Notes under the pieces: model-generated
Database searches by the model: none
Told to the model about the DNA's origin: nothing
What the model saw: only the letters and a program-made list of their open reading frames with translations
Shown here: piece by piece, positions 1 to 35,989 of the stretch
How the letters are laid out: each line of letters opens with the position of its first letter
Position numbering within the stretch: the stretch's first letter is position 1
Assembly (NCBI GenBank): GCA_031382605.1
Contig: JANMYZ010000511.1
Location: 1 to 35,989 of the forward strand
Direction of reading: 5' to 3'
From: Planctomycetota bacterium
GTDB taxonomy: Bacteria; Planctomycetota; UBA11346
Length of the DNA stretch: 35,989 bases
Translations under genes and position numbers: made by a program

Positions 1-60
1 CACGGAATGGTTGGCGTAAACATTACGCTGACTGCACTAACTGAGCTGATGTTCAGGTGA
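1..60 (+). CDS. 3' end of an upstream gene cut by the window edge (...NITLTALTELMFR*)
   Basis: Frame 1 is open from base 1 to TGA at 58-60, followed directly by TAA. A strong intrinsic terminator starts 7 nt later. Too short for a functional call. Confidence 0.3.
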   Translation, partial: HGMVGVNITLTALTELMFR

Positions 61-66
61 TAATCG

Positions 67-104
67 ACGCGCGCCGTTCTGAAGAAGAGCGGCGCGCGTT
101 TTTG
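67..104 (+). terminator. Rho-independent terminator
   Basis: 10-bp GC-rich stem acgcgcgccg (67-76) pairs with cggcgcgcgt (90-99) around a 13-nt loop, followed by a T-run at 99-103. Confidence 0.75.
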
Positions 105-147
105 AAGAGCGGCTCGCGAAAGACAGTTTTTCAAGGAAGACCTATTT

Positions 148-465
148 ATGCGGTCATTGATTATAGTTATCTTAATGCTTGTGGTATTCAGCGGTTGCTC
201 ATCACGGAATTTTGGCACTGAAAAGCTCATACACATTTACAAAGGTGATTTACAGGATCGCGTAAGTAAATTCTGTGATAAATATAATCGCCCACCAACT
301 AGCGATGAGATTGGATTTAAAGGCCTGCCGTTGCCAGCGTATTATTGGTATATTTCTGACTACACCGACGACAAGAAAAGCGGTTACAAAGTCATGATTA
401 TCGACAAGGAGACGGATGAGGTAATTATTCTGCGGGCAGGAAAGACAGACCTGGTAAGACCCTGA
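148..465 (+). CDS. Small AT-rich hypothetical lipoprotein
   Basis: ATG at 148 with aaggaag 8 nt upstream. The N-terminus MRSLIIVILMLVVFSGC has a hydrophobic signal and a lipobox-like FSGC. I recognise no family. Confidence 0.6.
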   Translation: MRSLIIVILMLVVFSGCSSRNFGTEKLIHIYKGDLQDRVSKFCDKYNRPPTSDEIGFKGLPLPAYYWYISDYTDDKKSGYKVMIIDKETDEVIILRAGKTDLVRP

Positions 466-479
466 AAGGGGCATTAGTG

Positions 480-527
480 CCTTTGCGCTGCTTTGCGGCA
501 AAAGGGTTCTCTATGCTTTTTTCTAGG
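480..527 (-). mobile_element. Truncated fragment (A-end only) of the family-A MITE-like element, inverted
   Basis: cctttgcgct-gctttgcggcaaaagggttctctatgcttttttctagg aligns to the reverse complement of the A-end of the copies at 32159 and 33198, with a 7-nt gap. The other half of the element is absent. Confidence 0.6.
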
Positions 528-653
528 CCCATCTCAGCCGACATTATGAGCCTGACGCAGTGTGAGGCCGTTGCCTAATCTTTCGCCGTCTTTTCTTGTG
601 ATGACCATCAGGCCTCTCATAACTCGCGCAAATTCACCCGAGCGCAAATCCAC

Positions 654-1886
654 ATGAGCGAAAATATTTTTATTTCATTGACGAATCCGCTCACCTCGGC
701 TGGTGCCCCCGTGCAGCTGGCCACTGGGGTGGCGATTTTGGTTGGGCAAAATCAAGCCGACGTTCGCGCTTCGGCCCGCCTTATCATTGAACAACTTTTG
801 CACGCTGGGCGTCAGGTGGTGGTGATTGATGATCATTTAGGCAGCGTCGGACTGCGCGTACGCAGCGATCGTCGGGCACACGGATTCGCCATCCCGATTT
901 TTGGCGGTGCCTATCAAGATCTTCCCATGCCCGACGACATGGAGGTTCTCGCAGACGTGCTGGAGCAGAAACGCGTATCTGCCGTGCTGTGTTTGCAGGG
1001 TGAACCAACTTCTTTTGGCCGTCGCGTTGGGCAGTTGCTGCATAAATTCCGGATCAATAAAACACCCCTGACAGTGGTGATTCTGCCGGGTTGGGTTCTT
1101 GGCGATGATTCGTGTCGCGCGCTTGGGGACGAGCACCTGTCAGGTTCGCAGCACGAGCAGCACCTGGTGGCAGTAAACCCGACCCAGGAATGGTTGCGGC
1201 GCCAAGCGTCGTCGATCGAAGCCATGGTGATGCATCGCATGGCAGCTTTGGATCCCTATCAGCAGGAGATCAAACATTGGTATTCATTGCAGGCGACCAG
1301 CGCCACGAACCGACTTCCGTCTTTGGCCTCCTTAGCAACTGGTCAAGCCATCGTCATTTCGGTGCCCTCTCTCGTTCCGATAATCACCCTGATCGCTCAG
1401 CCAGAAACGGCGTTAGAAGCCGCAGGCGAGGCTGTGTGTCGCGAGATAGTTGACCCCACCGACTTGCTGGAAGAACTGCAAAATCAACAGGCGCTCAAAG
1501 AGCATCGTGATCGTTACGCCGTCTTAGAACAGGCGCGTTCTGGTGCGCTGGTAAGCACGATTGCACGGGCAGTGGGTTGGCCACAAGCGAAGATCATCGC
1601 GACGTTGACCGAGCATCACCTCACCCCGTGTTTGCGCTCCACAGAAAAGCCAGTTCTGGATCCCTCAGAGTCGGAATTGATTCTTCGTACATTTACCGAG
1701 TACCAATCGGTCAAAGCGATCGTCGCAGCAACTGGCATCCCGCGCCCCGTGGTGGCTGCCATACTGGCGACCGTCCCGCGCGCACAAATTTCAGCATGGA
1801 AGCGTTTGGCGCTCAAGCGCTATCAAATCAATTACTGCGCCAACAAGAAACAACCCGCAGGAAAAAAATCCGCCGTTGCCCGGTGA
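654..1886 (+). CDS. Hypothetical protein; N-terminal half resembles a P-loop NTPase fold (HerA/DUF87-like layout) without a Walker A lysine; C-terminal helical HTH-like repeats
   Basis: 410-aa ORF with an ATG start. The strand-loop-helix VAILVGQNQADVRASARLIIEQLLHAGRQVVVIDDH sits where GxxGxGKS/T would be. Later segments STIARAVGWPQAKIIATL and SVKAIVAATGIPRPVVAAIL look HTH-like. The function is inferred only. Confidence 0.7.
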   Translation: MSENIFISLTNPLTSAGAPVQLATGVAILVGQNQADVRASARLIIEQLLHAGRQVVVIDDHLGSVGLRVRSDRRAHGFAIPIFGGAYQDLPMPDDMEVLADVLEQKRVSAVLCLQGEPTSFGRRVGQLLHKFRINKTPLTVVILPGWVLGDDSCRALGDEHLSGSQHEQHLVAVNPTQEWLRRQASSIEAMVMHRMAALDPYQQEIKHWYSLQATSATNRLPSLASLATGQAIVISVPSLVPIITLIAQPETALEAAGEAVCREIVDPTDLLEELQNQQALKEHRDRYAVLEQARSGALVSTIARAVGWPQAKIIATLTEHHLTPCLRSTEKPVLDPSESELILRTFTEYQSVKAIVAATGIPRPVVAAILATVPRAQISAWKRLALKRYQINYCANKKQPAGKKSAVAR

Positions 1887-1887
1887 T

Positions 1888-2110
1888 CCTAGAAAACGCA
1901 GTAAAGAACCATTTTACCGCTATACCCCGTTGGGGCACCCAGCCGCTAAGAGCGCAATACCCTGTTGGGGCACTTAGGACTTACAGCACAATCAAGCTTC
2001 ACCTGTTTACTGAAGCCATTGATCATCTCAATTTTGATTTAAACCTTTGCTTTTCTTAGCGTCTTTGCGCCTTCGCGGTGGAAGTATGAATTCCTACTAC
2101 GGTTTTTAGG
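1888..2110 (+). mobile_element. Family-A MITE-like palindromic element, long variant
   Basis: Starts cctagaaaacgcagtaaagaacc and ends gaattcctactacggtttttagg (imperfect terminal inverted repeats). It begins 1 nt after TGA at 1884-1886. It carries a duplicated ccc(c/t)gttggggcac module that the short copies lack. Confidence 0.85.
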
Positions 2111-2278
2111 CTTACGACGGTGACCGAGGTGTCAGTGAGTGTTGCTCGACGACTTCTGGCGTTCTGATTCCCGAGGCTCCATCGCGGTCTCTTGTCCGGT
2201 GGTGAGCTTGGCACGGCGAAGGAGCTATCGCAGATGACCTATTCCCGTAACCGTTCCGGTGATTAAGAACTCGCACTC

Positions 2279-3082
2279 ATGCCTGTCGCCATTGATTCCT
2301 TCCAATCCATGTCCATGCCCTTGGTGATCTCTGCTGTGGTGGCAGTGGTGCTGTTGGCAGTCCACGCTGGCATCGCGCTGGTTATCGTTCGCGGTATCGC
2401 GGGTGATGACGGCGATCCGCGAGGGATTGGAAAACGTTTCTTTCTGCGAGTGGCTTTGGTGTGCGGGGCGCTGAATTTGGCGCTGGTTCCGGTAACGGTA
2501 ATGATGCTTGCCCCTGCCGGATTGACCAACCGCACGATGATCGCGATGGAGCTGGGACTTGCGTGCCTGTTGGTCAGCACGCTGTGGATTTGGCGCGAAT
2601 TAGCCGCGCCCACACGCGGCAGCGGCACGCAGTTTCCGCACATCGTCGGTGGATTTTTGCTGTTTTGCCTCGCCTTGGTCACCATCAAGTTGGTGCATCA
2701 AGACGAAGTGTCCTATGCCTATCGAGTGGCCAATCCGCCCAAGGAAACGCTGAGCGCGGTGGCCGTGGCCTCTACGCCAGTGCCGGTGGCAACACCAACG
2801 ATCGCTATTCCAGCAGGAGCCGATGCCGATCCGGTCTTCGTCAAAGGCGAAAAAGTTTTCAAGACCATCTGCATGAGCTGTCACGCATTGGATAGGCGCC
2901 TGGTTGGCCCGCCGATTCAAGAAATTGCCGAAGTCTATAAAGGTAACCCGGATGGCATCGCTGCCTGGGCCAAAGCTCCTGGCAAAAAACGCCCAGATTA
3001 TCCGCCCATGATCGCGATTCCGTTTCCGGACGAAGATCTCAAAGCCGCTGGCGTTTACATGTTGAAGGTCGGCGCAAAGTAA
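2279..3082 (+). CDS. Membrane-anchored mono-heme c-type cytochrome (class I, c551/c552-like C-terminal domain)
   Basis: Several N-terminal hydrophobic helices. The C-terminal domain has a CMSCH heme-binding motif in the context GEKVFKTICMSCHALDRRLVGPPIQEIAEVYKG, with a downstream PPMIAI as a candidate Met ligand. Confidence 0.85.
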   Translation: MPVAIDSFQSMSMPLVISAVVAVVLLAVHAGIALVIVRGIAGDDGDPRGIGKRFFLRVALVCGALNLALVPVTVMMLAPAGLTNRTMIAMELGLACLLVSTLWIWRELAAPTRGSGTQFPHIVGGFLLFCLALVTIKLVHQDEVSYAYRVANPPKETLSAVAVASTPVPVATPTIAIPAGADADPVFVKGEKVFKTICMSCHALDRRLVGPPIQEIAEVYKGNPDGIAAWAKAPGKKRPDYPPMIAIPFPDEDLKAAGVYMLKVGAK

Positions 3083-3125
3083 AAAGAAGAGAGCTCAGGG
3101 GAGCTTAAGAGAACATAACAGCGCT

Positions 3126-3713
3126 TCAGATCGTGCGCTGATACTGCGGCGCGTATTTTCCCGGTGCGTAATTCGTCATTCGCTCAAGCATCAGCTTTTG
3201 CATAACGTCATCGCTGGGCGCGGCGTATTGCACGAAGGGCCAAATGGCAATGGAGCCACGGCTATCGAACTGTCCGATGATTTCTAGGTATCGCGGCGCC
3301 AGCAAGCGCACCAAATCATCACAGATAATACGGCAAACGTCTTCGTGAAAATCGCCATGCATGCGAAAGCTGCCGAGATATTCCTTGAACGATTTACTTT
3401 CCACCAACAGCGCTGACGGAATATAATTCAGATAGATGTCGGCCCAATCGGGCTGGCCGGTGACCGGACACAGGCTGGTGAAACGCAGGCAATTGTTGCT
3501 CACCCACAAACGATCACAGACGAATTCACGGGCCAGCGACAGCGGCACCGCTTCCAATAGTTTCGGCGCATAGGTGAACGGCGTGTCGCGGCGTTTACCG
3601 AGCGTCGCGGTGGGCAGTTGTTTCGCTGTGCGGCTATGGCCAGCGTGATGAGCAGCAAGACGAGCAGCAGATGATCGGGCGCGGGCCATAAGATACCTCG
3701 GGCGGCGGATCAT
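3126..3713 (-). CDS. queF: NADPH-dependent 7-cyano-7-deazaguanine (preQ0) reductase, unimodular type
   Basis: FTSLCPVTGQPDWADIYLNYIP, the QueF motif VESKSFKEYLGSFRMHGDFHED and PRYLEIIGQFDSRGSIAIWP are collinear with Bacillus-type QueF. The start could instead be the ATG 8 codons downstream. Confidence 0.93.
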   Translation of the reverse strand: MIRRPRYLMARARSSAARLAAHHAGHSRTAKQLPTATLGKRRDTPFTYAPKLLEAVPLSLAREFVCDRLWVSNNCLRFTSLCPVTGQPDWADIYLNYIPSALLVESKSFKEYLGSFRMHGDFHEDVCRIICDDLVRLLAPRYLEIIGQFDSRGSIAIWPFVQYAAPSDDVMQKLMLERMTNYAPGKYAPQYQRTI

Positions 3714-3785
3714 GTGAGTTTTTCCGCAATTCCCACCCCCAAGGGCTAGCCCATCAACGCCGTTGCCGAATTCGTGTCTCTGCGG

Positions 3786-4487
3786 TTATGGCTTTTCTTG
3801 CCCTGGCGCGACGTGAAACAACGCGTCATCAAGCACTTGGTCGTAGGTCGCTTCCTGCACGATAAAATCCAAGCGATTGCCTTGCGGATCGTCGCTGCGA
3901 ATCGCTATTAATGCGCGCTTCGCATCGAAAGTGAGCACCAACATGGACAGCTGTTCTTTGAGTTTCACCGCACTGGGCGTAAGGCGAATTTCAGCGCCCA
4001 TGTCTGCCGTGGCGATGGCAAGGATAGAAAAGTCAGCTTGCAGAGTTGCGCGGTCAAAACGGAAACAGGCCATCAGCCGACGTTCGAATTCATCATCTCC
4101 GCCGATGGGCACGGTTTTCACATCTGGCTTTTCTCCAGAAAAAAGTTGCGCGACTTCCCAGCGCGTCTTGCCATCGCTGATATAGCGTTGTTTCGATTCT
4201 TGATCATCCGCCTTGGTCACGATCACGTGGTAACGCTGGGGAAAGGCCAGGTAAAATTGCACCTGCTGTTCGCGCACGGGCGCGGTCGGATCGGCTGTTT
4301 GCCGAGTCAACCAGCGTAGTTTTCCCTGCACCGTGGTGTGTTGTTGCTGAGCAGCGACCACCTGCTCTAAGATCGCGGGGTCGTGTGTGGGCTCACCTGC
4401 TGGCTCACCTGCTGGCTCACCCGCGAAGCTCGGTAAAGAGAAAAACACCAGCGCGATCAACGCGAAACCTTGCACCAGGATTTGCAT
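3786..4487 (-). CDS. Secreted LolA-like (outer-membrane lipoprotein carrier/sorting fold) protein
   Basis: I chose the internal ATG at 4487 (MQILVQGFALIALVFFSLPSFAGEP signal peptide) over the TTG at 4520. Family-like blocks are ISDGKTRWEV, IRLTPS and LDFIVQEATYDQVLDDALFHVAP. Confidence 0.6.
   Translation of the reverse strand: MQILVQGFALIALVFFSLPSFAGEPAGEPAGEPTHDPAILEQVVAAQQQHTTVQGKLRWLTRQTADPTAPVREQQVQFYLAFPQRYHVIVTKADDQESKQRYISDGKTRWEVAQLFSGEKPDVKTVPIGGDDEFERRLMACFRFDRATLQADFSILAIATADMGAEIRLTPSAVKLKEQLSMLVLTFDAKRALIAIRSDDPQGNRLDFIVQEATYDQVLDDALFHVAPGQEKP
4390..4425. repeat. 3 x 12-nt in-frame tandem repeat (encodes GEPA x3 after the signal peptide of the LolA-like protein)
   Basis: ggctcacctgct ggctcacctgct ggctcacccgcg read directly. 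Confidence 0.9.
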
Positions 4488-4581
4488 GACAGATGGTCGC
4501 TTACCATCATCACGATGCAACGTGGTGAGCGCGTAGCGAAAATATGACGACCATTTTTAAATAAATTCAGGGGCAATAACC

Positions 4582-5142
4582 ATGGCAACCATTTTGGTGA
4601 TACTCGCACCCGGCGCGGAAGAGATCGAAACGATCACCATTCCCGATGTCCTGGTGCGCGCTGGGCAACAGGTCGTTATTGCTAGCACCACCGACGTTCC
4701 CGTGGTCATCGGCAGTCGCGGCATTCCGCTCGCGGCGCACACGTTGCTCTCGCTGGTGCAACAGCAGACCTTTGACGTTATTTACCTTCCGGGCGGCGGC
4801 GGTGCAGCAGCGACTCATCGAGATGATCCGCGAATTCAAGACTTGGCGGCCGCGCAATTAGCCGCAGGCCGCTTACTTGCCGTGATTTGCGCTGCGCCCA
4901 TCGCCCTGGTGCCGCGCGGACTGTGTCGCGGACGACGGCTGACCTCGTTCCCAGGGGTACGCGCGCAAGTCGAACCGCATTGCGCCGCTTGGCTCGACCA
5001 AGCGGTTGTTGTCGACGGCAATTTGATCACCTCGCAAAGTGCGGGAACCGCGATGGCTCTTGGGTTAGAACTGGCCCGTATGATCGCGGGCGTGGACGTT
5101 GCCAGTAAAGTAGCGCAAGACATGCTGGCCACGGCTGTCTGA
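4582..5142 (+). CDS. DJ-1/PfpI (YajL/ThiJ-like) family protein
   Basis: ILVILAPGAEEIE, VIYLPGG, the nucleophile elbow AVICAAP and LITSQSAGTAMALGLEL are collinear with YajL/DJ-1. Confidence 0.9.
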   Translation: MATILVILAPGAEEIETITIPDVLVRAGQQVVIASTTDVPVVIGSRGIPLAAHTLLSLVQQQTFDVIYLPGGGGAAATHRDDPRIQDLAAAQLAAGRLLAVICAAPIALVPRGLCRGRRLTSFPGVRAQVEPHCAAWLDQAVVVDGNLITSQSAGTAMALGLELARMIAGVDVASKVAQDMLATAV

Positions 5143-5177
5143 GCTGGTGAACACCTTTCATATAAGTGAAGCGACCT

Positions 5178-5948
5178 ATGCGACCAAATACCCTGCTCAT
5201 GTCCCTGGCCTTGGCGTTATGCGCTCCGGCGCTGTGTTCTTCAGCCTTGTACGCTGCTGATAACAACGAGGTGAAATCCGAGTTTGAAAAAGCTTTTACC
5301 AAAGGTGAGTCCAGCGATAAAAAAGATGCGCTGCGCATGGCCCAAGGCCTAGGCAAAGATCACGATGACCTTGCTTTTGAACTTTTGATCAGAGGCGTCA
5401 GCGACCGCCAAGTTCACGACGAAGCGGTCATCGCTCTGCGCGCGCGAACGGGGTTGCAGCCAACCTTGCTGAACCGTGGCAGTGGTTATCCAGGATATCC
5501 CGCCAGCGACGACGCCAGCGAATGGAATAATTGGCTTGGACAGCGCAAAAAAGAAAAAGACGCACTGAAGAAAATAGCTGAAAACTCTGCGAAGCTGAAA
5601 GAGTTCGAAGACGCAGAAAAGAAGAAGGCCGCTGAAGCAAAGGATGGCAAGCCGGGAGAAAAAAACGGCGAAAAGCCAGCTCCTGACGGCGAAAAACCAG
5701 CTGACGGCGAAAAGCCAGCTGACGGCGAAAAGCCAGTGGCAAAACCGCCCTATGAGCAACCATCAGACCTGGGCAAGCTCGATCGCCTGGTGTTCAAATC
5801 CGGCGGCAGCTTGGTGTGCTATGTTCTTTCCAAGCGCGTGAACGCCGACGGCCAATTGCAGTCCGTACGCGTTGTCCACCAGAACAATGGCGGAGAAGAA
5901 ATTTTAGCTGCTGATTTAATTGCGCGTATTGACGAAGACATTCGGTGA
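5178..5948 (+). CDS. Secreted hypothetical protein with a Lys/Glu-rich and GEKPAD-repeat linker
   Basis: The ATG at 5178 gives the signal peptide MRPNTLLMSLALALCAPALCSSALYA. The ORF track starts at the GTG at 5166. I recognise no family. Confidence 0.7.
   Translation: MRPNTLLMSLALALCAPALCSSALYAADNNEVKSEFEKAFTKGESSDKKDALRMAQGLGKDHDDLAFELLIRGVSDRQVHDEAVIALRARTGLQPTLLNRGSGYPGYPASDDASEWNNWLGQRKKEKDALKKIAENSAKLKEFEDAEKKKAAEAKDGKPGEKNGEKPAPDGEKPADGEKPADGEKPVAKPPYEQPSDLGKLDRLVFKSGGSLVCYVLSKRVNADGQLQSVRVVHQNNGGEEILAADLIARIDEDIR
5664..5738. repeat. Four in-frame 18-nt tandem units (3 contiguous, 1 offset by a CCT codon) encoding (D/N)GEKPA
   Basis: gacggcgaaaa(a/g)ccagct is repeated at 5685, 5703 and 5721, with a degenerate unit at 5664. 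Confidence 0.9.
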
Positions 5949-6045
5949 TCGAACCAACGAACGTTGGTCGGCATCCGGAGAGAAAGTCCCTGCCGTCGAT
6001 TCCTTCGGTTTTTTTTCGTCATTTATATCGAGGCCCTGTGCGACT

Positions 6046-6513
6046 ATGAAAGGTCTTTATCCCGGCTCATTCGATCCACCGCATGTTGGTCATCTCGATG
6101 TGATCCGGCGGGCAGCGGCACAGGTTGATCACTTGATCGTCGCCGTCGCGCTCAATCCCGATAAAAAGCCGCTGCTGAGCGCTGATCAGCGCGTCGCCTT
6201 ATTGACCACGTTGTGCGCTGAACTTGGAAATGTCACCGTGGTGACCTATCACGGCGCCACGGTGATTTTTGCCAAAGCCCAGGGCTGCACCGTGCTGTTG
6301 CGCGGCCTACGCAACGCGACTGATCTTGAGGCTGAATTTGCGATGGCGCAGATCAACCGCGCTTATGGCATCGACACGTTATTTTTGCTCGCCGACGCCG
6401 CGCAACAACATCTGAGTTCACGTTTAGTCAAACAGGTCGCAGCAGCAGGTCTATCGCTCAACGCTCTGGTGCCACCAGCCGTGGCAACCGTCCTTGCCCG
6501 TCAATTCGCCTGA
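6046..6513 (+). CDS. coaD: Phosphopantetheine adenylyltransferase
   Basis: MKGLYPGSFDPPHVGHLDVIRRA (the nucleotidyltransferase H-x-G-H motif), LLRGLRNATDLEAEFAMAQINR and HLSSRLVKQV. I used the internal ATG at 6046 rather than the ORF-track start at 5920. Confidence 0.93.
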   Translation: MKGLYPGSFDPPHVGHLDVIRRAAAQVDHLIVAVALNPDKKPLLSADQRVALLTTLCAELGNVTVVTYHGATVIFAKAQGCTVLLRGLRNATDLEAEFAMAQINRAYGIDTLFLLADAAQQHLSSRLVKQVAAAGLSLNALVPPAVATVLARQFA

Positions 6514-6533
6514 ACAGGCATAAGGATTCGATC

Positions 6534-7001
6534 ATGGCTGAATGTTTACGCGGAAGCCCTTGTCCGACGCCCAAGCTCGGACCGCTCCTGATTGACGAGG
6601 CCTATGTTGCCGCCATCGAAAAGCTGGTCGAATACGCGTCGCAAGCGAGCACCGATCTTCAGGCACAACATGGTATCGAAGTATCGTTTGACGATGAAGA
6701 CGCGGGCGTTCTCGCGCTCGACACCATCATTGCGCGCGTGCGTGCACGCAACTGGCCGGCTGAATCAAGTCCCTTTAAATGGCATGCGAATGCGATGGGC
6801 TCCGTGCTCGCCTGCATCATGTTGAAACGCGGTGACTCCATCACCGCTTTCCGCGCCAAAGACAACTTCACCAATTTTTCCGTCTACGTACCAACGACCA
6901 AAGTAGAATATTTTCCCTTCCACAAAGTGGTGAAATGTATGGGCAGTCCCGACGCGGGAATGGTCGCCGCCTATTACGCCGAATTTGTCGGCGATATGTA
7001 A
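6534..7001 (+). CDS. Hypothetical protein
   Basis: 155-aa ORF with an ATG start and aaggat upstream. Composition looks coding, but I recognise no motif. Confidence 0.6.
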   Translation: MAECLRGSPCPTPKLGPLLIDEAYVAAIEKLVEYASQASTDLQAQHGIEVSFDDEDAGVLALDTIIARVRARNWPAESSPFKWHANAMGSVLACIMLKRGDSITAFRAKDNFTNFSVYVPTTKVEYFPFHKVVKCMGSPDAGMVAAYYAEFVGDM

Positions 7002-7002
7002 A

Positions 7003-8256
7003 TTAATGCGCCGGGAAAGTACAGGCGCAGGTCGTGCCTTGTCCTGGGCTGCTGGTAATGCTGATGCGGCCACCCATGCGCCGCATGTTGGTAAAACAGG
7101 TCGACAGCCCAAGGCCGGTGCCGCGTTCGCCTTTGGTGGTGAAGAATGGATCGAAAGCGCGCGCTAAGGTTGCCGCATCCATACCGCTGCCGGTGTCTGC
7201 GACTTTGAGGACGACGATAGCGCTGCCGGCATCATCGACACCGTGACGTACGGTAACGGAAATGGTTCCGTAATCGGCAATCGCATCACGCGCATTCACT
7301 ACCAAATTCACTAACACCTGTTCCACCGAAACCACATCGGCCATCACCGTGATCGGCGCATCGGGAAGCTGCAGGTCGAGGAAAATGCGCTTGGGCACCG
7401 TGCTCCGTAATAACGGCTGAAGGGAGCGCGCCAGATGCACGACATCCACTTTCATTTCCGTCGCTTCGCGGCCTTTACCGAAACTGAGTAAGCGTTTGAC
7501 TAAAGCTCCAGCGCGAGTGGCCGCGTCTAGAACTAAACTCGTTCGTTGCGTAATTTCCGCTGGTTTGATGCCCTCACGTTGTACGAGCTCGGTCTGCCCG
7601 ATAATGGTGGTCAGTAGATTATTAAAATCATGTCCAACGGAGCAGGCCATGCGACCAAGAGCTTCCATTTTTTGTTGTTGGCGTTCGCCTTCTTCACGTG
7701 CTCGCAAGGTCCGTTCCGCTTTCATGCGTTCTTGCCGCTCGTAATAAAGCCCGCAAATAAGCGCCACTTGAGTCGCAAAAGCTTGTTCGCTGTCACTCCA
7801 CCGCCTGGCCTCGCCGACGTGCTCCAGACACAATACCCCGACGGTCTTACCGCCGCGCCAAATGGGGGCGTCAAGCAGAGCGCCGATGCCCAGTGGTTTC
7901 AGATAGATCGCGCTGAAACAATGGGTCGCAGAATGTTGGTGAGCGTCTTCGGCAGGAATCACCACTGCACGATCAAGCGCTTCGAAGTACGGTAGAAAAT
8001 CTTTACGACACAACGCCATTCCATGGGTGTGCGGCTGGCCCGTAACGAACAAGTCCTGACAGATGATGGAGTCTTCGCGATCGTCTCTGAGCCACACCGA
8101 CGCACGAGCGACGTTCAAGCCAGACGCGGCCAGTTCGGTCAAACGCTCCAGAATACTGACACCATTTGAGCCGTCTTCAGCCAACGATAAGCGAACTAAA
8201 TGAACCAATGCATCTTGAGCAGAAGGCGGCAGCACAGTATGGAGATCAGTAGGCAT
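7003..8256 (-). CDS. Cytoplasmic sensor histidine kinase with N-terminal GAF-like domain
   Basis: H-box SVGHDFNNLLTTIIG, N-box NLVVNARDA, G1 DTGSGMD, F-box FDPFFTTK and G2 GTGLGLS. There are no TM segments, and the N-terminal ~170 aa are GAF-like. Confidence 0.9.
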   Translation of the reverse strand: MPTDLHTVLPPSAQDALVHLVRLSLAEDGSNGVSILERLTELAASGLNVARASVWLRDDREDSIICQDLFVTGQPHTHGMALCRKDFLPYFEALDRAVVIPAEDAHQHSATHCFSAIYLKPLGIGALLDAPIWRGGKTVGVLCLEHVGEARRWSDSEQAFATQVALICGLYYERQERMKAERTLRAREEGERQQQKMEALGRMACSVGHDFNNLLTTIIGQTELVQREGIKPAEITQRTSLVLDAATRAGALVKRLLSFGKGREATEMKVDVVHLARSLQPLLRSTVPKRIFLDLQLPDAPITVMADVVSVEQVLVNLVVNARDAIADYGTISVTVRHGVDDAGSAIVVLKVADTGSGMDAATLARAFDPFFTTKGERGTGLGLSTCFTNMRRMGGRISITSSPGQGTTCACTFPAH

Positions 8257-8319
8257 TGAGTGAGAAGGTCGCTCAAAATTACCGATTTCGCAAGTATCTC
8301 GGCCGGCAACCTTGCTTCG

Positions 8320-10122
8320 TCACTCCGCTGCCACCTCGCCTTGTTCGTAGGCTTGGTAGAGCTGGGCGTAGGCGCCACTTTGTGCCATCAAAGTGCGGTG
8401 ATCACCGATTTCCACAACGCGACCGTCACGAACAACGGCAATGCGATCGGCGTCGCGGATGGTGGCAAGGCGATGGGCAATGATGATCGCCGTGCGTCCG
8501 TGCGACAAACGCCGTAGCGCATGTTGGATGCGCGATTCGGTGTGAATGTCGACGGCAGAAGTCGCTTCGTCTAATACCAGCACGGCGGGATCGGCAAGAT
8601 ATGCACGCACCAAACACACTAACTGTCGTTGGCCGTGACTTAAATGCGCGCCCATCGGGCCGACTTCGGTTTGCCACGAGGCAGAGAGCCGTTCGAGCAC
8701 GTCGTCGGCGCCCAGGGCTTTCGCGGCGGCGATCAATTCGTCATCGGTCGCGCTTGGACGGGCAAGACGCAGATTGTCGAGCACGCTGCCGCTAAACAGA
8801 ATGTTGTCTTGTAACACCACGCCGACATGACGGCGCAAATCCTGCTGCGCCACGCTACGCACATCGTGGCCGTCCAGACGAACGGCACCCTGCTGAACAT
8901 CGTAAAATCGCGACAAGAGCTGAACCAACGTGCTTTTTCCGTGGCCGGTTGGTCCGACAATCGCCAACACTTCACCAGCGGGAATGGTCAGCGATAAATC
9001 ATGAATGACCGGACGCGCCGGGTCATAGCCGAACGTCACGTGATCAAAAGAAACCTCACCGTGGACCTGCGTCAACTGAAGCGGCGTTACTGGATCGATC
9101 ACCTCTGGCGCCGTATCGAGCAACAGAAAAACCCGTTGAGCAGAGGCGGCTCCGGTGGCAAAGCGTTCAAATAAATCGCCGAGCTCTTGCAGCGGTCCAA
9201 GGAAAACAAAAATGTAAAATACCGCCTGGGTTAATTGGCCCATGGTCAATTCATCGCGCTGCAAACCAATGCCACCGACGACCACTAAGATGGCTATCCC
9301 CGCCGTGAACAACAACGCCGCATACGGTTGAAACCAGCCCCAGCCCCAGGCCCCACGAATCGCGGTGCGATCCAGTTCATGCAAAAGCTTCTTATAGTGC
9401 GCGCGATTTGGCTGCTCTTGTGCCGTCTGCTGAATCACCCGAACGCCACCGACGGTTTCGACTAAATGCGCCGTCACATGGCTTTTCGCTTCGGCCACCC
9501 GCGCCCACAGCCGCATGCCCAGGCGTTGAAATGCCACCATGGCCAACAACAGCGCCGGCACTAAGCCGATCAGTGACCAGAACAATAATGGACTAATGAT
9601 CCACAATAGCGTACCCGCACCGACACAGCGTAATGCGGTAGAGGCCAGCTCTGGCGCAGCATGTACCACCAAAGGTTCGAGTGCCTCAACATCGCGATCG
9701 ACGCGAGCAACGATTCGTCCGGCCCGCGTGCGATCAAAATAGCGCACCGACAACGATTGCACATGCGCAAACAACTGGGCGCGTAAATCATTGAGCAAAC
9801 GAATGGAAATCGTCCCCTTCAGCCATTGGATGACGCCCGACAAGCCAAAACGCATCACCCACGTCAACGTTAGCCCAGCGCACATCCAGGCCACAAAACC
9901 AGCATCCAGAATCCAGCCGGACCCCTGCGGGATTAATCCGAAATCGATCACTTGGCGAATAAACCACGGACGAGCAAAAATCGAAGCGACTAAAACGACT
10001 TCAATGAAAACCACCAATGCGATGCGCCCGCGCACGGGTCGCAGCAAAGCAATAATGCGCCGCAACATTCGGCGATCGAGCCGTTTGCGCGCGAGCGCTT
10101 CTTCAATGTCGAGTTCGCTCAT
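8320..10122 (-). CDS. ABC exporter, fused permease/ATPase subunit (heterodimer partner 2)
   Basis: Six-TM N-terminal domain, Walker A GPTGHGKST, signature LSHGQRQ and Walker B VLVLDEATS. Confidence 0.93.
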   Translation of the reverse strand: MSELDIEEALARKRLDRRMLRRIIALLRPVRGRIALVVFIEVVLVASIFARPWFIRQVIDFGLIPQGSGWILDAGFVAWMCAGLTLTWVMRFGLSGVIQWLKGTISIRLLNDLRAQLFAHVQSLSVRYFDRTRAGRIVARVDRDVEALEPLVVHAAPELASTALRCVGAGTLLWIISPLLFWSLIGLVPALLLAMVAFQRLGMRLWARVAEAKSHVTAHLVETVGGVRVIQQTAQEQPNRAHYKKLLHELDRTAIRGAWGWGWFQPYAALLFTAGIAILVVVGGIGLQRDELTMGQLTQAVFYIFVFLGPLQELGDLFERFATGAASAQRVFLLLDTAPEVIDPVTPLQLTQVHGEVSFDHVTFGYDPARPVIHDLSLTIPAGEVLAIVGPTGHGKSTLVQLLSRFYDVQQGAVRLDGHDVRSVAQQDLRRHVGVVLQDNILFSGSVLDNLRLARPSATDDELIAAAKALGADDVLERLSASWQTEVGPMGAHLSHGQRQLVCLVRAYLADPAVLVLDEATSAVDIHTESRIQHALRRLSHGRTAIIIAHRLATIRDADRIAVVRDGRVVEIGDHRTLMAQSGAYAQLYQAYEQGEVAAE

Positions 10123-11945
10123 GACGCCAAGCCCAATAATTCACGGTAGGCGCTGTTGGTGGCGACCAGTTCGTGATGCGTGCCTGAAGCAACCAGATGA
10201 CCGCGTTCCAATAAGACGACTCGGTCGGCCAACAAGATGGTCGATAGTTTGCTCGCGATCAGCAGCACGGTGGTGCCGCTGTGCGCGGCAAGGTTTTCTT
10301 TGCCAAGACCGCGCAAATTATCGAGAATCCGCCGTTCCGTAAGCGCATCGAGAGCGCTGGTCGCATCGTCACAACAGAGCACCTGTGGACGGGCAATCAG
10401 CGCACGCGCCAAACATAAACGCTGACGTTGACCGCCCGACAGCGTCGCGCCGCGTTCGCCGATCTTGGTGGCTAGGCCTTCTGGTAAGCCAGCAATAATA
10501 TCATCGGCACTGGCCAGACGTAAGGCTTCTCGGATATCGTCGTCGGTCGCGCCGGATCGACCCAAACGCAGGTTCGCCGCCACCGTGTCGCTAAATAGAA
10601 AGCTGTCCTGATAGACCACTTGCACGCGTTGACGCAGCGACGCAAAACGCATGTCGCGAGCGTTGTTCCAGCCATCTTGCGCGCTGCCAAAGGAAACCTC
10701 GCCTTGGTCCGGATCTGCCAGACGCGGAAGTAATTGCGCTAACGTACTTTTCCCAGAACCCGTGGCGCCAACCAGCGCCACGATTTCGCCTGGGAAGAGT
10801 TCAAGATTGAGATGCTCCAGGATCATCACTCCGGCCGGGCTGCGCACGCTGACATCACGCAAACGCAGCCCAAACGCGGTTGCCGGCGCATCCGTATGAC
10901 CCTGCTCGAATGCCGGTTCGGCATCGAGCAATTCCATAATTCGCGCCGCCGAAGCGCTGGCCTCAGCAAAGGTCTGAATGGTGCGCCCAACGCTTTCGAC
11001 GCGAAAAATAATGGCCGTAATAATCATCAGTGACGCCACCAATTCACCGATCGTCAGTTGGCCCTCCGCCACCAATCCGGCTCCGCACCACAAAATCCAC
11101 ACATGACTCAAACCAACTAACATCTGCGGCCACGGCAAGCGCATGGAGGCAAACGCCAGACTTCGCCGAGATAAACGCGCAAAACCATCAACGGCCACCT
11201 GAAAGCGTGATGTGCGCGCATCTTCCAAGGCGAACGCTTTGATCACCCGCACGCCACCAATGCCCTCGGTCAATTCTTGCGTCACCACATCATAGGCGTC
11301 ACCAGCGGCGCGATCGAGCATCACCATGCGGCGTGCTTGATGAATGAACATCAGCACGGCAATGATGACCAACACGATGGGAACTGATGCAATCAAGGGA
11401 TGATACCAAGCGAGCATGCCTAAACAGCCAACGACCACCAACCCGGTTTCCAATAATGTTCGCCAACCGCCGATCACCGCATCGCGGACTTTATCGCTGT
11501 CGCGCGTGGTGCGCGTCACGATTTCTCCCGCGCCATGTTTTCGGTGATAGGTCTGATCCAGGCGTTGGACCTGCACCAACACGCGATCGCGCAGGTCGTG
11601 CAGCAAACGCTGGCCAAGCACCATCCCCAGCATCGTTCCCAGGTATTGAATAAGCCCACGCACGACCGCGAACGCCATCAGCGCGCTGACCCAAAACCAG
11701 GCGCGCGATAAGTCCATGCTGCCATCGGGCGCACGCACCACCGCGACGCCGGACTTCACTTCATCCAAGGCCAAGCCCAACAGATGTTGCGTCACCGGCA
11801 GACTCAGATTCACCACCATCGCCACCACCGTCGCGGCGATAAACATCGCCGGGTATCGGCGATAAAAGCCGAAACACCGCAGCAAAGGGTGCGAAAAAGG
11901 GCGAAGAGGAGGGCGAAGAGTGACAGCCATCAGTGAGTCGCGCAT
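10119..11945 (-). CDS. ABC exporter, fused permease/ATPase subunit (heterodimer partner 1)
   Basis: Walker A GATGSGKST, signature LSGGQRQ and Walker B VLCCDDATS. Its stop overlaps the next gene's start as ATGA at 10119-10122, which indicates translational coupling. Confidence 0.93.
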   Translation of the reverse strand: MRDSLMAVTLRPPLRPFSHPLLRCFGFYRRYPAMFIAATVVAMVVNLSLPVTQHLLGLALDEVKSGVAVVRAPDGSMDLSRAWFWVSALMAFAVVRGLIQYLGTMLGMVLGQRLLHDLRDRVLVQVQRLDQTYHRKHGAGEIVTRTTRDSDKVRDAVIGGWRTLLETGLVVVGCLGMLAWYHPLIASVPIVLVIIAVLMFIHQARRMVMLDRAAGDAYDVVTQELTEGIGGVRVIKAFALEDARTSRFQVAVDGFARLSRRSLAFASMRLPWPQMLVGLSHVWILWCGAGLVAEGQLTIGELVASLMIITAIIFRVESVGRTIQTFAEASASAARIMELLDAEPAFEQGHTDAPATAFGLRLRDVSVRSPAGVMILEHLNLELFPGEIVALVGATGSGKSTLAQLLPRLADPDQGEVSFGSAQDGWNNARDMRFASLRQRVQVVYQDSFLFSDTVAANLRLGRSGATDDDIREALRLASADDIIAGLPEGLATKIGERGATLSGGQRQRLCLARALIARPQVLCCDDATSALDALTERRILDNLRGLGKENLAAHSGTTVLLIASKLSTILLADRVVLLERGHLVASGTHHELVATNSAYRELLGLAS

Positions 11946-12079
11946 GATTGTCGCGTGTGGTCAGGCGCAACTAAGCTTTCGCTTTACCTCATCGCCTGTG
12001 ACAGGCGCGGTAGCGTGTTGGTCGAAGGCCAGACCGTCACGCCCGCATTCATGTGTGTGCAGAGAGAACCCTCGGTGAG

Positions 12080-12250
12080 TCACCGTGATGAAAATCCCAT
12101 GGCGGTTACCGCCAGCCCAGCCCCAATCATAAGAATCGCGGAGAGCAGACCTAAAGCACCATATTGATGATACAGTGGCGATGCGCTGGCAATGCCGGCA
12201 AGCAAAAAAAAGAGGCCGCAAATGAACAGGTCTTTTTTGTAAATCTTCAT
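12080..12250 (-). CDS. Candidate small two-TM membrane protein (56 aa), below the ORF-track cutoff
   Basis: Hand translation gives MKIYKKDLFICGLFFLLAGIASASPLYHQYGALGLLSAILMIGAGLAVTAMGFSSR*. It has two hydrophobic helices, and gagaaaga lies just upstream of the ATG. Confidence 0.35.
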   Translation of the reverse strand: MKIYKKDLFICGLFFLLAGIASASPLYHQYGALGLLSAILMIGAGLAVTAMGFSSR

Positions 12251-12358
12251 TCTTTCTCATCTGATACGAGCAAGTGCTTCTCAAAACAGAGGCGGAAGCC
12301 TACTATTTGGGAGGGGGTCCATGTCATGATGACAGCGCAAACTGCTGGGTGCTAATGT

Positions 12359-13150
12359 TCATGGCGCCGTTCCCACTGCGCTTACCGGACCCATCGACGC
12401 GCGTACATCGAATAACAACTGATCTGCGGCATCAATGCGAATGAAGCCCAGCCGAGGAAATTCCAGATCCATGATGACATACAGCGTAATGGCGATGACC
12501 AGGGCAAAGCCACACTGATGAATGCGATTTTGTCGTTCCTGCGCCATATCAAGGCCGGCCATGAACGAGCACGTCAACGCCAATGCAATCAACAACAGAA
12601 AAATGACCATGGGAGGATGATTTATTTTCGCGACCAAGCGCTTCGTGGCGATATCGAACACGTCATTGAGCGCGGGCAATACCAGAGTCGTCGTCACAGG
12701 CGTCATATCAGCGCGACAAGCAACCACGGCCTTACTCCACACCGCGCCTTGGAGAGTTCCGAGTCTGGTCATGCCTTGGCTGACGGTCTCACCAATCGCT
12801 GAACCATCGGTATTCAGGCGCGCATCCACATAGCGCCGAAAATCGTCACGAATCGCCGGCTGAAGCTGAACCGGAAGCAAGTCGAGTCGAAGCCACGCGG
12901 TGCCGATAGCGTTGGCTTCTTGAGTGATCAGTGCGCGACGATCTTCAAAACGAGAAGCCGCGCCGGAAAAGGTAAAGGCGACCAATAAACCGAAAATGGC
13001 GAACACCGCGCCTTCAATCGCGCCACCAATTAGCGGTTCTTCACCGCGCAAACGACGACGGCGACCAACCACGCGTCCGAATTCAAGCATGCAAAAGACG
13101 CTGCCAGCAACAAGAACAGCGAGCAAAAGGCCGACGAGAATAATGGACAT
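12359..13150 (-). CDS. Integral membrane protein, DUF4239-like layout
   Basis: I chose the ATG at 13150 (MSIILVGLLLAVLV) over the TTG at 13186. It has an N-terminal TM pair, a soluble helical middle, and a C-terminal TM pair ending in DLEFPRLGFIRID. Confidence 0.7.
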   Translation of the reverse strand: MSIILVGLLLAVLVAGSVFCMLEFGRVVGRRRRLRGEEPLIGGAIEGAVFAIFGLLVAFTFSGAASRFEDRRALITQEANAIGTAWLRLDLLPVQLQPAIRDDFRRYVDARLNTDGSAIGETVSQGMTRLGTLQGAVWSKAVVACRADMTPVTTTLVLPALNDVFDIATKRLVAKINHPPMVIFLLLIALALTCSFMAGLDMAQERQNRIHQCGFALVIAITLYVIMDLEFPRLGFIRIDAADQLLFDVRASMGPVSAVGTAP

Positions 13151-13252
13151 GGCTTCGTTTTCTGAAATCACCAGCCGAACGGTCAACGTTGTCCGCTAAG
13201 TGATTTCCACGCTGGTGAAGAACTTCTCAGTTCGATAATAGCTCGTTCGGGA

Positions 13253-13480
13253 TCATGAATTGGTATCGGCAGAATCGCGTGGATCGCGGCGATCGACTCC
13301 GCGCGCCGTGCGTTCGACGTGCTCCAGGTCTTCGCCGGCAACGGTGTAGCGTCCGGCGAACCACGCGCCGAGATCGCGGTTGCGGCAGCGCTCGCAGCAG
13401 AACGGAAACTCTGCCGGACGGTCTGGACCCTGGATTAATATGGGTCGGGCGCAGGTTGGGCAGGAAAGCGTTTCAGGCAT
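13253..13480 (-). CDS. yacG: DNA gyrase inhibitor YacG-type zinc-finger protein
   Basis: CPTC...FPFCCERCRNRDLGAWFAGRY matches the YacG pattern CPxC...RPFCSxRCxxxDLGxW. Confidence 0.8.
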   Translation of the reverse strand: MPETLSCPTCARPILIQGPDRPAEFPFCCERCRNRDLGAWFAGRYTVAGEDLEHVERTARGVDRRDPRDSADTNS

Positions 13481-13551
13481 GTCGCCATGCTGAGAAAATC
13501 ATCCGTCGCGTCCAGACACGCCATCGACTGGACCATGCGGTGAGTTGAACC

Positions 13552-14976
13552 ATGCTCGCCGTCATGCACCGGATACCTTTGTTTTTGCTGACCATTTTAT
13601 TAACCAGCCTGTGGTCTGGTACCACGTTGATGAACGCGGCAGAGCTTGGAAAGGCGGTTGATGCGGTGCTCGCCAAGGTGCCGAGGGGCGGCAAAGCGGC
13701 AGTGGCGGTGGTCGACCTCGACCAGCGGCAGTGGGTGCTGAAACGCAACGCCGATCAATCGCTGAGCTTGGCGTCGACGACCAAGCTGATCACTTCAGCG
13801 GCAGCACTGGTGGGACTCGGCACTGATTTCGTTTTTCATACGCGACTCGTCGGACTCGGTCCGCTGGGTGCCGATGGAACGTTGCCCGGCTTAGGCGTCA
13901 TCGGCGGCGGCAGTCCGTGCTTCGATGAACATTTCGCCGAGGGCCGCGACCCTGATGCGGTTTTCCGTGGCTTCGCCGCTGAAATGAAGCGCCGGGGCGT
14001 GCGCCGTATTGCTGGCGATCTGGTGATTGATTCGCGTTTGTTCAGCGGCCCGATTCGTCCAGACACGTGGCCCGCCGATCAAACCAATCTGCAACGCTGG
14101 TTCAGTGCGCCGTGCGCGGCGTTTGCGTGGAACGATAATTGTATCGAAGTGCGCTTGGTTCCTGGTGCCGTCGGTGCGCCGTGCACGGTCGAGACGCGTC
14201 CGCGTTCAACGCGCATTCGCATCGTCAACAACACGCGTTCGCTGGCGAGTGGCGCCGGGAAAAACGCCATCTCACGGGCGCTTGATAGCAACACCGTCAT
14301 TGCCAGCGGTACGTGCGGCCGGGCTACGGCATGGTTTCCCTTGGCCATTGCCAGCGATCCGGAATTGCTGATCGGCGATCACTTGAAGGCCATCTGCGCC
14401 GACAGCGGCATCCCCATCAGCGGCAGCGTTCGCCTTGGCGCGGTCGATCCGACCGCTGGGCCACTGCTGATTGATCTCAAACAACCGCTGATTCCAGCGA
14501 TCAACATCACCAATCAACACAGCCATAATTTTTACGCCGAACAATTGCTACGTCTGCTGGGCGTGAAACGCTCCCAAGAAGGTTCGATCGTCGCTGGGCG
14601 GACCGCCGCTTTGGCAATTTTGCAAGAGCGCTTCGGCATGGGCATGGGTCCGGTCACGTTGCTCGATGGCAGCGGCCTGAGCTACGGCAATGAAGCCAGC
14701 GCTGCCTATCTCGTCAACTTGCTCGACGCCATGCACCGCAGCGATCTGGGGCCGACGTATCGCGCCAGTTTGAAAGAAAGAAATGCGCCTGGCATCAGCG
14801 CCAAAGTGAAAACCGGAACCCATAACGAAGCCCGCGCGCTAGCAGGATATTTTGATGGTGCGAGCAAGCGTCACTATGCCTTCGCGATCTTGCTGAACCG
14901 TGGTGATTCCACCAGTTTTGGTTGGGCGGACAAAATGCGCGAAGACTTATTTCAGGCTTTAGCCGCAGCGCCGTGA
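13552..14976 (+). CDS. dacB: D-alanyl-D-alanine carboxypeptidase/endopeptidase, PBP4 (peptidase S13) family
   Basis: Signal peptide, SxxK motif as ASTTKLIT, DGSGLSYGN and KTGT. Confidence 0.9.
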   Translation: MLAVMHRIPLFLLTILLTSLWSGTTLMNAAELGKAVDAVLAKVPRGGKAAVAVVDLDQRQWVLKRNADQSLSLASTTKLITSAAALVGLGTDFVFHTRLVGLGPLGADGTLPGLGVIGGGSPCFDEHFAEGRDPDAVFRGFAAEMKRRGVRRIAGDLVIDSRLFSGPIRPDTWPADQTNLQRWFSAPCAAFAWNDNCIEVRLVPGAVGAPCTVETRPRSTRIRIVNNTRSLASGAGKNAISRALDSNTVIASGTCGRATAWFPLAIASDPELLIGDHLKAICADSGIPISGSVRLGAVDPTAGPLLIDLKQPLIPAINITNQHSHNFYAEQLLRLLGVKRSQEGSIVAGRTAALAILQERFGMGMGPVTLLDGSGLSYGNEASAAYLVNLLDAMHRSDLGPTYRASLKERNAPGISAKVKTGTHNEARALAGYFDGASKRHYAFAILLNRGDSTSFGWADKMREDLFQALAAAP

Positions 14977-15022
14977 GTGCGATAGCAAAGGCTTCGCAAA
15001 GACTTTTCCGAAAGATGTCCCT

Positions 15023-16789
15023 ATGAAATTCTTGCCGGCGATTCTCATCACCTTGCTGCGTGATCGTGGCAGTCGAGGCAACCTCGCGCTGCTGCTGCGT
15101 TTCTGCGCGCTCTTGGTTTCGGTGATGGTGCTGTTCGGACTGCTCTTTCAGGTGCTGATGAAATGGGAAGCGCAGGAACACAGTTGGATTTCAGGCCTGT
15201 ACTGGGTGGTCACCACCATGACGACACTCGGCTTCGGTGACATCACTTTCAAAAGCGACATAGGCCGCATCTTTTCCATGGTGGTGATGCTGACTGGCGT
15301 CTTCATGTTGTTGGTCATGTTGCCTTTTACTTTCATCGAATTTCTTTATTCGCCCTGGATGAAAGCTCAGTCCAATGCGCGTGCTCCGCGTGAGCTTGCG
15401 CCGGCCTTCAAAGATCACGTATTGATTGTTCACCATGGTCCGGTGGCGGAAAGCTTGGTGGAAATTCTTAACGCCGAACGGGTTCCTTACGCGATTGTCC
15501 TGGCCGACCACGCCGAAGCCTTACGGCTGCACGACCGTGGGCTTTCCGTGTTACTTGGCGAACCCGATGATCCGGAAACCTACCGCCGTGGGCGCATCGA
15601 TCAGGCAAGTTTAGTCGCGACGCTCGGCACCGAGCTGATTAATACCAACGTTGCTTTTACCGTGCGCGAGGTGTCGGATTCGGTCCCCATCTTTGCCACC
15701 GCGCGCAGCGACACGGCAGAAGATGTCTTACGCCACGCCGAAAAAACCCAAGTGCTGCGCCTTGGACGCATGCTGGGGTTAGGCATGGCACGCCGTACGC
15801 ACGGCGGCGATAATCTGGCGCATGTGGTCGGCAGTTTCGACGAACTCTTGGTGGCTGAGGCAGCCATGCACGGCACGCCGCTGGTGGGAAAAACCCTACG
15901 CGAAGCTCATTTGCGTGAACACCTGGGCGTCGTCGCTGCCTGCGTGTGGAATCGCGGACATATGGAACCCGCCGGACCAGACACGCGCATTGAAGATCAC
16001 ACCACGCTGGTGCTGGTTGGAAATCGAGCGCAGCTTGATCGCTGGGACGAAACGTTTTGCATCTATTCGGGAAATCCCGATCCCGTGCTGGTCATCGGTT
16101 GTGGTCGCGTTGGTCGTGCCGCTATCGAACATTTGACGGAACGACGCATTGCTTACCGCGTCATTGATCAACGGACGGAGCGCTTGGCGAATCCAGAGTT
16201 CTCCATCGTGGGCGATGCCACCGACCGGCTCGTGCTCGAACGTGCGGGATTAATGCGTGCCCCCAGCGTGCTGATTACCACGCCCGATGATGACGCGAAT
16301 ATTTTCCTGACCCTGGTCTGTCGACGCCTGCGCCCCGACATCCAGATCATCAGCCGCGTCACCCGTGAACGAAACGTCAGTACGATTGATCGCGCCGGTG
16401 CTGACTGCGTTTTGTCCTATAGCTCTATGGGCGCGAACGCGATCGCCAATTTCCTGCTGCATACCAATGTATTGATGCTGACCGAAGGCCTCAGCTTGGT
16501 GCGCGTGCGCATCCCCGAACAACTGATCGGCAAGACCCTTGCTGAAAGCGCTGTCCGAGCGCAAACCGAGTGCATGGTGGTGGCCATTCAAACGCCAAAA
16601 AATACCGAAGTTTTACCGCCGCCAGAGCGTGTTTTTCCTGCTGAGGGCGATCTCTTGCTGGTCGGTGATGGCGATACCGAAACGCGATTTTTAACGCGCT
16701 ATCCCGGCGGAGAATCCGGAACTCGCCGCGCTCTTTCTGGGATTCGCCGCGCAACCCAGAGCGATTCCGCCAAACCTGAAAACAAGTAA
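15023..16789 (+). CDS. Potassium channel with two RCK/TrkA domains
   Basis: Pore-helix and selectivity filter TTMTTLGFGD between two TM helices. Two Rossmann-like RCK-N segments, the second VLVIGCGRVGRAAIEHL. Confidence 0.9.
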   Translation: MKFLPAILITLLRDRGSRGNLALLLRFCALLVSVMVLFGLLFQVLMKWEAQEHSWISGLYWVVTTMTTLGFGDITFKSDIGRIFSMVVMLTGVFMLLVMLPFTFIEFLYSPWMKAQSNARAPRELAPAFKDHVLIVHHGPVAESLVEILNAERVPYAIVLADHAEALRLHDRGLSVLLGEPDDPETYRRGRIDQASLVATLGTELINTNVAFTVREVSDSVPIFATARSDTAEDVLRHAEKTQVLRLGRMLGLGMARRTHGGDNLAHVVGSFDELLVAEAAMHGTPLVGKTLREAHLREHLGVVAACVWNRGHMEPAGPDTRIEDHTTLVLVGNRAQLDRWDETFCIYSGNPDPVLVIGCGRVGRAAIEHLTERRIAYRVIDQRTERLANPEFSIVGDATDRLVLERAGLMRAPSVLITTPDDDANIFLTLVCRRLRPDIQIISRVTRERNVSTIDRAGADCVLSYSSMGANAIANFLLHTNVLMLTEGLSLVRVRIPEQLIGKTLAESAVRAQTECMVVAIQTPKNTEVLPPPERVFPAEGDLLLVGDGDTETRFLTRYPGGESGTRRALSGIRRATQSDSAKPENK

Positions 16790-16805
16790 GGCCATCAACG
16801 TCACC

Positions 16806-17159
16806 ATGCTAAAAATCTACACCTACAAAAGCTGCTCCACCTGCCGCAAGGCGGTCGCTCATCTCACCCGAGCGGGCAAGTCATTCGCTGAAGTGCCGAT
16901 TCGTGAAACGCCGCCGACGGTGGACGAACTCAAGCGCATGCTCACCGCGCTGGGTGGCGACATGAAGGCGTTGTTCAATCGCAGCGGCCAGGATTACCGC
17001 GCATTGAACCTCAAAGATAAACTTCCAACTATGAGCGAAGCCGAGGCGCTGAAGTTACTCAGCACCAACGGCAATTTAGTCCGCCGTCCATTCGCCTTCA
17101 TCGGCCGCAACGGGATCGTGGGATACGATGAAGTGGCGTGGGACGCTCAGTTGAAGTGA
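16806..17159 (+). CDS. ArsC/Spx/YffB-family thioredoxin-fold protein
   Basis: MLKIYTYKSCSTCRKA (CxxC near the N-terminus) and LVRRPF near the C-terminus. 117 aa. Confidence 0.87.
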   Translation: MLKIYTYKSCSTCRKAVAHLTRAGKSFAEVPIRETPPTVDELKRMLTALGGDMKALFNRSGQDYRALNLKDKLPTMSEAEALKLLSTNGNLVRRPFAFIGRNGIVGYDEVAWDAQLK

Positions 17160-17160
17160 T

Positions 17161-17337
17161 CCTAGAAAAAACAGTAGAGAACCATTTTACCGCTAAGCCG
17201 CAAAGAGCGCAAAGGACTTGCAGCAAAATTAAGCTTCACCTATTTGGTGAGGCCACTGCTCATTTAGATTTTGATTCGCACCTTTGCGTCTTTGCGCCTT
17301 TGCGGTGGAAGTTTTAATTCCTACTGCGGTTTCTAGG
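17161..17337 (+). mobile_element. Family-A MITE-like palindromic element, short variant
   Basis: Runs from cctagaaaaaacagtagagaacc to taattcctactgcggtttctagg. It begins 1 nt after TGA at 17157-17159. The flanks are gtgat (17156-17160) and gtgaa (17338-17342). Confidence 0.85.
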
Positions 17338-17349
17338 GTGAACATGACT

Positions 17350-18093
17350 TCATTCGACTTCCGCCAGCAACGCGGCGTGGTCGGACAGGGTTCGCCAGGG
17401 ATCGCCGGTCAGACATTCCGCGCGTAGCGGTTTTACACCACGCACATAGAGGCGATCGAGGCGCAGTAGTGGCCACCACACGGGGAATGATTTGGCGTGT
17501 TCGCCGTGCAAGACGTGATGCACTTCGACCAAGCCGAGTTCGGTGGTCAGCAATGGGCTGACGCGGGCGCGCCAGTCGTTGAAATCACCGGCAACCAACA
17601 GCGGGGCATCGGCTGGCACGGCGGCGGCGATGCGTTCGACAAGTTTCTCCACTTGTTTGCGGCGGCCGCGTTCGAACAGGTCGAGATGGCAACAAATCAC
17701 ATGCAGATCGTGTTTGAGCGCAGGATGTTTGACCACGCCATGCAACAGACCGCGACGTTCCCAGCGGTTGTTTGATACGTCGAGATTTTCCCACGCCGCG
17801 AATGGGTATTTGCTCATAATCGCATTGCCGTGATGGCCGTGATCGTACAGCGCGTTGCGGCCATACGCATGATGCGGCCAAATGCTGTCAGCGAGATATT
17901 CGCACTGTCCGGCGATCGGCCAGTCAGCGAAACGGTTGGCGTGGTGGCGATGTTCGCCTTGAACTTCTTGCAAGAAAACAATGTCCGCATCAACCGAACG
18001 AATGGCGACGCGCATACGCTCCAACACGAAACGTCGATTGGCCGGCGTCAGGCCTTTGTGGATATTGTAGGATAAAATGCGGACAGCGGTCAT
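17350..18093 (-). CDS. Endonuclease/exonuclease/phosphatase (EEP) family protein, YbhP-like
   Basis: LSYNIHKG, DIVFLQEV, GNAIMSKYP, VAGDFNDW and SDHAALLAEV. Confidence 0.9.
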   Translation of the reverse strand: MTAVRILSYNIHKGLTPANRRFVLERMRVAIRSVDADIVFLQEVQGEHRHHANRFADWPIAGQCEYLADSIWPHHAYGRNALYDHGHHGNAIMSKYPFAAWENLDVSNNRWERRGLLHGVVKHPALKHDLHVICCHLDLFERGRRKQVEKLVERIAAAVPADAPLLVAGDFNDWRARVSPLLTTELGLVEVHHVLHGEHAKSFPVWWPLLRLDRLYVRGVKPLRAECLTGDPWRTLSDHAALLAEVE

Positions 18094-18094
18094 C

Positions 18095-19357
18095 TCAGAT
18101 CCAACGTCTCAAGAGTAACATCGCATTTCCAATCATGCGTACTCGCCAAGGCGGACGATGAGAGTCCGCCGTCAGATCTAGCGACACCGCGCTGTCTTCT
18201 TGCAGGATTTTTTCCACCGCACGCACTGACGCGGACGTCGTCAGCACCACGTCTGCTTCCAGATCATGACGCAAACTGCGGTGATTGAGGTTGGTCGAAC
18301 CGATCGATACCCAATCATCAATCAGCATGGTTTTGGCGTGCAGCATGCGGGGTTGATAATACAGCAAGCGCACGCCGACTTGCGCGAGCGCATCCGCAAA
18401 CGTTGCCGCCACATAGGACATGAACCACACATCGGATTGCGCCGGCACGATGACGCGCACATCGACGCCATTAGCTGCCGCTGCGCCAAGCGCTTTGATC
18501 AAGCTGCCTTGCGGCACAAAATAGGCATTGGCGATCCACACGCGTTGCCGCGCATGGGTAATACGCGCGAGCAAATCACGATAATATAAACGCCGCATAC
18601 GCAGGCCGTGATTCAAGCGCACCAGTCCATCAAGCGGCTGAGACAAATGCAGGCTGCGCAGACTAAACGACGGATAGAGACGCAAGCCAACCACCCGCCA
18701 TGAACGTCGCCACGCGGCGATGAAGGCGCGCATAAGCACTCGCACGCCATCGCCTTCGACGCGCGCAACGGTGTCTCGCCACGCGCTATCACCCATCAAT
18801 GCTGCCGAATGTTCGTGGGTCAGATTCATCGAGCCAACCCAGGCAAGGCGCCCATCGATGATGCACATTTTGCGATGATTACGCCGGTTAAAGTAACGAA
18901 ACCAGCGACCAGCTGATTCCAGACGTTGACGCGTGGGAATCGAAAAGTGCGTGAGTTGCCAGGGCGTCGGATGATAAACACGAATGTGCACGCCCTGTCG
19001 ACTGAGCTCGCCGGCAGCACGTTCCAGCCAGACACCAGAACCAATACCATCCACCGCCACCATCACCTCGACTCCACGTTTTGCCGCCGCGATCAGCGCT
19101 GCTTCTACTCGACGACCGATGGCGTCGTCGCCGAAAATGTACATTTCGAGCAAGATCAAACGCTTTGCCTGAGCAAGGTCCTGTTCGAGCTCACGCAGAT
19201 ACGTGTCGAAATCCGCTGTGATTCGTTCGCTCTGCCAACGCCCGGTCGGCGCTGGTGGAGCCGATGGAGCCGCAGGCAGACGCAGACCCAGCAGCTTGCG
19301 GGTGATGCGCCGCAATGCCGTCGGGCGTCGTTGAGCAATGGCGGCTACGTCAGGCAT
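18095..19357 (-). CDS. clsB: Phospholipase D family protein, ClsB-like cardiolipin synthase
   Basis: Two HKD motifs, HRKMCIIDGRLAWVGSMNL and LHAKTMLIDDWVSIGSTNLNHRS. Its stop lies 1 nt from the start of the EEP gene. Confidence 0.85.
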   Translation of the reverse strand: MPDVAAIAQRRPTALRRITRKLLGLRLPAAPSAPPAPTGRWQSERITADFDTYLRELEQDLAQAKRLILLEMYIFGDDAIGRRVEAALIAAAKRGVEVMVAVDGIGSGVWLERAAGELSRQGVHIRVYHPTPWQLTHFSIPTRQRLESAGRWFRYFNRRNHRKMCIIDGRLAWVGSMNLTHEHSAALMGDSAWRDTVARVEGDGVRVLMRAFIAAWRRSWRVVGLRLYPSFSLRSLHLSQPLDGLVRLNHGLRMRRLYYRDLLARITHARQRVWIANAYFVPQGSLIKALGAAAANGVDVRVIVPAQSDVWFMSYVAATFADALAQVGVRLLYYQPRMLHAKTMLIDDWVSIGSTNLNHRSLRHDLEADVVLTTSASVRAVEKILQEDSAVSLDLTADSHRPPWRVRMIGNAMLLLRRWI

Positions 19358-19425
19358 GTGGACACACCATATACCGACGAGTGGTTTCTGCGCGAGGTAG
19401 GGATTCCCTCGCGCTGTGCGATTAG

Positions 19426-19859
19426 CCTAAAAACGCAGTAGAGAATCATTTTACCGCAATACCCCGTTTGGGCACTTAGCCGCCAAGAGCGCAAAGGACT
19501 TACAGCAAAAAATAAGAGGCTCTTCAGTGTTTCGTGTGGGTTCAATCTCATTGGACAGCCAAAGAAGAAAACATCGAACAGGAGACGCGGAGACGCAGAG
19601 ATCGGAGGAGGGTAAGATGCTTGCCGGAGAGAATATGCCTTTCACTCCTCTTACCTCCGCGTCTCCGCGCCTCCTGTTCGATTTTCTTCCCGCTTTGATG
19701 AGCCCCAAGGACGGAGAAAAGACCCACACTGAACGACGCAGAGCCAAATAAGACTCATCTGTTTAGTGAAGCCCTGATCATACGAAATTGAATTCAAAAT
19801 CCTGACTTTCCTCTGCCTCTTTGCGACTTTGCGGTGGAATTTTGAATTCCTACTGCCGC
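19426..19859 (+). mobile_element. Family-A MITE-like element interrupted by a nested second element; B-end terminus degenerate
   Basis: The A-end is cctaaaaacgcagtagagaatcattttaccgc. The B-half (19754-19859) matches the copy at 33198. The terminal gtttagg is missing, and the element ends 8 nt from the minus-strand TGA at 19868-19870. Confidence 0.85.
19518..19745. mobile_element. Family-B MITE-like element (228 bp) nested inside a family-A copy
   Basis: Flanked by a perfect 8-bp direct duplication aaataaga (19510-19517 and 19746-19753). Its ends are ggctcttcagtg...cgacgcagagcc (imperfect inverted repeats). It has a long internal palindrome, gaagaaaacatcgaacaggagacgcggagacgcagag paired with cctccgcgtctccgcgcctcctgttcgattttcttc. 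Confidence 0.85.
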
Positions 19860-19867
19860 CACAATGA

Positions 19868-22156
19868 TCAGTGCGGGAAATCCGTTCCTTTGGAAACTTC
19901 GTTCAGCGCCTGCCAAAGGGCTTCGAATTGATCCCGCGCTTGCCCACCGAGGGTATCTGTTAGCGGCGTGGTGACGCCATCGGGTGAAAACTTGGGCATG
20001 CGCGTGGTTGGATCAAAGCTCAACGGATTGAGCATCCAACGATGGTAATAATCTTTTTGCAGGCGCTGATTGGCATAGCCCAGGTTGACGCCAGGGGCTT
20101 CAAACACCGCTACCGCAGGCGCGGCACCAACGCCATGGCATTGGATACAATTGAATCCGCCATCACCACCGAGCAACTTGTGACCATCTTCAGCGCCAGG
20201 TCCAGGTGATGGTGGATCTGCCGGAGTTACGGGCGGCAAACCGTGCGACATCGCCACGCCTTGCCCCAACAAATCCGCGCCCGCCGGAAATGCTGGCATG
20301 CGTAAATTCAGCCATGGTCGCGTGCGATAGGGAAGTTGTCCGCTAACGAATTTGGCAAGCCATTCCGGACGCAACTTATCACCACTCAGGGTCAAGGATG
20401 GAGCTGGATTCACCGCCGCAGCACCGCCATTTTCTCCGTGGTCAGCGCTTACTGGCGGTTCAGGCGGCAAGGTCGCCAATAATTTCTCAATCGTCGTGCT
20501 CATGCCAGAAATCACCGACAAGTTATTATCGCGTTGATGGCAAGCGTTGCAGCGCTGTGCTGCGATGTGACGCTCGGCAAACTCAACGGTGTCGCGGGTA
20601 AGCAGGGCTTTGTGATTGGTTTTAACAAAGCCACGGAGAGCCAAAACTTGATCTTTGCTAAAGCCGAAATCCGGCGCGCGGCCACGGGCCTTGTCGTCCG
20701 TCGCAAGACAACCATTCGCGCGATTCTGTGCCAGGTCGGCTAATTTGTTGCCGATCACTGCCGGTATGTCGCCCATTTGGTGGCACGATGCGCAGCCTGC
20801 CCCAGCCATCAAAATCTTGCCAATGTTCGCGTCACCGCCGCTGATCTTCTTTGGTTCTTCGCCGCCGTTTTTCAGCACGTACGCCGCCAGCGCGTTCGCT
20901 TCGGCTTCGTCAAAACCAAACTTCGGCATCTTGATCCACGCGTAATGTTTGGCCGGTTCGCGTAAAAAGGCCACCAACGCGGCGGGCTTCCATTTGGCCT
21001 GCGCATGCGTCAGCGGAATATGCGCCGGAGTATCACCGTTCGCCAAGTGACAGGATGCGCAGGCAAGTTTGGCAAACAAATGGCCACCACGGGCGAGCGT
21101 GGCTTCATCAGATTGAAAAGTATCGACTTGAGGAGTAGCGGCATCCGCTTTGCCCAAGGTCGCCAGATATGCCGCCATCGAAGCGGCTTCGCCATCAAGA
21201 TCGGCTTCGGATTTTCCGTCAGCGACTAACAGCTTGGGCATGCTGGCATGCGCACGCAGGGCTTTCGGATCGCGGATCCAGGCCGCCATCCAACCGTGAT
21301 TCAGGCGCGCGCCGACCTCACGCAAGTCAGGAGCGTCGATGGCCAATTCGGGCATGCCGTTGGCCGTGGCCGGATCAGCCGCGTGGCATTTGGTACAGCG
21401 CATGGTGGCGACCATTTCGCGACCTTGGCGCAACTTGGTAGCAGCGCGCATTTCTTTGGTGCCGGTATTGTGCGTGAGCAACGTGAGCGGCACAGGCTCA
21501 ACGGGAATTTCATCCGTTGCCCAAAACAACCGCAGACGAGCGTCTCCCTCTGCCGGGCTTTTGTAGGCCAAAGAAAGCGCATTCGCACCTTTGTTGAGTT
21601 TTATTTTCCCAGGCTTTCCTGCCGCTAAATCAGGACCCGTCATTTCCAAGACCACGGTTCCATTCACCGTGAAGGTCAACGAACCGCTGCCTTCGGCGGT
21701 GAACGTTACTTTGTCCCACACATCTTTATTGATGAATCCTTCAAACGTCGCGGTGAACGGGCCTGCCGCAACAAATGGTGTGGGCGCGGTGCCGGCTGGA
21801 ACATACAGCGCCAGCGCGCGTGCAGTGCGTTGGTCGACGTCACCACCAGCTTGTGACTGAACGATCATGGTGAGACCAGATTCGATCACCACGGCGGGTA
21901 GCTCTGGTGGCTTGGGTGGAATCGTCGGAGCGACGATCACCTCTGGAATCACGGGCTTCACGTCGGTGGTTGGCGGCTGAGCAACCGGCAGCGGTTGAAC
22001 TGGCTTACCGCCATCAACCACCACCGGCGCGGAAACCAGCGCTGGTCGTGGCCAAAACAATAACGTGGCATTACCCGCCACCACCAACGCGACCAACGCG
22101 ATGCTCAGTGGCAGATTCAATGGCGGACGATGGTCGGAAGAGGTCGGCTTGGTCAC
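19868..22156 (-). CDS. Membrane-anchored multiheme c-type cytochrome (five CxxCH) with Pro-rich linker and beta-sandwich (PA14-like) domain
   Basis: GTG start with aggag 6 nt upstream. N-terminal TM helix. Heme motifs are CTKCH, CASCH, CASCH, CNACH and CIQCH. Confidence 0.85.
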   Translation of the reverse strand: MTKPTSSDHRPPLNLPLSIALVALVVAGNATLLFWPRPALVSAPVVVDGGKPVQPLPVAQPPTTDVKPVIPEVIVAPTIPPKPPELPAVVIESGLTMIVQSQAGGDVDQRTARALALYVPAGTAPTPFVAAGPFTATFEGFINKDVWDKVTFTAEGSGSLTFTVNGTVVLEMTGPDLAAGKPGKIKLNKGANALSLAYKSPAEGDARLRLFWATDEIPVEPVPLTLLTHNTGTKEMRAATKLRQGREMVATMRCTKCHAADPATANGMPELAIDAPDLREVGARLNHGWMAAWIRDPKALRAHASMPKLLVADGKSEADLDGEAASMAAYLATLGKADAATPQVDTFQSDEATLARGGHLFAKLACASCHLANGDTPAHIPLTHAQAKWKPAALVAFLREPAKHYAWIKMPKFGFDEAEANALAAYVLKNGGEEPKKISGGDANIGKILMAGAGCASCHQMGDIPAVIGNKLADLAQNRANGCLATDDKARGRAPDFGFSKDQVLALRGFVKTNHKALLTRDTVEFAERHIAAQRCNACHQRDNNLSVISGMSTTIEKLLATLPPEPPVSADHGENGGAAAVNPAPSLTLSGDKLRPEWLAKFVSGQLPYRTRPWLNLRMPAFPAGADLLGQGVAMSHGLPPVTPADPPSPGPGAEDGHKLLGGDGGFNCIQCHGVGAAPAVAVFEAPGVNLGYANQRLQKDYYHRWMLNPLSFDPTTRMPKFSPDGVTTPLTDTLGGQARDQFEALWQALNEVSKGTDFPH

Positions 22157-22269
22157 GTGCGCTCCTGCTCAAAACGGCAAACGAAGCAGACCAACGTGAT
22201 CCGCTTCGTCCAGTTGTTGTCACGCGGGGTCAGACGCGCCACCAAAGGGATTCAGGATGTCGTGCGCCT

Positions 22270-24642
22270 TTATGGTCCAGCTTGCTCGGGCACGTAATTG
22301 ATGGTGTTGAAGATTTCTTGCTCAATCGCGGCACCATCGGCTGATTTAATTTTGAACTTGATCCGCATCTGCATGACGACCTGGGTTGGCATCTCCATAA
22401 ACACCGACTTCCCATCGGCTGACACGGTTAACCTGCTGATCTCGACCCGATCGTGGCCCTGATCTTTATCGCCAGTGCTGGGCTTGAATTCCGGGGAACC
22501 GTATTCGTTGGTCCACTTATAATTCCATTGCTCGATCGTGTAGTTTTCCCGATTTGCTGCCTCAGTCGGATTGAGTGTGCTTGAAAATGTCAGCGCAATC
22601 CCGTTCTTCTTCACCGCCAGGCCGGTAACGGAATTCAGGGCCTTGCCAGTGTAGCGGATGCGCTGCACGCCGCCCATTTTAGAGCCACTGGTCTGCCAAC
22701 CTTGCAGCCCAGCCAGATACAATTGGCCATCCTTGGGATTGACGCGACCGCGAGCGATGCCGGTGTTGAATTTAAGCGGGAACTGCACCGTGCCGCCCTG
22801 AAACCCGCAGCTCGTCGGGCTATCAGGAATTTTTTCCATCAGCACCAAATGCAACGTGCACTTGCCATAAGAAATATGCAGCAGGCGGTCAGCCAAGGGG
22901 CCCCATTGATTGCCCTTAGTTGACCACACTTGGCCGCCGTTGGAATTATCGACGTTCATCGGCGACCAATAAATTGGCCGCGTGTAATCGCTTGGCGGAG
23001 GGCTGGTATGTGCCAAGTCAGGCACGCCGATGAACAGCGGAATCTTGGTCGGCGGAATCGCCGTGACGCGACATGCCGGAGTCCACGTGCCTTGGTTGTC
23101 ACCGACGGTGACGATGTTATCTGGCCCGCCAAAAGCCGAGCCATTCGGCGCACGTACACCGGTGCCGATGATTTCCAGTTTAGCGCCGTCCTTGCTGACG
23201 CGCATAACCGTACCCGCGTGTTTGCTGATGGTTTCCCAGCCGCGTCCACCCGGGCGCACCGGGCCGCCCTTAGCGAAAATAAAATTGCCGTGGTTGTCGG
23301 TGTGCAGATCCAGCGCGAATTCGTGAAAATTTGGCGTGACGTGCATGTCGTTATTGAAATTTTCAAAGTAATCAGCCTCGCCGTCACCGTTCACATCGTG
23401 CAGACGGGTGATCTGATCGCGACCCAACGTATAGATGGTATCGTCGACGATTTTCAGGCCCAACGTTTGATAAAGCCCAGCCGCGTAGCGCTTCCAGACA
23501 ATTTTCTCAAGCTTGTCATCAAGGCCGCTGATCACCCACACATCACCGTTCCACGTCGACACCGCCGCACGACCATCGCGGAAGAAATCGATGCCACCCA
23601 GGCGCAGCCGTGAACCGTAGGGGTTGTCTTTTGCATCGGCAGGCGTGGTGATGGTGTCCACGACGTAGGCCGCATCGCCCGTGCCCAACGATCCTTTCAC
23701 CTCGACGGTTTCTTTCCATAACACCGGCCCGCCTTTGGTCAGCGTCGTCGGATCAACCGCTGGGGTCGCACCCGTGAGCGCGTCGGCGTCTTCGGCCATG
23801 ACCAACTTGAACACGCCTGCCGCTCCAGCGGGCACCTTCATTAAAATGCGCTCGCCATCGATCACCAACATCACCCCCGCAGGAGCGTCGATCAGCGTCG
23901 CAGCCAGTTGCTTGCCATCGCCACTGAGCGTTGCGATTCCTCCGTTGACGGCGCCCGCACCCTTGGGCAGATCGCTGACCACCATGGACGAGGCCGCAGC
24001 AAACTTGGCGAGCTTAAACGTGCGACTGATGGCTTTGCCATTGGTTTCCAATGCTGGCGTTTCCAACACCGCCGAACCACCGACGGTGTAGGAAAGCACG
24101 GTTTTTTCTCCGTTGAGATACACGCCTTTCCATTTCGCCCAATCGGCGGGCAACGGACCAAACGGTTCACTGCGTGGATCATGAAGCGTCTCGCCCTTCG
24201 ACCAGCCTGGGGCGACTTTGGTGCCAAAGAACTGCTTGCCCGCAACTTTGGGACCAGACTCGCCATGGCCACCGTCATAAGCAACGCCGCGCAGATTAAG
24301 GAAACCACCCGTCCAACCTGCGGAATAGCGCAGCAAATCCGTATCAAAACACACTCCGGCTTGAAGTCCTTCAACGCCGAATTTGGCCCCCAGATTTACC
24401 GCAACCCCCTTCATCGCGATATTCTTATCCGGCCATTGGGCCGTGATGGTGGCGGAGTGAATCGGACCCGTATCCATTTTTCGGAACCATTCTTTATTAT
24501 CTCGTTTTTTCTTCTCGGCTTCCGTCTTCTTTTCGGCTTCAAGCTTCTTTTTGTCCGTATCGCTTTGGCTATCCGCCGCACCAACCCAACAGGCCAGCAA
24601 TGGAATAAGGGCGAGCGAACGAACGAGGGTAAACAGTTTCAT
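22270..24642 (-). CDS. Secreted beta-propeller protein of the PVC 'membrane-bound dehydrogenase domain' type (glucose/sorbosone-dehydrogenase-like), without a heme domain
   Basis: The ATG at 24642 has aaggagg 7 nt upstream and gives the signal peptide MKLFTLVRSLALIPLLACWVGAA. Hallmark DVNGDGEADYFENFNND...FHEFALDL. No CxxCH anywhere. Confidence 0.82.
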   Translation of the reverse strand: MKLFTLVRSLALIPLLACWVGAADSQSDTDKKKLEAEKKTEAEKKKRDNKEWFRKMDTGPIHSATITAQWPDKNIAMKGVAVNLGAKFGVEGLQAGVCFDTDLLRYSAGWTGGFLNLRGVAYDGGHGESGPKVAGKQFFGTKVAPGWSKGETLHDPRSEPFGPLPADWAKWKGVYLNGEKTVLSYTVGGSAVLETPALETNGKAISRTFKLAKFAAASSMVVSDLPKGAGAVNGGIATLSGDGKQLAATLIDAPAGVMLVIDGERILMKVPAGAAGVFKLVMAEDADALTGATPAVDPTTLTKGGPVLWKETVEVKGSLGTGDAAYVVDTITTPADAKDNPYGSRLRLGGIDFFRDGRAAVSTWNGDVWVISGLDDKLEKIVWKRYAAGLYQTLGLKIVDDTIYTLGRDQITRLHDVNGDGEADYFENFNNDMHVTPNFHEFALDLHTDNHGNFIFAKGGPVRPGGRGWETISKHAGTVMRVSKDGAKLEIIGTGVRAPNGSAFGGPDNIVTVGDNQGTWTPACRVTAIPPTKIPLFIGVPDLAHTSPPPSDYTRPIYWSPMNVDNSNGGQVWSTKGNQWGPLADRLLHISYGKCTLHLVLMEKIPDSPTSCGFQGGTVQFPLKFNTGIARGRVNPKDGQLYLAGLQGWQTSGSKMGGVQRIRYTGKALNSVTGLAVKKNGIALTFSSTLNPTEAANRENYTIEQWNYKWTNEYGSPEFKPSTGDKDQGHDRVEISRLTVSADGKSVFMEMPTQVVMQMRIKFKIKSADGAAIEQEIFNTINYVPEQAGP

Positions 24643-24735
24643 AAGCGCAGCCTCCTTCACGGGGGACGATAAGAAACATGACATACCCCAACGTGGCCCT
24701 GACATTGACGACTATTTTACCACTCCACCTTTCAG

Positions 24736-24770
24736 CTGAAAAAACGCAGGAGAGAACCATTTTACCGCAA
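24736..24770 (+). mobile_element. Solo A-end fragment of the family-A element
   Basis: ctgaaaaaacgcaggagagaaccattttaccgcaa matches the first ~35 nt of the full copies, and the remainder is absent. It lies in the divergent intergenic region between the two paralogs. Confidence 0.5.
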
Positions 24771-24936
24771 CTGTTTTAGCGGTTACCGCGTGAAACCACA
24801 GTGCTCATCAACTTTTTTATCGTGTCACGGTATCATTGCTTGCTCACACTTTCCATTGACTTGATTGCCGCTCACAAAGATTGAATCCACAGTCCGCGCC
24901 TCAATCAAACCCATCAGTTACCAGTCCGAGGATTCT

Positions 24937-27162
24937 ATGTCATTCAAAGCTTATTGTGCTTATTGTGCCGTTGCGCTTACTCTTTTTACCAGCTCGCTCA
25001 TTCTTTGCGCCGAGGATAAAGCCGCTAAACAACCTTATCGTCAAATGGATTACGGCCCGAGTTTGAATTGGACGTACCAAGTCGCTGGTGATCACATCGT
25101 TTACAAAGGAATCGCCGTTCAAGTGGACGATGCAGCTGGTGGTATCGGCAAAGGTCATGCCTGGATGGTTTTTGATCACGACACGCTTTCGATGGCGGCC
25201 GCGTGGGTCACGCCAGAAGGATCGGACAAGGCACCGTTTATTGACTGGAAGGGTGTGGCCTTCGATAGCTCACACAGCAGCCATCCTTTCATTGCTGGTA
25301 AAACCGTTTTCGTCAATCGCCCAGGCCCTGGATATGCGTACCCTGCTAACGGCTCATTTGATGACCCGCGTTATGTCAGTCCTGTGGATCACAAAATGTA
25401 TGGTCCAATTCCTCGCGAATGGGCACATTTCCAGGGACTTTATCGTTCGGAAAATAAAGTCGTCATTGCTTATACTGTGGGGAAAACGTCAGTCCTTGAG
25501 TTGCCTGGCTATGATCGTTCATCCAGTATCTTCTCTCGTACTTTTTATATCGAAAAAAACGTCAAGCCATTGATCTTGCGCGTCGCGCCAGAAACGACGG
25601 CGGTGACAATTTCCGGTTTAGCTAGCTCTTCATTGAAAAAAAATAGCGGCTCATGGTTCCTCAATATACCGGCTTCAACCAAACCATTACGCTTTAAACT
25701 TATGCTCAGCGATGTTGCGCCGGCCGCCGCGGCCGTGAAAGACCAAGAAAAAATTGAGGAAATCGAACGGTTGTGTAAGGGCGGAAAGAGTGTCTGGACT
25801 GAGACGGTCACCACGACCATCGCCAAAGTCGAGAGCGGCCATGGCCTAACTTCTGAAACGTTGACGTTGCCCGACAATAACCCATGGAAATCATGGATTC
25901 GTACGGGTGGATTTGACTTTTTCGCCGATGGCAAGCGCGCGGCCGTGTGCACCTGGAGCGGAGACGTTTGGATGGTTAGTGGTGTTGACGGAGCCGTCGG
26001 CGCAGAACTTAAATGGAAACGCGTTGCCTCTGGTTTATTTCAAGCGCTTGGGGTTAAAATTGTCAACGACAAGATTTACGTTTCATGCCGCGATCAAATC
26101 GTGCGCTTAAATGATGTGAACGGCGACGGCGAAACTGACTTTTATGAGAACTTTAACAACGACCATCAGGTAACCGAGCACTTCCATGAATTTGCCATGG
26201 GACTGCAAGCCGACAAACAGGGTAATTTTTACTACGCTAAATCCGCTCGTCATGCTTTGCCGGGGCTTATTCCGCAACACGGCACGCTCATGCGCGTTTC
26301 GGCAGATGGAATGAAAAGTACCATCGTCGCCACCGGTTTTAGAGCGGCCAATGGCGTGTGCGTCAATGATGACGGCACCTTTTATGTCACCGATCAAGAG
26401 GGTCATTGGACGCCGAAGAACCGCATCAACTTGGTCAAAGAGGGTGGTTTTTATGGCAACATGAATACCTTGCTGCCCAAAGAACAGACTTCAGAAGATA
26501 GCGCGATGAACCAACCGCTAGTGTGGATAACCAACAACTGTGATCGTTCGCCTGGGGAACTCGTCAACGTTAAGAGTTCTCCTTGGGGCGACCTCAATGG
26601 AAAACTTCTCAACGTGTCGTATGGAACCGGACAAATCTTTTTAGTTTTGAAAGAAAGCGTTGGTCGCATGCAACAAGGCGGAGTCGTTCCGCTACCGCTA
26701 CGCTTTCCTACCGGCATTATGCGTGGCCGTTTCCACGCCAACGGTGATTTCTATGCCTGTGGTTTGGTTGGTTGGTCATCAAATACCAGCAAACCCGGTG
26801 GCTTCTACCGCATTAAATTGACCGATCCCCTTGATGTTCCCGTGAGCTTATCCGCAACCAAAAAAGGAATTATCGTCGGCTTCGCTCAAACGCTTGATAA
26901 GGAAACTGCGACGAGTACGGACGCTTACGTTATAAAAGCCTGGGACCTCAAACGTAGCGCGAATTACGGTTCCAACCACATCAACGAACATGCTTTAGAA
27001 ATCAGCGGAGTTGACCTCCTGCCAGATGGCAAGTCCGTGCTTATCAAAGCCGCCAACCTTGCGCCAACCTGGGGTATGTCGATTAAAATTCGCATCAAGA
27101 CTGCTGACGGCAAAGCCGTTGCGTGCGAGATCAATAATTCAATTTTCGCTTTGAAAGAATAA
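24937..27162 (+). CDS. Paralog of 22270..24642: secreted beta-propeller dehydrogenase-like protein, AT-richer
   Basis: The ATG at 24937 (gagga upstream) gives the signal-like MSFKAYCAYCAVALTLFTSSLILCAEDK. The ORF track starts at the TTG at 24865. It is collinear with the paralog, for example DVNGDGETDFYENFNND...FHEFAMGL and GDVWMVSG versus GDVWVISG. Confidence 0.82.
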   Translation: MSFKAYCAYCAVALTLFTSSLILCAEDKAAKQPYRQMDYGPSLNWTYQVAGDHIVYKGIAVQVDDAAGGIGKGHAWMVFDHDTLSMAAAWVTPEGSDKAPFIDWKGVAFDSSHSSHPFIAGKTVFVNRPGPGYAYPANGSFDDPRYVSPVDHKMYGPIPREWAHFQGLYRSENKVVIAYTVGKTSVLELPGYDRSSSIFSRTFYIEKNVKPLILRVAPETTAVTISGLASSSLKKNSGSWFLNIPASTKPLRFKLMLSDVAPAAAAVKDQEKIEEIERLCKGGKSVWTETVTTTIAKVESGHGLTSETLTLPDNNPWKSWIRTGGFDFFADGKRAAVCTWSGDVWMVSGVDGAVGAELKWKRVASGLFQALGVKIVNDKIYVSCRDQIVRLNDVNGDGETDFYENFNNDHQVTEHFHEFAMGLQADKQGNFYYAKSARHALPGLIPQHGTLMRVSADGMKSTIVATGFRAANGVCVNDDGTFYVTDQEGHWTPKNRINLVKEGGFYGNMNTLLPKEQTSEDSAMNQPLVWITNNCDRSPGELVNVKSSPWGDLNGKLLNVSYGTGQIFLVLKESVGRMQQGGVVPLPLRFPTGIMRGRFHANGDFYACGLVGWSSNTSKPGGFYRIKLTDPLDVPVSLSATKKGIIVGFAQTLDKETATSTDAYVIKAWDLKRSANYGSNHINEHALEISGVDLLPDGKSVLIKAANLAPTWGMSIKIRIKTADGKAVACEINNSIFALKE

Positions 27163-27167
27163 AGGAT

Positions 27168-27344
27168 AAATAAAGGACGGCGCGCCGGGCAGGCCGGCTA
27201 AGAGTTGGGGCTGCAAGACCATCACCCGTTTTCCCGGTGGATGGTCGGCAGCGGAAGTTGTCACTCGGCCTAGTGGTCACGATAAAAGACGCGACCATAG
27301 AGAGCGTCATCACATTGACTTCGCTCTAGAAAGGTGGCGAGACA
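27168..27344 (+). repeat. 177-bp direct repeat, copy A
   Basis: Identical to 30121..30297 except at 27175 (g/t) and 27259 (t/c). Starts 6 nt after the stop of the upstream gene. Confidence 0.95.
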
Positions 27345-27481
27345 AGACGGGGAAAGAAATGCGCACATCGTTTTTTTTGTGTCACTTTTCGTTGTTGTAT
27401 TATTTACAATAGTCGTCGTTGAGAGCGTGTAAATCGCAGGCCAGCTCACTGTCCTAGTCTAAGAAATAAAGGAATTACAAC

Positions 27482-30055
27482 ATGAATTTTATTAAACTTA
27501 TCCTCTTGGCTTTAGTAGCAAGTGCTCTTTGGGCTGTGGGTGTGCCGAGCGCTTACGGAGAGACCGTCAGCCTGGTCTCGGTCGGATCAGATGGCATGCT
27601 TAAATATGGGCTCTACGCCAACCAGGGGCAGTCCAATGTCGTGAACCGACTGCCGGATTTCTCCCGCGCAGGCTATCAGGGCGGCGGTGTTCCAATTCCG
27701 TTCGTGCCCGCAGTGATCACCGTGTCTCCTGGGCCGGGCGACAATAGGATTCTAATTCAAAACGCCATCGACGCGGTTTCCTTGAGAGCCTTGGAGGCAA
27801 ACGGATTTCGCGGTGCCGTGCTGTTGAAAGCGGGAACTTATGAGGTTGGCAGCGCGCTGATCATCAATGCTAGCGGTGTGGTGTTGCGTGGTGAAGGGTC
27901 GCAAGCTGTCGGCGGAACAAGGATTGTCCTTACGGCAACTCAGTCTGGAAATCTCATCGAGGCTAGAAAAAGTGTTACTTTAATAGAAGTCGTAGAAACG
28001 CGCAGGCCGATTAGCCAAAGTTACGTTCCCGTCGGGGCCATATCGTTTACCGTGAATTCGGCGGCCAACTATCGTGTTGGTGATAAGATTATAGTGCATA
28101 GAAAAACCAATGATAATTGGATCACAGATCTAAAAATGAACGACTTTGGCTGGACAGCGAGTAACTATCAAGGACGCTATCGTCGAGTTATTACCGCCAT
28201 CACTGGGGACACGATTTCCATCGATGCGCCGATTGTTCAAGTCATCGAGGATAAGTACGGTGGAGGCGACATCTACCAGTACACTAAGTCGACATTATTT
28301 GAAAATGTAGGCATTGAAGCCTTGCGCCTTGAATCGACTTATGTCAGTGGCGAAGATGATAAACACGGAAAATTTGCCTGTGTGTTAGAGGGCGTAGAGA
28401 ATGGTTGGGTGAGACAGGTTACCGCCGTGCATTTTTCAAATACCTGCGTCAGCATCAATAACGCTAGTCATCAGATTACCATTGAAGATTGCGCGCAACT
28501 TGACCCGAAGGGTCCCATAGTAGGCGGCTGGAGGTACTCCTTCAATTTGGACGATTGTTCATACGTATTAACGCAACGCTGCTACGCCGAATCCGGGAGG
28601 CATGATTATGTCAGCGGTAGTCAAACGCCTGGGCCGAACGCGTTTGTAGATTGTGTCGCACATGACACCAAGAGTGATAGTGGGCCGCACCATCGGTATT
28701 CTACCGGGCAAATTTACGACAACATCAACTGCGGAGAGTTGAATGTCCAGAACCGTAGAGGTTCTGGGAGTGGCCACGGTTGGGCAGGTGCTCAAATCCT
28801 CTTCTGGAATTGTAAGGGTAATTCGATCTGCGACGCGCCGTTAGGCGCCATGAACTGGTCGGTGGGTTTTGACGGACAGCACAGTGAAAGCTCTTTCTCT
28901 CCAGACGAGCCCGATGGCATATGGCAATCCCACAACACCCGGGTCGCGCCTCGCTCACTTTACCAGGCGCAACTCAAGGAACGCATGGGGAAAACGGCCT
29001 TGCGCAACGTAATCCTGCCCATGCAAGCCGTGGGTACGATCTGGCCAAGCCTAGCTAGTTGGGCTGGTAACGGACTCTTCGGTGATCAAGTTATCGTTTG
29101 GGAAGACGATGCGGTCGTGTCACCGCCAAACGTGAAAACCGTTTATGGTACTGTGCGGAATCTACAAATGCTTGATAGTGGTATCGTTTGTTCGTGGACG
29201 AAAGTGTCAGGACCGGGCACGGTCTTATTTGCAGCTGCCACATCTTTAAGGACAACGGCTATATTTTCTAGCGCTGGCACCTACGTGCTGCGTCTGGTCG
29301 CCAGTGGTGGAACGCGGACTGTCATTGTTGATGTGTCCATAACCGCGTCGGGGGCACCCGTGAATGTAGCGCCACAGGTGAATGCTGGCGCTGATAAATC
29401 ACTGACATTACCAGCGTCGGCAAGCTTAGTCGGCACCGCGAGTGATGATGGCTTGCCAAGTGGCTCAACGTTGACGACGATGTGGTCAAAAGTGAGCGGC
29501 CCAGGCACAGTGACCTTTGCCAATGCGAGTGCAAAATCGACCACAGCTACGTTCTCGGGGGCTGGTACTTATGTGCTGCGCTTGACGGCCAGTGATGGCA
29601 CGCTTCCGTCTACCGATGACATGTCCGTAACGGTAATCGAGTCTGGCGGCGGCGTCACGGCGCCACCTAAACCAGCGGCGCCAACTACGTCAGGCGATGG
29701 AACCGCGACTCCAACCATATCGGGCGATACGACCGCAGGAGCAACCGTGCATATCTTTATAGATGGAACGGAAGTCGACACTGTCATCGCCGGTTCAGAT
29801 GGGAAATGGACCTATCCGATAACCGGTTTGCCTGCTGGCACGCACACGATCACGGTCACGTCTCAAAATGCTGGGGGCACATCTGACCTCAGCAGTCCAA
29901 CGACCATCACTGTTGTCGCTACCGGCGTTAGCACACCGCCCGCTAGTGACAAAGGCGGCAGCCGCTGCGGATTGGGCGGGTTATCGGCGAGTTTATTTAT
30001 GCTGTTTTTCGCCTTTGTGATATTTACGCAAAGAGTTGTCCAGAATAACAGATGA
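27482..30055 (+). CDS. Secreted or cell-surface right-handed beta-helix (pectate-lyase-superfamily-like) protein with two PKD-like repeats, an Ig-like domain and a C-terminal Gly-rich/TM/basic tail
   Basis: Signal peptide MNFIKLILLALVASALWAVG. N-terminal block ILIQNAIDAV...GAVLLKAGTYEVGSALIINASGVVLRGEG. Tandem repeats W(T/S)KVSGPGTV.F..A....T.A.FS.AGTYVLRL.AS. Tail GGSRCGLGGLSASLFMLFFAFVIFTQRVVQNNR. Confidence 0.85.
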   Translation: MNFIKLILLALVASALWAVGVPSAYGETVSLVSVGSDGMLKYGLYANQGQSNVVNRLPDFSRAGYQGGGVPIPFVPAVITVSPGPGDNRILIQNAIDAVSLRALEANGFRGAVLLKAGTYEVGSALIINASGVVLRGEGSQAVGGTRIVLTATQSGNLIEARKSVTLIEVVETRRPISQSYVPVGAISFTVNSAANYRVGDKIIVHRKTNDNWITDLKMNDFGWTASNYQGRYRRVITAITGDTISIDAPIVQVIEDKYGGGDIYQYTKSTLFENVGIEALRLESTYVSGEDDKHGKFACVLEGVENGWVRQVTAVHFSNTCVSINNASHQITIEDCAQLDPKGPIVGGWRYSFNLDDCSYVLTQRCYAESGRHDYVSGSQTPGPNAFVDCVAHDTKSDSGPHHRYSTGQIYDNINCGELNVQNRRGSGSGHGWAGAQILFWNCKGNSICDAPLGAMNWSVGFDGQHSESSFSPDEPDGIWQSHNTRVAPRSLYQAQLKERMGKTALRNVILPMQAVGTIWPSLASWAGNGLFGDQVIVWEDDAVVSPPNVKTVYGTVRNLQMLDSGIVCSWTKVSGPGTVLFAAATSLRTTAIFSSAGTYVLRLVASGGTRTVIVDVSITASGAPVNVAPQVNAGADKSLTLPASASLVGTASDDGLPSGSTLTTMWSKVSGPGTVTFANASAKSTTATFSGAGTYVLRLTASDGTLPSTDDMSVTVIESGGGVTAPPKPAAPTTSGDGTATPTISGDTTAGATVHIFIDGTEVDTVIAGSDGKWTYPITGLPAGTHTITVTSQNAGGTSDLSSPTTITVVATGVSTPPASDKGGSRCGLGGLSASLFMLFFAFVIFTQRVVQNNR

Positions 30056-30120
30056 TTGGTGGAAAAATCGACATGAATAATCGCGGTTAGGGCGGGAGCT
30101 GGAGCTGTGGGCCAAAGAAA

Positions 30121-30297
30121 AAATAAATGACGGCGCGCCGGGCAGGCCGGCTAAGAGTTGGGGCTGCAAGACCATCACCCGTTTTCCCGGTGGATGGTCG
30201 GCAGCGGAAGTCGTCACTCGGCCTAGTGGTCACGATAAAAGACGCGACCATAGAGAGCGTCATCACATTGACTTCGCTCTAGAAAGGTGGCGAGACA
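30121..30297 (+). repeat. 177-bp direct repeat, copy B
   Basis: 175/177 identical to 27168..27344, at an offset of exactly 2953 bp. Confidence 0.95.
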
Positions 30298-30480
30298 TTC
30301 TTTGTTTTCTGCGTCCTCCATTATTTAAAAAACTGGGTTGTTTGGGTACGCTGCGGACGCTATGGCCATGGGCCAACGAGCAGCAGCGCCGGATGCACAT
30401 CAGATCGCAGTCGCACCAGGTGGCGGCGATTGCACCAGGGAATCGTGCCACCATCGTCCTCGCCCACGAATGGACATCCT

Positions 30481-32157
30481 ATGAGCAAAAAATCGCAAAA
30501 AACCGAGCGCAAAAAGAAGAAACGCCAAGAGCGCATTCGGCAGGAAAAACATCAGCGTCACTTGACGCCCGCTGTGCCGTCGTTCTGGGACACCGATGTG
30601 CCCGTGCGGAAAGACCCCCGCCGGTCGATGGACATCGAGCGTTGGTTACGTGGCCATGCGCAGCGCACCGGACAGTGGGTGGTGGGCATGCCGGAATTGG
30701 CGCAGGCCCTGAATGCAAGTAAGTCGAATCCGGTGGTGGGTCCTGGAGAGCTTGCCGGCGCGCCAGCCGTGGAACGCGCGCAGGAACTGGCGTTCCAGTG
30801 CATGGAGACAGACGATGACGATGCAGCGGCGATCCTGGCGCGGGCCGCGTTAGAGATTGATGCAGCTAACCTGGATGCACGGCGGACGTTGATCATCTAT
30901 GAGGCCGCTGGCGATCCGGATGCCTGCTACCGTCGGCTGCAGGGTCTGTTAGATGAGGCCGGCTCGACGCTCGATCAGGCGCTGGTCGCCGCGACGACAG
31001 GGCAGCTCAGTCGTCTGCTGAGTGCTCGGCCATTCCTGCGGGTGCTGCAAGGCCTGATGATTAAGGCGGCGCAGCAGCACGATCTGGAGCGCCTGGCGCC
31101 CGTGATGAAGAGCTACGTCGGCTTCGATCAAGCGAGTTGCTGGGTGGCGGTCGGGCGCGCGTTGAAGCTCCTGAATCAGGATGAACGTTGGGATTGCGCG
31201 GCACGACTGCGGGACTTGGTGATCGCTGACGGTGTCAGTCGATGGATGCTCGATGGCCTGTTGGCACTGCGCGGGGGCGATCGTCGCGCCGCCGGCGATC
31301 AGATTCGCCAAGCGGTTGTGCGGAATCCACTTTTACGTCAGCAATTGCAGGATGCTGGCAGCAGCCCGATCTCTGAGCTGGGGTACGAGGCAACCACCCT
31401 CGCCAACGGCCTTGAACCGCTGATCAATGATCTGCCGGATTTCCCCGACTGGCTGGCCGATGGCATGCCATGGATGGACCAAGCGGCGATCGACCGTGCG
31501 CTGAAGGCCTATGCTAAGCCGCTGTCAAACTTGCTGGCTCTGGGCCAATCGGCCATCGACGAGATCGACTACGTTCAGAGATATGGCATCGGGCCGCAGC
31601 ACCGCGAACCACTCGAACAAATGCTGAAGGATCCGGTCTTCCAGCAGGTGGGCCCGACCGATCCGGAGGTCTTCGCGACGATGCATGCGTGGCGTGCGCT
31701 CGGCCAGATTGGCGACCAACGCAGTCTGCCGGTATTGTTTTCCGTATTGTTGGACCCGGATGCCGGCGACTGGGACTATGAGGAACTGCCGGAAATCATC
31801 GGGCGTTTCGCTGCCGCCGCCCTGCCGAGCACGCTCAAAGAACACCGCGTACGCCTCGCCGACCCAGATGGAAATGAGACCCTGCTGTGGGCGTTACAAC
31901 GCATCCTGGCGCTCATCGCCAAACGTGACCCGGAGTCGCGCGGCGCAGTGATCGACTGCCTCCGCGCCGTGGTGACTGACCCGCAGATGCACCTCATCAC
32001 CACGCGAGCATCGGCGATCGCCAGCCTGAGCGAGTTGCGCGCGGTTGAATGCTTGCCCTGCATCGAACAAGCCTACGCCGACGGAATGGTCGACATCGGC
32101 TACGTCGGTCTGTCGTCCGTTCGCGAGCAGATGGCCAAGGGAGAGGTCGACGGTTGA
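30481..32157 (+). CDS. GC-rich hypothetical protein with polybasic N-terminus and C-terminal HEAT/PBS-lyase-like repeats (DUF1186-like impression)
   Basis: I chose the ATG at 30481 (MSKKSQKTERKKKKRQERIRQEKHQRH) over the TTG at 30430. C-terminal repeats include WRALGQIGDQRSLPVLFSVLLDPD and ASAIASLSELRAVECLPCIEQAY. Confidence 0.72.
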   Translation: MSKKSQKTERKKKKRQERIRQEKHQRHLTPAVPSFWDTDVPVRKDPRRSMDIERWLRGHAQRTGQWVVGMPELAQALNASKSNPVVGPGELAGAPAVERAQELAFQCMETDDDDAAAILARAALEIDAANLDARRTLIIYEAAGDPDACYRRLQGLLDEAGSTLDQALVAATTGQLSRLLSARPFLRVLQGLMIKAAQQHDLERLAPVMKSYVGFDQASCWVAVGRALKLLNQDERWDCAARLRDLVIADGVSRWMLDGLLALRGGDRRAAGDQIRQAVVRNPLLRQQLQDAGSSPISELGYEATTLANGLEPLINDLPDFPDWLADGMPWMDQAAIDRALKAYAKPLSNLLALGQSAIDEIDYVQRYGIGPQHREPLEQMLKDPVFQQVGPTDPEVFATMHAWRALGQIGDQRSLPVLFSVLLDPDAGDWDYEELPEIIGRFAAAALPSTLKEHRVRLADPDGNETLLWALQRILALIAKRDPESRGAVIDCLRAVVTDPQMHLITTRASAIASLSELRAVECLPCIEQAYADGMVDIGYVGLSSVREQMAKGEVDG

Positions 32158-32158
32158 A

Positions 32159-32345
32159 CCTAAAAAACGCAGTAGAGAACCATTTTACCGCTAAGCCGCA
32201 AAGAGCGCAAAGGACTTACAGCAAAATTAAGCTTTACCCGTTTGGTGAAGCCATTGATCATCTCAATTTTGATTCAAACCTTTGCTTTTCTTGGCGTCTT
32301 TGCGCCTTAGCGGTGGAAGTTTGAATTCCTATTGCGGTTTTTAGG
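32159..32345 (+). mobile_element. Family-A MITE-like palindromic element, short variant (reference copy)
   Basis: TIRs are cctaaaaaacgcagtag and ctattgcggtttttagg, with about 15 of the first 17 positions complementary. Perfect 5-bp duplication ttgaa at 32154-32158 and 32346-32350, and the left copy contains the TGA stop at 32155-32157. Confidence 0.9.
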
Positions 32346-32490
32346 TTGAAGTCCCCGGAGGCCTGACTGATGACAACGATGACCGTCAGACGACCGGCCA
32401 TTTGGGCGCGTATCGACCGGACCATAACCATGGACGGACAACCACGGACGAGTTTGGCCGACACGATTCCGCACGTCGGCTGGAATCTGA

Positions 32491-32530
32491 GATCGTACGC
32501 GATCACGCGCGATCACGCGCCATCACGTGC
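32491..32530. repeat. Four tandem 10-bp units (gatcgtacgc gatcacgcgc gatcacgcgc catcacgtgc) upstream of the lipoprotein gene
   Basis: Read directly. The period is exactly 10 bp. It is followed by the near-palindrome gcgctgatcgcgatagcgc at 32547-32565, and the ATG is at 32579. Confidence 0.85.
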
Positions 32531-32578
32531 GCCTGATCGCGGGTTGCGCTGATCGCGATAGCGCAAGCATGGTCACGC

Positions 32579-33040
32579 ATGTCAACGTTCAGCGCTTGGA
32601 CCTCAGGAATAATGGCGTTTTTTCTGCTGGCGTTGATGGGCTGTCAGGCTCATACGCCACCAGATGACGTTGTCGCAACGCGGCTGCGGGTGGCAGTGAC
32701 CGCAACGTGCGCGGCCATGGGTTTGCCGATTGAAGAGCGTCCCACGGGCCGGGCGCTGGATGATCAGGTGGGATTATTGGCGATGCGATTATCGGCAGAA
32801 CGCGTGAACTCCATCACCAGCGGAGCCCTTGATCGGCAGGTGGTGCTCGATGCTTTTCAGGCCGCCTTGAAACGGCGCGCGGCGCGGCAATCAACCAGTG
32901 AGCCGCCACGTTTACTGGCTTTTTTGCTCGACAAAGTCCCGCAGTGGACCGTCGACCAGACGCTGTTGGCGTCCGCTTTACTGGCGCAGTTTGAGCATGA
33001 GGCCCAGTTGGTTCCGAAGTCGCCAGGGCTCATTCGCTGA
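32579..33040 (+). CDS. Hypothetical lipoprotein
   Basis: MSTFSAWTSGIMAFFLLALMGC has a hydrophobic signal and the lipobox LMGC. The remainder is helical and Ala/Leu-rich. Confidence 0.6.
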   Translation: MSTFSAWTSGIMAFFLLALMGCQAHTPPDDVVATRLRVAVTATCAAMGLPIEERPTGRALDDQVGLLAMRLSAERVNSITSGALDRQVVLDAFQAALKRRAARQSTSEPPRLLAFLLDKVPQWTVDQTLLASALLAQFEHEAQLVPKSPGLIR

Positions 33041-33197
33041 CGCCGTCCGGTGCGGCCATGCAGGTGGCGACCCACGAATTGACGCAGATTTCGCTGCGTA
33101 GCGGCGCTAGCTTGGAGGCGCTGACGGTGATCCGTACGGTGACGGATCGTTATGCGAAAAATAATATCTGGACAGCCGAGCATCGTGAACGTTTGAG

Positions 33198-33385
33198 CCT
33201 AAAAAACGCAGTAGAGAACCATTTTACCGCAAAGCAGCAAAGAGCGCAAAGGACTTACATCAAAAACAAGATTCATCTGTTTGGTGAAGTCCTTGATCAT
33301 ACGAAATTGAGTTCAAAACCCTGCCTTTCCTTTGTGTCTTTGCGTCTTTGCGTTGGAAATTTGAATTCCTACTGCCGCGTTTAGG
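33198..33385 (+). mobile_element. Family-A MITE-like element, variant B-half
   Basis: Perfect 5-bp duplication ttgag at 33193-33197 and 33386-33390. 138/139 identical to the reverse complement of 35851..35989. Confidence 0.9.
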
Positions 33386-33677
33386 TTGAGTTCGAGGATA
33401 TTCCTGAACATCCACTCGACGCGGATACGCGTCGTTGCGTACAACGCGTTGACCGGTCGATAGCCATTGAGTTTCCAGATGCTCTGGTAGCAGAAATAGC
33501 GGGCGAAAACCGGACGAAAGTTTGGATCGTTCTCAGAAGCAGCATTCTTGTGGGCGGCGGAAAGGCCATTGCCGCCAACACCTTGGTGATTATTTTCTGC
33601 GCCGCGTTCATTCCGCCGGCGATAAATACGAACGACAAAAGTTGTATTTTGAAGCCGCGTTTCCATGCAGGGTACCC

Positions 33678-35849
33678 ATGATCATTCTCCCGCTCCGCCC
33701 CGAGACCAACGAGCGGTACGCTCCCATCGGCACGATCGCCATGATGCTGGTCAACGTGCTCGTCCACGTCATCTGGGGGCGCGGTGATCCTGTCGCGCTG
33801 GAGCCGTACCTGCTCGACTTTCAGTCCGTCCAGCCGCTGCAGTGGCTGACCTCGGCGTTCCTGCACGCCGATTGGATGCATCTGATCGGTAACCTCGTCT
33901 TTCTCTACGTCTTCGGGGCCTTGGTTGAAGATTTCCTTGGGCGCTGGTTCGTGCCAGCTTACTTGTTTCTGGCCCTCGCCAGCGGCGCGCTGGAGCAGGG
34001 CCTGTGCCTGCTCGAAAACAGGGAGGGACACGCGCTGGGTGCCAGCTCGGCGATCTATGGCTTGATCGCGATGGCGACCCTGTGGGCGCCGCGCACCCAC
34101 ATCTCGACCTTCGTCTGGTTCATCGTCATCCGCCGACCGCAGGTGATGCCGATCCGCGTGATGTGGCTGGCGGGGTACTTTATGGTGCTGCAGATCATCA
34201 CGGTTTTGCTCACGAATGGCGAGCCCAGCTCGGAGTTTCTGCACGCCTGCGGCATCGCTGCCGGTCTTGTGCTGGGCTTCCTCTGCCTGCACCAGCGTTG
34301 GATCGATACTGATGGCGAAGACGTCCTGGCCACCGGTCCCAAGCGCGGCGCCAAGTCGGCCATCGTCGTGCCCACCGTGACGTGGGATGAACAGGCCGCG
34401 CGGCTCGACGCTGCTGCCGCCGCTGGGCAATGCCGCGTCGCGCTGGCCGCCTACGAGGTTTTGCGCCGCGAATATCCGGCGCGCCTGCCGAGCATGTCGG
34501 TGCTCGAACGCCTGATGGAGCTGTGCGAGGAGTCGCTGGATTTCCACCGTGCTGCCGCGATCGCCGATCGCGCCCTGGCCGCTGGCCCGGTCAGCGACGT
34601 CCTGCTGCTGCGCTACGCGCGCGTCAGCGGCGTGCACCAGGGCAATGTCGACGCCGGCCTGGCCATGGTCGCCACCATCGACGTGAATCAGCTGCCCGAG
34701 GACGTCCGTGGCGAACTGGCCCAGCTCAGCACTCGTCTGGAGCGGCGCCGCCGGCCTGGGGCGCCCATCACCACCCGGATCGCTCACATGCTGCTGGTGG
34801 TCTTGCTGTTGGGTGGCCTGGGTGCCCGGACATATGCAGAGGAGCAGAACGCGGCGGAACTGCACCCGCTCACTGGCCGCGTCGTGCTTGCGGGCGGTGC
34901 TGCGATCACGCTCACGCAGAGTTCCGTCTACGTCACCTGGAGCGACCTGAGCCAATTCCTGGCCCTGCCGCCGACACCGACACCGGCTGCGGGCGAGGAA
35001 CCGCTGGGCGTGATTTTTCCGGCGCAAGCCATCGAAGCGATGTACGAGCAGCGCGAGCGCAACGGTTCACCCGATGCGTGGCAACAGCGGTCGCAACAGG
35101 CCATAATGTGCCTCGGCGCCATCCAGGTGTTCTGGGCCGATGGCTGGATCGACTTGTCGCAGCCGCTGCCATCTGCCGCACAGTTGCTCGCCGATTTCCA
35201 GTTCCAAGCGCAGGTGATCAGCAACCGTCACCTGCTGGGACCTGGGGTCTCGCTCACCTACGATGGCTTCGGCCAGGAACCGGTGCTCAACGCCAGGGAC
35301 GGCACGCTCGCCTGGTCGATCCGCCTGCAGATCCTTGGCCAGGGCATACTCGCCGAGCACGCCCACCATTCTTGCCATCTTGGAGCCAGGGGCGTCCTGG
35401 CCCTGATCTGCGAAGACGTGGAGGTCTCGGACCCGTCCATCCGGCACCTGAAAACTGCCGACCTGATGCAGAAGGCTGCCAGCCAGATCAGCTGGGAACC
35501 GAAGAGCGGTTACACGACCACTCTGCCTGACGGCGTGGGCGAGCGCACCGGCGGCTTCCGACGATTAATGCAACCGCGCCTGACCTTCGGCCACGACACC
35601 GATGAGCTGGATTTTCACCGTGGTCTCGGCTTCGTCTGGATCGTGATCCTGCTGCCGTTGGGCGCCGTCCTGTTCCTCATCTGGCGCTGGGTCACCAAGA
35701 CCATGCAGCCGCCGGTTCGCACCAGCGCGGTGACGAGCAGTGCGGTGACCAGTGACGTCAACCGTTGTCCCGCCTGCGGCAGCCCCGTGACGGTGGCGAC
35801 GCCGCGCTGCGTGGCGTGCGGGACCAGCCTGATCCGGCGCTCCGGGTGA
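33678..35849 (+). CDS. Rhomboid-family intramembrane serine protease fused to a helical (TPR-like) segment, an extra TM, a ~250-aa DUF2167-like domain, a further TM and a C-terminal zinc ribbon
   Basis: I chose the ATG at 33678 (MIILPLRPE). Rhomboid motifs are HADWMHLIGNLVFLYVFG, the catalytic-Ser motif GASSAIYGLIAM and the catalytic-His helix HACGIAAGLVLG. The C-terminus has CPACGSPVTVATPRCVACG. Confidence 0.85.
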   Translation: MIILPLRPETNERYAPIGTIAMMLVNVLVHVIWGRGDPVALEPYLLDFQSVQPLQWLTSAFLHADWMHLIGNLVFLYVFGALVEDFLGRWFVPAYLFLALASGALEQGLCLLENREGHALGASSAIYGLIAMATLWAPRTHISTFVWFIVIRRPQVMPIRVMWLAGYFMVLQIITVLLTNGEPSSEFLHACGIAAGLVLGFLCLHQRWIDTDGEDVLATGPKRGAKSAIVVPTVTWDEQAARLDAAAAAGQCRVALAAYEVLRREYPARLPSMSVLERLMELCEESLDFHRAAAIADRALAAGPVSDVLLLRYARVSGVHQGNVDAGLAMVATIDVNQLPEDVRGELAQLSTRLERRRRPGAPITTRIAHMLLVVLLLGGLGARTYAEEQNAAELHPLTGRVVLAGGAAITLTQSSVYVTWSDLSQFLALPPTPTPAAGEEPLGVIFPAQAIEAMYEQRERNGSPDAWQQRSQQAIMCLGAIQVFWADGWIDLSQPLPSAAQLLADFQFQAQVISNRHLLGPGVSLTYDGFGQEPVLNARDGTLAWSIRLQILGQGILAEHAHHSCHLGARGVLALICEDVEVSDPSIRHLKTADLMQKAASQISWEPKSGYTTTLPDGVGERTGGFRRLMQPRLTFGHDTDELDFHRGLGFVWIVILLPLGAVLFLIWRWVTKTMQPPVRTSAVTSSAVTSDVNRCPACGSPVTVATPRCVACGTSLIRRSG

Positions 35850-35850
35850 T

Positions 35851-35989
35851 CCTAAACGCGGCAGTAGGAATTCAAATTTCCAACGCAAAGACGCAAAGAC
35901 ACAAAGGAAAGGCAGGGTTTTGAATTCAATTTCGTATGATCAAGGACTTCACCAAACAGATGAATCTTGTTTTTGATGTAAGTCCTTTG
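35851..35989 (-). mobile_element. Family-A MITE-like element, inverted orientation, cut by the window edge
   Basis: Begins 1 nt after TGA at 35847-35849 with the B-end cctaaacgcggcagtaggaattc. 138/139 identical to the reverse complement of the copy at 33198. Confidence 0.9.

Follow-up and report, generated by a model that had tools for sequence, protein, structure and literature searches.

Insertion sequences of the IS1380 family, as listed in ISfinder, are about 1.6–2 kb long, carry a single ORF, have ends that begin with CC and produce direct repeats of 4–5 bp. REP and BIME sequences are imperfect palindromes with a GTAG/CGTC head and an associated RAYT; to our knowledge, REPs have no target-site duplications and depend on the RAYT. 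For IS1247, a member of the IS1380 family, a length of 1672 bp and direct repeats of 5 bp are given (PMC3281130, Table 2), and the MITEs of Microcystis aeruginosa, MaeMITEa-h, are 176–429 bp long and present in 20–240 copies (PMC2779907).

The window that we analysed, 35,989 nt, is the entire contig C589 of a Planctomycetota MAG (4.12 Mb in 727 contigs, 83% complete and highly fragmented). It carries a palindromic repeat that we take, from its ends and its target duplications, to be very probably an orphan non-autonomous MITE of about 187 bp belonging to the IS1247-like branch of the IS1380 family and mobilised in trans. A reading made from the sequence alone had placed eight copies of a MITE-like element here. 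Our repeat search, and a blastn in which the copies were the queries and the window the subject, found exactly eight loci of this family (family A) and no further copies; every locus of the earlier list stood, with the right end of one copy corrected from 19859 to 19866. The window holds no transposase, and its large ORFs have either housekeeping Pfam matches or no match, so the earlier remark that no transposase is in sight was correct and in fact extends to the whole assembly.

The copy at 32159–32345 (plus strand) is the reference of the largest subfamily, which has 20 of the 81 full copies, and has a perfect TTGAA/TTGAA duplication whose left member holds the TGA stop (32155–32157) of a HEAT-repeat gene at 30430–32157. 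A perfect duplication, TTGAG/TTGAG, also flanks the full copy at 33198–33385 (plus strand), the reference of a subfamily with the B terminus CCTAAACGCGGCAGTAG. The copy at 35851–35989 (minus strand) is 99% identical to 33247–33385; it is inverted and cut off as had been described, because the contig itself ends there, and its flank, GTGAT, includes the TGA stop (35847–35849) of a rhomboid-domain gene at 33522–35849. At 17161–17337 (plus strand) is a full copy of the short form with flanks GTGAT and GTGAA, identical at 4/5 positions, and the TGA stop (17157–17159) of an ArsC-family gene (16806–17159) lies within the left one. The full copy at 1888–2110 (plus strand) has two additional 17-nt modules, ATACCC(C/T)GTTGGGGCAC, at 1922–1938 and 1957–1973. 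The TGA stop (1884–1886) of the ORF at 654–1886 falls in its left flank, GTGAT, and its right flank, CTTAC, fits the N-T-N-A-N target described below but does not duplicate the left. The full copy at 19426–19866 (plus strand) has a degenerate B terminus, CTACTGCCGCCACAATG, and next to it the right flank ATCAG, which agrees with the left flank, ATTAG, at 4/5 positions; this right flank (19867–19871) includes the stop codon (TCA on the plus strand, 19868–19870) of a multihaem cytochrome gene on the minus strand (19868–22156). In total, five of the six copies in the window are at stop codons. The remaining loci are a truncated copy of 47 nt at 481–527 (minus strand), the reverse complement of CCTAGAAAAAAGCATAGAGAACCCTTTTGCCGCAAAGCAGCGCAAAGG, with only the A-arm, its terminus at 527 and a flank, CCCAT, that is not NTNAN, and an A-arm fragment of 33 nt at 24738–24770 (plus strand), detected by both the repeat search and blastn.

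Nested within the 19426–19866 copy is a 228-bp MITE of a different family (19518–19745). It has a perfect 8-bp duplication, AAATAAGA, at 19510–19517 and 19746–19753, and termini GGCTCT...AGAGCC. About 70 contigs in this genome carry copies of that family, and there are many in the sister genome G009. At least two abundant MITE families other than family A are present in the same genome.

The consensus of family A is 187 nt long and the 17-bp termini of the copies are CCTARAAAMCGCAGTAG. The terminal inverted repeats (CCTAAAAAACGCAGTAG ... CTACTGCGGTTTTTAGG) and the internal complementarity that had been pointed out are both present in the copies, the latter over most of the element, and the whole unit does fold as one long hairpin, with a DNA MFE of -43.1 kcal/mol for the 32159–32345 copy, compared with -20.2 +/- 3.3 for shuffled sequences (z = -6.96). 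The arms are built of short tandem CGCAAAG-type repeats, which are present in other palindromic repeats in relatives as well, and a 17-nt module, ATACCCCGTTGGGGCAC, is an optional hairpin in the arms. Together with at least five subfamilies that differ in central and B-arm sequence, this bears out the modular make-up described earlier. The sequence-only reading had allowed that the copies might instead be parts of a conserved gene or of a known structured RNA family. Neither is the case: the element has no conserved ORF, and the ORFs that overlap copies vary from copy to copy; Rfam gave no matches in the window at gathering thresholds, and none overlapping the copies at E <= 1 in the region 32100–33450. 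We also found no canonical terminator or promoter match within the copies.

The family is not confined to this locus, which had also been left as a possibility. A genome-wide count gave about 286 merged loci on 227 of the 727 contigs of the MAG, 63 of them at contig ends, and the density in the window, one copy per 4.5 kb and in line with the earlier estimate, is about three times the genome mean (~286 loci in 4.12 Mb). Perfect 5-bp target duplications flank 49 of the 81 full copies, and 14 more have one mismatch. In all 49 perfect duplications the second base is T and the fourth is A (N-T-N-A-N), and genome-wide NTNAN is next to 214 of 226 termini. The copies are almost always intergenic. Their orientation with respect to the neighbouring gene is unbiased (15 with the A-end and 13 with the B-end towards it), which argues against a directional RNA function. 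For 20 of the 81 copies the nearest neighbour is at least 97% identical, and some subfamily members are 97–99% identical, so the family has been active recently.

Sister species G009 has empty orthologous sites for three insertions of this genome (C79:3135–3321, C671:9326–9512 and C648:250–435); the joined flanks are collinear with G009 over 400 nt at 81–86% identity, and at the C79 junction, the only one checked, G009 has a single CTCAA. The G009 counterpart of the HEAT-repeat gene beside the 32159 copy has GGCTGA as its last letters and is not followed by an element; alignment of the left flank reaches as far as the stop codon, beyond which synteny is lost. For the 17161 copy the comparison was uninformative, as its two flanking genes are not adjacent in any relative. 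Termini and hairpin, target duplications and empty sites together show real transposition. The repeats are a genuine MITE family and, as selfish DNA of bacteria goes, of an ordinary kind: they are short (MITEs being below about 600 bp) and non-coding, with terminal inverted repeats, duplications of fixed length, many dispersed copies and empty sites. The earlier MITE-like interpretation is thus supported. The termini are also shared with autonomous elements, although these elements lie outside the genome itself.

In relatives and in metagenomes we found insertion sequences of 1.67–1.71 kb with one DDE transposase, probably of the IS1380 family (IS1247-like), and ends of the form CCTA[AG]A...GCAGT[AT][AG], which have 11–16 of 17 positions in common with the MITE termini. 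Ends of this type with an NTNAN duplication occur on IS1380-like elements at more than 20 independent loci. G001, from the same genus, has an IS of 1707 bp and G049 one of 1710 bp, each with one ORF of 523–525 aa, termini that agree with those of the MITE at 11–14 of 17 positions, and flanks ATCAT/ATCAT and GTTAT/GTTAA, respectively. Their ORFs match the IS1380 profile NF033539 with 161.7 and 166.3 bits (model positions 10–418 and 5–417 of 419), just under the NCBIfam cut-off of 180 bits, with the next-best IS family at about 32 bits, and match Pfam DDE_Tnp_1_4 with 84–87 bits (cut-off 34.7 bits). A third element, L080, is 1669 bp long, has CCTAAAAACCGCAGTTG at both ends (16/17 to the MITE B end) and is flanked by GTAAT/GTAAT, and further elements in public genomes and metagenomes have the duplications TTCAT, TTCAA, TTCAG, ATGAA, ATCAT, ATTAC and TTTAT. 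In length (1669–1710 bp), single ORF (523–525 aa), CCTA ends and 5-bp duplications, these elements agree with the family description. The likeness of the MITE to them is confined to the 17-bp termini; the interiors are unrelated, and none of the autonomous elements that we found has an exact copy of the MITE terminus at each of its ends. Among canonical IS1380 elements above the NCBIfam cut-off (G010, G019, G050, G051, G057) we found none with CCTAAAAA-type ends; in G010 and G019 the inverted repeats are different ones, and the other three gave no clear ends. The relatives' transposase, searched against PDB sequences, gave only noise.

The earlier reading had suggested a search for an IS with matching ends; such IS were found in relatives and not in this genome. 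Searches of the assembly with the NF033539 profile and the G001 transposase found no transposase for the family, nor did tblastn with the longest ORFs from 19 loci carrying IS1380-like transposases, and no pairs of termini more than 250 bp apart are present in it. Among other MITE-bearing relatives, G009 and G056 had no transposase match and G055 only a weak one. With an assembly in so many pieces and 83% completeness, absence of the IS from it is weak evidence either way. Several candidates for an autonomous copy were rejected. Where family termini in this genome enclosed something other than the MITE, they proved to belong to a second MITE family with the same termini, and a candidate on C717 was a solo terminus; beside it are a different small palindromic repeat and an unannotated long ORF that is not a transposase. 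Most singleton termini in other genera were solo ends beside ordinary genes. One in G041 lies beside an IS110-family transposase (Transposase_20 / DEDD_Tnp_IS110), which may have inserted nearby; we rejected it as a partner because we know of no IS110 elements with inverted repeats or duplications of this kind. An ORF that starts at a terminus, L009:427-1080, has no Pfam match and looks non-coding.

We propose that an IS1380-family DDE transposase, supplied in trans, would bind the 17-bp termini, cut N-T-N-A-N targets with a stagger of 5 bp and insert the element there; repair of the cut would leave the 5-bp duplication. The IS1247-like clade would be the mobiliser, and we infer that the source copy has either been lost, leaving fossil MITEs, or lies in sequence of the population genome that escaped assembly or binning. 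This assignment is made from ends and duplications, since the cognate transposase was not found in this genome. Mobilisation by a different transposase family with TNA-type targets (for example the IS1031 or IS427 groups of IS5, PIF/Harbinger-like enzymes, and also IS630 or a Tn3-derived TIME) would agree with the TNA core of the target, which some IS5-family groups use, and with the missing cognate transposase. We consider it very improbable, since the duplication is 5 bp rather than 2–4 bp, with outer bases that match in 49/49 perfect cases, and the termini begin with CCTA, where those of Tn3 have GGGG and those of IS5 have GA/GG. The same ends and NTNAN duplication are, moreover, those seen on IS1380-like elements at the independent loci above. 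Tn3-derived TIMEs do likewise give 5-bp duplications (PMC4133298).

Long stable hairpins that are almost always intergenic, often abut stop codons (five of six in the window, and two to three times as commonly as expected genome-wide) and have arms of CGCAAAG-type repeats, present in other palindromic repeats in relatives too, could also suggest a REP/BIME- or ERIC-like extragenic palindrome. Such a palindrome would be kept for a host function such as mRNA 3'-end stabilisation, termination or binding of nucleoid proteins, and it would owe its spread to a RAYT-type enzyme or to recombination, not to DDE transposition. This is hardly credible for an element with clear 5-bp target-site duplications, empty sites and termini that begin with CCTA, whose 187 bp are well above the 20–40 bp of REPs (PMC3733652). 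The unbiased orientation towards the upstream gene and the lack of canonical terminator, promoter or Rfam matches in the copies also argue against it.

The IS1380-type MITE reading gives a simple account of the stop-codon landings, which we regard as largely a by-product of the TNA target, because each TNA triplet is TGA or TAA on one of the two strands. An insertion at a TNA stop would duplicate the stop, leave the protein intact and so survive selection. Some 23% of insertions lie directly at the stop codon of an ORF that has 100 codons or more, compared with 9% of random permitted NTNAN sites, and by crude gene calls the count is 18/81 against 7% expected (p = 1e-5). It is this excess, with the five of six copies in the window, that would speak for partial co-option of the same MITE, in which the copies at stop codons would form hairpins in the 3' UTR and thereby stabilise the transcript of the upstream gene or terminate it. 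We think this quite improbable: the enrichment is modest, only 2–3-fold genome-wide, purifying selection alone would give it since 3'-end insertions spare promoters as well as proteins, and the gene is abutted equally often by either end of the element. The wider proposal, in which NTNAN makes stop codons preferred landing pads, the 187-nt hairpin acts as a 3'-end module and the excess reflects co-option beyond tolerance, is unlikely. If it were true, the family would be more than selfish DNA, with its hairpin used in mRNA stabilisation or termination.

These results describe a MITE family that has expanded greatly, with recent activity, in a lineage of uncultured Planctomycetota, connect a MITE to the IS1380 family through ends and target duplication, define a clean N-T-N-A-N target for the IS1247-like branch, and explain simply why such elements often sit exactly on stop codons. 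The general understanding of MITEs is unchanged by them. We found no paper in which a MITE is linked to the IS1380 branch, and the present family could therefore be the first assigned to it. The MAG is broken into 727 contigs because of family A and the other abundant MITE families, with 63 family-A loci at contig ends. For annotation, the element is a repeat to mask, as spurious ORFs cross its copies.

Compared with known systems, the element resembles IS1247-like members of the IS1380 family in its termini (CCTA[AG]A ..GCAGT..) and 5-bp target duplication. It differs from IS1380-family IS in being 187 bp long and non-coding, with only the 17-bp termini in common and no autonomous copy in its own assembly. 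Like Tn3-derived TIMEs, it is non-autonomous, makes 5-bp duplications (those of TIMEs may also be 6 bp) and would be mobilised in trans, whereas TIMEs have 38-bp Tn3-type inverted repeats and its 17-bp CCTA-type termini match IS1380-like elements rather than Tn3. With REP and BIME sequences (PMC3733652) it shares an intergenic, palindromic nature and a frequent position just 3' of genes, but at 187 bp, with duplications and empty sites, it is unlike the 20–40-bp REPs. It resembles bacterial MITEs in general, such as MaeMITEa-h, in size, terminal inverted repeats, high copy number, intergenic position, several families per genome and nesting of one MITE in another. From these it is set apart by its tie to IS1380 through ends and duplication, its invariant NTNAN target, and arms of tandem CGCAAAG-type repeats with an optional 17-nt hairpin module.

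The sequence-only reading claimed eight loci of one palindromic element, and a repeat search, together with a blastn search of the window that used the copies as queries, recovered exactly eight. Copies of this element, which we call family A, lie at 1888-2110, 17161-17337, 19426-19866, 32159-32345, 33198-33385 and 35851-35989 (inverted), and fragments lie at 481-527 (inverted) and 24738-24770. Since the window is the whole of contig C589, the last copy is cut off. The copy at 19426 was present as claimed, but its right end had been placed at 19859 and it extends to 19866; its B terminus (A and B being the two ends of the element) is degenerate, and a foreign element is nested at 19518-19745. 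On reading the window sequence we saw the claimed termini, CCTA(A/G)AAAACGCAGTAG ... CTACTGCGGTTTTTAGG, as well as the complementarity between the two halves. Folding bore this out, as the copy at 32159-32345 forms one long hairpin with a DNA minimum free energy of -43.1 kcal/mol, whereas dinucleotide shuffles of it give -20.2 +/- 3.3 (z = -6.96). The arms of family A consist of three tandem 8-9-nt repeats of the CGC(A/C)AAG type (32187-32212 and 32294-32316). The copies at 33198-33385 and 35851-35989 are 99% identical, inverted, and flank a rhomboid-domain gene (33522-35849); homologous recombination between the two could potentially cause an inversion.

We searched the whole assembly, a 4.12-Mb MAG in 727 contigs that is 83% complete, with blastn of the window copies. 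This gave 286 merged loci on 227 contigs (~45 kb in total), so the family is dispersed, as the sequence-only reading had supposed, and is not confined to the window locus. Contig ends are touched by 63 of these loci, which makes family A one cause of the fragmented assembly. We extracted 81 full-length copies whose flanks are intact, and these give a consensus of 187 nt. The modular forms described earlier resolve into at least five subfamilies, with most of the differences between them in the central region and in the B arm. The median identity over all pairs is 80%; despite this, 20 of the 81 copies have a nearest neighbor that is >=97% identical, which argues for several waves of amplification, some of them recent. 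The sister species G009 has at least 23 matches with identity up to 86%, and family-A termini are patchy in five other genera of the host's family.

The 5 nt flanking both termini are identical in 49 of the 81 full copies and have one mismatch in another 14. All 49 perfect duplications read N-T-N-A-N, with the central triplets TCA (18), TGA (16), TTA (8) and TAA (7). The NTNAN pattern flanks 214 of 226 recognizable termini, and around the 5-mer there is a weak added preference for G before and C after. To search for empty sites, we joined the flanks of 20 insertions, keeping one 5-mer, and compared them with six genomes of the same genus. Three are collinear across the joint over 400 nt in G009: C79:3135-3321 (G009:C172, 86% identity), C671:9326-9512 (G009:C163, 82%) and C648:250-435 (G009:C8, 81%). 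The C79 junction, the only one that we read base by base, is ...CAGCAGCGCTCAACG... in G009, with CTCAA present once. These three sites are empty sites.

By every testable criterion, family A is a bacterial MITE. We considered REP/BIME sequences, Tn3-derived TIMEs, MITEs of the IS5/PIF type and structured RNAs, and reject them on these grounds: the size, the termini, the 5-bp duplication, the empty sites, no orientation bias and no Rfam matches.

Another possibility is that some copies have a function at the 3' ends of genes. For five of the six full window copies, the flanking 5-mer overlaps the codon that terminates a long ORF (1884-1886, 17157-17159, 19868-19870 on the minus strand, 32155-32157 and 35847-35849). 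The effect is smaller genome-wide: with genes called crudely from ORFs, 18 of 81 insertions are on a gene stop, versus 7% expected when the NTNAN sites in intergenic DNA or on stops serve as background (p = 1e-5). Counted by ends, ~23% of insertions lie directly next to an ORF of 100 codons or longer, versus 9% under the null, and both element ends abut a gene equally often (15 vs 13). Read on one of the two strands, any TNA triplet is TGA or TAA, and a stop is restored when the 5-mer is duplicated; a 2-3-fold excess is therefore what simple tolerance of such insertions predicts. Copies on stops may have been co-opted for a 3'-end function, but nothing here requires it, and we found no canonical promoter or terminator inside the copies.

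The element nested in the 19426 copy is a 228-bp MITE unrelated to family A, with a perfect 8-bp duplication (AAATAAGA) and termini GGCTCT...AGAGCC. It has copies on ~70 contigs of the host genome and many in G009, and its GGCTCTTC-type ends and 8-bp duplication would fit the ISL3 family. A third MITE family of ~290 bp is present on ~99 contigs (sites outside the window include C101:572-871, C79, C310, C315 and C162). It has the termini CCTAAAAACCGCAATGG in common with family A and a different interior of CACAGAGGG tandem repeats, and we expect it to be mobilized by the same type of transposase. The stems of all three families are similar short tandem repeats: CGCAAAG, GACGCAGA and CACAGAGGG. 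There is also a 17-nt hairpin module, ATACCCCGTTGGGGCAC, at 1922-1938, 1957-1973 and 19459-19475 and at 44 sites genome-wide, confined to the arms of palindromic repeats of the family-A kind, mostly family A itself. It always splits a GC(A/T)AAG motif, in constant orientation relative to the motif, and does so at several different positions in both arms; it may be a tiny targeted insertion or may come from exchange between tandem-repeat variants. A 30-nt arm module without CCTA termini occurs in other palindromic repeats of the relatives G002 (L003 1500-1760), G006 and G014.

No transposase had been recognized in the window, and profile matches agree. The large ORFs match other Pfam domains (ArsC, an endonuclease/exonuclease/phosphatase-family protein, phospholipase D, a TrkA-domain ion channel, cytochromes c, ABC transporters, a histidine kinase, a D-Ala-D-Ala carboxypeptidase of peptidase family S13, DUF6797 proteins, a PKD/Ig protein, a HEAT-repeat protein and a rhomboid-domain protein), and three further large ORFs have no Pfam match. 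The DUF6797 domains are in two large, divergently oriented genes (22270-24705 and 24865-27162). Directly after the second of these and after the neighboring PKD/Ig gene (27482-30055) is a 184-bp direct repeat, 98% identical, at 27161-27344 and 30114-30297; the genome has just two full copies of this repeat, so it does not form a dispersed family. GC content is 49-51% at 24-29 kb versus 55-60% in the rest of the contig.

IS1380 first came up as a candidate because family A has CC ends and a 5-bp duplication, as ISfinder's family table gives for IS1380, and we took this as a lead only. An autonomous partner of ~1.7 kb would be expected to have CCTARAAAMCGCAGTAG at both ends. In the assembly there are no pairs of family-A termini more than 250 bp apart, no match to the NCBIfam IS1380 transposase profile (NF033539), and no tblastn match to the longest ORFs of 19 IS1380-like transposase loci. 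The partner is also absent from the MITE-bearing MAGs G009 and G056, and G055 has a weak match only. Recovery of insertion sequences in MAGs is poor, which makes this absence weak evidence.

We ran NF033539 against 48 genomes of the family or order and then scanned for inverted repeats. An IS with the same type of ends, as the sequence-only reading had proposed looking for, was found in two relatives. The one in G001, of the same genus, is 1707 bp long (L025 99-1805; ends CCTAAAGGCCGCGATAG / CCTAAATGCCGCGTTAG, flanks GTTAT/GTTAA), and the one in G049 is 1710 bp long (L024 1253-2962; ends CCTAAACACCGCGTTAG / CCTAGACGCCGCGTTAG, flanks ATCAT/ATCAT). Their flanks are 5-bp NTNAN duplications as in family A, and 11-14 of 17 terminal positions are common with the MITE. 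Each has a single ORF of 523-525 aa (L025 155-1726 in G001). Against NF033539 the two ORFs reach 161.7 and 166.3 bits, slightly short of the 180-bit cut-off, covering positions 10-418 and 5-417 of the 419 in the model; the next-best IS family scores ~32 bits, and Pfam DDE_Tnp_1_4 scores 84-87 bits (cut-off 34.7 bits). In another genus, an IS110-family transposase (Transposase_20 / DEDD_Tnp_IS110; L011, G041:C1:24500-28000, ORF 1121-2665) has a solo MITE-type terminus ~400 bp away, at 3077-3093, and this may be an IS110 element inserted near a MITE.

With the relatives' transposase as query, a wider scan of one genome per bacterial species and of JGI metagenomes returned dozens of ~1.7-kb elements with 40-86% protein identity to that query, from Gammaproteobacteria (Poriferihabitaceae, Endozoicomonas), Alphaproteobacteria and other sources. 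All have the ends CCTA[AG]A....GCAGT[AT][AG], and their duplications follow NTNAN (TTCAT, TTCAA, TTCAG, ATGAA, ATCAT, GTAAT, ATTAC and TTTAT). Both ends of L080 (1669 bp) are CCTAAAAACCGCAGTTG, which agrees with the MITE B end at 16 of 17 positions, and the L053 end CCTAAAAAACGCAGTTA is identical to the A end at 15 of 17. In the 33198 subfamily the B terminus is a variant, CCTAAACGCGGCAGTAG, similar to the CCTAGACGCGGCGATAG ends of L119-type metagenomic elements, whose transposase is 62% identical to the query. The termini alone are in common; the MITE interior is unrelated to the ~1.7-kb IS.

From these sequence comparisons we conclude that family A appears to be a MITE of the IS1380 family that lacks an autonomous partner in the assembly and would be mobilized in trans. 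The presumed partner has the structure of an IS1380 element and scores narrowly below the NCBIfam cut-off. A full-text search of limited literature found no paper tying a MITE to IS1380, which is not proof of novelty. IS1247, a member of the IS1380 family, is 1672 bp long with a DR of 5 bp (PMC3281130, Table 2), and this size and these 5-bp repeats match the ~1.7-kb elements that we found in relatives and metagenomes.

Follow-up and report, generated by a model that had tools for sequence, protein, structure and literature searches.

R and its position

Two nearly identical direct copies of a short non-coding segment, here called R, bracket one gene, gene2, within the window (the whole stretch of 35,989 nucleotides that was analysed). 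Tentatively, at a probability of about 45%, we read R-gene2-R as a young, lineage-specific duplication that was formed when gene2 was inserted and is now homogenised by recombination. The features on which this reading depends are the following.

24937..27162, plus strand: gene1, 741 aa, with DUF6797 and a beta-propeller-like region
27161..27344 (core 27168-27344), plus strand: R-A, adjoining the gene1 stop codon
27217..27246, unstranded: hairpin in R-A, GACCATCACCCG/CGGTGGATGGTC, invariant
27345..27481, plus strand: spacer between R-A and gene2, unique, with a T8-T10 tract (27376-27383) whose length differs between strains
27482..30055, plus strand: gene2, 857 aa, the sole gene between the R copies
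30114..30297 (core 30121-30297), plus strand: R-B, starting 58 nt past the gene2 stop and ending 183 nt before the gene3 ATG
30124..30125, unstranded: breakpoint in L055, a strain 99.2% identical
30481..32157, plus strand: gene3, 558 aa, HEAT repeats

BLAST gave the same figure as the original prediction for the two 177-bp copies, 175/177 identical positions (27168-27344 versus 30121-30297), the mismatches being G/T at 27175/30128 and T/C at 27259/30212. A longer version of the pair shares 180/184 positions (27161-27344 versus 30114-30297; 97.8% identity, E 1.8e-86 in a BLAST self-comparison of the window). The offset from R-A to R-B is 2953 bp in direct orientation, and the window contains exactly two occurrences of a 33-mer taken from R, versus 0 expected from shuffles. 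At the left end, the A-rich first 11 nt of the two copies are 9/11 identical. The 3' edge is sharp, ...GGCGAGACA being followed by AGACGGGG after one copy and by TTCTTTGT after the other. Beyond R the sequences are unrelated: local alignment of the 200-nt flanks, upstream and downstream, scored 17 versus 16.1+/-2.2 and 15.8+/-2.2 for shuffles, which upholds the earlier exclusion of a simple tandem duplication. The idea that gene1 and R were duplicated together in tandem long ago was also considered and rejected; the gene1 and gene2 proteins are unrelated, there is no diagonal enrichment near 2953 and the flanks do not align.

The 184-nt R-A overlaps the last two bases of the gene1 stop codon (27160-27162), and R-B lies 58-65 nt from the gene2 stop (30055). 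The repeats had been placed 6 and 65 nt 3' of the genes ending at 27162 and 30055, and these positions were confirmed. Seen from the other side, the copies lie 137 nt upstream of gene2 and 183 nt upstream of gene3. Two more invariant hairpins, GGTCACG..CGCGACC and AGAGCG..CGCTCT, were located in R, and all the hairpins of R-A are present again in R-B, shifted by +2953 nt. A plus-strand frame across R is open for 58 codons. ORFs derived from R were absent among 1.84 billion proteins searched with phmmer; the sole match to the R frame was weak (E 6e-5) and fell on a repeated Calx/Ig-like module of a 2350-aa protein. R is a non-coding, hairpin-rich segment of 177-184 bp, in two direct copies around gene2.

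Genes and other repeats in the window

The host is an uncultured PVC-group bacterium in which the R copies bracket one secreted-enzyme gene. Gene1, gene2 and gene3 are all co-directional. The gene2 protein has PKD and Ig-like domains and weak matches to beta-helix and lyase families; its N-terminus resembles a signal peptide and its C-terminus is a hydrophobic tail. These domain matches and predicted ends agree with the original assignment and support secretion, a beta-helix, PKD and Ig-like make-up and a putative hydrophobic anchor at the C-terminus; the protein is probably a polysaccharide-active surface enzyme. Pfam scans of all large ORFs found no integrase, transposase or other recombinase in the 36 kb window, and it holds no tRNA or tmRNA. 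A MITE-like repeat family, S, crowds the window, and its copies also abut stop codons; R and S are unrelated to each other. Since the window is full of this interspersed intergenic family, the genome has active small mobile repeats.

Distribution of R in strains, relatives and sequence collections

The order gene1-R-gene2-R-gene3 was found in six independent assemblies (the window, L001, L002, L003, L025 and L026), which come from different samples and represent strains at least 99% identical. R-X-R is not the accident of one assembly. In this small sample, none of the contigs carries the deletion allele gene1-R-gene3; those crossing R-A (the window, L001, L002, L025 and L026) all enter gene2. 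No R-gene2 circle was seen among the retrieved contigs. Contigs built by MEGAHIT and Logan stop within R, as is to be expected of a repeat exceeding k. An artefact is conceivable in which the chromosome reads gene1-R-gene3 and gene2 sits on a separate R-bearing circle, or in which R was collapsed or mis-threaded: the de Bruijn graph is the same with or without the circle, R (177 nt) exceeds the typical k, and every MEGAHIT or Logan contig breaks in it. However, 6/6 assemblies from different samples thread gene1-R-gene2-R-gene3 and 0 thread gene1-R-gene3, and the markers specific to each copy (positions 5, 7 and 15) are always linked to the proper flank, which makes such an artefact very improbable.

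Outside this group of strains R disappears. In gene1 orthologs (L017-L020; 82-87% nucleotide identity) similarity stops exactly at the stop codon and R is absent. A gene3 ortholog (L029, 91.5% nucleotide identity) has no R upstream, its homology starting at 30422, about 60 nt before the start codon, and the nearest gene2 homolog (L016, 65% amino acid identity) lies in another context, again without R. Judged from these alignments, the stretch 27163-30421 is lineage-specific as a whole. The alternative offered with the original prediction, in which neighbouring cassettes would share a conserved 3' element, does not hold here, relatives of all three genes being devoid of R. No empty site was identified either: gene1 and gene3 are never neighbours in the relatives retrieved (L016-L020 and L029), and the gene1 orthologs, the gene3 ortholog and the gene2 homolog each lie in a different neighbourhood.

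Searches for further copies gave the same picture. With nhmmer, R was found only at sites A and B in 456 kb of fetched DNA, a total to which related lineages contribute 85 kb and the rest of the window 33 kb. R was absent from GTDB species genomes (exact 21-mer scan; one chance match inside an ORF, no extension), from JGI metagenomes (exact 19-mer scan; four chance matches) and from IMG/VR contigs (16-mer scan; 25 chance matches, 0 of which extend), and it had no blastn match in plasmids and phages. As to whether R marks other gene boundaries, the relatives and collections scanned hold no third copy.

Exchange between the two copies

The haplotypes at R-A/R-B are H1/H1 in the window and L003, H2/H2 in L002 and L025, and H3/H2 in L001 and L026; in L025 position 15 is converted as well. 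H1 and H2 are each found at both sites, and both copies carry the same haplotype in 4/6 strains, although part of the identity within an assembly could be due to repeat collapse, R exceeding the read k-mers in length; positions 48-54 of R are near enough to unique flank for phasing. Because haplotypes are common to both sites and usually match within a strain, the data point to gene conversion between R-A and R-B. The idea that homologous recombination can act between the repeats is borne out by this haplotype exchange, in the form of conversion and with no deletion observed.

Among 5 strains gene2 is the least diverse, with 6 of 2574 nt variable versus 17 of 2226 in gene1, which fits a recent arrival or a sweep. 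Polymorphism is above that of the genes in R-A (3.3%) and R-B (1.6%), and reaches 2.9% and 1.1% in the unique spacers. The higher values in R could reflect conversion from unseen R copies, but the unique spacers are equally variable. The gene3 allele of L001 is 8% divergent from about 30478 on.

R compared with known element classes

R has none of the marks looked for in a transposable element or an att/attC site (terminal inverted repeats, target-site duplications, core sites, tRNA). No inverted repeat of the MITE type joins its ends, the first 40 nt scoring 4 against the reverse-complemented last 40 nt versus 5.2+/-1.1 for shuffles. Its flanks (TAAAGGATAAAT/AGACGGGGAAAG and CAAAGAAAAAAT/TTCTTTGTTTTC) show no target-site duplication. 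A REP/REPIN identity is not indicated, as the window lacks Y1 and RAYT genes and R is a 177-184 nt unit of differing hairpins. For an IS200/IS605-derived PATE, the lack of terminal inverted repeats and target-site duplications and the shared A-rich left flank (9/11) are compatible; no tnpA or tnpB is present in the window. Nor does R resemble a diversity-generating retroelement: the window has no reverse transcriptase, R does not encode protein, and its copies differ by G/T and T/C substitutions, not adenine-based ones.

The main rival reading, at odds well below even, is that R is a low-copy, non-autonomous interspersed element (REP/BOX-like or an IS200/IS605-derived, PATE-like one) of which two independent insertions, at similar A-rich sites (AAAGRAWAAAT^), would happen to flank gene2. 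Several stable hairpins (folding energy below shuffles, z = -2.7 on the plus strand and -4.3 on the minus strand), the single sharp end with the shared 5' flank, and a start at a stop codon, as in the S copies, all suit such an element, and the substitutions in R come in pairs, which other copies could have supplied. The L055 contig (Ga0456293_0020375) is colinear with the window to 30124 and then continues into 115 nt of unrelated sequence, so that the break falls exactly at the left edge of R-B. However, what follows the breakpoint in L055 differs from the sequence downstream of R-B, and L055 does not represent a plain empty site. Against the interspersed element stand also the presence of two copies only, in the same orientation around the same gene, the 0 copies in the rest of the window (33 kb), the 85 kb of relatives and the collections scanned, and the lack of a Y1/RAYT transposase in the window.

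Two successive gene-repeat pairs with a common orientation recall the attC sites of integron cassettes or the attL/attR pair of a small integrative element. The core sites RYYYAAC and GTTRRRY are however absent from both strands of R, the R ends are not complementary, and the 177 nt of R exceed the length of attC sites. Gene2 spans 2.6 kb and has an upstream region of its own (137 nt). No IntI appeared in the Pfam scans of large window ORFs; the window lacks intI, any tyrosine or serine recombinase and any tRNA gene, and the unit holds gene2 alone, with no integrase and no tRNA/tmRNA in the window to serve an attL/attR element. On this sequence evidence the att reading has next to no probability and appears effectively refuted.

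R as a possible RNA module

Operons of E. coli carry intercistronic REP structures, and R resembles these in lying between co-directional genes. It might be a cis-acting RNA module duplicated for its usefulness, acting on gene1 and gene2 from the 3' UTR (as a stabiliser, processing site or terminator) or on gene2 and gene3 as a 5' leader. Predicted folding energies lower than those of shuffles on both strands are in line with this, as are three hairpins invariant in 14/14 copies examined. However, Rfam 15 gave no match at gathering thresholds across the window and none even at E<=10 over 27100-27500, no R hairpin is followed by a U-tract, and promoter and terminator scans detected nothing at R, with fewer sites overall than in shuffles. 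The 6 variable positions among the 14 R copies are too few for covariation; they lie mostly in predicted pairs, 0 are compensatory and several break pairs, H2 costing 3-8 kcal/mol. Strain variation in R equals that of the unique spacers, and the gene1 and gene3 orthologs function without R. We regard an RNA role as unlikely.

Proposed origin of R-gene2-R

Under the young-duplication reading, the second R copy would have been created by the same event that brought gene2. A DNA circle carrying R and gene2 may have entered a resident R by a single crossover, in a Campbell-like manner, or an equivalent duplicative insertion may have occurred. From then on R-A and R-B would be substrates of RecA-type homologous recombination: non-crossover gene conversion would keep the copies alike, and a crossover between them would lead to exact deletion or amplification of gene2. 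What the sequences show directly is the structure, its occurrence in several strains, its absence from relatives and public collections, and the haplotypes common to both copies; the insertion mechanism, the dependence on RecA and the potential for deletion and amplification are inferred. Direct repeats around a unique segment, with unrelated flanks beyond R, are what a Campbell-type event would leave, and such an origin is possible though unproven; the resident-R step lacks direct support because no single-R strain and no R-gene2 circle was found.

A bolder version would make R-gene2-R an integrase-free cassette moved by homologous recombination alone, with R as a portable stretch of homology or landing pad and possibly also a 3'-UTR RNA module; an R-gene2 circle would loop out and re-enter any strain with a resident R, which would then be a structured element previously undescribed in PVC bacteria. 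We consider this quite improbable. Of the mobile cassette put forward in the original prediction, what stands is one accessory gene enclosed by R in direct R-X-R form, whereas the circle, the deletion allele, a third R and a nearby recombinase were all absent from the material searched. The outcome that had been named as pointing to a fixed duplication, R absent elsewhere, a shared R-X-R and conversion, is largely what was found at the strain level. Because R is absent elsewhere, the strains share the same R-X-R and the copies appear to undergo conversion, the sequence comparisons speak for a young duplication that has become fixed rather than for a cassette of demonstrable mobility. R seems a fairly ordinary young local repeat, and nothing shows gene2 to be a mobile cassette.

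Comparison with known repeat systems

The closest parallels are Campbell-type single-crossover integrants and repeat-flanked units that can be amplified or deleted, such as the type II amplifiable units of DNA (AUD) of Streptomyces. As in these, direct R copies bracket a unique insert, and 177 nt suffices for RecA-mediated conversion, deletion and amplification. Unlike them, R showed no circle, single-repeat allele or amplified array, and it is much shorter than typical AUD repeats and non-coding. Integron cassettes share with R-gene2-R a layout in which every gene has a related structured repeat behind it, always in one orientation, but the core sites, the integrase, the cassette size and the promoterless layout are missing here.

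Small bacterial intergenic repeats, namely REP/BIME/REPIN, BOX, ERIC and MITEs, have been reviewed (PMC3184786), REPINs have been described (PMC3116915) and REPs reach >100 copies per genome (PMC2817692). R is likewise non-coding, hairpin-rich, intergenic and stop-codon-abutting, and a bona fide MITE-like family occupies the same window. In contrast, R has two known copies, no terminal inverted repeats or target-site duplications and no RAYT or transposase found, and it is far longer than a REP (20-40 nt). The rrn operons of E. coli undergo concerted evolution through gene conversion (PMC8022953). R behaves similarly in that variant haplotypes occur at both copies, with a tendency to identity within strains and difference between them, but it is a 177-nt non-coding segment without demonstrated function or known selection for homogeneity.

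The R finding opens no long-standing question. If the young-duplication reading is true, R-gene2-R would illustrate cleanly how a gene insertion can create a short non-coding duplication in nature, and would show concerted evolution across co-occurring metagenome strains; gene2 could then be lost or amplified in a single recombination step. In practical terms, R and the nearby MITE-like family fragment the short-read assemblies of this organism, and several MAG contigs end exactly in R or in MITE-like repeats.

Arrangement of the repeat copies around gene2

The gene for a secreted beta-helix/PKD/Ig-like protein (gene2) is bracketed by two direct copies of a non-coding repeat, R, in the following order:

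24937-27162, gene1
27161-27344, R-A (R copy at site A)
27345-27481, spacer A
27482-30055, gene2
30114-30297, R-B (R copy at site B)
between R-B and gene3, spacer B
30481-32157, gene3 (HEAT repeats)

A repeat search of the window gave copies of 184 nt each with 98% identity and an offset of 2953 nt. BLAST confirmed the 175/177 identical positions of the original prediction (E 1.8e-86 in the self-comparison), and a 33-mer from R occurred exactly twice, with 0 occurrences expected by chance. The 3' edge of R is abrupt, at GGCGAGACA, and the 5' edge is gradual, passing through an A-rich 11-mer (AAAGGATAAAT vs AAAGAAAAAAT, 9/11 identical) that in copy A shares the last two bases of the gene1 TAA. 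Flanking sequence, 200 nt on each side of the copies, aligned no better than shuffled sequence, and the gene1 and gene2 proteins are unrelated. R is therefore a direct repeat of the dispersed kind and, as originally proposed, no simple tandem duplication.

The exact gene2 protein was present on 10 contigs, and further contigs were reached via gene1 variants. The gene1-R-gene2-R-gene3 order was found in six assemblies from different samples, the window and five same-species strains (L001, GCA_031363605.1; L002; L003; L025; L026, GCA_043777475.1), each sharing 99% identity or more with the window; an assembly artefact fails explicit tests. MEGAHIT k141 contigs and Logan unitigs break off within R, and one contig (L021, GCA_031415975.1) terminates at the last base of R-A, as expected for a true repeat longer than k.

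Origin of the R-gene2-R structure

The best-supported reading, to which we give a probability of roughly 0.45, is a young, lineage-specific non-coding duplication made with the insertion of gene2 and homogenised since by homologous recombination. A circle bearing R plus gene2 would integrate by a single crossover at a resident R, the copies would afterwards be homogenised by homologous recombination, and a crossover between them could delete or amplify gene2. In its behaviour R resembles a Campbell-type duplication or repeat-flanked deletable unit. The Campbell-type origin first suggested is the simplest way known to arrive at a sharp R-X-R structure, but none of the contigs recovered threads gene1-R-gene3, and no deletion or amplification allele of gene2 was seen among them.

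Similarity to gene1 ended at its stop codon in 4/4 relatives (DNA identity 82% in L017, 87% in L020, 74% in L019 and 70% in L018), with unrelated sequence beyond and different genes beside gene1. A gene3 ortholog in another relative, L029, is 91.5% identical, starting at window position 30422, with other repeats and a different gene upstream, and the closest gene2 homolog outside the species (only 65% identical) belongs to a polysaccharide-utilisation-like locus that has no R. Since homology stops at the gene1 stop and resumes at 30422, with gene2 so distant from its homolog, block 27163-30421 is specific to this species-level lineage. Gene1 and gene3 do not adjoin each other in the relatives, so synteny there offered no clean empty site.

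The region from ~24600 to 30400 (gene1, R, gene2, R) has a GC content of 0.47-0.55 vs 0.56-0.65 in the flanks, and on the right it ends where similarity to relatives sets in again (30422). Very few proteins belong to the gene3 family (11 at E<=1e-20), and upstream of the L029 ortholog, at 8650-8790 and 8930-8975, are tandem arrays of TTCGGCGCGTAGTAC (~6 units) and CCTCTCACCG (~4 units).

Strain variation and recombination

Fourteen R copies from seven assemblies differed at six internal positions, in three haplotypes.

R haplotypes and their distribution (site A/site B)
H1: G48, C51, C54, C92
H2: C51A, C54T
H3: G48A, C92A
H1/H1: window, L003
H2/H2: L002, L025
H3/H2: L001, L026

H1 and H2 were each seen at both sites and the copies agree within 4/6 strains; such haplotype sharing is the signature of gene conversion, which probably occurs between the R copies. 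In L025 a copy-specific marker at R position 15 was also converted. Assembly collapse is an unlikely cause of the agreement because positions 48-54, at most about 55 nt from the unique left flank, can be phased by k-mers and reads, although it may hold for positions 92 and 99. Like rrn operons and other dispersed repeats (PMC8022953), R shows concerted evolution.

Variable sites among five strains
gene1: 0.76%
R-A: 3.3%
spacer A: 2.9%
gene2: 0.23%
R-B: 1.6%
spacer B: 1.1%

R evolves at the pace of unconstrained spacers, and gene2 is the least diverse element. Upstream of gene2, a poly-T tract (27376-27383) varies from T8 to T10 among strains and might be a phase-variable or expression-tuning tract.

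The L001 gene3 allele is 8% divergent (about 92% identical) from ~30478 (window 30478-31727 vs L001 10165-11414), whereas the sequence upstream, R-B and its spacer included, is >99% identical to the window, which suggests a homologous-recombination breakpoint at the gene3 start. A JGI contig (L055, Ga0456293_0020375) is 99.2% identical to window 28745-30124 and then carries, at 1372-1486, 115 nt of unrelated sequence that begins at the R-B left edge (between 30124 and 30125) and matches nothing fetched. As only about one k-mer of the new sequence precedes the contig end, this tail would most simply be an insertion of another repeated element (IS-type); it could also be an alternative context for gene2.

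Nature and distribution of R

R has a GC content of 0.56 and several predicted hairpins on both strands (plus, -68.7 kcal/mol, z = -2.7; minus, -69.2 kcal/mol, z = -4.3). Foldability would suit a cis-acting RNA, but nothing else speaks positively for that reading, which we consider improbable: R polymorphisms are not compensatory in predicted folds, H2 loses 3-8 kcal/mol in them, Rfam gave no match even at E<=10, and no hairpin plus U-tract was found in R.

The main rival, itself rather unlikely, takes R for an intergenic element of low copy number, similar to REP, BOX or PATE, that has further copies in the unsampled genome. An unrelated MITE-like family in the window, S, which also starts at stop codons, favours it, and R is like small intergenic repeats (PMC3184786, PMC3116915, PMC2817692) in where it lies and in its hairpins, but has neither the ends that define them nor their known copy number. 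R has no terminal inverted repeats and its copies no target-site duplication. Exact scans of GTDB species genomes (21-mers), JGI metagenomes (19-mers) and IMG/VR (16-mers) returned only chance matches, none extending, and nothing in plasmid and phage collections matched R. With nhmmer, run on the window and 55 fetched loci (456 kb in all), R occurred at sites A and B only. None of the databases searched contained this sequence family, but features of its kind are already familiar.

The plus-strand frame across R (27170-27343) is open for 58 codons without a start codon. Among 1.84 billion proteins, phmmer with the 58-aa translation found no R-derived ORFs at other loci and one weak, repeat-inflated match (E 6e-5), to repeated Calx/Ig-like modules in a 2350-aa protein (P0290). 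This similarity is probably chance, though R could descend from a coding fragment.

Three further candidates failed explicit tests: an integron/attC element (no attC core motifs in R, no integrase in the window), an att site (no integrase or tRNA in the window) and a DGR. Nor does the window hold a transposase.

Other contents of the window

The other genes are ordinary chromosomal ones (ABC exporters, histidine kinase, PBP4-type peptidase, K+ channel, PLD, cytochromes c), and NCBIfam matches to a PVC-type haem-binding family, together with named homologs, assign the organism to the PVC superphylum. The gene2 C-terminus (GGSRCGLGGLSASLFMLFFAFVIFTQRVVQNNR, 29930-30055) resembles a GlyGly-CTERM sorting tail in having a Gly-rich motif and, after it, a hydrophobic helix and basic amino acids. 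Encoded 3.5 kb downstream of gene2 (33522-35849) is a rhomboid-domain protein of 775 aa, whose match to rhombosortase is weak (26.5 bits, cutoff 84).

The S repeats (~190 nt) are interspersed and intergenic, with copies 70-99% identical, at least six of them in the window, and clear terminal inverted repeats, TGA(N)CCTAAAAAACGCAGTAGAG / CTACTGCGGTTTTTAGG(N)TCA; by these features the family looks like a MITE. Copies begin at stop codons, e.g. that of gene3 (32155-32157), and the contig end falls within one.

S repeat sequences
Copies: 1884-2110, 17157-17342, 32150-32350, 33189-33389, 35851-35989 (minus strand)
Fragments: 481-531, 19424-19511, 19742-19859, 24727-24770
Copy in a relative: L029 5147-5336

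A third repeat type, a long imperfect palindrome (19564-19689; self-inverted, 76% over 132 nt), interrupts an S copy and has related copies at L029 7209-7291, 7423-7679 and 8832-8965.

Follow-up and report, generated by a model that had tools for sequence, protein, structure and literature searches.

Bacterial MITEs of the Correia/NEMIS, ERIC and RUP type mostly duplicate TA and are AT-rich (PMC2229807). In common with the element described here, these families are shorter than 250 bp, non-coding, multicopy and intergenic, possess terminal inverted repeats (TIRs) and target duplications, would form an end-to-end hairpin in the transcript, and occupy sites that are filled in some strains and empty in others. 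The present element differs from them in its 5-bp duplication with a T-S-A core, its CC...GG tips, its arms of about 60 nt and its landing on a stop codon in roughly every second copy. Repeats at gene ends are also known from pneumococci, in which BOX repeats overlap the extreme 3' ends of genes and encode the stop in 36 CDSs (PMC3049150). The BOX stop lies inside the repeat, whereas at the present element the gene itself supplies the stop, and the target duplication includes it. Neither this element family nor any stop-codon-duplicating MITE was found described in the literature.

Elements of the IS1380 family have 'CC' ends and generate repeats of 4-5 bp, and the CCTAR tips and 5-bp duplication of the present element are IS1380-like traits. 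The tip, CCTAG/CCTAA, is as in the left inverted repeat of ISEcp1, CCTAGATTCTACGT, and ISEcp1 with this repeat makes 5-bp direct repeats (PMC6061673). The repeats of ISEcp1, namely ACTCA, TAATA and TAAGA (PMC6061673), nevertheless differ from the N-T-S-A-N of the element. Neither an IS1380-type transposase nor a full-length element with CCTAR tips was found among the loci fetched and in the scans, and the link to IS1380 is a lead only. The IS1031 group of the IS5 family, PIF/Harbinger transposons and Tourist MITEs use a palindromic T-N-A target core (TNA or TWA), and such a core always reads TAA or TGA on one strand. Membership of the IS5/IS1031 or PIF/Harbinger groups is rejected, because these duplicate only 3 bp and have other tips, whereas the element duplicates 5 bp, with positions 1 and 5 matching. 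Among IS200/IS605 derivatives, ISDra2 inserts 3' of TTGAT, and the element likewise directly follows, on the 3' side, a pentanucleotide similar to TTGAT or GTGAT. IS200/IS605 elements, however, have no TIR, make no duplication and insert in a single orientation; the TIRs and duplications of the present element, either tip of which can face the TGA (5 versus 4 copies), rule out an IS200/IS605-derived palindromic element. REP/BIME sequences (palindromes of 20-40 bp that carry a GTAG or CGTC tag and make no duplication) are also set aside, since the element is about 187 bp long with 5-bp duplications and other tips.

The window, that is, the whole 35,989-nt stretch of DNA that was analysed, contains six copies of the element, 177-445 bp in size, and two remnants. 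The element is non-coding and about 187 bp long (177-223 bp in the usual copies), with tips of the form CCTAR...YTAGG and long, imperfect inverted arms of about 60 nt that pair from end to end. A conserved 18-mer occurs seven times where 0.02 occurrences are expected, which excludes chance. The copies, their flanks and the remnants are as follows.

480..527, minus strand: degenerate left-arm remnant; flank ATGGG, unlike the target motif
1888..2110, plus strand: copy A; left flank GTGAT (1883-1887), right flank CTTAC (2111-2115), mismatched
17161..17337, plus strand: copy B; flanks GTGAT (17156-17160) and GTGAA (17338-17342)
19426..19866, plus strand: copy C; flanks ATTAG (19421-19425) and ATCAG (19867-19871), 4/5 match
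24739..24770, plus strand: solo left-end remnant, within a divergent promoter region
32154..32158, plus strand: left duplication copy of D, TTGAA, containing the TGA stop (32155-32157) of ORF 30430..32157
32159..32345, plus strand: copy D; 187 bp, tips CCTAA...TTAGG
32346..32350, plus strand: right duplication copy of D, TTGAA, 5/5 match
33198..33385, plus strand: copy E; flanks TTGAG (33193-33197) and TTGAG (33386-33390)
35851..35989, minus strand: copy F; reversed, truncated by the contig end, 99% identical to E over 139 nt

Five of the six window copies (A, B, C, D and F) lie one base beyond a TGA that ends a called gene. The ORF upstream of D, 30430..32157, encodes 575 aa with a HEAT-repeat match and is called as 558 aa on L019. 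The stop in the left flank of A (GTGAT) belongs to a 410-aa gene, and that in the left flank of B to an ArsC-family gene; B sits between two convergent genes, and the intergenic region is only 8 nt long without the element. Next to the right tip of F stands GTGAT (35846-35850), and its TGA is the stop with which a rhomboid-domain gene closes at 35849. The right flank of C, ATCAG, holds the minus-strand TGA stop (19868-19870) of a 762-aa cytochrome c gene; C is 441 bp long, enlarged by a nested 228-bp element at 19518-19745, and its right tip has diverged, the last 7 nt being CACAATG instead of GTTTAGG. The ORFs ending at 1886, 17159, 32157 and 35849 agree with genes called independently on related contigs. 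Copy E lies away from any gene stop, 154 nt past the stop at 33040, which shows that the target motif is also used away from stop codons; the TGA at 33194, before E, terminates no ORF of 30 aa or more. The 153-aa ORF 32579..33040 gave no database record on look-up.

All coordinates that the first-pass annotation claimed for copies, flanks and TGAs check out, save for corrections to copies C and F. It counted five full copies preceded by TGA plus 1 nt, and the register of TGA, 1 nt and CCT is indeed present at all five sites (1884, 17157, 32155, 33194 and 35847), but the copy at 35851 is not full, because it is reversed and cut by the contig end. Its placement of copy C 8 nt from the minus-strand stop was mistaken: the empty alleles give 1 nt.

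The sample comprised 19 independent insertion loci, six in the window and 13 elsewhere, rather than a whole genome; related copies lie on contigs of several other assemblies and metagenomes. Eight of these loci were found via ORFs called across the element, a route that is biased against copies hugging a stop with their left side. The unbiased subset consists of 11 copies, and complete copies number 15. L027 was scored as a non-hugger, because its 116-aa "gene" appears to be an antisense shadow of a minus-strand N6-methylase (hsdM-like) gene. Pattern scans with conserved 20-21-mers, in genome and metagenome collections without the source genome, gave two real matches (L001 and L002) and four chance matches; a viral scan for the element tip gave six matches, all by chance, and plasmid BLAST gave none. 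No tRNA gene was found adjoining any copy, and the tRNA-like flank of L017 is no tRNA.

The target-site selection suggested by the first-pass annotation is real, as T at position -4 and A at position -2 are invariant in all 34 readable flanks of the 19 loci. Thirty of the 34 have G or C at the centre, and beyond the 5-mer no base is conserved (32 flanks). The target is N-T-S-A-N, near-palindromic, used on either strand and duplicated as 5 bp, with T and A obligatory. The proposed KTGAN target was correct in placing TGA within the duplicated target, but position 1 may also be A or C (ATGAT, ATGAA, CTGAT), and the gene-side flank is TAA in two copies (L001 and L024a). The direct 5-bp duplication also stands: it is perfect in eight of the 15 complete copies (D, E, L018a, L023, L025, L026a, L027 and L038), for which P is about 2e-11 by chance with T and A treated as fixed, and the empty alleles carry a single 5-mer. 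Flanks match at 4/5 positions in B, C and L001; those of A, L017, L024a and L024b are unmatched, yet retain the invariant T and A. Twenty-nine called ORFs run into other copies, and in 27 of these the codons of the two residues that precede LKNAVENHF read N-T-N-A-N-C. At a stop codon the duplicate consists of the last base of the final sense codon, the stop codon and 1 nt, so that the ORF is intact after insertion, as had been proposed. Because a TGA stop is itself an N-T-S-A-N site, about half of the copies lie on stop codons with the gene undamaged.

Comparison of filled and empty alleles, in strains that are 97.5-99.6% identical, gives evidence of mobility and identifies the owner of the TGA. 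Copy C is missing in L007 and L011 (strains 98.5-99.6% identical), in which the empty alleles carry exactly one ATCAA and fix the boundary of C at 19866. Copy A is missing in L029, in which 605 bp of other DNA, with no element, lies between the native stop (CGA TGA G) and CTTAC, itself an NTNAN site in this allele. Copy A has replaced these 605 bp, which explains the mismatch of its flanks, and the arrangement fits two insertions followed by recombination. The empty alleles of both C and A keep the TGA, which is therefore native to the gene and not part of the element. Copies D, E and F are present in all assemblies that cover them, and the contigs break inside F.

The strict stop-codon hugging described from the window holds there (five of six copies) but not in the wider sample, in which nine of 19 loci read stop, 1 nt, tip (A, B, C, D, F, L001, L018a, L023 and L024a), the left tip facing the gene in five and the right tip in four. 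In the unbiased subset, hugging is found in 8 of 11. Under a null model based on a crude greedy ORF annotation, 61 of 551 harmless NTNAN sites (11%) are in the stop + 1 nt register, and the excess is significant for all loci (P = 7.7e-5) and for the unbiased copies (P = 2.6e-6). In the first 20-30 nt past stops, the T-N-A of the stop itself makes up 44-50% of targets, and several insertions lie in intergenic regions that offer merely 1-4 candidate sites. By this arithmetic, the stop register results mostly from the target motif together with tolerated insertions just past genes. Within the 3' zone, 9 of 11 copies are in the stop register against an expected 36-50% (P = 0.0025-0.033), so that some preference for the stop as such may persist. 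Compared with non-huggers, huggers show lower similarity to their nearest relative (Mann-Whitney P = 0.018), similarity serving as a proxy for age; this trend is weak, as identity to the family consensus gives P = 0.22. The closely similar group E/F/L017/L025 hugs in one of four copies, and the most diverged copies all hug. In the window, the element occupies 5 of 19 TGA stops, roughly a quarter.

Taken together, the element is probably a so far undescribed MITE with a strict NTSAN target, whose survivorship in short intergenic regions concentrates the copies on stops. It has the TIRs, the fixed-length duplication, the small, multicopy, non-coding body and the insertion polymorphism of a MITE. 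A transposase acting in trans would cut N-T-(G/C)-A-N with a 5-bp stagger, and the five bases are duplicated. Mobilisation in trans is inferred, because the 45 loci, the pattern scans of genomes and metagenomes, the scan of viruses and the BLAST against plasmids yielded no autonomous partner with the same termini. No candidate transposase was found near any copy either; the transposase genes that did turn up are of the IS110 (L009) and ISL3 (L027) types, with unrelated ends. When the target consists of the last codon base, TGA and 1 nt, the left duplicate preserves the ORF and its stop, and the element begins one base later. The excess at stops probably arises from the shortness of the intergenic regions, in which a TGA or TAA stop would be a guaranteed T-N-A site at the only end of a gene where a 190-bp insertion does no harm. 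Insertions in promoters and 5' regions would be lost more often, and the survivors, the old ones above all, would accumulate on stops. The hairpin is likely to be a by-product of the inverted arms rather than a selected RNA structure. The transposon behaviour is tidy, yet not of a fundamentally new kind.

A transposase that senses more than the 5-bp motif, such as a DNA feature of termination sites or a bound host factor, and that prefers stop codons would also account for the sharp peak at exactly stop + 1 nt (8 of 11 unbiased copies versus the 11% null) and for the use of the stop register by 9 of the 11 copies within 30 nt past stops. The intergenic regions of A and D offer 13-14 NTNAN sites, of which these copies took the stop, and hugging recurs on contigs from different assemblies, at TAA as well as TGA. 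Such active targeting is nevertheless unlikely, since the flanks are unconserved outside the 5-mer, 10 of the 19 copies lie elsewhere, some adjoining gene starts (L026b, L027 and L025), and hugging marks the most diverged copies but just one of four in the closely similar group. A DNA transposase would, moreover, have no known means of reading a stop codon as such. The sharing of T and A by both flanks could in principle arise in another way, if TGAN were an extended terminal repeat of the element with no target duplication; the motif is palindromic, and T and A are invariant even in the four copies with unmatched flanks. The first-pass annotation had named this as the reading that would overturn its own, and it is scarcely credible now: the element-free alleles of C and A retain a single 5-mer and the TGA of the gene, which refutes an element-borne TGAN, and positions 1, 3 and 5 match as direct, not inverted, repeats in eight copies.

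Two further explanations assign a function to the element itself. Selection might keep the hairpin at gene ends, either as a terminator that works in both directions or to shield mRNA 3' ends, in line with the terminator or mRNA-stabiliser role that had been suggested at the outset. Copy D is predicted to fold as RNA into one long imperfect hairpin (-80.2 kcal/mol, z -7.75), with an A-run and a U-run from the tips framing the stem as in a bidirectional terminator; the 3' ends of genes are enriched for copies, the oldest copies belong to the huggers, and effects on mRNA are reported for Correia and ERIC elements (PMC2229807). The stem, however, shows no compensatory changes, as substitutions are one-sided and pair-breaking (covariation term +1.98), and hugger orientation is unbiased (five left-tip, four right-tip). 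L023 lies between long same-strand genes (PDDEXK nuclease and UvrD-type helicase domains) that are 24 nt apart without the element, and C occupies a 64-nt gap between two same-strand genes, two positions at which strong termination would have polar effects. The terminator scan makes no call at the element, Rfam has no family for it at the gathering score, and a 3'-end role does not need the 1-nt register. On these grounds an intrinsic terminator or structured RNA family is rejected, the suggested role is unsupported, and a domesticated 3'-end module seems improbable. Still less probable, by far, is a translationally coupled small ORF of about 56 aa, with an NTG start made by the target and overlapping the upstream stop (NTGA). 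Left-tip hugger junctions do read GTGA, TTGA or ATGA, in most copies the frame from the junction runs for 45-63 codons without a stop, even in the 75%-identical L018a, and nested 18-nt and 9-nt insertions keep the frame. Codon periodicity is nevertheless absent (31/28/31 variable columns per codon position), and pN/pS is 0.79 in this frame versus 0.75 and 0.88 in the other two; on these two measures the idea was rejected. The C-terminal third also changes frame between subfamilies, neither a Shine-Dalgarno sequence nor a Pfam match was seen, and right-tip huggers offer a frame of only 25-30 codons. No support was found for a terminator, structured-RNA or coding role of the element.

For a MITE with an NTSAN target, the target rule acts as a built-in safe harbour, in which doubling of the 5 bp around T-G-A leaves both the ORF and its stop untouched. 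The junction reads TGA-NCC-TAR, so that the tip supplies another stop in frame, and with the ORF preserved and the extra stop in place, the element can colonise very compact genomes at the ends of genes. The family accounts for contig breaks in these Planctomycetota assemblies, for local deletions and differences in gene content among strains, and for spurious 'hypothetical proteins', which number at least 31 and include two labelled apolipoprotein N-acyltransferase. If active targeting or a domesticated 3' module were true, the element would represent a novel route by which mobile DNA influences the 3' ends of mRNAs. It is doubtful that the transposase is truly stop-directed and the element a portable 3'-end hairpin module on about a quarter of TGA stops; were this so, the element would be not a passive survivor but a genome-wide, transposon-delivered layer of 3'-UTR structure.

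One element, detected by repeat finding, pattern matching and profile searching, is present in six copies (A-F) and two solo remnants in the window, a whole contig of 35,989 bp whose gene content looks planctomycete-like (families cytochrome c, DUF6797, PLD, rhomboid and ArsC):

Copy A, 1888-2110
Copy B, 17161-17337
Copy C, 19426-19866
Copy D, 32159-32345
Copy E, 33198-33385
Copy F, 35851 to the contig end, reversed
Solo remnant of the element, 24739-24770
Solo remnant of the element, 480-527

The element has the ends CCTAR...YTAGG and long, imperfect inverted arms, and its RNA is predicted to fold into a single long hairpin (-80.2 kcal/mol, z -7.75); comparison of the element with Rfam matched no family. 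It shows every testable feature of a miniature inverted-repeat transposable element (MITE) except an autonomous partner, which was not found in the fetched loci, the genome and metagenome pattern scans, a viral scan or plasmid BLAST.

In the genome and metagenome collections, pattern scans yielded only two real relatives (loci L001 and L002), and further copies were sought in a protein collection with a profile of the element's hypothetical translation. The profile search returned 31 spurious called ORFs, and look-up of some of these and of some window genes led to 13 further independent loci with DNA and to numerous strain variants of loci in the window. Discovery through an ORF that runs into the element from its left side selects against copies with a stop codon abutting that side, and an unbiased subset (n = 11) was therefore kept, comprising the six window copies, L001, L002, L018a, L024a and L026b. 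At least 31 "hypothetical proteins" (P0001-P0031) have been made from element copies by gene callers, two of which (P0002 and P0007) carry the JGI name apolipoprotein N-acyltransferase. Short-read assemblies break repeatedly inside copies, at contig ends of L010, L013, L016, L019-L021, L032, L033 and L037.

T at position -4 and A at -2 are present in all 34 readable flanks, with G or C between them in 30, and no conservation apart from this T-S-A core (S, G or C) was seen from -12 to -1. Similarly, in 27 of 29 called ORFs entering the element, the residues just before it encode N-T-N and then A-N-C. The flanks are perfect 5-bp direct repeats in D, E, L018a, L023, L025, L026a, L027 and L038 and match at four of five positions in B, C and L001 (chance probability about 2e-11, with T and A treated as fixed). 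Inverted repeats are ruled out, because positions 1 and 5 match directly, and not as complements, in E, L025 and L018a. From these flanks, the element inserts at N-T-S-A-N on either strand and duplicates all 5 bp. It represents a new family of MITEs that is strict for this target. The first-pass annotation had proposed a KTGAN target with a direct duplication; the 5-bp direct duplication holds, but the K at position 1 reflects chance within the window: ATGAT, ATGAA and CTGAT are found at other loci.

Literature searches turned up neither this family nor any MITE that systematically duplicates a stop codon as part of its target. The IS1031 group and PIF/Harbinger elements share the T-N-A target core, but they duplicate 3 bp rather than 5 bp. 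Pneumococcal BOX repeats also overlap stop codons, although there the repeat itself supplies the stop (PMC3049150), whereas here the stop is the gene's own. The IS1380 family resembles the element in its CCTAR tips and 5-bp duplications, as in ISEcp1 with its left repeat CCTAGATTCTACGT and 5-bp repeats; however, the repeats reported for ISEcp1 do not fit N-T-S-A-N (PMC6061673), so that a possible IS1380 link is only a lead.

The flank and stop coordinates of the first-pass annotation were all correct on re-checking, with one correction. The ORFs ending at 1886, 17159, 32157 and 35849 are independently called as genes on related contigs; no ORF of at least 30 aa ends at the TGA at 33194, beside copy E. 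Copy C had been said to end 8 nt from the minus-strand stop at 19868-19870, but alignment to other copies and to empty alleles shows that its final 7 nt are diverged (flanks ATTAG/ATCAG), and its insertion boundary is therefore also 1 nt from that stop. Five of the six window copies have this register of stop codon, 1 nt and element tip.

Copy C is absent from L007 and L011, assemblies 98.5-99.6% identical to the window, in which the site reads GGGATCAATGCGGG, compared with GCGATTAG, the element and ATCAGTGCGGG in the window. The cytochrome gene has the same terminal TGA in filled and empty alleles. Its last His codon supplies, as its third base, position 5 of the duplication; this codon is CAT in L007 and L011 but CAC in each of the two duplicates in the window. 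Copy A is absent from L029, where a 410-aa gene terminates CGA TGA G and 605 bp (2397-3001), harboring a small minus-strand gene (106 aa), separate this stop from CTTAC. In the window, copy A occupies the place of the 605 bp and has the same CTTAC as its right flank, which explains why its flanks are unmatched although both fit N-T-N-A-N. This arrangement likely arose when two inserted copies recombined with each other, a history that could also account for the unmatched flanks of L017, L024a and L024b. The element-free alleles of C and A thus assign TGAN to the gene and the target and refute the reading in which it is part of the element.

At the copy B locus of one metagenome strain (L009 10340-11373), the MITE is broken after ...GCGTCTTTGCGCCTT (near 10496) by an inserted element whose predicted product appears by eye to be IS110-family transposase-like (MNTAPEFIGIDVAKATL...); IS110-type elements are known to target repeated palindromes, and the MITE may therefore be such a target. 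Copy C holds a nested, unrelated 228-bp MITE-like element (19518-19745) with ISL3-like tips GGCTCT...AGAGCC, a 47-nt internal inverted repeat (19570-19685) and an 8-bp duplication, AAATAAGA, and in L027 an ISL3-type transposase fragment adjoins the element. An 18-nt insertion with a small palindrome, TACCCCGTTGGGGCAC, was found solely inside MITE copies, twice in A (1923-1938 and 1958-1973) and once each in C (19460-19475), L023 (5385-5400) and L038 (3021-3036), always at the repeated ...A|AG motif of an arm; it reads "YPVGAL" in the "protein" matches. A direct repeat of 184 nt, 98% identical and unrelated to the MITE (27161-27344 and 30114-30297), follows each of two neighboring large genes (24865..27162 and 27482..30055). 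The segment between a terminator-like hairpin after a 6PGD-like gene and TTATGAGCCTGACGC (104-543) varies between strains: the window has a 105-aa small ORF and the MITE remnant at 480-527, and L033 (702-1238) and L036 (1-503) have instead another ORF, of 62 aa, together with part of a phage integrase gene. The gene abutting copy L024a is a 70-aa minus-strand ORF (L024 6282-6494), BrnA/DUF4415-type antitoxin-like by eye (...RGRPRGNHKSRVTVRIDTDVVAWLKKSGNGYQTRLNGILRRAM...), over which the gene caller chose the opposite-strand ORF 6249..6500. Among 27 greedy-called window genes, stops are 19 TGA, 8 TAA and no TAG (TAG is scarce as well, at 2 of 69 stops, in the seven related loci used for the null model below), and five of the 19 TGA stops have a MITE copy.

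When element-end-to-stop distances and flanks were compared over 19 loci, stop enrichment and the 5-bp duplication were borne out, but the strict adjacency to stops seen in the window was found at only nine (A, B, C, D, F, L001, L018a, L023 and L024a), with TAA as the gene-side stop in L001 and L024a; in the unbiased subset the count was 8 of 11. As a null, elements were excised from seven loci, genes were crudely called, and N-T-N-A-N sites cutting no gene were collected, of which 61 of 551 (11%) were in the stop register. Compared with insertion spread evenly over harmless sites, the surplus at stops is genuine (P = 7.7e-5 with all loci and 2.6e-6 in the unbiased subset). Much of it is lost under a narrower null: of all target sites in the first 20-30 nt past a stop, 44-50% are the T-N-A of that stop. 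Several insertions also lie in intergenic regions too short to offer more than a few sites, with stop sites being 1 of 1 (C and L023), 2 of 4 (B) and 2 of 3 (L001).

Active targeting of stop codons is an unlikely, minority possibility. Within the 3' zone the stop was used by 9 of 11 copies (P = 0.011 to 0.033), a preference that is suggestive but not compelling. Similarity to the nearest relative is lower for stop-abutting copies than for the others (P = 0.018), the three most diverged copies all abut stops, and only one of the closely similar E, F, L017 and L025 does so. Survivorship fits this pattern better than targeting, in a small sample in which identity to the family consensus does not differ significantly (P = 0.22).

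The terminator or mRNA-stabilizer role suggested by the first-pass annotation, in which the element would be a domesticated 3'-end module, found no positive evidence and is likewise a minority reading of low probability. Arm substitutions are one-sided and pair-breaking, without compensatory changes (covariation term positive, 13 aligned copies), either tip can face the gene (5 versus 4), and the terminator scan did not flag the element. Moreover, L023 separates two long genes on the same strand, with PDDEXK nuclease and UvrD-type helicase domains, that would be just 24 nt apart if the element were absent, and C lies in a 64-nt gap between two same-strand genes, so that a strong terminator would be polar at both. 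A coupled small ORF starting from the duplicated NTG (stop overlap NTGA) was rejected, because codon periodicity is lacking and pN/pS (0.79) is like that of other frames. Read directly from sequence, TGA-NCC-TAR places a second in-frame stop two codons on.

The original observation is confirmed and its interpretation partly supported. Landing exactly on stop codons follows from the N-T-S-A-N motif, and the simplest account of the enrichment is that, in a compact genome, insertions are tolerated at the 3' ends of genes. Because copy A replaced a segment with a 106-aa gene, the family is also associated with gene loss between strains.
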